From: Eledone cirrhosa | Taxonomy: Eukaryota | Direction: 5' to 3' | DNA length: 64,000 nucleotides | Assembly: GCA_964016885.1 (NCBI GenBank) | Contig: OZ024746.1 | Span: 1,736,001-1,800,000 of the forward strand | Part shown: piece by piece, positions 1 through 64,000 of the stretch | Layout: each line of letters opens with the position of its first letter | Position numbering within the stretch: position 1 is the first letter of the stretch | Notes under the pieces: model-generated | Databases searched by the model: none | What the model was told of the DNA's origin: nothing | What the model saw: only the letters and a program-made list of their open reading frames with translations | Program-made: the position numbers and the translations under genes

Positions 1-3000
1 TCTCCAATGACACAACACACCACTGAGTAATGTGAAATAAAGTGTCTTCTCCAATGACACAACACACCACTGAGTAATGTGAAATAAAGTGTCTTCTCCA
101 ATGACACAACACACCACTGAGTAATGTGAAATAAAGTGTCTTCTCCAATGACACAACACACCACTGAGTAATGTGAAATAAAGTGTCTTCTCCAATGACA
201 CAACACACCACTGAGTAATGTGAAATAAAGTGTCTTCTCCAATGACACAACACACCACTGAGTAATGTGAAATAAAGTGTCTTCTCCAATGACATAACAC
301 ACCACTGAGTAATGTGAAATAAAGTGTCTTCTCCAATGACACAACACACCACTGAGTAATGTGAAATAAAGTGTCTTCTCCAATGACACAACACACCACT
401 GAGTAATGTGAAATAAAGTGTCTTCTCCAATGACACAACACACCACTGAGTAATGTGAAATAAAGTGTCTTCTCCAATGACACAACACACCACTGAGTAA
501 TGTGAAATAAAGTGTCTTCTCCAATGACACAACACACCACTGAGTAATGTGAAATAAAGTGTCTTCTCCAATGACACAACACACCACTGAGTAATGTGAA
601 ATAAAGTGTCTTCTCCAATGACACAACACACCACTGAGTAATGTGAAATAAAGTGTCTTCTCCAATGACACAACACACCACTGAGTAATGTGAAATAAAG
701 TGTCTTCTCCAATGACACAACACACCACTGAGTAATGTGAAATAAAGTGTCTTCTCCAATGACACAACACACCACTGAGTAATGTGAAATAAAGTGTCTT
801 CTCCAATGACATAACACACCACTGAGTAATGTGAAATAAAGTGTCTTCTCCAATGACACAACACACCACTGAGTAATGTGAAATAAAGTGTCTTCTCCAA
901 TGACACAACACACCACTGAGTAATGTGAAATAAAGTGTCTTCTCCAATGACACAACACACCACTGAGTAATGTGAAATAAAGTGTCTTCTCCAATGACAC
1001 AACACACCACTGAGTAATGTGAAATAAAGTGTCTTCTCCAATGACACAACACACCACTGAGTAATGTGAAATAAAGTGTCTTCTCCAATGACATAACACA
1101 CCACTGAGTAATGTGAAATAAAGTGTCTTCTCCAATGACACAACACACCACTGAGTAATGTGAAATAAAGTGTCTTCTCCAATGACACAACACACCACTG
1201 AGTAATGTGAAATAAAGTGTCTTCTCCAATGACATAACACACCACTGAGTAATGTGAAATAAAGTGTCTTCTCCAATGACACAACACACCACTGAGTAAT
1301 GTGAAATAAAGTGTCTTCTCCAATGACACAACACACCACTGAGTAATGTGAAATAAAGTGTCTTCTCCAATGACACAACACACCACTGAGTAATGTGAAA
1401 TAAAGTGTCTTCTCCAATGACATAACACACCACTGAGTAATGTGAAATAAAGTGTCTTCTCCAATGACACAACACACCACTGAGTAATGTGAAATAAAGT
1501 GTCTTCTCCAATGACACAACACACCACTGAGTAATGTGAAATAAAGTGTCTTCTCCAATGACACAACACACCACTGAGTAATGTGAAATAAAGTGTCTTC
1601 TCCAATGACACAACACACCACTGAGTAATGTGAAATAAAGTGTCTTCTCCAATGACATAACACACCACTGAGTAATGTGAAATAAAGTGTCTTCTCCAAT
1701 GACACAACACACCACTGAGTAATGTGAAATAAAGTGTCTTCTCCAATGACACAACACACCACTGAGTAATGTGAAATAAAGTGTCTTCTCCAATGACATA
1801 ACACACCACTGAGTAATGTGAAATAAAGTGTCTTCTCCAATGACACAACACACCACTGAGTAATGTGAAATAAAGTGTCTTCTCCAATGACACAACACAC
1901 CACTGAGTAATGTGAAATAAAGTGTCTTCTCCAATGACATAACACACCACTGAGTAATGTGAAATAAAGTGTCTTCTCCAATGACACAACACACCACTGA
2001 GTAATGTGAAATAAAGTGTCTTCTCCAATGACACAACACACCACTGAGTAATGTGAAATAAAGTGTCTTCTCCAATGACACAACACACCACTGAGTAATG
2101 TGAAATAAAGTGTCTTCTCCAATGACACAACACACCACTGAGTAATGTGAAATAAAGTGTCTTCTCCAATGACACAACACACCACTGAGTAATGTGAAAT
2201 AAAGTGTCTTCTCCAATGACACAACACACCACTGAGTAATGTGAAATAAAGTGTCTTCTCCAATGACACAACACACCACTGAGTAATGTGAAATAAAGTG
2301 TCTTCTCCAATGACATAACACACCACTGAGTAATGTGAAATAAAGTGTCTTCGTGAAATAAAGTGGTCTTCTCCAATGACATAACACACCACTGAGTAAT
2401 TGAAATAAAGTGTCTTCTCCAATGACATAACACACCACTGAGTAATGTGAAATAAAGTGTCTTCTCCAATGACATACACACCACTGAGTAATGTGAAATA
2501 AAGTGTCTTCTCCAATGACATAACACACCACTGAGTAATGTGAAATAAAGTGTCTTCTCCAATGACACAACACACCACTGAGTAATGTGAAATAAAGTGT
2601 CTTCTCCAATGACATAACACACCACTGAGTAATGTGAAATAAAGTGTCTTCTCCAATGACACAACACACCACTGAGTAATGTGAAATAAAGTGTCTTCTC
2701 CAATGACACAACACACCACTGAGTAATGTGAAATAAAGTGTCTTCTCCAATGACACAACACACCACTGAGTAATGTGAAATAAAGTGTCTTCTCCAATGA
2801 CATAACACACCACTGAGTAATGTGAAATAAAGTGTCTTCTCCAATGACATAACACACCACTGAGTAATGTGAAATAAAGTGTCTTCTCCAATGACATAAC
2901 ACACCACTGAGTAATGTGAAATAAAGTGTCTTCTCCAATGACACAACACACCACTGAGTAATGTGAAATAAAGTGTCTTCTCCAATGACATAACACACCA

Positions 3001-4832
3001 CTGAGTAATGTGAAATAAAGTGTCTTCTCCAATGACATAACACACCACTGAGTAATGTGAAATAAAGTGTCTTCTCCAATGACATAACACACCACTGAGT
3101 AATGTGAAATAAAGTGTCTTCTCCAATGACACAACACACCACTGAGTAATGTGAAATAAAGTGTCTTCTCCAATGACACAACACACCACTGAGTAATGTG
3201 AAATAAAGTGTCTTCTCCAATGACACAACACACCACTGAGTAATGTGAAATAAAGTGTCTTCTCCAATGACACAACACACCACTGAGTAATGTGAAATAA
3301 AGTGTCTTCTCCAATGACACAACACACCACTGAGTAATGTGAAATAAAGTGTCTTCTCCAATGACACAACACACCACTGAGTAATGTGAAATAAAGTGTC
3401 TTCTCCAATGACACAACACACCACTGAGTAATGTGAAATAAAGTGTCTTCTCCAATGACATAACACACCACTGAGTAATGTGAAATAAAGTGTCTTCTCC
3501 AATGACACAACACACCACTGAGTAATGTGAAATAAAGTGTCTTCTCCAATGACACAACACACCACTGAGTAATGTGAAATAAAGTGTCTTCTCCAATGAC
3601 ACAACACACCACTGAGTAATGTGAAATAAAGTGTCTTCTCCAATGACACAACACACCACTGAGTAATGTGAAATAAAGTGTCTTCTCCAATGACACAACA
3701 CACCACTGAGTAATGTGAAATAAAGTGTCTTCTCCAATGACACAACACACCACTGAGTAATGTGAAATAAAGTGTCTTCTCCAATGACACAACACACCAC
3801 TGAGTAATGTGAAATAAAGTGTCTTCTCCAATGACACAACACACCACTGAGTAATGTGAAATAAAGTGTCTTCTCCAATGACACAACACACCACTGAGTA
3901 ATGTGAAATAAAGTGTCTTCTCCAATGACACAACACACCACTGAGTAATGTGAAATAAAGTGTCTTCTCCAATGACACAACACACCACTGAGTAATGTGA
4001 AATAAAGTGTCTTCTCCAATGACACAACACACCACTGAGTAATGTGAAATAAAGTGTCTTCTCCAATGACACAACACACCACTGAGTAATGTGAAATAAA
4101 GTGTCTTCTCCAATGACACAACACACCACTGAGTAATGTGAAATAAAGTGTCTTCTCCAATGACACAACACACCACTGAGTAATGTGAAATAAAGTGTCT
4201 TCTCCAATGACACAACACACCACTGAGTAATGTGAAATAAAGTGTCTTCTCCAATGACACAACACACCACTGAGTAATGTGAAATAAAGTGTCTTCTCCA
4301 ATGACACAACACACCACTGAGTAATGTGAAATAAAGTGTCTTCTCCAATGACACAACACACCACTGAGTAATGTGAAATAAAGTGTCTTCTCCAATGACA
4401 CAACACACCACTGAGTAATGTGAAATAAAGTGTCTTCTCCAATGACACAACACACCACTGAGTAATGTGAAATAAAGTGTCTTCTCCAATGACACAACAC
4501 ACCACTGAGTAATGTGAAATAAAGTGTCTTCTCCAATGACACAACACACCACTGAGTAATGTGAAATAAAGTGTCTTCTCCAATGACACAACACACCACT
4601 GAGTAATGTGAAATAAAGTGTCTTCTCCAATGACACAACACACCACTGAGTAATGTGAAATAAAGTGTCTTCTCCAATGACACAACACACCACTGAGTAA
4701 TGTGAAATAAAGTGTCTTCTCCAATGACACAACACACCACTGAGTAATGTGAAATAAAGTGTCTTCTCCAATGACACAACACACCACTGAGTAATGTGAA
4801 ATAAAGTGTCTTCTCCAATGACACAACACACC
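1..4832. repeat. 47-bp satellite, about 103 copies, open at the window start; unit is the reverse complement of a SINE core segment
   Basis: Unit tctccaatgacacaacacaccactgagtaatgtgaaataaagtgtct repeats with period 47. Mainly cac/cat variants, with one irregular patch at about 2350-2480. Confidence 0.98.
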
Positions 4833-4900
4833 ACCAGGCCAGGGAATCCCACAACCTGGTGAGTATAAGCCCAACACTAACCACTAAACCATATGGCTTC
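4833..4900 (-). mobile_element. Degenerate tRNA-derived SINE head (family A), contiguous with the 47-bp satellite
   Basis: Reverse complement gaagccatatggtttagtggttagtgttggg... matches the head ggaggcacatggcttagtggttagagcattgg at 7491. Confidence 0.75.
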
Positions 4901-4989
4901 ACAGCATACATACATTTGTGTGTGTGCGCGCGTTGGTGAGTGAAAGTTTACCAATCAGTTATATAGCCTCTTCCTGTATGTCGGCTACA

Positions 4990-5027
4990 AGGTGCGTGTG
5001 TGTTGTGTTGTGTGTATGTTGTGTGTG

Positions 5028-5099
<72 letters not shown>

Positions 5100-5340
5100 C
5101 GCGCCTGTCTGTCTCTCTCTGTGTGTGTGTGTATGTCTGTGTCTCTCCCTCTATCTGTCTGTCTCTCTCTCTCTCTCTCCCTCTGTGTGTGTGTATGTCT
5201 GTGTCTCTCTCTCTCCCTCTGTGTGTGTGTGTATGTCTGTGTCTCTCCCCCCCTCTCTCTCTCTCTCTCTCTCTCCCTCTGTGTGTGTGTATGTCTGTCT
5301 CTCTCTCTCTCTCTCTCCCTCTGTCTGCCTGTGTGTCTGT
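4990..5340. repeat. Compound (GT)n/(CT)n microsatellite
   Basis: Read directly; source of the VCVC/THTH pseudo-ORFs. Confidence 0.95.
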
Positions 5341-6288
5341 ATCTGACATCTCCCCAGCCCCAATATAACCCTGCCCCACCAACCACCCCACTCCAGCCCT
5401 GTCAATATTATAATCTCACTGGGTTTCTATAATGAAATAGTTTTCAATAGCATTAAGATAATTATCCCCATATGTCAGTGTATATCTCTATGGTGTATGT
5501 CTATATATATGTTGGTTGTATGTGTGTGTGTAGTATATATTTGTGTGTGTGTGTATACCATATATTTGTATGTACGTGTGTGCTATATATTTATATGTGC
5601 TGTATATTTATATGTATGTATATGTTGTATATCATACCTATGTGTGTTTGTGTGTTTGTGAATGTGTTTGCATGTATGAATGTTTTGTTTAATCCTTAGT
5701 TAACCCTGATACATCAGACCTATAATCAAAGGCCTTCCAGTCATGACCCCCCTTGCTTTCTTTAAAATGGTGTGATTTGAAGGTGATTTAGCTGCTATGT
5801 CTTCCAAGTTGCCTGATCACACACAGGTTTCTTTGCTGGGTAATGTTCTGTGTGTGTAGAAATGTATTTGTGTGTGTGTAAATGTGTTTCCCTGTGTGTG
5901 TGTGTGTGTGTGTGTATGTTAGTGAGCGTGTGTGTGTGTGTGTGTTAGTGAGTCTGTGTGTATGTTAGTGAGTGTGTGTGTATGTTAGTGTGTGTATGTT
6001 AGTGTGTGTGTGTAAGCATGTTGTTGCTGTTATGCTGTCATTTAGTCCCAGATCTCCCTAATCAAGTAAACCCATGACTAAATGTATTTCAGCTGTATCC
6101 CAGCACATATTTTCAGACACAGTATAATGTTGGACTAAATGTCTTTTTTTTACCAAGATAGGTTAGGCTTTGAAGGCTATCTGGCTTCTATTAGCAACAG
6201 ACAATCTTCCTCATTGTATGAATATGTTACTATGCATATAATTACTTCATATAAACTTCATGGCTGTCTATAGGAGCAAATATATATA

Positions 6289-6426
6289 TCATCATCATTT
6301 TATGTCTGCTTTTCATTGCTTGGGAGGTTGGGATGGGTCCTCTTCAACACAGCATCTCTCCATTTGTCACGGTGCTTCGTCATCTCCTCAGTCAGCTTCA
6401 GTGGTCTGAGGTCAGCTCTCACCACA
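6289..6426 (-). mobile_element. RTE LINE (family B) 3' fragment with (GAT)n tail
   Basis: Reverse complement matches 54570-54716 and 61915-62061; catcatcat tail abuts (TA)n. Confidence 0.8.
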
Positions 6427-6692
6427 ATATATATAATACAGTAAACTTCCTAAATAATGGCAAAATCGAGCATTTAAAATGCTGCCATATGAAATCTTTT
6501 GCTGTCTCTTTTAAGAGCACGGTGAAAATTTCAGTCTATTTTCATGTTTGACAATTTAATTTCTTATGATGAAGATTTCAATGGTTTTAACAACAGATAG
6601 TGCACAATGTTATATACACTGTCAATAAATGTTGATAGTATATATAGCATTGTTATATACACTGTCAACATTTATTGACAGTATATATAACA

Positions 6693-6892
6693 NNNNNNNN
6701 NNNNNNNNNNNNNNNNNNNNNNNNNNNNNNNNNNNNNNNNNNNNNNNNNNNNNNNNNNNNNNNNNNNNNNNNNNNNNNNNNNNNNNNNNNNNNNNNNNNN
6801 NNNNNNNNNNNNNNNNNNNNNNNNNNNNNNNNNNNNNNNNNNNNNNNNNNNNNNNNNNNNNNNNNNNNNNNNNNNNNNNNNNNNNNNNNNNN
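6693..6892. other. Assembly gap (200 N)
   Basis: Run of N. Confidence 1.
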
Positions 6893-7149
6893 TTTCTATG
6901 CTCTTCCATATTGTTGTGGGGTTTTGGTGAACTAAGCCAGCAGTCAGGTTAGATACATGGTTAGACACACAATTTCTTCATGTCTGCAACCTTGAAAGAA
7001 ATTCACTTGATCATGTTAACATGAGCTTTACTCTGTATTCTGAGGGTTTATTTGAATAGAACCCAAAGTACCTCTACAAAGTCAGACTAGAAAGGAGAAA
7101 CCAGAGTTAAATCTTACTGAAAAGCAATCAAGAATTAGTTAATACTAAC

Positions 7150-7296
7150 CATAGAAAAATTGGTTGGCCATTGTAAGATAAGCTACAACAAAGAGAGGAT
7201 CAAGCTCCATAGCTTTGGTGCTGTGTTTAAAGGCTTCAGTAAATCTTCCAGCCAGAGAATAGATCTCCGACAGCTTCAAATGAACTTCAGTATTAC
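7150..7296 (-). CDS. JMJD8-like: JmjC/TPR gene, exon 6 of 6 in window: (G)NTEVHLKLSEIYSLAGRFTEAFKHSTKAMELDPLFVVAYLTMANQFFY; TPR-like
   Basis: Acceptor ttcttcttcttaag, donor G|gttagt, 147 nt, phase 1 to 1, open and in frame with the previous exon. TPR-like pattern L..IY...GRF.EA.....KA.ELDP....AY. Confidence 0.85.
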
Positions 7297-7490
7297 CTTA
7301 AGAAGAAGAAAAATACATAAAAATTCAGAGAATTCTTGATGCAAAAGTCTCTTTCCTACTATATATTTCTTCATTGTACTGTGTTGTTTGCTTCGTTATT
7401 TCTATTTGTCTGTTGCATAAGTGGATGATGATGGTCATCAAAAACAAAACATAGTATAATGAGGCTGTTTGCCTACATATATATATATAT

Positions 7491-7825
7491 GGAGGCACAT
7501 GGCTTAGTGGTTAGAGCATTGGCCTTGCAATCGAAAGGTTGTAAGTTCAATTCTCCGACCGGGTGATGTGTTGTTTCCTTGAGTAAGACACTTTATTTCA
7601 CATTGCTCCAGTTTACTCAGCTGTAGAAATGAGATGATAGGACTGGGGGTCCCTATCATTCCACTGTAAAGTGGTCTTGGAGGTCCCACGGCAACAAAGC
7701 ACCCAGCACTCACTGTAAATGAGATTGGTGTTAGGAAGGGCATCCAGCTGTAGAAATCAAGCCAGAATCAGTTCCCGTCCCACCCTTGCAAGCAGGGAAA
7801 AGCGGACGTAAAATGAAATGAAAAT
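7491..7825 (+). mobile_element. Full-length tRNA-derived SINE (family A): tRNA head, CORE-like segment and RTE-derived 3' end
   Basis: A-box-like tggcttagtggttag and B-box-like gttcaattc; near-identical copies at 12463-12620 and 62897-63285. Confidence 0.9.
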
Positions 7826-7836
7826 GGAATATATAT

Positions 7837-9978
7837 CATCATCATCATCATCACCGTTTTTACGTCCGTTCTTCCCACGCTAGCATGGGTTAGACGGGTT
7901 GTCCTGTTGTGTGCAGTGTCTGGTCGGCTGACCATGCCTTGCTCATACAGGAACTGATCTGGCTTGATTTCTACAGCTGGATGCCCTTCCTAACACCAAC
8001 CTCATTTACAGTGAGTGCTGGGTGCTTTTTCGTGGCGCCTACACGACCACTTTACAGTGTGGGCTGGGTGCTTTTTTGCCGTGGCACCTCCACGACCACC
8101 TTGCGGTGGGGGGTGTGGGGGCATATTGTTTATATGCTTCAGCATGTACCCATGGGAGGTCGGGTACTCTGTATTACTGCGTGACGCCAGAAGTCACGGT
8201 CGTGTGTCATTGTCTTTGAGAGGTGTAGTTGGGTAAGGTCGGATTTTATCACCTCATCCCAGGTCATCTTGGGTCTCCCCACTCCGCGGTTTCCATCAAC
8301 TTCTAGTGCTCTGCACCTTTTTATGCAGCTGTCATCCTTCATACGCATCACATGTCCATACCAGCGCAACCGCCTCTCCTGCACACAGCATTTGATTCCT
8401 CTTATGCTCAGTCTCTCTCTCAATTCATTTATGCTTTGTCGTTCACGTATATTACTGTTACACATCCATCGGAGCATGCAGGCTTCGTTTCTCTCTAATC
8501 TACGTAAGTCTTCCACCTTCAGCGCCCAGGTCTCACTACCATGCAACATCGCTGTTCGGATACACGCATCATACAGTCTGCCTTTCATTCTGAGGGAGAA
8601 GCCTTTTGCAGCTAGCAGTGGTAGTAGTTCCCTAAACTTCTTCATCCCGTTCTTACCCTAGTTATTGTACTTTCTGAACACCCACCTCCGTTGCTAATTC
8701 GGTCACCTAGGTAGCAGAAGCTGTCTACTGTTTCTACAGGGCCCTCCCAGAGATTGGTGGTACTTGTTTCCTGTGGCTGTTTGCTGCTTGCTGTTTCAGC
8801 ACAGCTGCTGCATGTGAATCCTACATTCTTAATTAAGCTTCCTGAGATCCCGCTACATCTCTTGTGTACCCATTGTTTGCATTTGGGGCAGAGAATGGAG
8901 TTCCTACCTACACCTTTCCTACATACTGAGCAAGGCCATTTCCCTGAGGGGATCTGGGTTCTGTTTTCTCGTCTACTTACAAGGACCTTAGTCTTTGTCA
9001 TGTTGACTTTGAGACCCTTTCTTTCTAGTCCCTGCTTCCAGGTTTGGAATTTATTCTCTAGTTCTACCATAGATTCTGCTATGAGTGCGAGGTCATCAGC
9101 ATACAGGAGTTCCCATGGGCATCCGGTCTTAAACTCCTCCGTTATTGCCTGCAGGACTATGATGAACAGGAGAGGGCTAAGAACAGAGCCCTGGTGGACC
9201 CCAACCTGTACGCTAAATTCCTTGCTATACTCATTGCTAATCCTAACTTTGCTGACTGCTCCCCTATACATGGCTTGTACCGCTTTCACAAGCCATTCAT
9301 CTACTCCTAGTTTTCTAAGAGCCCACCAGATTACCGCACGTGGAACTCTGTCAAAGGCTTTCTCAAGGTCGACAAATGCCAAGTAGAGTGGCTTACTTTT
9401 AGCTAGGTACTTTTCCTGTAATTGCCTCACAAGGAAGAGGGCATCAGTGGTGCCTTTCCCTAGTACAAACCCAAATTGCATCTCGTCTATTTTCACCCGG
9501 TCCCTAATCAGCTGTGCTATAACTCTTTCTGTTACTTTCATGACCTGGTCCATCAACTTTATACCTCTATAGTTTCCTCTATCTAGTGCATCGCCTTTAC
9601 CTTTGTAGCAGTTGACAATGATGCTACTGCACAAATCTTTTGGTATGGCCCCTTCTAGTATTACCTGGTTAACGATACGTGTGGTTATAGTGTGACCTAC
9701 AGACCCAGATGCCTTCAGCATCTCGGCAGCTATCCCCGATGGACCGGTTGCCTTCCCCATCTTCATATCTCTGATTGCCTTACTTACTACGCTGCCGCTG
9801 ACTTGTACTGCTGGTCCCTCTATAGGGTCTACTTGGGGTAGGGTCTCTTCTTCCCATGCATTCTCCTCATTTAGTAATCTATCATAATGACTCTTCCATG
9901 CATCTTTCTTCTCAGCACTTGTGAGGGCAAGCTCACCTTTATCATTCCGGATACACTTCTCTCCAATGACATCACAAC
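7837..9978 (-). mobile_element. 5'-truncated RTE-clade LINE (family A): RT, PHD finger, C-terminal region, 3' UTR and (GAT)n tail
   Basis: Motifs GNYRGIKL, QFGF, AFVDLEKAFDRV, GVHQGSVLSPLLF, LLYADD, YLG, RLRWYGHV, GRPKMTW. The frame is open from about 9976 (CDVIGEKCIRND...). A single 1-bp deletion at about 8643 (GGA TG[G] AAG) splits ORF 8642-9766 from ORF 8139-8645. Confidence 0.96.
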
Positions 9979-10028
9979 TATATATATATATGAAAAGTGT
10001 AATTTACTACACAAAACGAAGGTTATAG

Positions 10029-10096
10029 AGAAAATTGAGGTTGGTAATGGCACATGGAATATATATATATTCCATGTGCCATTACCAACCTCAATT

Positions 10097-10100
<4 letters not shown>
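10029..10100. repeat. Perfect 72-bp palindrome centred on (AT)6
   Basis: agaaaattgaggttggtaatggcacatgga-(at)6-tccatgtgccattaccaacctcaattttct. Confidence 0.95.
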
Positions 10101-10136
<36 letters not shown>

Positions 10137-10344
10137 GCTTATGTGAACCCTTAAAATCGTTGGATTCCTACACTGGATTTTTACCCACTACTTCCAGACT
10201 CCTCCCATGAGCACAGACTGAAGCATGCATCTAGTATGCACCACCTTCATTTCTCTCCCCCTTCCATACCCCTCCCACACCCTAACACCCCACCTATGTC
10301 CTAATACTCTACCCCACACACCCCCTCCACCAAAGTCCCCAGTC

Positions 10345-10750
10345 CACACTGTAAATGTGACATTAGGAAGGACATCCAGCCATAGAAACCAAATCAGAAA
10401 CAGTTCTGTATGAGCAAGACACGGTCACCTGACCCAACTTCCCTCAAATGGGACAATCCATCTAACCCATGCTAGCGTGGAAAATAGACATTAAACGATG
10501 ATGATGATATATATGTGTATACACACTTACACACATATATACATAGCACCATAAACTATGGCCTAGACAAATTGTATGGCTGAAAAGAACTTTATATATA
10601 TATATTCATTTCTTATCTATCATGTAAGAAAAAAAAACACTTCCTTCCCTTGTAAGTTCTTGAGCAAATCATGGTCATTAGATCTGCCTTGTCTCACAAG
10701 GCAACCCGTCTAACCCATGCTAGCGGGGACAATGGACAATAAATGATGAT
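10345..10750 (+). mobile_element. Two degraded RTE-A 3'-end fragments (about 10345-10508 and 10660-10750)
   Basis: ttaggaaggacatccagc...ctaacccatgctagcg...gatgatg matches the LINE 3' UTR. Confidence 0.75.
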
Positions 10751-10897
10751 ATATATATATATTGTTATAAACTAATAAATATGCTATTCTTTCAAAAGAG
10801 ATGAGTTTTGAAATATCTTTTATTTTCCTTCATTAAAATATTAAAATTGGAAATTATAGAAAACAGAAAAAAAATCTGATAAATTTATTGAAGTTAC

Positions 10898-11017
10898 CTG
10901 GAAGTAGTTTCAAAAGAGATTCATGAATCTGTGTTTGTTTGTTTATGACAAACTCTTTTTCAGATGAATTTAGTCTTTGGTTCTTTACTTCTTGGATCTG
11001 TGAATTATATTTCAATT
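10898..11017 (-). CDS. JMJD8-like: JmjC/TPR gene, exon 5: (E)LKYNSQIQEVKNQRLNSSEKEFVINKQTQIHESLLKLLP
   Basis: Acceptor tctttctcttcag, donor CCAG|gtaact, 120 nt, phase 1 to 1, open and compatible with both neighbouring exons. Confidence 0.8.
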
Positions 11018-11194
11018 CTGAAGAGAAAGAAACCAAATAAAACATTGAAACAACAACAAAGAGACCGATAAAGTATTGTAATTAAAAGTTTAGAACATTC
11101 TAGTAGATACATTTGACAGGATGCCTGGTTGATGTACACATTTATATAGCACTCAATACATGTGTTAAAGTGACATCCAAACAAGTATCCTCCA

Positions 11195-11625
11195 CCACTA
11201 ACTTACCCTCCACCTCTGGGTCCCGGCTGACAGAATGGAGAATACATTGCCCCGAAGGACAGTGAGGGAGATATGCTGGAACAGCCACTCCACCTCACGG
11301 GACTCACACCAGCAGGCAGCCAACTCTGCTCTGATAGCAATGAGTAGGGATGTAGTCTGGGGGCCAAGAACACCGGAAGTCTCCACTGCTACAGGCTCTA
11401 CCACAAACATATCCAAGAGCGGCCAATACTTAAACAATTTGCCCTCTTCAGCTTGGTGGGACAGCAGAGCCTGGACTGGTGGCCAAATGTACCAGGTTGC
11501 CACAGCATGATGAGGGGCCTATGCTTGTGGAATGGAAAGATAGTCATTGCTGTTTGACCTTTTGCCGTCCCCCCGGTCCAGCCCTGCTGGGATGGGAAGC
11601 CTTCACTGTCCAGGCCATGCAAGAG
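11195..11625 (-). mobile_element. Degraded CRE-clade non-LTR retrotransposon, restriction-like endonuclease C-terminus
   Basis: AEEGKLFKY...EPVAVETSGVLGP...REVEWLFQHISLTVLRGN; upstream MTIFPF in another frame. Confidence 0.75.
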
Positions 11626-11667
11626 ATCATAAATTATATAAATGTGATTTAGGTTGTATATGAATAC

Positions 11668-11770
11668 CTTCATAAAATAATTTTTCAATTTTAGTGGCTG
11701 GTTCCTTCTTCTGGATTCCAATTGCTAATGTGTCACCAATATTGAGTGTGCTGTGGTAATATGACTCAGG
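11668..11770 (-). CDS. JMJD8-like: JmjC/TPR gene, exon 4: PESYYHSTLNIGDTLAIGIQKKEPATKIEKLFYE (distal His of JmjC)
   Basis: Acceptor tttttgtttatag, donor GAAG|gtattc, 103 nt, phase 0 to 1. Continues GEILYL|PESYYHSTLN, the JmjC C-terminal motif. Not in the supplied ORF track. Confidence 0.92.
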
Positions 11771-11863
11771 CTATAAACAAAAATATGAGAAATAAAGAAT
11801 AAATAAACATTATAAATATAAACACAAATGATTAGCATCAATCTAAATTGTGGTGTATGACAG

Positions 11864-12338
11864 TATAATAATAATAATGAAATTATTGTGTAAAGTGCTC
11901 AGGTGCACTACAACTCGTCAAAGGTGCATGTATAGTACATAGAATAATATACAAATGTCAGGGAACTGAATAGTGTTTGAGTCATGATATACATGTGTGT
12001 ATGTGTATGGAGGGGGAACATTAGGTGTAGTGTTGGCGAATCTCAGGAAGCATGGAGGTTTTAAAGGATGCAGTGTCTCGACAGCTAACAACTGATGCAG
12101 GTAGTTTGTTCCATGCTTCAGTAACTCTGAGCGTGAAAAAATATTTCCGAAAGTCATCGGAGCTGTGCTGTTTTCTGACTTTGTGGGCATGCCCACGTGT
12201 GTTAGACACATGGAAATCAAAAAGGTACTCAGGGTTGTTGGTGGCGAGATGGTTAACAATTTTGTGGGTGTTTACCAAGTCAGTTGCCAGGCGCCGGAGC
12301 TTCAATGTATCCATGCCCAGGGAAGCAAGGCGTTCAGA
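11864..12338 (-). mobile_element. CR1-clade LINE 3' fragment with (TTA)n tail
   Basis: ERLASLGMDTLKLRRL...TRGHAHKV...RKYFFTLRVTEAWNKLPASVV; the same family occurs at 18030, 51963 and 52465. Confidence 0.9.
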
Positions 12339-12462
12339 TACAGTGATTAATATCAATTGTGGTGTAAGGCATAACTTATGGTGTGGTGTAGTTATGAATG
12401 TAAATAGTAATTGGCAATATTTGTAGACATTCTAGATGGATATATTTACATATATACAACAA

Positions 12463-12620
12463 GGCTTAGTGGTTAGAGCATTGAGCTTGCAATTGAAAGG
12501 TTGTGAGTTCAATTCTCGGACTGGGTGATGTGTTGTTTCCTTGAACAAGACACTTTATTTCACATTGCTCCAGTTTACTCAGCTGTAGAAATGAGATGAT
12601 AGGACTGGGGTCCCTATCAT
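12463..12620 (+). mobile_element. SINE family A, 3'-truncated
   Basis: Near-identical to 7501-7660. Confidence 0.88.
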
Positions 12621-13822
12621 TAAATCACCCAAGACACTTCTAACGAGATATACCTTGGAGGAGGCCAGCTAAACCTGCATAGGTGTGAGCTATAACAACA
12701 TATATTTAGTACACCAAAATAGTTGATTTATTGACAATATTACAATTAGTAGAATTATACGTAAGAGACACAAGGTATCGGTCTTCTAGTTAAAGGATTG
12801 ATTCCATGTTTTATATTCTGTCACAGAGAAAAACTACATAACTCTGGGTCAAGTCCAGTAGGAATTATAATTCATGGCAACTAAAAGCATGCACGAATAA
12901 TTATTTCTAACAGAGGTCAAGGCCAATATTTTTGTGGGACTTTACTGGTACTTTATTTTATGAACTCCAGAAGAATGAAAGGCAAAGTCAAAGTTGACCT
13001 TGGCAGGATTTGAACTTTGATCCCTCATCATCCAATGCTCCACAAGGAACAAGAGGAACTAAAGAAGAAGAAAGAAAATGTTCTGAGTTCAAATCCTTCC
13101 AGGGTTGATAAAATAAAGAACTGAAATTGCTGGCCTCAAGCCAAAATTAGACATTACTTTGGTGTTATCATTTCATATTTCAAACTCAGAGCAAGGCTCA
13201 GTAGGTAAGTCACATGAGGCCAATAATTTTAGTAAAATTATTGATGAGTGTATATAGTATAGGGTACCCTGTTGGGTGACATTTTATTTTATTTTACTCT
13301 AGATATATACAGCTATAATCAACTGGAATAGCATTCTCTAATATATCCTCATTTTTAAGATGGTGGGGTTTAACGATCCTGCCTTCTGGGGATGGGTGTC
13401 AACAACTACATTATCTAACATGTTCTTCTCATTTTATAGTTGGTGGGTGTGTGATTTGAGAGATGTTTGGCTGATATTTCTAGCATGTCGAGCAATACTA
13501 TAAAAGCATCCTTAATGGCTCATTCATTTTTTATAGCTATTACATATAACAGCCATTACTGAATATTTCCAGCTGGTATGATTTTAAAAAGACTCCTAGT
13601 TTTTGTAAAGTTATGCTGATGGTTTAATGATCAATGCTTAAGTCTGCTCAAATTGGTCTGCTTTACACAGTAAAAAGTATAGGGTTGATATCTCTCTGGA
13701 GACATAACAGACATTTATAGCCTACAGTATTTTATTCTGTACCACAAACATTTATTGAAATTTTATTAAACAAGCAAAAAATTCAAATTTGGCCTTTTGC
13801 ATTCCTACATATAATATAATAA

Positions 13823-13890
<68 letters not shown>

Positions 13891-13974
13891 GCACCCACCC
13901 ACACACACATATATATATATCATCATCATCATCATCCTCACCGTGTGTATTGGGAGCACATGACTGTGTATTGG

Positions 13975-14908
13975 AGGTCGGTATGTGTGTGTGTAGGGAG
14001 CAGGTGTGTCTGTGTGTATGTGTGTGTAGGGAGCAGGTGTGTCTGTGTGTATGTGTGTGTAGGGAGCAGATGTGTCTGTGTGTATGTGTGTGTAGGGAGC
14101 AGATGTGTCTGTGTGTATGTGTGTAGGGAGCAGATGTGTCTGTGTGTATGTGTGTGTAGGGAGCAGATGTGTCTGTGTGTGTGTGTGTGTATTGGGAGCA
14201 GATGTGTCTGTGTGTATGTGTGTGTAGGGAGCAGATGTTTCTGTATGTGTGTGTGTAGGGAGCAGATGTGTCTATGTGTGTGTGTATTGGGAGCAGATGT
14301 GTCTGTGTGTATGTGTGTAGGGAGCAGATGTGTCTGTGTGTGTGTGTGTGTAGGGAGCAGATGTGTCTGTGTGTATGTGTGTATTGGGAGCAGATGTGTC
14401 TGTGTGTATGTGTGTAGGGAGCAGGTGTGTCTGTGTGTATGTGTGTGTGTATGTGTGTGTGTATTGGGAGCAGATGTGTCTGTGTGTATGTGTGTGTGTA
14501 TTGGGAGCAGATGTGTCTGTGTGTATGTGTGTGTGTAGGGAGCAGATGTGTCTGTGTGTATGTGTGTGTAGGGAGCAGATGTGTCTGTGTGTATGTGTGT
14601 GTAGGGAGCAGATGTGTCTGTGTGTGTGTGTGTGTAGGGAGCAGATGTGTCTGTGTGTATGTGTGTGTAGGGAGCAGATGTGTCTGTGTATGTGTGTGTG
14701 TGTAGGGAGCAGATGTGTCTGTGTGTGTGTGTGTGTAGGGAGCAGATGTGTCTGTGTGTGTGTGTGTGTAGGGAGCAGATGTGTCTGTGTGTATGTGTGT
14801 GTAGGGAGCAGATGTGTCTGTGTATGTGTGTGTGTGTAGGGAGCAGATGTGTCTGTGTGTGTGTGTGTGTAGGGAGCAGATGTGTCTGTGTGTATGTGTG
14901 TGTAGGGA
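13975..14908. repeat. About 31-35-bp minisatellite gggagcagatgtgtct(gt)n
   Basis: Read directly. Confidence 0.95.
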
Positions 14909-14959
14909 GTGTTAACCAGAGTTCACATTCCTGAGAAATGGTGATGACAATTCCCTTAA

Positions 14960-15160
14960 ATCTCAGTTAGTAGACTCGTGACTAAGGTTGTGGGTTTGTT
15001 TCCTGGAACAAGCAGTGTGTTGTATCCTTGAGCAAGACACTTTACTTTTATGACACTCATAATCCACTCAGCAGAAAAATATAATGGGCTGCAAAAACAA
15101 TGAAGCCAAGTTGTATCAACTTTTGCCTTTCCCTTGGACAATATTGGTAGTGTTTGAGAG
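14960..15160 (+). mobile_element. Degraded SINE with CORE-like segment (related to family A)
   Basis: tgtgttgtatccttgagcaagacacttt...atccactcagc. Confidence 0.6.
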
Positions 15161-15191
15161 AGCTAAACTGAGCTAGACTGAGCTGTGTTAA

Positions 15192-17345
15192 TCTGATGCC
15201 AGATCAGATCAGATAATACAGGCAGTCTGATAATGTTGACTAATACAGACATCTGATCTGATCCCAGATCAGATCAGATAATACAGGCAGTCTGATAGTG
15301 TTGACTAATACAGACATCTGATCTGATACCAGATCAGATCAGATAATACAGGCAGTCTGATAGTGTTGACTAATACAGACATCTGATCTGATACCAGATC
15401 AGATCAGATAATACAGGCAGTCTGATAGTGTTGACTAATACAGACACGAGATCTGATCCCAGATCAGATCAGATAATACAGGCAGTCTGATAGTGTTGAC
15501 TAATACAGACATGAAATCTGATCCCAGATCAGATCAGATAATACAGGCAGTCTGATAGTGTTGACTAATACAGACATCTGATCTGATACCAGATCAGATC
15601 AGATAATACAGGCAGTCTGATAGTGTTGACTAATACAGACATGAGATCTGATCCCAGATCAGATCAGATAATACAGGCAGTCTGATAGTGTTGACTAATA
15701 CAGACATCTGATCTGATCCCAGATCAGATCAGATAATACAGGCAGTCTGATAGTGTTGACTAATACAGACATCTGATCTGATACCAGATCAGATCAGATA
15801 ATACAGGCAGTCTGATAGTGTTGACTAATACAGACATCTGATCTGATACCAGATCAGATCAGATAATACAGGCAGTCTGATAGTGTTGACTAATACAGAC
15901 ATGAGATCTGATCCCAGATCAGATCAGATAATACAGGCAGTCTGATAGTGTTGACTAATACAGACATCTGATCTGATACCGGATCAGATAATACAGGCAG
16001 TCTGATAATGTTGACTAATACAAACATGAGATCTGATCCCAGATCAGATCAGATAATACAGGCAGTCTGATAGTGTTGACTAATACAGACATCTGATCTG
16101 ATACCAGATCAGATAATACAGGCAGTCTGATAGTGTTGACTAATACAGACATGAGATCTGATCCCAGATCAGATCAGATAATACAGGCAGTCTGATAGTG
16201 TTGACTAATACAGACATCTGATCTGATACCAGATCAGATCAGATAATACAGGCAGTCTGATAGTGTTGACTAATACAGACATGAGATCTGATACCGGATC
16301 AGATCAGATAATACAGGCAGTCTGATAGTGTTGACTAATACAGACATGAGATCTGATACCGGATCAGATCAGATAATACAGGCAGTCTGATAGTGTTGAC
16401 TAATACAGACATCTGATCTGATACCAGATCAGATCAGATAATACAGGCAGTCTGATAGTGTTGACTAATACAGACATCTGATCTGATACCAGATCAGATC
16501 AGATAATACAGGCAGTCTGATAGTGTTGACTAATACAGACATCTGATCTGATACCAGATCAGATCAGATAATACAGGCAGTCTGATAGTGTTGACTAATA
16601 CAGACATCTGATCTGATACCAGATCAGATCAGATAATACAGGCAGTCTGATAGTGTTGACTAATACAGACATGAGATCTGATCCCAGATCAGATAATACA
16701 GGCAGTCTGATAGTGTTGACTAATACAGACATGAGATCTGATCCCAGATCAGATCAGATAATACAGGCAGTCTGATAGTGTTGACTAATACAGACATCTG
16801 ATCTGATACCAGATCAGATCAGATAATACAGGCAGTCTGATAGTGTTGACTAATACAGACATGAGATCTGATCCCAGATCAGATCAGATAATACAGGCAG
16901 TCTGATAGTGTTGACTAATACAGACATCTGATCTGATACCAGATCAGATCAGATAATACAGGCAGTCTGATAGTGTTGACTAATACAGACATCTGATCTG
17001 ATACCAGATCAGATCAGATAATACAGGCAGTCTGATAGTGTTGACTAATACAGACATGAGATCTGATCCCAGATCAGATCAGATAATACAGGCAGTCTGA
17101 TAGTGTTGACTAATACAGACATCTGATCTGATACCAGATCAGATCAGATAATACAGGCAGTCTGATAGTGTTGACTAATACAGACATGAGATCTGATCCC
17201 GGATCAGATCAGATAATACAGGCAGTCTGATAGTGTTGACTAATACAGACATGAGATCTGATCCCAGATCAGATCAGATAATACAGGCAGTCTGATAGTG
17301 TTGACTAATACAGACATCTGATCTGATCCCGGATCAGATCTAATC
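15192..17345. repeat. 65-bp minisatellite, about 33 copies, with an internal hairpin
   Basis: Period 65 (15266, 15331, 15396); contains atctgatctgat-N5-atcagatcagat. Confidence 0.96.
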
Positions 17346-18029
17346 CTGGATTAAATTCAATGCCAGATCAGACCTGATAATACAGGCTGTCTGATATATA
17401 TATTATATACATTAACTACTATATATTTACATACAAATCCAGACAAATATTCTTATATAAAATATGTGTAAAACATTCTAAATATTCTCTATTTGAATTT
17501 CCTAAAAATATATACACACAATCATATATATACACACAATCATATATATACACACACAATGATATATATACACACAATCACACATATATACACACAATCA
17601 TATATATATACACACAATCATATATATATACACACAATCATATATATATACACAATCACACATATATACACACAATCATATATATATATACACAATCACA
17701 CATATATACACACAATCACACATATATACACACAATCACACATATATACACACAATCACATATATACACACAATCACACATATATACATACAATCAATAT
17801 ATATATATACACACAATCATATATATACACACAATCACACATATATACACACAATCAATATATACACAAAATCATATATATACACACAACCACACATATA
17901 TACACACAATCATATATAGATACACACAATCACACATATATACACACAATCACACATATATACACACAATCACACATATACACACAATCATATATATACA
18001 CACAATCACACATATATACACAAAATCAT

Positions 18030-18568
18030 ATAATAATAATAATAATGAAATATTGTGTACAGTGCTCAGGTGCACTACAACTCATCAAAAGTGTATGTAT
18101 AGTACATAGGGTAATGTACAAATGTCAGGAAAATTAACAGTGCAAGAGTCATGATATACATGTGTGCATGTGTATGGAAGGGGTACATCAGGTGTAGTTT
18201 TGGCGAATTTTGGGAAGCATGAGTGTTTTAAAGGATGCAGTGTCTCGACAGCTAACAACTGACGCAGGCAGTTTGTTCCATGCTTCAGCAACTCTGAGCA
18301 TGAAAAAATGTTTCCGAAAGTCATAGGAGCTGTGCTGTTTTCTGATTTTGTAGGCATGTCCACGTGTGTTAGACACATGGAGATCAAAATGGTGCTCAGG
18401 GTTGTTGTTGGCGTTGTTAATAACTTTGTGGATGTTTACCAAGTCCATTGCCAGACGTCGGAGCTTCAATGAATCCATGCCCAGGGAAGCAAGGTGTTCA
18501 GAGTATGGTAGGTGCCTGATGGAGGGTATGCGCTTGGTTGCACGTTTCTGAACAGTTTCCAGGAGGAT
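18030..18568 (-). mobile_element. CR1-clade LINE 3' fragment
   Basis: LLETVQKRATKRIPSIRHLPYSEHLASLGMDSLKLRRL...RGHAYKI...EAWNKLP; (TTA)n tail. Confidence 0.92.
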
Positions 18569-18964
18569 TGTGGGTATATATATACACACAATCAATATAT
18601 ATACACACAATCATATATATACACACAATCACACATATATACACACAATCACACATATATACACACACAATCATATATATACACACAATCATATATATAC
18701 ACACAATCATATATATATACACACAATCATATATATATACACACAATCATATATATACACACAATCATATATATATACACACACTCACACATATATACAC
18801 ACAATCATATATATATATACACAATCACATATATATACACACACTCACACATATATACACACAATCACACACATATATACACAATCATATATATACACAC
18901 AATCACACATATATACACACAATCACATATATATACACACAATCACATATATATACACACAATC

Positions 18965-19221
18965 ATGGTCGTGGAGGTGCCACGGCAAAAAAGCACCCAG
19001 CCCACACTGTAAAGTGGACGTGTAGGCGCCATGAAAAAGCACCTAGCACTCGCTATAAATGAGGTTGGTGTTAGGAAGGGCATCCAGCTGTAGAAATCAA
19101 GCCAAATCAGTTCCTGTATGAGCAAGGCATGGTCAGCCGACCAGACACTGTCCACAACAGGACAACCCGTCTAACCCATGCTAGCGGGGAAGAACGGACG
19201 TAAAACGGTGATGATGATGAC
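18965..19221 (+). mobile_element. RTE-A 3' UTR fragment with (GAT)n tail
   Basis: Near-identical to the reverse complement of 7840-8098. Confidence 0.9.
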
Positions 19222-20735
19222 TCACACATATATACACACAATCACACATATATACACAATCATATATATACACACAATCAATATATATACACACAATCAA
19301 TATATATACACACACTAACACACACATACAGCCACACACACACACACACCTTACCCTACCCTAACAGCCCCAGTAAACTACCAACAGATGACAATAGATT
19401 CTTTACGTGACATATGTTTCTAGTTTAGAATAAATCTTGATTTACTCCATTAAGTAAAGTAGCTACAAACTTTAGAGAATATTTCGGGAAAGACACATAC
19501 ACACATATACATACACACATACACATACACACATACATATACACACATATACATACACACATATACATACACACATACACACATACATATACACACATAT
19601 ACATACACACATACACACACACACATACACACATACATATACACACATATACATACGCACATATACATATACACATACACACATACACACATACATATAC
19701 ACACATATACATACACACATATACATACACACATACACATACACACATACACACATACATATACACACATATACATACACACATATACATACACACATAC
19801 ACATACACACATACACACATACATATACACACATATACATACACACATATACATACACACATACACATATACACACATACACACACACACATACACACAT
19901 ACATATACACACATATACATACACACATATACATACACACATACACATACACACATACACACATACATATACATACACACATATACATACACACATACAC
20001 ATACACACATACACACATACATATACACACATATACATACACACATATACATACACACATATACATACACACATACATATACACACATATACATACACAC
20101 ATATACATACACACATACACACATACATATACATACACACATACACACATACACATACACACATACATATACACACATACATACACACATATACATACAC
20201 ACATACACATATACATACACACATATACATACACACATATACATACACACATATACATACACACATATACATACACATATACACACATATACATACACAC
20301 ATATACATACATATACACACACATACATACACAAGCACAAACACACACACACATATACATACACAAGCAAACACACACACATACATACACACACACACAC
20401 ATATAGACCGAGGGAAGTATTATTTACTGCCAGACTCCACCATCCCCTTTTAACCATTTATTGCTCTTTCAGAAGACTTTCATGTCTATGGCAGCAAATA
20501 TTTTGGTTTGATTTTTTTAATTTTTCTTCAGGATAAATTACAATTCTATGAGATTTTCTCCACTTTTTTCTCTCCTGTCTCATTTCCAAGTCATTACCCT
20601 AATAAGTGACAAATCTTCCCTTGCTCCTAGGACCTTAGTCGAATATAAGTAATTTTTTCTGATATGTAGATAATTTGATGGAATATTGTGCTGATTTTGG
20701 TGCCTGAGCATTCCAATAGTTCAATTGATTGAACT

Positions 20736-21383
20736 ATTCTTGGGTCTAGAATAATGCACCCTCCCCCCACCACCACCATTAATTCTACAGATTTGTTCAC
20801 CTCCACCCTCCTATTATTCCTCCACCACCACCACCACCCCGTCCTTATTAAATTTTGCTACTTTATCTCTGTAGAAATTTTATTTTAACCCTTTAACATT
20901 TACATTACTCTAAATTTACTATTGTATTTTCATGGTAAACACTTTATCTCATATAGTTATCTCATATAATATCAAATCTACGAGATTTTAATATTATTTA
21001 TATTTATTTTGAGAACAATATCTTAACATAAGTATGAGCAGCTGGTTTGGGCTGGTTTGGACAGAAAGAGGTGAGAGAATTCTGGCCGGATACGGCCGGT
21101 TTAAATGCTAAAGGTTAAGTAGTAGCATTCCTGCAACAATTAATATTATTTAGACATTAAAAACATTATACATGGCAAAAGTACATTACTATAAATCTCA
21201 TATGTTATAAAATAAATAGGATGGGTTGGGCTCTCATATGTAAACTAAACGACTAATTCTGGGTTTTTTTTAAATATCAATGGAGACAACCTAGAAAAAT
21301 TACAGAATTTTCACACCCTCCCACTTATTTCAACCTCCCCTACTTATTCCACTCCACCCCATATTATTTGGGACCCGAGACTA
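20736..21383. mobile_element. Non-autonomous DNA transposon (MITE), interrupted by a piggyBac-type MITE
   Basis: Imperfect TIRs ttcttgggtctagaataat / attatttgggacccgaga; an uninterrupted copy in opposite orientation lies at 51468-51907. Confidence 0.7.
20885..21118. mobile_element. piggyBac-type MITE (family 1) with TTAA target duplication
   Basis: TTAA-ccctttaacattt...aaatgctaaagg-TTAA; a second copy lies inverted at 37645-37877. Confidence 0.85.
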
Positions 21384-22546
21384 CCTGTTCTTTGGATTAT
21401 AGTATAAGTAAGAGAACATTCAACAGACTCTTGTACTTAACATAATCTTCAATATCATGTAATCACCAGGATACTATATGTTACAAAGCTTCATGCTGAT
21501 CCATACAAACATTCTATGAAATATACCTTCCGTATGAGCAAGACAAGGTCAGCCAACTGGACACTGCCCACAACAGGAAACCCGTCTAACACATGATAGC
21601 GTGGAAGAATGGACGTAAAAAGGTGATGATGATGTTTAATAGGTCTACTCTATCCTGGATGACCTGCTGTTAAACAACAGTGACAACTTAAATAGGTATT
21701 GCAGATTAACAAGTCACAGCTTTAAGTAGTCAAACTGACGACTGTTTTGTCAACTTACAGTTGCTAAGTTCAACCCCTCCTGAGAGAGCAGCTAAAAAAT
21801 AGACCTCAATCATCTAATGATAGTTACTTGTAATCATGAAAAATCAAGGACCTGACTTGACCCTCTGTCAATCAGGTAAAATTACTTGGAACAAGATCTG
21901 TCATTTCCTGGACTGGTAAGGGACCTGATCTCAACACAGCAATATTTTGAAACATTTGAAAATTTTTTTGTTTTTGAAGAAATCAGTAAAAGTTTATTCC
22001 CAATACACATGAAATCTAGCGTGGAAGATAGACATTAAATGATGTGTTTCACTCACAAAGTTGGCTTAAAAACCATTGATAATTAGATAAATATGAAAAA
22101 TAAAAATAAAAGCAAAATTAAGTAATGAGAAAAAAGGAAGGGGGTAAAGAAGGGCAGATCTGGCTGTATAGGAAAGTAACCTATAAATAGGTATAGGAAA
22201 GTTTCCTATAAATTCAGAGGTTCAAGAACTTTCACTGTTTATAATGGTGAGTAGATTAACACTAATAAGAGGACCAGCTAGGAACCTTTTATTGTAGACA
22301 ATCATCATCATCATCATCATCGTTTAACGTCCATCTTCCACGCTTGCATGGGTTTGGACAATATAATAAGGAATTATCTTTTGAGAAAAAGAAGCATAAT
22401 GGCCCAGTGAAAATTGATACCACCATCATTTTACATTGTTTTATGTTAAAAAATGTTTGATTCCAGCTTCCATTCCATTATTAAGAGTGCTAAAAGCATA
22501 ACACTCTAATACACATAGTAACAAGCAGAATATTATATCTCATTAC

Positions 22547-23411
22547 ATTATCTTGTAATAGATAGGTACCATGTTATCTTGTAATAGATAGGTACCATGT
22601 TATCTTGTAATAGATAGGTACCATGTTATCTTGTAATAGATAGGCACCATATTATCTTGTAATAGATAGGTACCATGTTATCTTGTAATAGATAGGTACC
22701 ATGTTATCTTGTAATAGATAGGTACCATATTATCTTGTAATAGATAGGTACCATATTATCTTGTAATAGATAGGTACCATATTATCTTGTAATAGATAGG
22801 TACCATATTATCTTGTAATAGATAGGTACCATATTATCTTGTAATAGATAGGTACCATATTATCTTGTAATAGATAGGTACCATGTTATCTTGTAATAGA
22901 TAGGTACCATGTTATCTTGAAATAGATAGGTACCATGTTATCTTGAAATAGATAGGTACCATGTTATCTTGTAATAGATAGGTACCATGTTATCTTGTAA
23001 TAGATAGGTACCATGTTATCTTGTAATAGATAGGTACCATATTATCTTGTAATAGATAGGTACCATATTATCTTGTAATAGATAGGTACCATATTATCTT
23101 GTAATAGATAGGTACCATATTATCTTGTAATAGATAGGTACCATATTATCTTGTAATAGATAGGTACCATATTATCTTGTAATAGATAGGTACCATATTA
23201 TCTTGTAATAGATAGGTACCATGTTATCTTGTAATAGATAGGTACCATGTTATCTTGAAATAGATAGGTACCATGTTATCTTGTAATAGAGAGGTACCAT
23301 GTTATCTTGTAATAGAGAGGTACCATGTTATCTTGTAATAGATAGGTACCATATTATCTTGTAACAGATAGGTACCATATTATCTTGTAATAGATAGGTA
23401 CCATATTATCT
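22547..23411. repeat. 26-bp minisatellite, about 33 copies
   Basis: Unit ttatcttgtaatagataggtaccat(g/a). Confidence 0.96.
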
Positions 23412-23964
23412 ATGAATATTTATCTGAAATATGCTGGTTCTTAGCTAGAGGAATGCAATGGACCTATGTTGGTTTCAACAATGAATATTCCAGTTGTTCA
23501 TTCAATGGAACAGCCTGCTCAAGAATTTAACATGTAAGTGACTGAGCATCCTACAAACACGTATACCTTTAACATAATTGTTTCTCATGATACAGTGATG
23601 ATTCAGTGTGATAGAGTGCACAGCAAAGCTGGCCTTTTGTACTGTAGATAGTCAATTTGACAGGCAAAGCTGTAGATACAGTCAATTTGACAGGTTTCCA
23701 AACAGTTTCCATTTCACTCACATGTTATGGGTTAACCCAAGGCTATGGTGACACTTAAGATATCACAGAGTTGGATTGAACCCAGGACCTAATGATTGTA
23801 AAATAAACTTCTTAACGACCAATCTTGCCTCAATTCCTGTCTAAACCCATGCTAGTGTGGAAGATAGACGTTAAACGATGATGATGAGCGGCCAATTACA
23901 GCTGATTTGAACAGAAAGAGGCGAGAGAATGTTAAAGGGTTAAAAATATTCCAAGAGATCACAG

Positions 23965-24345
23965 CTCTGATACTATGGGCATGTGGTTAGAATGTCTCAG
24001 GAAAGAATTGCCGGACAGATTTTTACAGGCAAACCAACCGGCAGGAGACCCAGGGGTAGACTCCGAGCAAGATGGTCAGATAACATCCATGTGATTGGTT
24101 GGTCCCGCTTGGGGATCCAGTTGGATCAGTTGTACATTGTCGCTTCTGACAGGACCTACTGGAAGGAGTGTTTGAGGACTCTGCCCCCATGACCCTCTCA
24201 GGAATAAGTGGGAGAGGAGAAGAAGAAAAAGAAAAGAAGAAAAAGAAGAAAAAGAAGAAAAAGAAGAAAAGGAAGAAAAGGAAGAAAAAGAAGAAAAAGA
24301 AGAAAAAGAAGAAAAAGAAGAAAAAGAAGAAAAAGAAAGAAAAAG
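23965..24345 (+). mobile_element. RTE-clade LINE 3' fragment with an expanded GAA-rich tail
   Basis: YYGHVVRMSQERIA...GRRPRGRLRARWSD...DRTYWK...LPP, followed by (gaaaaagaa)n. Confidence 0.8.
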
Positions 24346-25091
24346 AGATATTTAACTCTACTCTAGCTCATATAATAAAACCAGAACTAAAAAGATCTTT
24401 GGGAGTTAGTTTCAGAAGATATTTAGATTCAAGCAACTATTTCTATTTCAAGAGAATACAATAAAAATATTAAATTCTTTAACACCTGCAAAAAAAAAAT
24501 AAAGTTTATAAATTTGAACCATTACACTATTTTTTACAACATTTCTAAGAAGAGCAACCACAAACAAACAGGAATATGATAGGTAAAACATTGAAAAGGA
24601 AACACTGGGCAATGAAACCTTCTGTCAGCAGAGACATTTAATAGGGAGATAAGAAAGATAACAGTTATAATGTAGGAAACACTAAACTTAGAGAATTAAT
24701 GGGTGGAGGGGGTATTGTTGGGAAGGAAAAAAGAAAAGAAAGGAATAAATAAAGGAAGATGAGAAAAGAAAGCAAGAAAAGAAAAATCGAAGAAAAAAGC
24801 AGAGAATGGAAAAAAGAAAGATAGAAGGACTGAAAAATGGAATGGAAGACAATGAAAAAAGAAAAATACAAAACCAGAAGGGAAGAGAGATAGAATGAAA
24901 GAAGAGAAGAAAGAAATGTGTGAGAAAAAAAATAGAAAGGACAAAGGAGAGAAAAAAATGAGAGATGGGAGATGAAAAAAAAAGAGAAAGAAAACAAATG
25001 AAAAAAGAAACGAAAAATAAATCAGTGATATCCAAGATTCGGAATTCAGCAATTTTCCTGATCTTATTTTATATAATAGTAATGGTAAGAC

Positions 25092-26582
25092 ACTGTAAGG
25101 AGAGCTGGACAGCAGAAGATCTTCGGGTAAAAAACTGTGAGGAGAGCTGGACAGCAGAAGGTCTTTAGAGAAGAAACTGTCAGGAGAGCTGGACAGCAGA
25201 AGGTCTTTAGAGAAGAAACTGTCAGGAGAGCTGGACAGCAGAAGGTCTTTAGAGAAGAAACTGTCAGGAGAGCTGGACAGCAGAAGGTCTTCAGAGAAGA
25301 AACTCCCAGAAGAGCTGGACAGCAGAAGATCTTTGAGTAAGAAACTGTGAGGAGAGCTGGACAGCAGAAGGTCTTTAGAGAAGAAACTGTGAGGAGAGCT
25401 GGACAGCAGAAGGTCTTTAGAGAAGAAACTGTCAGGAGAGCTGGACAGCAGAAGGTCTTTAGAGAAGAAACTGTCAGGAGAGCTGGACAGCAGAAGGTCT
25501 TTAGAGAAGAAACTGTCAGGAGAGCTGGACAGCAGAAGGTCTTCAGAGAAGAAACTCCCAGAAGAGCTGGACAGCAGAAGGTCTTTAGAGAAGAAACTCC
25601 CAGGAGAGCTGGACAGCAGGTCTTCAGAGAAGAAACTGTCAGGAGAGCTGGACAGCAGAAGGTCTTTAGAGAAGAAACTGTCAGGAGAGCTGGACAGCAG
25701 AAGGTCTTTAGAGAAGAAACTGTCAGGAGAGCTGGACAGCAGAAGGTCTTTAGAGAAGAAACTGTCAGGAGAGCTGGACAGCAGAAGGTCTTTAGAGAAG
25801 AAACTGTCAGAAGAGCTGGACAGCAGAAGGTCTTTAGAGAAGAAACTGTCAGGAGAGCTGGACAGCAGAAGGTCTTTAGAGAAGAAACTGTCAGGAGAGC
25901 TGGACAGCAGAAGGTCTTTAGAGAAGAAACTGTCAGGAGAGCTGGACAGCAGAAGGTCTTTAGAGAAGAAACTGTCAGGAGAGCTGGACAGCAGAAGGTC
26001 TTTAGAGAAGAAACTGTCAGGAGAGCTGGACAGCAGAAGGTCTTTAGAGAAGAAACTGTCAGGAGAGCTGGACAGCAGAAGGTCTTTAGAGAAGAAACTG
26101 TCAGAAGAGCTGGACAGCAGAAGGTCTTTAGAGAAGAAACTGTCAGGTGAGCTGGACAGCAGAAGGTCTTTAGAGAAGAAACTCCCAGAAGAGCTGGACA
26201 GCAGAAGGTCTTTAGAGAAGAAACTCCCAGAAGAGCTGGACAGCAGAAGGTCTTTAGAGTAGAAACTCCCAGGAGAGCTGGACAGCAGAAGGTCTTTAGA
26301 GAAGAAACTCCCAGAAGAGCTGGACAGCAGAAGGTCTTTAGAGTAGAAACTCCCAGGAGAGCTGGACAGCAGAAGGTCTTTAGAGTAGAAACTCCCAGGA
26401 GAGCTGGACAGCAGAAGGTCTTTAGAGAAGAAACTCCCAGAAGAGCTGGACAGCAGAAGGTCTTTAGAGAAGAAACTCCCAGGAGAGCTGGACAGCAGAA
26501 GGTCTTTAGAGAAGAAACTCTGAGGAGAGCTGGACAGCAGAAGGGCTTCAGAGTAGAAACTCCCAGGAGAGCTGGACAGCAG
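25092..26582. repeat. 42-bp minisatellite, about 35 copies
   Basis: Unit ggagagctggacagcagaaggtctttagagaagaaactgtca; produces the 631-aa and 267-aa pseudo-ORFs. Confidence 0.96.
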
Positions 26583-26879
26583 ACACCTCACCTTAAGTGA
26601 ATGTTTCAGCCCTTAACATATATAAAGAGATGACTAATTGATGTTTATTATTCCAGAACACACATTTTCCAGATGATATCTATATTCTTTCAGATCCATA
26701 ACTCCTACAGGAGTTGTAGGGATGGCATACTCATATACGGCATTTCTAGAACATTTCTTTAAAATAGGCAGAACCCATTCCTTCTCCAAGTCTGGACATG
26801 ACAGCTTTCCTACAGAGAAGCAGAGTGATAGTGAAGAACTAGAAAGGTAATTGTTTTATCAATTTTGTGAGGGTGAAAC

Positions 26880-27160
26880 GCAAAGTTGATGACCTTGGTG
26901 GGATTTGAACTGAGAGCACATAAAGCCTGAACAAACACAGTATAACATACATTCTATAACAGTATAACATACATAGAGCCAGAACAAACACAGTATAACA
27001 TACATTCTATAACAGTATAACATACATAGAGCCAGAACAAACACAGTATAACATACATTCTATAACAGTATAACATACATAGAGCCAGAACAAACACAGT
27101 ATAACATACATTCTATAACAGTATAACATACATTCTAGCCAACAACACACTCCCAATTTC
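26880..27160 (-). repeat. Degraded SINE-B-like element containing an internal tandem of about 53 bp (about 4 copies)
   Basis: aaagttgatgaccttggtgggatttgaactgag followed by repeated gagccagaacaaacacagtataacatacattctataacagtataacatacata. Confidence 0.7.
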
Positions 27161-27611
27161 CTGCCTCTGATGTTTATATAACTTTTACCTAAATAAAACA
27201 ACTTGGAGATGGATTCCAGCTTGGAAAAGATAAATTATTATTTGCAAATATTACCTTAGATCATGTCAAGTGCTAAGACTGACTCCATTCAACTCAATTT
27301 ATTTTCTTGATACACAGACATCCATCGCTGTATAGAAATTTATAAAAATGCAAATTTACAACTACCCTCTAACAGAATGTGTGTGTGTGTGTGTGAAAGC
27401 ATTTATTTGAGAAAAATCAGCTCCTAGTAAAGAAACACACACACATGTACATATATACATATCTATATATATATATACATACATATATATATACATACAT
27501 ATATACATACCTATATATATATATATACATACATATATACATACATACAATCATATATACATACATATACTGGTTGTCTGTTCAATACAAAGCTTGACAA
27601 CTTCAGGTTAC

Positions 27612-27895
27612 CTAATGCTCAGTTCTGGCATGAGATCTTATCTGGCTTTTTAGACCAGACATACTTTTAAAAGGCTGTCTACATTACATTGCATACTAGT
27701 TTTAGTGCAGCTTGGACTGCCTCTGTATCTTGATGAAACTTGAAATGTCTATTTAGACCTCTTTGAGATTTACAGATCTTGTGACATTGATAATGGTGAA
27801 CTGGTCTGTCATTCTAGTCAGTATGGAGTGTCCTATTGTGTGCTATTATATGAGATTTAAGTCTCTGACAGGCAGATTCTGCTACAAACTCTCTA
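27612..27895 (-). pseudogene. Decayed triple C2H2 zinc-finger relic (probably a LINE C-terminus)
   Basis: With two frameshifts and one stop: VCSRICLSE/LKSHIIAH...YQCHKICKSQRGLNRHFKFH...[22 protein letters not shown]. Confidence 0.55.
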
Positions 27896-28115
27896 AGTAG
27901 ACAAAGTTCCATTAATTTCATGTTCCTTTAGTCAATGTTTTTTTTTTTCTTCTTATATTCCTCTTAATATTTACTTACGTTTGGCTGAAGGGTTTTCACA
28001 CCATCCCACAGTTTTGAATACCGACAGAGTGTCAACAACAATTTATATAAACACTCTTATGTTTAGCAATCTTACTTTCACTTCTCCCATGAAAACATAA
28101 AACATTTGGACTTAC

Positions 28116-28228
28116 CAAATAAAGGATTTCTCCAGCTTCTTGAATGCATTCTATAGGTTTATTGCTTTTATCTAAAGTTGGGTAAATTGTATTAAACCAT
28201 TCCAGAATTGTAAAACCAAAAGGGATGC
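28116..28228 (-). CDS. JMJD8-like: JmjC/TPR gene, exon 3: (G)IPFGFTILEWFNTIYPTLDKSNKPIECIQEAGEILYL
   Basis: Acceptor gtatttttatag, donor TTG|gtaagt, 113 nt, phase 1 to 0. W...YP.L.....P.EC.Q..GE..Y is characteristic of JMJD6/JMJD8-type JmjC domains. Confidence 0.95.
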
Positions 28229-28689
28229 CTATAAAAATACAAAACAAAATTTTTAATATCCATTGATGAAATGGATATATTAATGTGCAAATAATTAGCA
28301 CTTGATGTTGGTAATTAATTAAAATATATAGTAGTCTGCTAGCAGCTGAAATGTATGGTAAAGTTATATCTGTATAAATATACTCATCAAATACATGTTT
28401 CCCTGGGGTTGTTTGGATGATATACACACCTTCTGATGAGGGTCCATTACAATCCAAAAATCAATTAAAGATATCTATCATTTTGTTTTTCAACTTACAG
28501 GGAAATTCGTATTTTCTGGCATGTTTACATGCCTACATATTTGATATGTGTATATATTTATATATATTAGTTGTCTCAGTTACACACTGTATCTAGACAG
28601 ATATAACTTAGACAGATGATATATATATCATCATCATCATTTTATATATCGAGCCCTCTATGGATTTTAGTCTTCAATTTTATTATTAT

Positions 28690-28731
<42 letters not shown>

Positions 28732-28849
28732 ATGGGCTGAAAAGATCGTGGTCTGACTCTGAGGGAGTGATACTAGAGCTGTGAAATCTTGCAGGCATTA
28801 GTTTCTTATTAATAACTGCATTGTTTCTTTCCAGATAAATTGAAATGTG

Positions 28850-28968
28850 AGGTTCTTATATAAAATTATGTTGGAAGATTTTAATTTAAATTGGAAACTA
28901 TTAAAATGGGTAGCTTTATTTCATAAAACCAGAGTTGGTTTGGGCCAGGTTGGTAACTAAAGGGTTAA
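28850..28968. mobile_element. piggyBac-type MITE (family 2) fragment
   Basis: Ends aaggg-TTAA; reverse complement matches 37234-37345 and 63775-63830. Confidence 0.7.
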
Positions 28969-29540
28969 GGTAAAGTTTTCAGTTTCGCTCTTTTATTTGA
29001 ATCGGAAATTCCACAGCTAAAGAAAATATGACAGTTTTTACCATAACACATTTTCAATTCTAGTGCAAAATAAATGCTAGCTTAGCAAATAGTTTTTTAG
29101 AAAATGTTATAAGCTATATGAAGGAATCGTCTTAATAGCTGTTGGATCATAACCTCATAAAACTGTCAAAGGCTACATCCTAGAATTGATACTTCACACA
29201 TTAAATATTTTGTTCTCTGTCTCCAGACTTTTCTACTTAAGTAATTTCTTTCTTAAGCCTGCTTTTCTCATTGCGTGAAACAGTGTCAGGGCATTATATT
29301 TTAACAAAATATAGTATAACTTCTCTAAGCATTAATTCTGAATAGCAGCCTATCATTATATTTCAGTAGATATGATGATGAAGCCAACATCACTGATAAT
29401 GGTTGTAATGTTAGTGATGATGATGATGATAGTAATGGTGGTTGTAGAGAAGTAATACTAATATAGTTGATGATCAAGTTGACAGTGATGGTATTTATAA
29501 TGATGATAATAATCATATCACACCCTACAATCTTTAAAAG

Positions 29541-32500
29541 GATATATTACATACTGTAGGGTATATTACATATTGTAGGGTATATTAGGTATTGTAGGGT
29601 ATATTAGATACTGTAGGGTATATTAGGTATTGTAGGGTATATTAGGTATTGTAGGGTATATTAGGTATTGTAGGGTATATTAGATACTGTAGGGTATATT
29701 AGGTATTGTAGGGTATATTAGGTATTGTAGGGTATATTAGGTATTGTAGGGTATATTAGGTATTGTAGGGTATATTAGATATTGTAGGGTATATTAGGTA
29801 TTGTAGGGTATATTAGGTATTGTAGGGTATATTAGATATTGTAGGGTATATTAGGTATTGTAGGGTATATTAGGTATTGTAGGGTATATTAGGTATTGTA
29901 GGGTATATTAGGTATTGTAGGGTATATTAGATATTGTAGGGTATATTAGGTATTGTAGGGTATATTAGGTATTGTAGGGTATATTAGATACTGTAGGGTA
30001 TATTAGGTATTGTAGGGTATATTAGATATTGTAGGGTATATTAGGTATTGTAGGGTATATTAGGTATTGTAGGGTATATTAGGTATTGTAGGGTATATTA
30101 GGTATTGTAGGGTATATTAGGTATTGTAGGGTATATTAGGCATTGTAGGGTATATTAGATACTGTAGGGTATATTAGGTATTGTAGGGTATATTAGATAT
30201 TGTAGGGTATATTAGGTATTGTAGGGTATATTAGGTATTGTAGGGTATATTAGGTATTGTATGGTATATTAGGTATTGTAGGGTATATTAGGTATTGTAG
30301 GGTATATTAGGTATTGTAGGGTATATTAGGTATTGTAGGGTGTATTAGATACTGTAGGGTATATTAGGTATTGTAGGGTATATTAGATATTGTAGGGTAT
30401 ATTAGGTATTGTAGGGTATATTAGGCATTGTAGGGTATATTAGGTATTGTAGGGTATATTAGGTATTATAGGGTATATTAGGTATTGTAGGGTATATTAG
30501 ATACTGTAGGGTATATTAGGTATTGTAGGGTATATTAGGTATTGTAGGGTATATTAGGCATTGTAGGGTATATTAGGCATTGTAGGGTATATTAGGCATT
30601 GTAGGGTATATTAGGTATTGTAGGGTATATTAGGTATTGTAGGGTATATTAGGTATTGTAGGGTATATTAGGCATTGTAGGGTATATTAGGTATTGTAGG
30701 GTATATTAGGTATTGTAGGGTATATTAGGTATTGTAGGGTATATTAGATATTGTAGGGTATATTAGGTATTGTAGGGTATATTAGATATTGTAGGGTATA
30801 TTAGGTATTGTAGGGTATATTAGATATTGTAGGGTATATTACATACTGTAGGGTATATTACATATTGTAGGGTATATTAGATATTGTAGGGTATATTAGA
30901 TATTGTAGGGTATATTAGGTATTGTAGGGTATATTAGGCATTGTAGGGTATATTAGGTATTGTAGGGTATATTAGGTATTGTAGGGTATATTAGGTATTG
31001 TAGGGTATATTAGGTATTGTAGGGTATATTAGATATTGTAGGGTATATTAGGTATTGTAGGGTATATTAGATATTGTAGGGTATATTAGGTATTGTAGGG
31101 TATATTAGATATTGTAGGGTATATTACATACTGTAGGGTATATTACATATTGTAGGGTATATTAGATATTGTAGGGTATATTAGATATTGTAGGGTATAT
31201 TAGGTATTGTAGGGTATATTAGATATTGTAGGGTATATTAGGTATTGTAGGGTATATTAGGTATTGTAGGGTATATTACATATTGTAGGGTATATTAGAT
31301 ATTGTAGGGTATATTAGATATTGTAGGGTATATTAGGTATTGTAGGGTATATTAGGTATTGTAGGGTATATTAGATATTGTAGGGTCTATTAGGTATTGT
31401 AGGGTATATTAGATATTGTAGGGTATATTAGGTATTGTAGGGTATATTACATATTGTAGGGTATATTAGATATTGTAGGGTCTATTAGGTATTGTAGGGT
31501 ATATTAGATATTGTAGGGTATATTAGATATTGTAGGGTATATTAGGTATTGTAGGGTATATTAGATATTGTAGGGTATATTAGATATTGTAGGGTCTATT
31601 AGGTATTGTAGGGTATATTAGATATTGTAGGGTATATTAGATATTGTAGGGTATATTAGATATTGTAGGGTATATTAGATATTGTAGGGTATATTAAATA
31701 TTGTAGGGTATATTAGGTATTGTAGGGTATATTAGGTATTCTAGGGTATATTAGATATTGTAGGGTCTATTAGATATTGTAGGGTATGTTAGATACTGTA
31801 GGGTATATTACATACTGTAGGGTATATTACATATTGTAGGGTATATTAGATATTGTAGGGTATATTAGATATTGTAGGGTATATTAGATATTGTAGGGTA
31901 TATTAGGTATTGTAGGGTATATTAGATATTGTAGGGTATATTAGGTATTGTAGGGTATATTAGGTATTGTAGGGTATATTACATATTGTAGGGTATATTA
32001 GATATTGTAGGGTATATTAGATATTGTAGGGTATATTAGATATTGTAGGGTATATTAGGTATTGTAGGGTATATTAGATATTGTAGGGTATATTAGGTAT
32101 TGTAGGGTATATTAGATATTGTAGGGTATATTAGATATTGTAGGGTATATTAGATATTGTAGGGTCTATTAGGTATTGTAGGGTATATTAGAGATTGTAG
32201 GGTATATTAGATATTGTAGGGTATATCAGATATTGTAGGGTATATTAGATATTGCAGGGTATATTAAATATTGTAGGGTATATTAGGTATTGTAGGGTAT
32301 ATTAGGTATTGTAGGGTATATTAGATATTGTAGGGTCTATTAGATATTGTAGGGTATATTAGATATTGTAGGGTATATTAGGTATTGTAGGGTATATTAG
32401 GTATTGTAGGGTATATTAGGTATTGTAGGGTACATTAGGTATTGTAGGGTATATTAGGTATTGTAGGGTATATTAGGTATTGTAGGGTATATTAGGCATT

Positions 32501-34261
32501 GTAGGGTATATTAGATATTGTAGGGTATATTAGGTATTGTAGGGTATATTAGATATTGTAGGGTATATTAGGTATTGTAGGGTATATTAGGTATTGTAGG
32601 GTATATTACATATTGTAGGGTATATTAGATATTGTAGGATATATTAGATATTGTAGGGTATATTAGGTATTGTAGGGTATATTAGATATTGTAGGGTATA
32701 TTAGATATTGTAGGGTCTATTAGGTATTGTAGGGTATATTAGATATTGTAGGGTATATTAGGTATTGTAGGGTATATTACATATTGTAGGGTATATTAGA
32801 TATTGTAGGGTCTATTAGGTATTGTAGGGTATATTAGATATTGTAGGGTATATTAGATATTGTAGGGTATATTAGGTATTGTAGGGTATATTAGATATTG
32901 TAGGGTCTATTAGGTATTGTAGGGTATATTAGATATTGTAGGGTATATTAGATATTGTAGGGTATATTAGATATTGTAGGGTATATTAGGTATTGTAGGG
33001 TATATTACATATTGTAGGGTATATTAGATATTGTAGGGTATATTAGATATTGTAGGGTATATTAAATATTGTAGGGTATATTAGGTATTGTAGGGTATAT
33101 TAGGTATTGTAGGGTATATTAGATATTGTAGGGTCTATTAGATATTGTAGGGTATATTAGATATTGTAGGGTATATTAGATATTGTAGGGTATATTAGGT
33201 ATTGTAGGGTATATTAGATATTGTAGGGTATATTAGGTATTGTAGGGTATATTAGGTATTGTAGGGTATATTAGGTATTGTAGGGTATATTAGGTATTGT
33301 AGGGTATATTAGGTATTGTAGGGTATATTAGGTATTGTAGAGTATATTAGGTATTGTAGGGTATATTAGGTATTGTAGGGTATATTAGGTATTGTAGGGT
33401 ATATTAGATATTGTAGGGTATATTAGGTATTGTAGGGTATATTAGATATTGTAGGGTATATTAGGTATTGTAGGGTATATTAGATATTGTAGGGTATATT
33501 AGATATTGTAGGGTATATTAGATATTGTAGGGTCTATTAGGTATTGTAGGGTATATTAGAGATTGTAGGGTATATTAGATATTGTAGGGTATATCAGATA
33601 TTGTAGGGTATATTAGATATTGCAGGGTATATTAAATATTGTAGGGTATATTAGGTATTGTAGGGTATATTAGGTATTGTAGGGTATATTAGATATTGTA
33701 GGGTCTATTAGATATTGTAGGGTATATTAGATATTGTAGGGTATATTAGGTATTGTAGGGTATATTAGGTATTGTAGGGTATATTAGGTATTGTAGGGTA
33801 CATTAGGTATTGTAGGGTATATTAGGTATTGTAGGGTATATTAGGTATTGTAGGGTATATTAGGCATTGTAGGGTATATTAGATATTGTAGGGTATATTA
33901 GGTATTGTAGGGTATATTAGATATTGTAGGGTATATTAGGTATTGTAGGGTATATTAGGTATTGTAGGGTATATTACATATTGTAGGGTATATTAGATAT
34001 TGTAGGATATATTAGATATTGTAGGGTATATTAGGTATTGTAGGGTATATTAGATATTGTAGGGTATATTAGATATTGTAGGGTCTATTAGGTATTGTAG
34101 GGTATATTAGATATTGTATGGTATATTAGGTATTGTAGGGTATATTACATATTGTAGGGTATATTAGATATTGTAGGGTATATTAGATATTGTAGGGTAT
34201 ATTAGATATTGTAGGGTATATTAGATATTGTAGGGTATATTAGGTATTGTAGGGTATATTA
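29541..34261. repeat. 19-bp satellite, about 248 copies
   Basis: Unit tattgtagggtatattag(g/a). Confidence 0.98.
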
Positions 34262-34439
34262 TGTCTGCCATGAATAAAATGAAAATGTCACAGTTGTTTA
34301 CCCACATCTTTGTAATAAACTGTCTTCTAAGTACAACAATTATGAAAACATAAATTACATATAAAATTTAAAATCATCAGACAATCCTGACATTGAGCTG
34401 TAACTTAACTACAGAATGGTTGATTTCTACCTGATTGAA

Positions 34440-34940
34440 GACATGGTGAAGATAGCCAGCAAGTCAGTCAAAGATGACCTGAGTGAGGTATTCAGCCATG
34501 TCCAGCTCGGAGTGGGAGTTAAGTGTGGACGTGAGGCAGTTGCTCATACAGCTAGACATTTCATAGAGCACACACCTCCTTTATTACTCCACCTTCTAGT
34601 GAAGCTGGACATGAGAAATGCTTTCAACAGTGTTAGGTCAGATTACATCTGAGAGACTTGTCTTAGATGAGCCTCATCGATGTTCTCTCTTGCTCAGCTC
34701 TCATACAAAACACCCCGCATACTCATGGCTACTCACCACTAGGTCTCTTCTGACATGAATGTCCAGCAAGGTGACCCATTTGGCCTCCTCACCTTTGCAC
34801 TGGCCATCAAGGATGTTGCCTACTCTGCCCAGTCACTCTTCAATGTCTGGTACCTGTATGATGTGACCCTGAGTGGATCAGTTGAGTTGGTAGTTGAGGC
34901 TATTCCTCCCAACTTTAAAGCTCCTGAGGAGCTATCTATC
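34440..34940 (+). mobile_element. Degraded CRE-clade reverse transcriptase fragment
   Basis: QLGVGVKCGREAVAH..., KLDMRNAFNSV, VQQGDPFG..FALAI, WYLYDVTL (degenerate YLDD); in-frame stops. Confidence 0.8.
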
Positions 34941-35742
34941 TAGCTTCTCTATCTATCTCTCTCTCTCTTCTTTCCTTCTTTCTTCTCTCTCTTCTTTCCT
35001 TCTTTCTTCTCTCTCTCTTCCCTCTCTTCCTTCTCTATCTCTCTCTTCCCTCTCTCTTTCTCTCTTCCCTCTCTTCCTTCTCTCTCTCTCTTCCTTCCTT
35101 CCCTCTCTCCTCTCTTCCCTCACTCTCTCTCTCTTCCCTCTCCCCCTCACCCCCCCATATATATATACATGTTTCACCCTGGTTCCCTAATCCTACAGCT
35201 GTCAGCTAGAAGCTAAGTCTGCACCCTTCTCTCACTGATTCTTCTCCTTGTCTGTTTCATCTAATCCCTCTCCTCCTCCAATTATCTAGTTGTCTGTCTG
35301 TCTGTCTACTTAAGAATATAACCAGGTAAATCATGTTATGTCTCTCTCCCTCTACCCTCTCTCTCTACCCCTCTAACCCTCTCTCTCTCTCAGTACCCCT
35401 CTCTCTCTCTCTCTCTCTCTCTACCTCCCTCTCTCTCTCTCTCAATATATCTCAGACAGTGCTACTAACAATGTTTCTAGTAGAAGTAGTAGTAGGTGAT
35501 ATTGGTAGTTGGGGTAGTGGTAACAGCAATAGTGATGTGGTAGTGGTGATGTCTTGGCTGCAGCAGCAGCAGTGATAACCTGTTTAGTCATCATCACTGT
35601 TGCTGCAGCCGCCACCTTTTTCTTCTTCTTCTTATTATTATTATTATTATATGGTCAATAAAAAAAAATAACCAGTAACACACTGGGGTCACTCTAATCA
35701 ACTCCCCCGCGGCCAATTGCTGACCTTGTGCCTAAAGTAGAA

Positions 35743-35906
35743 GGTGGATTGGCAGTATCGGTAGAGGGTCGGACACCATACTTTGATGCATAGAGTTACG
35801 GCCCTTGCCATTCTGAGTTCAAATCCCACTGAGGTTGACTTTGCCTTTCATCCTTACGGGGTTGATAAAATAAAGTACCAGTAATACACTGGGTAATTGC
35901 TGGCCT
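35743..35906 (+). mobile_element. tRNA-derived SINE family B
   Basis: Head ggtggattggcagtatcggtagagggtcggac, B-box gagttcaaatccc, core gcctttcatccttacggggttgataaaataaagtaccag. Confidence 0.9.
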
Positions 35907-35930
35907 TAATTGTTATTACATCAGGTCAGG

Positions 35931-36508
35931 CTTATGCCTGCTACAGGTACCATGTAGAGGTACTTATGCCTGCTACAGGTACCATGTAGAGGTACTTATG
36001 CCTGCTACAGGTACCATGTAGAGGTACTTATGCCTGCTACAGGTACCATGTAGAGGTACTTATGCCTGCTACAGGTACCATGTAGAGGTACTTATGCCTG
36101 CTACAGGTACCATGTAGAGGTACTTATGCCTGCTACAGGTACCATGTAGAAGTACTTATGCCTGCTACAGGTACCATGTAGAAGTAGAGGTACTTATGCC
36201 TGCTACAGGTACCATGTAGAGGTACTTATGCCTGCTACAGGTACCATGTAGAGGTACTTATGCCTGCTACAGGTACCATGTAGAGGTACTTATGCCTGCT
36301 ACAGGTACCATGTAGAGGTACTTATGCCTGCTACAGGTACCATGTAGAGGTACTTATGTCTGCTACAGGTACGATGTAGAGGTACTTATGCCTGCTACAG
36401 GTACCATGTAGAGGTAGAGGTACTTATGCCTGCTACAGGTACCATGTAGAGGTACTTATGCCTGCTACAGGTACCATGTAGAGGTACTTATGCCTGCTAC
36501 AGGTACAT
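35931..36508. repeat. 32-bp minisatellite, about 18 copies
   Basis: Unit cttatgcctgctacaggtaccatgtagaggta. Confidence 0.95.
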
Positions 36509-36724
36509 GGTCAAGTGAGGAGAGTAAGTGGAATCCCAACACACACACATACATATATATATATATGTATATATATATATACTCACACATTCATCTACAT
36601 ATAGTTTATTGTGTGAGCATGTGTTTGTATACATTGTGTGCATGTGTGTGTGTGCATGTGTGTGTGTGTACCTTAAATATATACACATGTTCAATAATAG
36701 AATTTAATTTAATATTTTCCTTAC

Positions 36725-36866
36725 CTCCAGGTGGTGCTTTCCTAGGAGGATAAAGAAACCATCTTTTCTTTCCAAAAACAACAGCATTCCAGGCATCAGC
36801 ATGTTTATGAAAAGTTACCCCAGTGCCAGTTGCTCCAAGGAAAAATAGACTATCATGCACATGTTC
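36725..36866 (-). CDS. JMJD8-like: JmjC/TPR gene, exon 2 (catalytic core): EHVHDSLFFLGATGTGVTFHKHADAWNAVVFGKKRWFLYPPRKAPPG
   Basis: Acceptor ggttttattacag, donor GAG|gtaagg, 142 nt, phase 0 to 1. G.GV.FHxH...G.KRWFLYPP matches the JMJD8 signature. Confidence 0.96.
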
Positions 36867-37233
36867 CTGTAATAAAACCAACAAATTGAATATATCAACA
36901 CCTATCACAAGCATTCCAAGCCAAAGTTTGAAATATCAACAATGTTGTACATACAATATCAAATTATGTCCTGCTTCTATATAACAGTAGAGAAGTTGAA
37001 AGACTGTAAGTGGCTTTATATACTAAACCAGGTTAAGGAGGATGTCTAGTATTTACTTACTATGTAGAATTATTACAACTGGTTGAGGGTTAATAGCTTG
37101 TATCTCTGTCACATGCACTATGCTGCTTTCATTGGAAACATATAAAGATGTCCTTTAGTTATGAGTTAAAAATATACAGATAATTAAACTTTAATTATTT
37201 TCATATAAGCAGATGAGAAACAAAGCTCATATA

Positions 37234-37463
37234 TTAGTTACCAACCTGGCCAAAACCACCTCTAGTTCTATGAAATAAAGTCACTCATTTTAAAGGTTTC
37301 CAATTTAAATTAAAAGCTTCCAACATAATTTTATATAAGAACCTTACATTAAGTTACTATCGTAGTAATGAAAGAATTAATAATTTTAGTAAATCCCTCA
37401 AAATTCTTCATTAATTGATTGAAATAATGTATATCATTAGAAATGCAGTTATGAAAGGATTAA
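37234..37463. mobile_element. piggyBac-type MITE (family 2)
   Basis: Homologous to 63775-63951 and, inverted, to 28850-28968. Confidence 0.75.
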
Positions 37464-37644
37464 AAACATCTCTCCTAGAATATCTAGCACCATATTCTCA
37501 CACCCAGATGAAGTTAGGTATATAAAAGCAAGAACACTTCTCAGAAACACACAAAAATGCCTGCTGCAAATATAAACTCACACCCCACGGGTTAAATCAT
37601 CCAATATTTTAGCCAGTTGGCAATATCACACCTTTCAAAATACA

Positions 37645-37877
37645 GTAACCCTTTAGCATTTAAACCGGTTGTATCCGACCAGAATTCTCTCACCTCTTCT
37701 GTTCAAACCGACTGAATCCAGCTGTTCATACTGATGTTAAGATATTGTTCTCAAAATAAATAATATCAAAATCTCATAGATACGATATTTGAGAAAATTA
37801 TGTAAAGTAAAGCCTTAACCGTGAAAATATAATAGTATATATATATATATAGAGTAATGTAAATGTTAAAGGGTTAA
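37645..37877. mobile_element. piggyBac-type MITE (family 1)
   Basis: gtaa-ccctttagcattt...aaatgttaaaggg-TTAA. Confidence 0.85.
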
Positions 37878-38562
37878 ACCTCTCTGTTGACAAGCTATGT
37901 GGTGAGTGAATGTAGATGAAATCCTGGAACAAGTCTAGCTTTAGAATTTATCTGGCGAAATCTTCAAAATGACACTCATTATTTCCTATAAACATTTCAC
38001 AGCGTGTATAGATGTTTCACTGTATATCTGAAAATATATATATAGTTAACAGACTCTCCTGCAGTTTATATTTACTGTTGAACAAGTTTCCTGCTAGATT
38101 ACAAAATATCCCTTCACCATTTTTTAACAGTTATGGAGGCTCTGAAAAAACAGACACCTCAAGATAAATCATAGCTCTCTTTGTCAATAATCTCCATTCC
38201 TGACACCCAAGATTGTTTGGAGTAGACTACATAGATAGAGAAGGAATAAGCAAACTATTCTAATAAATTCTGGTTATAATCAGCTGCAATATAACTTAGT
38301 CTTCAATGAAAGTGATTTATTACTGACATGATAAAGTGAATAACTAAAAATTGTACAAAAGGTTTGTTGTGTGTCACAATCTTAGCTTTATTTCATAGTC
38401 TGGCTTTAGAATATCATTGAAACTGATCATTTATATATTTATTTCTTCTGGTTTGTTATTCCTCCATAAGTAAGTCTGTGATCTCCAGTCCCATCTAAAT
38501 CAGGCTTCAGTGCCACCTAACAAAATTAGTTATCATTTGGATCTTAAACAATTACATCGATT

Positions 38563-38626
38563 AGATTTGAGTTGATTAATAAACCTGTGTATAGGAATAC
38601 ACAGGTTTATTAATCAACTCAAATCT
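38563..38626. repeat. Perfect hairpin: 30-bp stem, 4-nt loop
   Basis: agatttgagttgattaataaacctgtgtat-agga-atacacaggtttattaatcaactcaaatct. Confidence 0.95.
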
Positions 38627-39019
38627 CCATTCCTGCTTCTGACAGAACATTCTAAAATAATATCTAATAGTCACCAATGAAGCCTATATGCAGTTGATTG
38701 ATTTGCTAGTAAAAGCTGCTAACTATCCTTCAAATCATACATACAGTACCATTTTAAGGAAAGATACATCTGACAGTGTAATCTTAGATATACAAAAAGA
38801 CAGGATGGTCATGAATGGAATGTTTTTTTATCATAGGTCTACTTGCTCTTAGCTGATGTAGGGCTAAGCCATAACAATATTTACTGAGAAGCTGGAAAAT
38901 GAAACCTCTTTCATGTCAAATAAATAATTTATATATTTAAGATAAACTGATGTTACATAAATAAAAATCAAAACTAAATCAAATAAATTTGAACTCAGAA
39001 TATAAAATTAAACTAAATA

Positions 39020-39257
39020 TAATTGTTTCTACTTTTGGCACAAGGCCAACAATTATCCCAGTGCATTACTGGTACTTTATTTTATCGATCCAGTAAGGAT
39101 GAAAGGCAAAGTTAACCTCGGCAGGATTTGAACCCAGATCATAAAGGGAGGTAACTCTATGCTTCAAAGCATGGTGTCCGACCCTCTACCGATACTGCCA
39201 ATCCACCACCCTAGCATGGTGTCCGACCCTCTACCGATACTGCCAATCCACCACCCT
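39020..39257 (-). mobile_element. SINE family B with a duplicated 45-bp head
   Basis: agcatggtgtccgaccctctaccgatactgccaatccaccaccct at 39168 and 39213. Confidence 0.9.
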
Positions 39258-39362
39258 CAATTAAACGAAATAATATAAAGAAGTTCACCCTCTGCTTTAC
39301 TTGTCTTACTACATTTACTGACTTCTCATCAATAACAGAACAGCACCCTCAAACTATTACAC

Positions 39363-40895
39363 CACCTCTCTTTCTCAGCTTCACTCATCTACCTCTCTCT
39401 CAGCTTCACTCATCTACCTCTCTCTCAGCTTCACTCATCTACCTCTCTCAGCTTCACTCATCTACCTCTCTCTCAACTTCACTCATCTACCTCTCTCTCA
39501 ACTTCACTCATCTACCTCTCTCTCAGCTTCACTCATCTACCTCTCTCTCAACTTCACTCATCTACCTCTCTCTGTTTCACTCATCTACCTCTCTCTCAAC
39601 TTCACTCATCTACCTCTCTCTGTTTCACTCATCTACCTCTCTCTGTTTCACTCATCTACCTCTCTCTCAACTTCACTCATCTACCTCTCTCTCAACTTCA
39701 CTCATCTACCTCTCTCTCAGCTTCACTCATCTACCTCTCTCTCAACTTCACTCATCTACCTCTCTCTCAACTTCACTCATCTACCTCTCTCTCAGCTTCA
39801 CTCATCTACCTCTCTCTCAACTTCACTCATCTACCACTCTCTCAGCTTCACTCATCTACTTCTCTCTCAACTTCACTCATCTACCTCTCTCTGTTTCACT
39901 CATCTACCTCTCTCTCAACTTCACTCATCTACCTCTCTCTCAGCTTCACTCATCTACCTCTCTCTCAACTTCACTCATCTACCTCTCTCTCAGCTTCACT
40001 CATCTACCTCTCTCTCAGCTTCACTCATCTACCTCTCTCTCAACTTCACTCATCTACCTCTCTCTCAACTTCACTCATCTACCTCTCTCTCAGCTTCACT
40101 CATCTACCTCTCTCTCAACTTCACTCATCTACCTCTCTCTCAGCTTCACTCATCTACCTCTCTCTCAGCTTCACTCATCTACCTCTCTCTCAACTTCACT
40201 CATCTACCTCTCTCTGTTTCACTCATCTACCTCTCTCTCAACTTCACTCATCTACCTCTCTCTGTTTCACTCATCTACCTCTCTCTCAACTTCACTCATC
40301 TACCTCTCTCTGTTTCACTCATCTACCTCTCTCTCAACTTCACTCATCTACCTCTCTCTCAGCTTCACTCATCTACCTCTCTCTCAACTTCACTCATCTA
40401 CCTCTCTCTCAGCTTCACTCATCTACCTCTCTCTCAACTTCACTCATCTACCTCTCTCTCAACTTCACTCATCTACCTCTCTCTCAGCTTCACTCATCTA
40501 CCTCTCTCTCAACTTCACTCATCTACCACTCTCTCAGCTTCACTCATCTACCTCTCTCTGTTTCACTCATCTACCTCTCTCTCAACTTCACTCATCTACC
40601 TCTCTCAGCTTCACTCATCTACCTCTCTCTCAACTTCACTCATCTACCTCTCTCTGTTTCACTCATCTACCTCTCTCTCAGCTTCACTCATCTACCTCTC
40701 TCTCAACTTCACTCATCTACCTCTCTCTCAGCTTCACTCATCTACCTCTCTCTCAGCTTCACTCATCTACCTCTCTCTCAGCTTCACTCATCTACCTCTC
40801 TCTCAGCTTCACTCATCTACCTCTCTCTCAGCTTCACTCATCTACCTCTCTCTCAACTTCACTCATCTACCTCTCTCTCAACTTCACTCATCTAC
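39363..40895. repeat. 25-bp (23-bp variant) pyrimidine-rich minisatellite, about 60 copies
   Basis: Unit cttcactcatctacctctctctca(g/a). Confidence 0.96.
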
Positions 40896-41027
40896 CACTA
40901 CACCATCACAATTAATACTTTAGCTCACCACCAACTCTCCACTTTACATCTTACTCCCAACATGGTGCCTGGGTGATGAGGGAAGGCATCAGATATCTCT
41001 CTATATACATCTACTGCTAATCCATCA

Positions 41028-41169
<142 letters not shown>

Positions 41170-41682
41170 CATTGAAACTCTTCTGAAGAAATGTACCCAT
41201 CACTCATGCTGTATATCTTCTATCACCAATGTCATCCACAACTTCCAGAAGCCCCTGTTGCTACCCAGGCTCTCACACCCCATCACACACCTATATTATT
41301 CAATCTCCTACCAATAAGCTAAAGTCTAAAGTCTGTCTGAAGTCAGGAGATTCGTTAGGCCAGTGTTTATCCCAATTCTATGCCATGAAGCAACAGAGAG
41401 TACAAGACTCCCTCATGGACAGGACACCAGTCCATCGCAGGGTTAAACCCCCAGGTATTGTTGGTACTCATTTTCGGCTGAGTATACAGGAGCAATGTGA
41501 AATGAAGTGTTTTGCTCAAGAACACAACACAAAACCAGCTAATTTGTAGCATTAATTTTTACTTCAACTCTTAACATCCTGTACCACATGAAACCTCATT
41601 AGCAGGACATTCTTGAAGACTATAAAACAGTACTGTGACTGTAATATAGTCTTTACTGCAGATTTTCACTATAATCTGTCCA

Positions 41683-41868
41683 TTAATTGTTTCTATATTT
41701 GGCACAAGGCCAGCAATTACCCAGTGCATTACTGGTACTTTATTTTATTGACCCCGTAAGGATGAAAGTTAAAGTTAACCTCGGCGGGATTTGAACTCAG
41801 ACCATAAAGGGACATAACTCTTTACAGTAAAGCATGGCGTCCAATCCTCTACCGATACTGCCAATCCA
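41683..41868 (-). mobile_element. SINE family B
   Basis: Reverse complement of the 42267-42452 copy. Confidence 0.9.
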
Positions 41869-42266
41869 TATGTACATTAATTAAAAACAAATTTAAACAT
41901 TTGAATTTAAAAACCTATATTCTTTTAGATATTTTCTGCTAAATTATCACAGAATAGTATTAAGAGTTAGTTGGTGTTAGGAATGGCACAACCAACTGTA
42001 AAGATCCCAGCTAAAATACAGTTCCATTTCAACAAGGAATGGCACGACCAACTGGCCAGACTTTCTGTCATAACATGGACAACCCATCTAACCTATACAA
42101 GAATAGAAAAATAGATGTTAAATGATGATGATGATGGTATTAAGAGTTAATCCCCACAATCCCCTTACAAAGGAACATCATTGTTGAAATGTCTAGATAT
42201 GCTTCAGACCGTATGATACCATTAATCCTCCAAGAGGTAAACTATCTGTAAACAGTGATATTATTT

Positions 42267-42452
42267 AGTGGATTGGCAGTATCGGTGGAGGGTTGGACGC
42301 CATGCTTTCTAGCATAGTTACGTCCCTTTACGATCTGAGTTCAAATCCCGCCGAGGTTGACTTTGCCTTTCATCCTTACGGGGTCGATAAAATAAAGTAC
42401 CAGTAATGCACTGGGTAATTGCTGGCCTTGTGCCTAAAGTAGAAACAATTAT
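42267..42452 (+). mobile_element. SINE family B, full length
   Basis: Head, B-box gagttcaaatcccgccgag, core and tail gtagaaacaattatt. Confidence 0.92.
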
Positions 42453-43509
42453 TTATTGTATCAGGATTTAAGAGAAAGTATCATCAGAAGAAAACATTCT
42501 CAATCCTCAGTATGTGATAATTGTTTCTACGTTAGGCACAAGGCCAGCAATTATCCAGTGCATTACTGGTACTTTATAATGCCATCAAGATACCAACCTC
42601 CAGTTCTCAATCATGATACACTAAGATCTGCTGGCTTTGAGAAATAAAGACAAACATTTTCTTTACACATACATACACACATACACATGTTCACACACAC
42701 ATGTGCATGCACACACATATATACACATACACAAATGTGCACAGACACACACGTACACAGACACACACACATACACACACACATACATGGGCACACACAC
42801 GTGTACACACACATACACACACCAACACACTACACACACCTACAGCAGACTTCAGTTACACAACATTCATTACAAATTGCTGAAATGATTGTTGAAGTTG
42901 ATTAGTTGATTTGCACCTGCCATATGTACATAATATATGTTGTATATATGTAGATGGGTGAGAGAGAGAGGGGGTAGAGAGAGAGGGGGGAGAGGGGGGG
43001 GAGCAATTCATTTATGATTGCCATCACTCCATGATTTTACAAAAATCCTGTTGTAAATACAAAGTTGCATATCAGAGTGGACAGAATACATGACATAGCG
43101 GATAAATGGATTTGTGTGGGAACACAAGAATGCTCCGTACTGTACAGTTTCAATACCACGTCCTGTAAGCAATTGATGCATTAGCAATATATCATGCATA
43201 TATATATATATATATATATATGCAGAGGTTATATTTAATTAAAAAAATTTTATAACTGATATAAAGCACTCAACAAATTAGTGGAGTAAATATACAATAT
43301 TACAATATAGTGGAGTAAATATACAATATAAATATACAATAAATGGAAACTATATTTATAAAACCATATTTATTTTATTATACATATTTCAAGGGCAACC
43401 AAGGCAAATTATGGTGCGCTTTCATCAGATAAAATACAGATTTGGTTTATAAATAAATATTGACATACTCGGAAAAAAAGACAACCTTAACGGTTGGAGC
43501 TTCCATATC

Positions 43510-43607
43510 AATTGCGGATATGCTGAATATTGTTAAGTTGCATATTATTATTATTATCACTATCTGTACAAATATGCAACTTAACAATATTCTGCATATC
43601 CACAATT
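43510..43607. repeat. Inverted repeat: 37-bp arms (2 mismatches), 24-nt loop
   Basis: aattgcggatatgctgaatattgttaagttgcatatt / aatatgcaacttaacaatattctgcatatccacaatt. Confidence 0.9.
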
Positions 43608-43927
43608 AACAATGCATATTATGCTGAAACTGGTATTGTAAATAAATCAATGTTTTGATATTTCACTGAAAAAAATCTTAACATTTTCTACTGAAAAAAT
43701 CTTTCTCCTTTCTACTATTTGTTTTCATATATATATATGTGTGTGTGTACTGTAATGTGGTTGGCGTTACGAAGAGCATCCAACAAAACCAAGCCAAAAT
43801 CAGTTCTATGAGCAAGACATGGTCAGCTGACCTCGACTTACCTCAAATACGACAACTCATCTGACCCATGCTAGTGCGGGAAATGGACGTTAAACGGTGA
43901 TGATCACGATGAATAAGTAAGAACGAG

Positions 43928-44130
43928 GTCAAAGTATCATCATTAAGTTTATTCAGGTGTGATGGGTGTTTCACAATTGATCAGCTCAAGGTTTGAACTG
44001 TATTGATCGGGCTCAACTCTGGAATCAATAGTTCATCAGACTCAGGCCCAATCGATACAGATCGAACCTTGAACTGATCAATCATGAAATGCACGTCACA
44101 CCTGAATAAACTTAATGATGATACTTCGAC
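43928..44130. mobile_element. Fold-back, MITE-like hairpin element with arms of about 85 bp
   Basis: Perfect 31-bp arm aagtatcatcattaagtttattcaggtgtga / tcacacctgaataaacttaatgatgatactt; inner arms are imperfect. Confidence 0.8.
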
Positions 44131-44135
44131 ACCTC

Positions 44136-44305
44136 ATCGGTAGAGGGTCAGACGCCATGCTTTGTAGCATAAAGTTACGGCCCTTTACGGTCTGAATTCA
44201 AATCCCGCTGAGGTAACTTTGCCTCTCCTTACGGGGTCGATAAAATAAAGTACCAGTAATACATGGGATAATTGCTGGCCTTGTGCCAAAAGTAGAAACA
44301 ATTAT
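44136..44305 (+). mobile_element. SINE family B, 5'-truncated
   Basis: atcggtagagggtcagacgccatgc...gtagaaacaattatt. Confidence 0.88.
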
Positions 44306-44342
44306 TGAAATTACACTCTAGTTATATAGGAAACTGAGCTAG

Positions 44343-44890
44343 TATACACCATGTACTATACTACAATAGACCATAGTATAACACCATGTACTATAGTATA
44401 ACACCATGTACTATACTACAATAGACCATAGTATAACACCATGTACTATAGTATAACACCATGTACTATACTACAATAGACCATAGTATAACACCATGTA
44501 CTATAGTATAACACCATGTACTATACTACAATAGACCATAGTATAACACCATGTACTATAGTATAACACCATGTACTATACTACAATAGACCATAGTATA
44601 ACACCATGTACTATAGTATAACACCATGTACTATACTACAATAGACCATAGTATAACACCATGTACTATAGTATACACCATGTACTATACTACAATAGAC
44701 CATAGTATAACACCATGTACTATAGTATAACACCATGTACTATACTACAATAGACCATAGTATAACACCATGTACTATAGTATAACACCATGTACTATAC
44801 TACAATAGACCATAGTATAACACCATGTACTATAGTATAACACCATGTACTATACTACAATAGACCATAGTATAACACCATGTACTATAC
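44343..44890. repeat. 55-bp minisatellite (20+35 sub-repeats), about 10 copies
   Basis: Period 55 (44371, 44426). Confidence 0.93.
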
Positions 44891-45996
44891 TGGACAATAC
44901 CATATCCTCAGTCAATCTCTGGAAATCACTACTGTTTCAGTACATTAAGGTTGATACCATTCCAGCGCATATTGAGACATGAAAAAACAGGTAGAGGCCA
45001 AAGACTGGTTGACTCAAACTATAGAGACCATATAGAGACTGACTGGTTGACCCCTAACTATTACTCAATAAGTATAGGGAAATATCGATCCGCCCACCCA
45101 TCCATCTTCCACGCTAGCATGGGTTATATATATAGTCACAAACATTTAGTATACATTATATAATGTATGTACATGTGTGTATCAACATCATCATCATTGA
45201 TTAATGTCTATCTTCCACACTAGCATGGGTTAGATGGGAATTGTCGCACTTGAGGCAAGATTGGTGTGTGTATATATATGTATACCTACCTACAAATATA
45301 CATACATACATATATACACATATATATATATATACTTCAATGTGTGTGTGTGTGTGTGTACATGCAAATATATAAATATATGTCACCCTCATCAGCATGG
45401 GTGTGTAAACACACAAACATACACACAATCCCACACACAAACATACACACACACATAAAAAAAACCCTGAAATTACAAGAGATTTTCATAAATAGAAACC
45501 AGATGACATTTTTTCAGGTAATTTAAGAGATTTCAGTTTTCTTTCCCTCCTTTTCTTTCCTCTTCTATTTCAGATTTATTTATTTATTTATTTTGTTTCT
45601 TTCTCTCTTTTAGATAATATCTGACATTGTCAGCAATGAAAACTTCCTCTATTTCTCTCTTTCTCATTGCTCTGGCATTAAACAGTAATTTTTGGCTCTG
45701 AAATAGATTGAATTGCTGGCTGAAGATTTATTACTTTTCCAACAAACAGAAATACAAAAGTTGTATATGGTTTCTAAAGTATGGAAATTACCCTCAAAAC
45801 ACTGAAGGTCTAATTATGGTTTAATATATAAGGTATAGGGCATGGCTGTGTGGTTAACCACATGCTATTAGGGTTTAGTCCCATTAAAAACACTTCAGAC
45901 AAGTGTCTCAAAACCAACCAATGCTTAGTAAGTGAATTTGTTAGATGGAAAATATAGGAAGACTTCTCAGGGATGAATCCTATTTCACTTCCTGAT

Positions 45997-46470
45997 CAAT
46001 CAGCTCAAGGTACAACAGTACCGATGACAATCAGCTCAAGGTACAACCAGTACCGATGACAATCAGCTCAAGGTACAACCAGTACCGATGACAATCAGCT
46101 CAAGGTACAACAGTACCGATGACAATCAGCTCAAGGTACAACCAGTACCGATGACAATCAGCTCAAGGTACAACCAGTACCGATGACAATCAGCTCAAGG
46201 TACAACCAGTACCGATGACAATCAGCTCAAGGTACAACCAGTACCGATGACAATCAGCTCAAGATACAACCAGTACCGATGACAATCAGCTCAAGATACA
46301 ACCAGTACCGATGACAATCAGCTCAAGGTACAACTAGTATCGATGACAATCAGCTCAAGGTACAACAGTATTGATGACAATCAGCTCAAGGTACAACAGT
46401 ATTGATGACAATCAGCTCAAGGTACAACAGTATTGATGACAATCAGCTCAAGGTACAACCAGTATTGATG
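45997..46470. repeat. 31-32-bp minisatellite, about 15 copies, inside a relic of the 43928 hairpin element
   Basis: Unit caatcagctcaaggtacaaccagtaccgatga; the right flank caactttggaatcaataactcaatcagactca matches 44014-44044. Confidence 0.9.
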
Positions 46471-46756
46471 TCGCCCAACTTTGGAATCAATAACTCAATC
46501 AGACTCATGGTTTCCTTAATGAGGTGAGATATCTAAGTACAGCTTTAAATGACCATTTCTCATTCAGTTGAGGTGTTAGAGTGTTCATTGTTTTGATTGG
46601 TTGGGGAGAGAATAGAATAGAGAAGAAAGGGAGACAAGGGAGAAAGGAAGGAGGGAGAAGGAGGGAGAAGAGGGCAAGGTGAGCCTAAATAATGGTGGAA
46701 AGAGAAGGAAAGGGTGAAGAGAATGGAGGATAATAGAGAGAGATAGAAGATAAAAA

Positions 46757-46937
46757 TAATTGTTTCTATTTTAGGCACAAGGCCATCTATTACTCATTAC
46801 ATTACTGGTACTTTATTTTATCGACCCCGTAAGGATGAAAGGCAAAGTTAACCTCGGCGGGATTTGAACTCAGATCATAAAGGGACATAACTCTATGCTT
46901 CAAAGCATGATGTCCGACTCTCTACCGATACTGCCAA
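46757..46937 (-). mobile_element. SINE family B
   Basis: Homology to the other copies. Confidence 0.88.
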
Positions 46938-47459
46938 AAAATAAAAATAATGAATGGAAGATAAAAGAAAAGGAGAGAAAATGGGAAGTAACAGGGAGAG
47001 GATAGAAGATAATGCTGCATATAATAAAATAAAATTAAAATAAGGAAACCATGATAAATTAATATTGTGCCAAAATAGCAATATAAAAAATATGATAAAT
47101 ATAAATATACGTATAAATATAAGTTTAGATAAAAATAAAATAGAAATATGAAGTGGCTTAGTTTAGGTGGAAATGTGTTTTAGGCTCAAATTAGTTTAGC
47201 AGTCTGTTGACCAAGGTTTAGTGTGTTATCATTCTTGAACTGTTTATGATGTGTCTAAAGTGTGTGTGTGGGGGGGGGGGCTACAGGCTGACAGACACAC
47301 ACACAGACTTAGTCACATACACACTTATATAGACTCCATCACACACAGACAGACATGAGGTTAGATACAAAGTGGGGAGACAGGCAGGTTTGTATAAGCT
47401 GTAATAGTTATTTTAAGAAAAATGTAATTATAATATAAGAATATTATATGAAAATAGCA

Positions 47460-47616
47460 GAGGGTGGATTGGCAGTATCGGTAGAGGGTCCTTGCCATTC
47501 TGAGTTCAAATCCCGCCGAGGTTAACTTTGCCTTTCATCCTTACGGGGTCGATAAAATAAAGTACCAGTAATGCACTGGGTAATTGCTGGCCTTGTGCCA
47601 AAAGTAGAAACAATTA
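47460..47616 (+). mobile_element. SINE family B, internally deleted
   Basis: Homology to the other copies. Confidence 0.88.
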
Positions 47617-47665
47617 TATGAAAATACCATAATCATACTATTGTAAGGAAAGTACAATAACTATA

Positions 47666-47726
<61 letters not shown>

Positions 47727-48511
47727 GTGTAGAGAGGTGGGGGAACAAGTTGACAAGTTCCTCAAACACCGCCCCATATTGTGAGATAGTCTAACAAATT
47801 CTCTCATTACAACTTTCACCACCACCACTTCTATATCATACAGTCACTCACTGAGGGGACACAAGATAATTTTTCAGTGTGGAGGACAGAGGGACCCTAA
47901 TAATTTAGTCAGTGTTGAAAAGTGTCACTAATGCCCATGAAGGTCCTCTTATCACAAACTAGTATCTTTGTAACTATGTCTATCAGCCCTCACCACTAGT
48001 GTCTCATCTGTCCACCCTAAATCATTCACTAAATTACAATAGGATATCTAAGTTGACATCTACATAAAGGTCCTGACATTCCTTCCAAATTACTATTTCT
48101 TAAATCATCACCATGTGTGTGTATTGGGATACATATTTAGACATATATGTACTTACACATGTGTACAGACACAGGTAGATACATACATACAAATGTACAT
48201 ACACACACACATATATATCACTATCATCATTTATACATGGTTTCCCACATGTACACACACATAAATACACACACACACACATATATCACTAACATCCTCA
48301 TTTATACATGGTTTCCCACATGCACACACATAAACACACACACATATCACTAACATTCCTCATTTATAGATGGGTTCCCATGTTGCCATGAGTTGAATAA
48401 GTAGCCATGGTTCAAGTCAGTTTTTATTCAGAGTTAACTCTCCAAGATGGGTCATAAGACCACATCTAGTTCTCACACTCCAGTTTTGATGTTTTATATG
48501 TTTCGTTGCCC

Positions 48512-50771
48512 TTTCATATACTCCTTTATATTCCATACACTCCTTTATATTCCATACACTACTTTATATTCCATACACTACTTTATATTCCATACACTAC
48601 TTTATATTCCATATACTATTTTATATTCCATACACTATTTTATATTCCATACACTACTTTATATTCCATACACTCCTTTATATTCCATACACTACTTTAT
48701 ATTCCATACACTACTTTATATTCCATATACTATTTTATATTCCAAATACTACTTTATATTCCATACACTATTTTATATTCCATACACTACTTTATATTCC
48801 ATACACTCCTTTATATTCCATATACTATTTTATATTCCATACACTATTTTATATTCCATACACTATTTTATATTCCATATACTATTTTATATTCCATACA
48901 CTACTTTATATTCCATACACTATTTTATATTCCATACACTATTTTATATTCCATATACTATTTTATATTCCATACACTACTTTATATTCCACACACTACT
49001 TTATATTCCATACACTACTTTATATTCCATATACTCCTTTATATTCCATATACTATTTTATATTCCATATACTATTTTATATTCCATATACTATTTTATA
49101 TTCCATACACTACTTTATATTCCATACACTACTTTATATTCCATACACTCCTTTATATTCCATACACTATTTTATATTCCATACACTATTTTATATTCCA
49201 TACACTATTTTATATTCCATACACTACTTTATATTCCATACACTACTTTATATTCCATACACCACTTTATATTCCATACACCATTTTATATTCCATACAC
49301 TATTTTATATTCCATATACTATTTTATATTCCATACACTACTTTATATTCTATACACTATTTTATATTCCATACACTATTTTATATTCCATATACTATTT
49401 TATATTCCATATACTATTTTATATTCCATACACTACTTTATATTCCATACACTCCTTTATATTCCATATACTATTTTATATTCCATATACTATTTTATAT
49501 TCCATACACTACTTTATATTCCATACACTCCTTTATATTCCATACACTATTTTATATTCCATACACTCCTTTATATTCCATATACTATTTTATATTCCAT
49601 ATACTATTTTATATTCCATATACTATTTTATATTCCATACACTACTTTATATTCCATACACTACTTTATATTCCATATACTATTTTATATTCCATACATT
49701 ACTTTATATTCCATATACTATTTTATATTCCATATACTATTTTATATTCCATATACTATTTTATATTCCATATACTATTTTATATTCCATACACTATTTT
49801 ATATTCCATACACTATTTTATATTCCATACACTACTTTATATTCCATACACTCCTTTATATTCCATATACTATTTTATATTCCATACACTACTTTATATT
49901 CCATACACTCCTTTATATTCCATATACTATTTTATATTCCATACACTACTTTATATTCCATACACTCCTTTATATTCCATATACTATTTTATATTCCATA
50001 CACTACTTTATATTCCATACACTACTTTATATTCCATACACTACTTTATATTCCAAATACTACTTTATATTCCATACACTACTTTATATTCCATATACTA
50101 TTTTATATTCCATATACTATTTTATATTCCATACACTACTTTATATTCCATACACTCCTTTATATTCCATATACTATTTTATATTCCATACACTACTTTA
50201 TATTCCATACACTACTTTATATTCCACACACTACTTTATATTCCATATACTATTTTATATTCCATACACTACTTTATATTCCATACACTCCGTTATATTC
50301 CATATACTATTTTATATTCCATACACTACTTTATATTCCATATACTCCTTTATATTCCATACACTACTTTATATTCCATACACTACTTTATATTCCATAC
50401 ACTACTTTATATTCCACACACTACTTTATATGCCATACACTACTTTATATGCCATACACTACTTTATATGCCATACACTACTTTATATGCCATACACTAC
50501 TTTATATTCCATACACTCCTTTATATTCCATACACTACTTTATATTCCATATACTACTTTATATTCCAAACACTACTTTATATTCCATACACTACTTTAT
50601 ATTCCATACACTACTTTATATTTCATACACTCCTTTATATTCCATACACTACTTTATATTCCAAACACTACTTTATATTCCAAACACTACTTTATATTCC
50701 AAACACTACTTTATATTCCATACACTACTTTATATTCTATACACTACTTTATATTCCATATACTACTTTAT
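48512..50771. repeat. 19-bp satellite, about 119 copies
   Basis: Unit tatattccatacactactt; produces the 823-aa and 755-aa pseudo-ORFs. Confidence 0.97.
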
Positions 50772-51052
50772 AAAGTGCACCAGGTGTGTTCACCATCATA
50801 TTCTTTCAGTTATTACCCAAAATTCAATACTGAATTGAAGATAGCGAGTTTGGCTTTTATGCCTATAAATATGTATTTAGTTAAATGTGGGCTACCATAC
50901 TTAATTCCAGCCCCTTAATTCATCATCATCACCATCATTGATTCTAAGTTTAAAACCTTCCAAATAACCCCAGAGCAGCCCAAGTAATGAAGCTGCTACT
51001 GATTTCAAAATACAGTCAGTTTGTAAACATAACAAGAAAGATAAAAATTTAC

Positions 51053-51131
51053 CTTAAATTTTAATATTTTTGGAAACTTGAGGGACGAAGGAAGATCTGA
51101 ATCTTGGTAAAAATATCGATCAAATACATAC
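51053..51131 (-). CDS. JMJD8-like: JmjC/TPR gene, exon 1 of 6 in window: (x)YVFDRYFYQDSDLPSSLKFPKILKFK
   Basis: Acceptor tcttttattttag, donor AAG|gtaaat, 79 nt, phase 2 to 0, in frame with exon 36725-36866. A Y.FD motif precedes the core in JMJD6-type JmjC proteins. Confidence 0.85.
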
Positions 51132-51467
51132 CTAAAATAAAAGACATAAAACAAATATTATAAATGTATGTATGTATGTAGGTGGTGGTTGTGGTGGTGG
51201 TGGTGGTGGTGGTGTGGTGTGTGTGGTGTGGTGTGTGTGGTGTGGTGTGTGTGGTGTGTGTGGTGTGGTGTGGTGTGGTGTGGTGTGTGTAGTATGTGAG
51301 TGTATGTACGTGTATGTGTGTGTATACACCAGGGTGTCTATAACTCACCATCATATGGTATCAACATTATCTTTTTTTACAAAATTTACTAAACGTACAA
51401 TTTACAGTATTATATACAATAGAAGTATCAAACAACAATCTAACTTCAATTGCAGAAATGTTGTGTG

Positions 51468-51907
51468 TCTCTGGTCCCTAATAATAGGGGAGGCGTTGGA
51501 GTAAGTGGGGTGGTTGGAGTAAGAAGAGTGGTGTTGGAGTAAGAGGGGTGGTGGAATAAGTTAGGGAGTTGGAATGGGGGGGGGGTAATTTTTCAAGGTT
51601 GTCTGATGATTTTCTTTAAAAACCAGAATTAGTTGTTTAGTTTACATATTGAAACCCCAACTCATCCTATTTATTTTATAACATATGGGATTTATAGTAA
51701 TCTACTTTTTTTTTGTCACATACGTATTTTAATGTCTAGAAAAAATTAATTGTCACAGGAATGTTACCATTTAAAATAAAATTTTGCCAGATTAGCAAAA
51801 TTTAATAAGTGGGGGTGAGTAGAATAAGAGCAGGGTGTGGGGGGTGGAAAAAGATCTGAATAGTTAATAAGCAGGGGGGGGGGGCAATTATTTGAGACCT
51901 AAGAGTA
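51468..51907. mobile_element. MITE, uninterrupted copy of the 20736-21383 family
   Basis: TIRs tctctggtccctaataat / attatttgagacctaagag; internal homology to 20736-21383. Confidence 0.72.
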
Positions 51908-51962
51908 ACTTCAATTGAAGAAATTTGTCTGAGTACTGCAATTATTTAACAACTGGCCACTG

Positions 51963-52218
51963 TAATAATAATAATAATGATAATAATGAAATTATTGTGT
52001 ACAGTGCTCAGGTGCACTACAACTCATCAAAGGTGCATGTATAGTGCATGTATAGTACATAGAATAATATACAAATGTCAGGGAAGTGAATAGTGTATGA
52101 GTCATGATATACATGTGTGTGTGTATGTATGGAGGGGGAATATTAGCTGTAGTGTTGGCGAATCTCAGGAAGCATGGAGGTTTTAAAGGATGCAGTGTCT
52201 CGACAGCTAACAACTGAT
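51963..52218 (-). mobile_element. CR1 3' fragment
   Basis: Near-identical to 11864-12097. Confidence 0.9.
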
Positions 52219-52464
52219 GTATGAAAACCAACTTGATTATTTCCATTTAACTGAAGAATTTTTATTTTTAATAAAGTAGCCACCGTGTCTCTCATTTAAC
52301 TGGAACAGTAAACTATTTCTACAAAGGGTTTTCAATGGTTGATTTACATATTTTGTATTTGTTAGTTATCATGCTAATGAGGAAGATGGACGTTAAATGA
52401 TGATGTTGATTACCTATAAGACATAGCTACACACCTCAATTTCTTTCTTCATTACTTTTTTAAT

Positions 52465-52567
52465 AATGTATTTGTATATTATTCTATGTACTATACATGC
52501 ACCTTTGATGAGTTGTAGTTCACCTGAGCACTGTACACAATAATTTCATTATTATTATTATTATTAT
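52465..52567 (+). mobile_element. CR1 3' tip with (TTA)n tail
   Basis: Reverse complement of 51963-52078. Confidence 0.88.
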
Positions 52568-52721
52568 TTTTATAACAGATATATTTTCAAAGAAACTATC
52601 AAAATATAAACTTGGAAGTTTATTCATCCGTGTCAGTAATGTTTTGACAACAAAGAATTACATAGTTATCAATATAATCATAATCTACATCTCCAAATAT
52701 GGAGTTCTGTAAAATATGTAG

Positions 52722-52885
52722 ACCAGCAATTAACCCCAGTGCATTTCTGGGGCTTTATTTTATAAACTCTGTAACGATGAAAGGCAAAGTTAACCTTGGC
52801 AGAATTTTAACTCAGACCGTAAAGGGCCGTAACTCTATGCTGCAAAGCATGGCATCCGACCCTCTACCGATACTGCCAATCTACC
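52722..52885 (-). mobile_element. SINE family B
   Basis: Homology to the other copies. Confidence 0.8.
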
Positions 52886-53277
52886 CGTGCTTGCCAATAA
52901 TAAAAGACAATTAGACACAGTAAGAAGACAGGCTTCATTGAAGAAATGAACAAAATGGAAATATATTCTTGTTGTCTCTCTAGTAACAATAAATAAAACA
53001 TGAAACCCTTTATAAATATTACACCTTCCTCACATCCCCCACAATTTCATGGACAAGCCAGTGAGAGAGCCTCCAACTGGTCATTCGACCTGCTAAATAT
53101 GGTATCAATTCTATCTCAATTCACACCTTACCATCTTAAAAATATCAATATGTTGGATAATGTAATTTCAGATATTCTATGTTTGAATAAGAGACAGGAT
53201 GGTCATAGCTAGAATGCCTTTCATCAGGGATTAGCTGGGCTTTTATATCAACAGTAATAACTAAGGAGAATGTGTGA

Positions 53278-54010
53278 TGTGTATCAGAAAAGAAACAAGA
53301 CTGAGGTCACAAAAAAAATATTTCAAATCCAAACTACAAATTTTCCCCTTCAAAATAACCCCCTCAAGTTTAACACACTTTCCCATCCTTTTTCACCATG
53401 CCTCCATGAACTCCTGGAAGAAATCTCCCGGGATTCTCTACCATTCCATCATCACAGCTCTCGTGATGGCTTCCATGTCCAGAAAATGGCTCGTGCTTGA
53501 AGTCCCCTGATTCATCGCCAGTGATAATTCACCCCAGTAAGTCTGGTTTGGTTTCAAGATGCTTGAAAATGTCCCAACACACCTGCCACACCTGCTACCA
53601 CCACTCCTTCTGGTCATCATTCACCAGCTTCAACACCATCTTCTCACAGATCTTCCACATGCCCAAGTCTTTGATGATAATCTTCCAAACACTGCAGCAG
53701 TTCATGCCCAGCTCACTTGCAATCAGTTGAACTTTCAGCCAAGGATTGCCATGAACCACCTGCCTCAGGTGCTCAACACTGGCCTTCTGCTCCTGGCGTT
53801 GTCTTTGAACCTTTTATGCCACTTGAAAATCCATGAGTGCAACATCATCTCATTTCCATACACTTGCTGCAGTATTCTGAGTGCTTCTGGTGGAGTTTTC
53901 CCCAGCAGGACCAGAAACTCGAGGTTGCTTTGTTGCTCTGTGCCCATCGCTCAACAGCCTAAAACTGGGGAGTTCTTAACAGCACGTGAAAAAACAAACA
54001 ATGGCTGCAA
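53278..54010 (-). mobile_element. Degraded, internally deleted mariner (Tc1/mariner) element
   Basis: N-terminal HTH EQQSNLEFLVLLGKTPPEALRILQQVYGN...IFKWHKRFK...RSRRP, a ITGDES motif, then a jump to the C-terminal remnant. Confidence 0.85.
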
Positions 54011-54471
54011 AGAGTTGAGATGACAGTTATATACTCCCCGGATATTATTTCACATGGTGACACAACCCACTAATCCCTACCTCACACAACACACTAAGTC
54101 CTGTTACATCTCATATGTCTACTTCACTCTTCATCCCTACTAATAAGAGATCAGTAAACAATTATGAAGTAATGAGTTAATTGGAAAGTCTTCAGATTAT
54201 CAATCAACAATTCTATAAGGATGTTATTCATTGTTTAAATTCTTGCTTTGACATGACATCGATGCTGCTTTGTCGTTCCAGGAATAGGAAAATATTCAAC
54301 ACAGTCTGGCTGTTGTCCTTCTCACACCAAAATATTCTCCATACAAAACTTTAGACATAAGAAAAACATTAATTTACAAAGTCAACAGAGAGAAAGAGAG
54401 AAAGTTTGTTAAGCGATGAAAATACACAGATCCATGTGTACATACATACGAACTACAATAGTATATACATA

Positions 54472-54716
54472 CTGGTGGTATGGAGATGTGATGCGCATGG
54501 AGGATGACCGATGGGTGAAGAAGTGCCAGGAAATGCCAGTTGAAGGAAGACCACGAAAAATATGGGCGGAGGTGGTGAGAACAGACCTCAGATCGCTGAA
54601 GCTCACGGTGGAGATGACGAAGGACCGTGACGAGTGGAGAGATGCTCTGCTGAATAAGACCCGTCCCACCCTTGCGAGCAGGGAAGAGCGGACGTAAAAT
54701 GATGATGATGATGATG
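54472..54716 (+). mobile_element. RTE LINE (family B) 3' fragment with (GAT)n tail
   Basis: WWYGDVMRMEDDRWVKKC...GRPRKIWAEVVRTDL...DRDEWR. Confidence 0.9.
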
Positions 54717-54769
54717 GTATTAACACACAGTTACACATTCATTCCTTCATTCACAAACTAACACACATA

Positions 54770-55275
54770 GTTACACATACATATACTAACATATATAGAG
54801 ACACGTGTATACATACACTTATAAATACATACATGTATACATACACTTATATATACATACATATATATATACACTTATAAATACATACTTGTATACATAC
54901 ACTTATATATATATACATGTATATATACACTTATATATACATACATGTATATATACACTTATAAATACATACATGTATATATACACTTATAAATACATAC
55001 ATGTATACATACACTTATATATACATACATGTATACATACACTTATATATACATACATGTATACATACACTTATATATACATACATGTATACATACACAT
55101 ATATACATACATGTATACATACACTTATATATACATACATGTATACATACACTTATATATACATACATGTATACGTTTGAATGCTTGCACAGAAATATAT
55201 ACACAGCTGTATTACCACACATAAGTATAAATTCACACATACATAATATATACACTTAAACCACAATATATACAC
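54770..55275. repeat. CA/TA-rich minisatellite (atacatacacttatatatacatacatgt-like)
   Basis: Read directly. Confidence 0.85.
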
Positions 55276-55396
55276 ATAAGGAACTCTGTAAATAATTGAG
55301 TGCCTTATGGGCTAAAAAGCCCAAATGACAAATTCTAAAGGAAGTTTCAGTTTCATTGCAAACCCTAAATTCTTAGAATAACAAACCAGATGGTAC

Positions 55397-56113
55397 TGTG
55401 GTGGTGGTGGTGGTGATATTGGTGGTGGTGGTGTTGGTGGTGGTGTTGGTGGTGGTGGTGTTGGTGGTGGTGATATTGGTGGTGGTGGTGTTGGTGGTGG
55501 TGGTGTTGGTGGTGATATTGGCAGTGGTGGTGGTGGTAATGGTAGTGATAGTGGTGGTGGTGGGGGTGGTAGTGATATTGGCGGTGGTGGTGGTGGTAGT
55601 GGTGGTAGTGATATTGGCGGTGGTGGTGGTGGTGGTGATGGTGGTGGTGGTGATATTGGCGGTGGTGGTGGTGGTGGTGGTGGTGGTGGTGGTGATATTG
55701 GTGGTGGTGGTGTTGGTGGTGGTGATATTGGCGGTGGTGGTGGTGGTGGTGGTGATATTGGCGGTGGTGGTGGTGGTGGTAATGGTAGTGATAGTGGTGG
55801 TGGTGGTAGTGATATTGGCGGGGGTGGTGATGTTGGTGGTGGTGATATTGGCGGTGGTGGTGGTGGTAGTGATAGTGGTGGTGATAGTGGTGGTGGTGGT
55901 GGTGATGGTGGTGGTAGTGATATTGGTAGTGCTGGTGGTTGTGGTGGTGGTGGTGGTGGTGGTGGTGGTGGTGGTAGTGGTAGTGATATTGGTAGTGATG
56001 CTGATGGTGGTGGTGGTGGTGGTGGTGGTGATGGTGGTGGTGGTGGTGGTGGTGGTGGTGGTGGTGGTGGTGGTGGTGGTGGTGGTGGTGGTGGTGGTGG
56101 TGGTCGTCGTCGT
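55397..56113. repeat. (GGT)n-based trinucleotide tract
   Basis: Read directly; produces the poly-Val and poly-Thr pseudo-ORFs. Confidence 0.95.
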
Positions 56114-56374
56114 CATTGTTTTAAAGAAAATAGACTAAATTCAGCTAAATTACTAAAGAATTGCCACCAACAAAACTACTTTAAACCTGATCTGGGATGT
56201 TTTATGAAGTTCTCAGCCATAAAACTTTCACTTGTGTTCCACATAATTGACAAGATTTTTATCTGAAATTATTTTTAGAATATCATGGAGTCCTTTATGT
56301 CCTCACTTTCATGGCTCAGCAAATAATCACTATCAATTTGTCATCATTGTCATTGTAATCATCAACATCAACAT

Positions 56375-56799
56375 CACCACCACCACTACCATCACACCAC
56401 CACCATCAGCACCACCACCACCACCAGCACTACCAACAACACCACCAACAACACAACTGACACCACCACCACCACTACCATCAACACCACCACCACCATC
56501 AACACCATCAGCACCAACAACACCACTACTGACACTACCACCAACACTACCACTGCTATCAACAACACCACCACCATCAACACCATCTCCATCAACACTA
56601 CCACCAACACTACCACTGCTACCATCAACACCACCAACAACACCACCAACACCCCCACTGACACCATTAGCACCACCAACACCGCCACTACCACCAACAC
56701 CATCACCGACACCGACACCACCACCAACAACACCACCACAGCCACCATCACCACCGACACCACCACCACCGCCACCAACAACACCACCAACACCGACAC
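56375..56799. repeat. (ACC)n-based trinucleotide tract
   Basis: Read directly. Confidence 0.92.
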
Positions 56800-57577
56800 A
56801 TATTTAATGTTACATATCAGACTGACCTTAAATTATTCCTCTTTGCTACAGACATACATTCATTGCCCGTTTCACTGCCAAACAACTTGGCATTTCTGGA
56901 AAATATTCCTCTTCTCAATGCTACATGTTCTTTATCCACCGACCTCAGTTTCTCCAGAGATAAAGAAAATCTCTGTACCCCCTTCTTCTTCACCTCTGTA
57001 CAATATACTCTTGAAATGCCATTCATGTAAAACCAGTTCCATATGGATTTTATCTTTTCTAATTTTATGTTTGCTAATCATGATCCTTTCTCTCCCCTTT
57101 GTTTTTAACAAAGTATCTTTTATATTTAAAATTAAATAACTGTATGTACATCACTAGGGAAATTATTTTATTTTATCTAATCATATCTTATATAATATAC
57201 ATTTGCACTGAGAAAGAAAAGGTGAGGAAGCGAGACAGAGACTTTTATTGGCAACAGAGCTTCATCCTGTATGTTTACACCATAGCCACTGTCCTTTTAC
57301 TAATGCCACCTCCAACACTAATTACTATATTAACTTCTAATGAGGTAGAGTCAATTATATTGCTATTTTTTTGTTTTATTTCATTGTAAACTATAGTTAA
57401 ATGACACCTAAAGCATCCTCATGCTCACAAAAGATAAACCATAGATAAATCTTATGGATAGAATGCCAGTCTACCACAGGTAGTATTTCCACAAGAAGGT
57501 GAACATATTCTAAACTTCTATAAGAATGTAGAATTATGTGTTCTATCTAGAAACACAATGAAAAACTCATGATTTAA

Positions 57578-57728
57578 ATGACCATTAGTTCACCTACAAA
57601 GTCACTGTTAATATTATATGACCATTAGTTCACCTACAAAGTCACTGTTAATATTATATGACCATTAGTTCACCTACAAAGTCACTGTTAATATTATATG
57701 ACCATTAGTTCACCTACAAAGTCACTGC
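57578..57728. repeat. 40-bp tandem repeat, about 3.7 copies
   Basis: atgaccattagttcacctacaaagtcactgttaatattat. Confidence 0.93.
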
Positions 57729-58313
57729 TGTTATTGATGGGTTGGGTATTACATTTCACTGGTACATTAATTTTTTGGCACAGTTTCTATAACCGGATTA
57801 CCTTCCTTTCACAAACCACCTTACAGAGGGTACTTAATGCATCCTATTATGGCACAGGTGCACCACATAATATACAATATACACAACTTGTACAATAAAC
57901 ACAACAAAATATACAATATATACAACTTATACAATATATATTTCTGAAACCAGCAATAATAAAAATAAAATTGACAATTAAATTATTGCTAATCATTAAT
58001 TACATAACTAAAATGTTCATAATATATAGTTCCCATCCGTGGACCTAATCTTACAGCTTCATCAACAATGCTAGAGATTATTAGCGGAAAACATCATAAA
58101 TATGATGAAAGTGTTAGACAGCTATCACAGTGTAGTTTGGGCATTAATTGTTAAAAATATGATAACAAAGATGTTACTTTGGAGTTGGTTTTGGTCCTTA
58201 TATTTTGAGATAAAATCCTTCAGCAAAATAATAATTTTCAAATTAAAAAATGGCAGCTTAAGAGCAACAAAAGGTATCCTGCTCCAAATATAAGGACCAA
58301 TATGCTCCAAATA

Positions 58314-59160
58314 TAATTGTTTCTACTTTTGACACAAGACCAGCAATTATCCCAGTGTATTACTGGTACTTTATTTTATCGACCCCGTAAGTTAACCTCG
58401 GCAGGATTTGAACTCGGACCGTAAAGGGACGTAACTATGCTAGAAAGCATGGTGTCCAACCCTCTACCAATACTGCCAATCCACCACCCTAACATGGCGT
58501 CCAACCCTCTACCAATACTGCCAATCCACCACCCTAACATGGCGTCCAACCCTCTACTAATACTGCCAATCCACCACCCTAACATGGCGTCCAACCCTCT
58601 ACCAATACTGCCAATCCACCACCCTAGCATGGTGTCCGACCCTCTACCAATACTGCCAATCCACCACCCTAGCATGGTGTCCGACCCTCTACCAATACTG
58701 CCAATCCACCACCCTAGCATGGCGTCCGACCCTCTACCAATACTGCCAATTCATCACCCTAGCATGGCGTCCAACCCTCTACCAATACTGCCAATCCACC
58801 ACCCTAGCATGGCGTCCAACCCTCTACCAATACTGCCAATTCACCACCCTAGCATGGCGTCCAACCCTCTACCAATACTGCCAATTCACCACCCTAGCAT
58901 GGCGTCCAACCCTCTACCAATACTGCTAATTCACCACCCTAGCATGGCGTCCAACCCTCTACCAATACTGCTAATTCACCACCCTAGCATGGTGTCCAAC
59001 CCTCTACCAATACTGCCAATCCACCACCCTAGCATGGCGTCCGACCCTCTACCAATACTGCCAATTCACCACCCTAGCATGGTGTCCAACCCTCTACCAA
59101 TACTGCCAATCCACCACCCTAGCATGGTGTCCGACCCTCTACCAATACTGCTAATTCACC
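58314..59160 (-). mobile_element. SINE family B whose 45-bp head is amplified to about 16 tandem copies (58446-59160)
   Basis: SINE tail, core and B-box at 58314-58445, then (agcatggcgtccaaccctctaccaatactgccaatccaccaccct)n. Confidence 0.93.
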
Positions 59161-61361
59161 AAGGTAATAACATCTTTGTTATCATATTTTTAACAATTAC
59201 TGTCCAAACTACATTGTGGTAGCTGCCTAATAAAACATGATTTCTACACTTTACACGATACTTCAAACTACAGCACCCTCTTATAAATATGGTAAAATAT
59301 AATACTTTCAAAATGGAAGATAACAAATGAAAATGTTTATCTCATTGCTGAGACCAATTGTAAAATTCCTTCTCTCATACACCTGGCTTATAGTAGTCAC
59401 AATTGTAATGAAAGTAAAATAGATTCCAGTCAATGGTGTAGAGCAGTAAAGTTACCTCTTGAGATTGTAGTATTCTATTAAGTGGCTAATTAACATCTAA
59501 TCTAAATACATTGTTGCTAAAACATGATGAAAGTGTCATAATCTTAAGACAAGAATTCTACAAAACACAGTTCCTTATTTGGTCATATTATTTCACATCT
59601 TCCTTAACAATCTCCTCTTTCATCCAGATCCCCCCCCCCCCTCACTGCTATCTACTCATTAAAAAGAAATTGTTATCAGTTACTTTTCTCTGTTAAACCT
59701 GCCAGGACTAACAAGCACACAAGAAACAGATGCTACTGATAAAAACACAGACCTCTTTCATTTTCATTCAAATTTAAGGATGAGAGCTGAGACCTACCAA
59801 AAACTTTAGGCACCTCATAATATTTAAACAATCCCCCTTCTGCCATATTATCTCTTAGCTGTAAGAAATAAATCATTGTTTTACATTAACATTTTAATGT
59901 GCTTAATTAATAAGTGCTGTTATTAGTGTTGTTTAGTCCCCAGTCAGTCCTGATTAGGCAAACTTATGAACAAAGAAAGCATTCTAGCTGTGACCACCCA
60001 GTCTTTTCTTTTTTCAGCCATAGTGTATCTAGAACTATATTATCCAATATGTCTTTGCTTGTTCTTGTACTTGTTATTTAGTCCTACACAGTTTTATACA
60101 GTTCATCTACAACTACAATATCTAATGTTTTTCCCTTTTCAAGGTAGTAGAGCAAGATTTTAGAGAAATGTGGCTGTTATTTCAAGCAGTTTGAACAACT
60201 GCAAAGAAACTCCCACATTGGCTCAAAAACAAAAAGAGCAAATAATAGGTACCAAATTATCTATGAATCTTACCTGATAAATGAGATTTATCACCCATCC
60301 ACTTCTTATCATGAGAACTAAACACTTGCTAATAAAATCCCTTGAAGCATGGGATACATTTATCAGTATTATCAAGAGTTGGCAGAAATAGGAATTCCTG
60401 AAAATATTTTTTGTTCAGGTATATTTCAAGTACAAATTTTACCAAGTGTCTTTGTCTTTCATTCCTGCAGGATCTATTAATTACATCCTTTCCATGTAAC
60501 AATTGGCTACATGCTTAGTAAAAAACAAACTAAAAACATTATTAAGTTATCAAGAGATGTTTGTCTTCATGAAAGACTGCACTACAAGACAAATGATAAC
60601 TTAATGGCAATTCCACATTTCAATTCTTGCTTTTACTTCATTCTGATTCCAAATACACTTCAGAATCAAAAGTAAATGTCAACTAGTAAAAAATATTTTC
60701 TTTTTCTTTTTACTAAACCCAAATATATTAGAAGTAAAGAAATGGGATCATGTGAAGTTTATGCCTTTCTCAGGGTCATTAATAACAAAGTGAAATGATT
60801 GAGAATTTAGAATTGATGGACAACTTGACTTGGTAAGCAGATTTTCTCATGTCTCAGTAGAGTAAGAATGTATTTCTTGTTATACAGAGTTTAACAAGTT
60901 AATGTCAGTTTAGTGTGTTATAGAGATTTATCAGGAAGAGAGAGGGGAAGAGAGAGAGAGAGGGGAAGAGAGAGAGAGAGTAGAGTGAGAGAAGAGAGGA
61001 GGAGAGTGAGAGAGAGTATAGTTAGAGAAGAAGAAAAGAGAGGAGGTGAGGAGAAAAAAAGAGGGGGGGGGGGGCAGAGAAAATGTTGAGGTAAAAAATT
61101 AGTAAAATTCCATTTCTTCCTGGTTTAATATTGATTGTTTACAATGTATTGTCCAAAGATGACAATAGGGCAACATTGACTTTCTGGGTTGTAAAAATAC
61201 AAGATTGAATGATTTCCACGTATATACCAGCAGTTTTAGTGAAAAACTAATTAAGCTTTTAGTCCAGTGAGAATAAATATTTGTGTTTAATTCTATTTAT
61301 GAAATGTTGCTGGATGTCTGCCAGTCTATTAGAAAGATGTTTATAATCTATATAGTAGAAA

Positions 61362-61505
61362 GATGGCTGTGTGGTTAACAAGCTTCAGAACCACATGGTT
61401 TCAGTTCCACTACAGATAACATTCTGAACATGTCTTATGCCATAGACTCAGGTCAATCAATACCTTGTGAGTGAATATGGTAGACAGAAACTGTAGGATG
61501 CCTAT
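61362..61505 (+). mobile_element. Degraded third SINE-like family (also at about 45838-45965)
   Basis: atggctgtgtggttaac...ccacatg...gtgaat..g.tag.c.gaaa shared between the two loci. Confidence 0.55.
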
Positions 61506-61847
61506 TGAGTGTGTGTGTGTGTATGTATATATATATGTGTGTATATGCATTTTTTTCTTCTAACTTTAATTTTATACCTAATTGTGTATGGTTGACAGTA
61601 TATTTAATCGATTTCCACGTGCTATTGAAATGTTGGGTAAATATTCTATAGCGGTTGATCGCGAATAGATTGCTGTCGTTTATTTATCTATTATTTCTTC
61701 ATAGGTGCCTTTTAATCTTATAGCCAGGTCTAATTGATTTTTTGTGTGGTTGATTATGGTAATTGGGAGAGGAAATGGTGTATATATATTATCAAATGAT
61801 TCTATGGACATACTTTATAGTTTATATATATATATATAAAGAGAGAG

Positions 61848-62061
61848 AGAAGTGCCAAGAAATGCCAGTTGAAGGAAGACGCAGTAGAGGAAGACCACAA
61901 AAAACATTGGAGGAGGTAGTAAGAACAGACCTCAGATTGTTGAAGCTCACGGAGGAGATGACGAAGGGCTGTGACAAGTGGAGAGATGCTGTGCTGAATA
62001 GAACTCATCCCACCCTTGTAAGCAGGGAAAAGTGGACGTAAAATGATGATGATGATGATGA
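61848..62061 (+). mobile_element. RTE LINE (family B) 3' fragment with (GAT)n tail
   Basis: [28 protein letters not shown]...; flanked by (TA)n on both sides. Confidence 0.9.
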
Positions 62062-62083
62062 TTATATATATAAATATATATAA

Positions 62084-62153
<70 letters not shown>

Positions 62154-62154
62154 G

Positions 62155-62187
<33 letters not shown>

Positions 62188-62368
62188 GTATATATATATA
62201 TATATATACATATATATACATATATATATGTATATATATATATACATATATATATGTATATATATATATACATATACATATATATACATATATATATGTA
62301 TATATATATATATACATATATATATGTATATATATATATACATATATATATGTATATGTATATATATG

Positions 62369-62399
<31 letters not shown>

Positions 62400-62630
62400 G
62401 TATATATATATATACATATATATATGTATATGTATATATATGTATATATATATATATATGTATATGTATATATATGTATATATATATATATATGTATATG
62501 TATATATATGTATATATATATATATATATATATGTATATGTATATATATGTATATATATATATATGTATATATGTATATGTATATATGTATATGTATATA
62601 TGTATATATATATATGTATATATATGTATA

Positions 62631-62693
<63 letters not shown>

Positions 62694-62696
62694 GTA

Positions 62697-62784
<88 letters not shown>

Positions 62785-62797
62785 CATATATATACAT
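62062..62797. repeat. Long, impure (TA)n microsatellite
   Basis: Read directly. Confidence 0.97.
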
Positions 62798-62896
62798 AAT
62801 AAAAGTATCGAAGGTCACTGGTATTAATACACCATCCTCCGGCCAGCGTCTTGCTAAACCAATGAATCTAGCAAATTGCAGTAATGCAGCTGCATT

Positions 62897-63285
62897 ACAT
62901 GGCTTAGTGGTTAGAGCATTGGCCTTGCAATCGAAAGGTAGTGAGTTCAATTCTCAGACCGGGTGATGTGTTGTTTCCTTGAGCAAGACACTTTATTTCA
63001 CATACCTTCAGTTTACTCAGCTGTAGAAATGAGATGATAGGGACTGGGGTCCCTATCATTCCACTGTAAAGTGGTCGTGAAGGTGCCACGGCAACAAAGC
63101 ACCCAGCACTCACTGTAAATGAGGTTGGTGTTAGGAAGGGCATCCAGCTGTAGATATCAAGCCAGAATCAGTTCCCGTATGAGCAAGACAAGGTCAGCCG
63201 ACCAGACACTACCCACAACAGGACAACCCGTCTAACCCATGCTAGCGTGAAAGAATGGATGTAAAACGGTGATGATGATGATGAA
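62897..63285 (+). mobile_element. Full-length SINE family A with RTE-A 3' tail
   Basis: Head and core as at 7491; the 3' roughly 220 nt match the LINE 3' UTR (reverse complement of 7840-8060); (GAT)n tail. Confidence 0.92.
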
Positions 63286-63619
63286 GGTGAGAACTTATTT
63301 TATTTAACTTTTCTCATTTATTAAGCTAAAACAAGGAGACATCTCTGAACATTGTATGTGTGCGTTAGTTGACATTCAACATAAAAATGTGGTTGTAACA
63401 CCACGCCTCCCCAAAACAGGTCAAAGCTTTGACCTTCGCATGGTAAAAAAATAAAGTGAACAAAGACATAGTTAAAGAAAATAGTGGCTTTTAGAAAAGA
63501 ATAATAATTCCAATGTTCTTGGTAAGAGTATTGGTGATGTAAATGACATGTTGAATAATGATAACACACACACACATACAGAGACGCATACATACACACA
63601 CACACACATACAGACAGAG

Positions 63620-63650
<31 letters not shown>

Positions 63651-63774
63651 CACACACAGATACATATATACACACACACTTGTCAAATAAAGAAAATAAC
63701 AAAAAAGAAAGCAACTTTAACTCTCCCCACAATTCCAGTTATAGAAAGTCTCTGATATTGCTGCCAAAACCAAT

Positions 63775-63951
63775 TTTTAAGGTTTCCAATTTAAATTAAA
63801 ATCTTCCAACATAATTTTATATAAGAACCTCACATTAAGTTACTATCTTAGTAATGAAATAATTGATAATTTTAGTAAATCCCTCAAAATGCTTCATTAA
63901 ATAATTAAAATAGAGTGTATTTCATTAGAAATTTGGTTATGAAAGGGTTAA
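63775..63951. mobile_element. piggyBac-type MITE (family 2) fragment
   Basis: Homologous to 37288-37463; ends aaaggg-TTAA. Confidence 0.75.
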
Positions 63952-64000
63952 AAAAATAAAAAGAACCCCGAATAGGAAAAAATAAACCTAGAAGGGAGGA

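What the first reader, a model, noticed from the sequence alone, without database searches (positions are those of the whole stretch)
1..59160. Recurrent conversion of internal segments of dispersed elements into tandem arrays, seen at several stages in one gene
Seen: at least four arrays sit inside a copy of a dispersed element and amplify one internal segment of it. These are the SINE-A core x~103 (1-4832), the SINE-B head x2 (39168) and x~16 (58446), a SINE-B-like internal 53-mer x~4 (26920) and a hairpin-MITE arm x~15 (45997); the 19-mer at 29541 is a possible fifth. Four more arrays (15192, 35931, 39363, 44343) start within about 25-110 bp of a SINE end. Established: TE-derived satellites are known individually. 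Inference: this density suggests a systematic, lineage-specific amplification process tied to these elements (RT slippage or rolling-circle/eccDNA reinsertion) that inflates introns.
Basis: partly seen in the sequence, partly recalled or inferred. Interest (0 to 1): 0.75.

Follow-up and report, generated by a model that had tools for sequence, protein, structure and literature searches.

The report
SINE-head satellite seeding neighbouring SINE copies
Most tandem arrays in this chromosome-end region are ordinary minisatellites that sit in mobile elements no more often than chance, but the first 45 bases of one common short mobile element (a SINE) are repeated with one fixed joint inside roughly 200 separate copies near chromosome ends, and that joint likely spreads from arrays into neighbouring copies by DNA repair or recombination, with no function shown.

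Summary
All named arrays exist. The general claim fails: arrays lie inside dispersed repeats no more than chance (27 of 96 vs 31.6 expected; window 5 of 19 vs 8.1), and the window is 1.7 Mb from a chromosome end, where minisatellites fill 10-26% of sampled DNA against 1-2% inside. The 47-mer and 32-mer are single-locus; the 19-mer has no element link. One part is real and systematic: the 45-bp SINE-B head is multimerised with one fixed junction (5,096 exact junctions; about 200 loci), inside TSD-flanked SINEs of all three body subfamilies. Inner heads are full-length where the resident head is truncated; 43 of 48 loci on C1-C4 are distal; arrays within 1 Mb share rare variants (7 of 42 pairs vs 1.1%, P=0.001). 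Best reading: post-insertion transfer of the junction from nearby arrays, then local expansion; RT slippage is disfavoured. The junction is in raw reads of another sample and in two other organism labels. Closest known: squamate sSats. The scan noted this phenomenon before on other DNA of this genome.

The parts
1..4834 (-). 47-bp minisatellite, 113 copies in all (starts 492 bp left of the window), grown inside one SINE-A copy just after its tRNA-like head; single-locus
   Evidence: junction found 111 times, the 100 listed all at this locus
4835..4901 (-). tRNA-like head of the SINE-A copy that hosts the 47-mer
   Evidence: 74% match to SINE-A copies at 7490 and 62896; the 62896 copy hits Rfam tRNA at E 0.0015, below gathering score
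39019..39257 (-). complete SINE-B with two identical 45-bp heads (39168-39257)
   Evidence: junction plus body is an exact genome-wide pattern
58313..59161 (-). SINE-B with 16 heads (58446-59161); outermost head truncated to about nt 5-6, inner 15 full-length
   Evidence: shares the nt-10 variant with the two-head copy 44 kb away in L034
26851..27133 (-). degraded SINE-B remnant (26851-26915) abutting a 53-bp x4 array (26918-27133); derivation from the SINE only partial
45997..46507 (+). 32-bp x15 array at the edge of a 66-bp fragment resembling the hairpin at 43926-44132; single-locus
   Evidence: junction found 11 times, all here
43926..44132 (.). imperfect 207-bp palindrome (80% arm identity), a few diverged relatives nearby; MITE status not shown
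29539..34261 (+). 19-bp x249 minisatellite with no detectable link to a dispersed element
15191..17340 (+). 65-bp x33 minisatellite starting near a SINE remnant; unit not element-derived
35931..36506 (+). 32-bp x18 minisatellite 24 bp after a SINE-B end; unit not element-derived
39368..40896 (+). 25-bp x62 minisatellite 110 bp from the two-head SINE-B; unit not element-derived
44340..44889 (+). 55-bp x10 minisatellite 35 bp after a SINE-B end
36728..36851 (-). exon of a JmjC/cupin gene (host gene)
   Evidence: open frame; Pfam Cupin_8 E 8e-4, below cut-off; JMJD6 E 0.006; single copy
28116..28228 (-). next exon of the same gene (AG/GT bounded, open frame)
   Evidence: no Pfam hit on its own

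Best explanation
Two processes overlap: a position-dependent birth of minisatellites from any sequence near chromosome ends accounts for most arrays here, while the 45-bp SINE-B head arrays form one genome-wide family whose fixed junction is likely copied into resident SINEs from nearby arrays by DNA repair or recombination and then likely expands in place. Shown: the array sits at the 5' end of an otherwise complete, TSD-flanked SINE; the junction joins nt 45 to nt 1; inner heads hold bases the resident head lacks; all body subfamilies carry arrays; loci are distal; neighbours share rare variants. Inferred: a break in a SINE head is repaired on a homologous head inside an existing array (or on a circle excised from one), picks up the junction, and returns to its own locus one unit out of register; slippage and unequal exchange then take 2 heads to tens or more than a thousand. 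How the first junction arose is not resolved. No function is inferred.
For: Fixed junction: 5,096 exact matches, 0 for the reversed control; last-unit-plus-body patterns 113 and 197 matches at <=1 mismatch on most chromosomes; 482 of 488 head spacings are 45. Not locally derivable: 969 of 997 inner heads start at nt 1-2, against 28 of 74 outer heads and 34 of 134 single heads; 12 of 74 loci were flagged with a TSD of >=9 bp abutting a shortened outer head, 2 of them borderline. Derived T at nt 5 in inner heads: 26 loci with outer C and next head T, 2 the reverse; last junction T:C 20:11 on C1 to the start of C12 against 11:47 in single heads. Subfamily-independent: bodies i/ii/iii 45/17/27 in 89 multi-head vs 42/40/52 in 134 single copies. 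Distal: 43 of 48 loci on C1-C4 within 60 Mb of an end (30% expected, P 6e-18), though single heads are at least as dense inside (18 in 200 kb interior, 19 in 390 kb terminal; 100 exact heads in the first 41 Mb of C1 vs 19,206 in 2,996 Mb). Neighbour sharing among 94 arrays: 7 of 42 pairs within 1 Mb share a non-CpG variant vs 47 of 4,329 others, P=0.001; flanks differ in the pairs checked. L215's outer head starts near nt 12 yet its 3 inner heads carry G8, found in only 3 of 94 arrays, all at C2 18.4-19.2 Mb. L152/L157 (99% identical flanks) show an array moved from one body to another by head-to-head exchange. Generic background: no enrichment; density by position.
Against: No orthologous locus with one head in one genome and several in another was seen. 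Some two-head copies share private variants in both heads (L062, L034, window 39168), which needs a short donor tract or later homogenisation; several full-length all-C arrays (L208-L210) could be plain local duplications. Most array loci were fetched with patterns that demanded a near-consensus last unit with T at nt 5, inflating the T share. Subfamily i is over-represented among arrays (45 of 89 vs 42 of 134). With the common T44 variant included, sharing within 0.5 Mb is not significant (3 of 25, P=0.09). The A9 cluster could come from an adjacent head in cis at L228. The repeat library came from about 1 Mb of samples, so old or rare elements under arrays are missed (arrays look depleted, which is probably this bias).
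Confidence: 0.62

Rival explanations
1. Multi-head source elements were transcribed from an outer head and retrotransposed as dimers or multimers, then expanded locally where recombination is high.
For: TSDs enclose array plus body (34 of 74 loci with >=10 bp, like 56 of 134 singles); outer heads are truncated like single heads; outer C / inner T pattern fits a fixed master; many outer heads carry private changes absent from the last head.
Against: Needs several masters, one per body subfamily; two-head copies should follow SINE density into chromosome interiors but multi-head loci are distal (43 of 48); does not predict variant sharing between neighbours with different bodies.
Confidence: 0.2
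2. Reverse transcriptase jumps at insertion from the 5' end of the SINE RNA to nt 45 of the same or another head, independently at each locus.
For: Junction falls exactly at the SINE 5' end and at the start of a small hairpin/T-run in the head-body boundary (fold); explains full-length inner heads and any subfamily; could be the origin of the founder junction.
Against: The last inner head should mirror the RNA pool (about 80% C at nt 5) but is mostly T; no reason for distal bias or neighbour sharing.
Confidence: 0.07
3. Each head array is an independent in-place duplication at a sequence hotspot.
For: True for the 47-mer and 32-mer (single-locus junctions); fits full-length cases with shared private variants.
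Against: 46 of 74 outer heads lack the first bases that inner heads carry; no microhomology between flanks and nt 45 was seen in the flanks listed.
Confidence: 0.06
4. A general element-tied amplifier converts segments of many kinds of dispersed elements into arrays more often than other DNA (the finding as written).
For: 3 clear and 2 partial cases in the window; several units recur at distant loci.
Against: No enrichment in three tests; 35-41% of non-tandem window DNA is dispersed repeat, so 5-8 hits of 19 are expected.
Confidence: 0.05

Closest known systems
SINE-derived satellites (sSat1-3) of squamates, Vassetzky, Kosushkin and Ryskov 2023, PMC10702118 (read parts 1-4 of 5)
   Same: Tandem repeats of part of a tRNA-SINE at many loci, one dominant unit (snake sSat3), a few to about 1,000 units per locus, subtelomeric bias against evenly spread SINEs, terminal unit continuing into the SINE.
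   Different: Unit 45 nt (theirs about 67-290 nt) and is the very 5' head, stopping before the B-box; here the host SINE is usually whole with TSDs, which that paper calls a minor variant; the parts read give no locus-to-locus transfer evidence, whereas truncation mismatch and neighbour sharing were tested here.
Rsp-like satellite seeding into 1.688 clusters in Drosophila simulans/mauritiana, Sproul et al. 2020, PMC7403614 (passages read)
   Same: A rare junction arises once and spreads to loci where a homologous repeat already sits, by interlocus conversion or eccDNA reintegration; same junction at many loci.
   Different: There two unrelated satellites are joined by microhomology on one chromosome; here the landing pads are dispersed SINE heads on all chromosomes, the junction is head-to-head with no visible microhomology, and no eccDNA data exist.
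TE-derived minisatellites of human and mouse (Alu-derived; B1-derived GGCAGA family), as summarised in review PMC9659126 (passages read; primary papers not read)
   Same: Single-locus arrays born inside a SINE, like the 47-mer; review passage gives about 23% of human tandem arrays as TE-derived.
   Different: Does not describe a fixed junction imported into truncated resident copies.
CORE-SINEs (octopus OR1 named in PMC4824008, passage read)
   Same: SINE-A has a tRNA-like head followed by a central block that resembles CORE (resemblance recalled).
   Different: No CORE consensus was aligned; membership untested.

Membership tests
SINE-derived satellite (sSat type) | Tandem unit is a sub-segment of a dispersed SINE | tested here: met
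   45-mer = nt 1-45 of SINE-B; 47-mer inside SINE-A
SINE-derived satellite (sSat type) | Same unit at many loci, with at least four monomers | tested here: met
   45-mer: 65 of 89 examined body-linked loci have >=4 heads; not met by the 47-mer or 32-mer, which are single-locus
SINE-derived satellite (sSat type) | Subtelomeric bias while the SINE is evenly spread | tested here: met
   43 of 48 loci distal on C1-C4; single heads as dense or denser inside
SINE-derived satellite (sSat type) | Copy number varies between orthologous loci | tested here: inconclusive
   Only one paralogous or allelic pair, L152/L157, 21 vs 4 heads; no orthologues or long reads
tRNA-derived SINE (SINE-B) | High copy number, TSDs, simple-repeat tail | tested here: met
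   19,206 exact 42-mers; TSD >=10 bp in 56 of 134 single copies, starting in an ATT-rich tail
tRNA-derived SINE (SINE-B) | tRNA-related head | tested here: inconclusive
   No Rfam tRNA hit at E<=10; A- and B-box-like motifs are recognised from memory only, separated by an extra ~40 nt stem
tRNA-derived SINE (SINE-A) | tRNA-related head | tested here: met
   Rfam tRNA E 0.0015, 25.6 bits, under the gathering score 29
CORE-SINE (SINE-A) | Homology to the ~60-bp CORE domain | not tested
Interlocus-seeded satellite (Rsp-like/1.688 model) | Same junction at many pre-existing homologous sites; imported part discordant with resident part | tested here: met
Interlocus-seeded satellite (Rsp-like/1.688 model) | Synteny shows the site was occupied before the junction arrived; repeat present on eccDNA | not testable with these tools
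   no relative genome held; contigs of relatives break inside the SINE
MITE (hairpin at 43926) | Terminal inverted repeats, TSD and high copy number | tested here: inconclusive
   80% palindrome, only a handful of 72-79% partial relatives in the sample; TSD not examined

The most novel reading that the evidence does not exclude
A 45-bp head-to-head junction behaves as a self-propagating, protein-free genetic element: it converts single-head SINEs into satellite seeds by homologous copying from neighbouring arrays, using some 10^5 dispersed SINE heads as landing pads, only in distal chromatin, with junction haplotypes that drift by neighbourhood and by species; each seeded copy, with its own TSD and truncation as a barcode, records donor, recipient and later growth up to tens of kilobases.
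Probability: 0.5. Interest if true: 0.62.

Novelty: new variant of a known kind. Interest (0 to 1): 0.42.

Why it matters
How a satellite reaches new loci (interlocus conversion, circles or retrotransposition) is usually hard to read because donor and recipient cannot be told apart. Here every recipient is a SINE with its own truncation, TSD and body subfamily, so imported and resident bases can be separated at hundreds of loci, and distance decay can be measured. That makes the question directly testable in one genome. The broader claim of element-driven intron inflation does not hold: array density follows chromosome position.

Tried and rejected
General enrichment of arrays in or beside dispersed repeats: three tests, none positive. 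Multi-locus status of the 47-mer and 32-mer: rejected. Element origin of the 19-mer, 65-mer, 25-mer and 32-mer at 35931: no match. ARAGORN and Rfam at gathering score found nothing in the window; no tRNA hit for SINE-B. Laying reads on the two-head copy could not separate junction reads from chance two-base extensions and no reads covered its unique flanks, so the state of that locus in other samples is unknown; replaced by a single-head reference. No RNA holder listed. Runs X1-X3 may be the source sample and are not counted as independent; X6 has a small share. Assembly artefact rejected for the junction itself but copy numbers were not checked. A local origin of the inner bases from the similar 5-mer at nt 28-32 of the head was considered and dropped, because inner heads carry all of nt 1-11 where the resident lacks them. 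First census scripts missed heads or timed out and were replaced. Rows left out of counts: overlapping fetches of the same locus, loci lying wholly inside long arrays, 15 of 89 multi-head loci whose outer end was off the edge or mis-chained (74 kept), L157 (duplicate of L152) in the neighbour test, and the position-sorted hits and inner-unit hits in the distal test. Literature searches (titles and abstract starts only) listed no paper on SINE-head satellites in a cephalopod; supplements were not seen and subscription papers are not held.
Full report
Setting. The window is G000:C6:1,736,001-1,800,000 of a 3.0-Gb animal genome; C6 is 102.6 Mb, so the window lies 1.7 Mb from a chromosome end. The SINEs resemble octopus tRNA-SINEs; that label is recalled and comes from no call. 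Tandem repeats cover 45% of the window. A minus-strand JmjC/cupin gene has exons at 36728-36851 and 28116-28228 and candidate exons near 11761 and 51050-51131; its ends were not mapped.

Observation. TRF finds every array named. The 47-mer continues 492 bp left of the window to 113 copies and is enclosed by the head (4835-4901) and the 3' part of one SINE-A. The 45-mers at 39168 (x2) and 58446 (x16) are the first 45 nt of complete SINE-B copies. The 53-mer abuts a degraded SINE-B remnant and aligns to it only over about 30 nt; the 32-mer at 45997 lies at the edge of a 66-bp match to a 207-bp palindrome; the 19-mer matches nothing else. So three clear cases, two partial, one unsupported.

Is it more than chance? 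I fetched 200 kb flanking the window and 79 further 10-kb samples at fixed positions (39 at 1.5 Mb from ends, 20 in the interior of C1-C4, 20 inside small chromosomes), collapsed each array to one unit, mapped dispersed repeats by all-against-all BLAST, and compared with random intervals of the same size. Units inside dispersed repeats: 27 of 96 against 31.6 expected; outside but within 110 bp: 17 against 18.1. With a more sensitive search: 41 of 89 against 43.6. In the window, with 19 hand-listed arrays: 5 inside against 8.1 (7 if the two partial cases are added), 15 inside or within 110 bp against 12.7, P=0.19; 35-41% of the non-tandem DNA is dispersed repeat. The library is small and diverged units are under-detected, so the apparent depletion of long arrays is not trusted, but no enrichment appears. 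What does explain the density is position: complex minisatellites fill 25.7% of terminal samples, 10.2% of the 264-kb region, 1.2% of big-chromosome interiors and 2.0% of small-chromosome interiors. The junctions of the 47-mer and the 32-mer occur only at this locus (111 matches, 100 listed, all here; 11 of 11): ordinary in-place minisatellites that happened to start in a repeat.

The real exception. The SINE-B head junction (nt 45 joined to nt 1) occurs 5,096 times exactly, with 0 for the reversed control. Patterns for last unit plus body give 113 and 197 matches at up to one mismatch, 60 of them shared, on most chromosomes: about 200 loci after merging, a lower bound. Against 19,206 exact 42-nt heads this is about 0.5% genome-wide (49 exact plus an extrapolation from 19 of 51 listed rows) but 5 of the 100 heads in the first 41 Mb of C1. 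In 89 fetched multi-head copies with a body, head number runs from 2 (18 loci) to more than 30; hits spanning 13-60 kb show much longer arrays. Array and body lie inside one TSD pair as often as single copies do (34 of 74, 56 of 134). On a single-head reference, raw Illumina reads of another sample and study show the go-back-45 joint in 212 reads with 20 starts, the commonest joint by starts; contigs of organisms B and C show it too, B mostly with a different base at nt 44. The junction is not an assembly artefact; copy numbers were not checked.

Mechanism. (1) Inner heads are not copies of the resident head's start: 969 of 997 begin at nt 1-2, against 28 of 74 outer heads and 34 of 134 single heads, and about ten loci have a TSD abutting the shortened outer head. 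(2) Inner heads mostly carry T at nt 5 where outer and single heads carry C (26 loci C-then-T, 2 the reverse; singles 47 C, 11 T). My patterns favoured T, but the unbiased last-junction ratio is 20 T to 11 C and all 5 arrays found without that pattern are majority T. T at nt 44 is the majority in 13 of 89 arrays against 5 of 134 singles. (3) All three body subfamilies carry arrays (45/17/27 vs 42/40/52). (4) 43 of 48 loci on C1-C4 lie within 60 Mb of an end (30% expected), while single heads are as dense inside. (5) Among 94 arrays, pairs within 1 Mb share a non-CpG variant in 7 of 42 cases against 47 of 4,329 (P=0.001, without T44; 8 of 42, P=0.004 with it; not significant at 0.5 Mb with it). 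G8 occurs in only three arrays, all at C2 18.4-19.2 Mb, one of which (L215) has an outer head starting near nt 12; A9 occurs in only three, all at C1 433.3-434.1 Mb; flanks differ, so these are not segmental duplicates. The window's 16-mer and the dimer 44 kb away share A10. (6) L152 and L157, with 99% identical flanks, differ by a head-to-head exchange that put the array on another body. Together these favour copying of the junction from a nearby array into a resident head after insertion, followed by local expansion. Both steps are inferred. Against: shared private variants in a few dimers, over-representation of subfamily i, and no orthologous before/after pair. Retrotransposed multi-head masters (0.2) explain TSDs and truncation but not points 4 and 5. 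RT jumping at insertion (0.07) fails points 2, 4 and 5, though it could have made the founder junction, which falls at the SINE's first base and at the foot of a small stem. Conversion versus circle reinsertion cannot be separated here.

Comparison. The family works like the squamate sSats (PMC10702118, parts 1-4 of 5 read) and meets the features I could test; it differs in unit (the 5' head, 45 nt) and in keeping the whole host SINE. The spreading model is that of Rsp-like seeding 1.688 clusters (PMC7403614, passages). Single-locus TE-born minisatellites are common in human and mouse (review PMC9659126, passages). SINEs dominate octopus repeats (PMC9068888, passage). Six searches (listings only) showed no cephalopod report. 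Earlier notes of this scan on other windows of this genome describe the same head arrays and a similar reading; my reading was written before I saw them and they are not independent support.

Verdict. The finding as written is mostly a chromosome-end minisatellite background; one component is a real, systematic SINE-head satellite with good indirect evidence of neighbour-to-neighbour seeding. New variant of a known kind, interest 0.42.

Noticed in passing
window 25087-26583; L073 (C3 1.50-1.51 Mb); about window coordinate 149400 region of L039 side: The 42-bp unit matches (86%) a >=10-kb array near the end of C3 and a short copy elsewhere on C6: a second multi-locus distal minisatellite with no known parent.
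   Followed up: partly
L071, L073, L075, L085, L086, L088, L091, L105: 8 of 39 terminal 10-kb samples lie wholly inside a single minisatellite, each with a different 23-75 bp unit.
   Followed up: partly
L023:3547-3728 and L087:8575-8701: A 29-bp unit resembling a tRNA-like SINE head forms arrays on C6 and C19: possibly a second head-derived family.
   Followed up: no
window 8005-8099; L099, L104, L116: 46-48 bp units of the common dispersed element seen at 7659, 19005 and 63059 recur as arrays of 2 to 181 copies at several loci.
   Followed up: no
L152 (C2 392.29 Mb) and L157 (C4 182.6 Mb): 99% identical 3-kb loci on two chromosomes: a recent duplication or a misplaced haplotype; they differ by loss of one SINE body.
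   Followed up: partly
L042 (C2 21.86 Mb): Long head array mixing 45-nt and 50-nt units, a second junction five bases further into the body.
   Followed up: no
run X4 laid on window 39213-39229: Organism B shows very high summed contig depth across a variant head junction, hinting that the head satellite is more amplified there; depth of contigs is not a copy number.
   Followed up: no
window 8200-9960 and 34400-34930: GC-richer stretches that look by eye like LINE reverse-transcriptase fragments; not translated or searched.
   Followed up: no
window 6693-6892: 200-base assembly gap (N run) just after a 43-bp x2 repeat.
   Followed up: no
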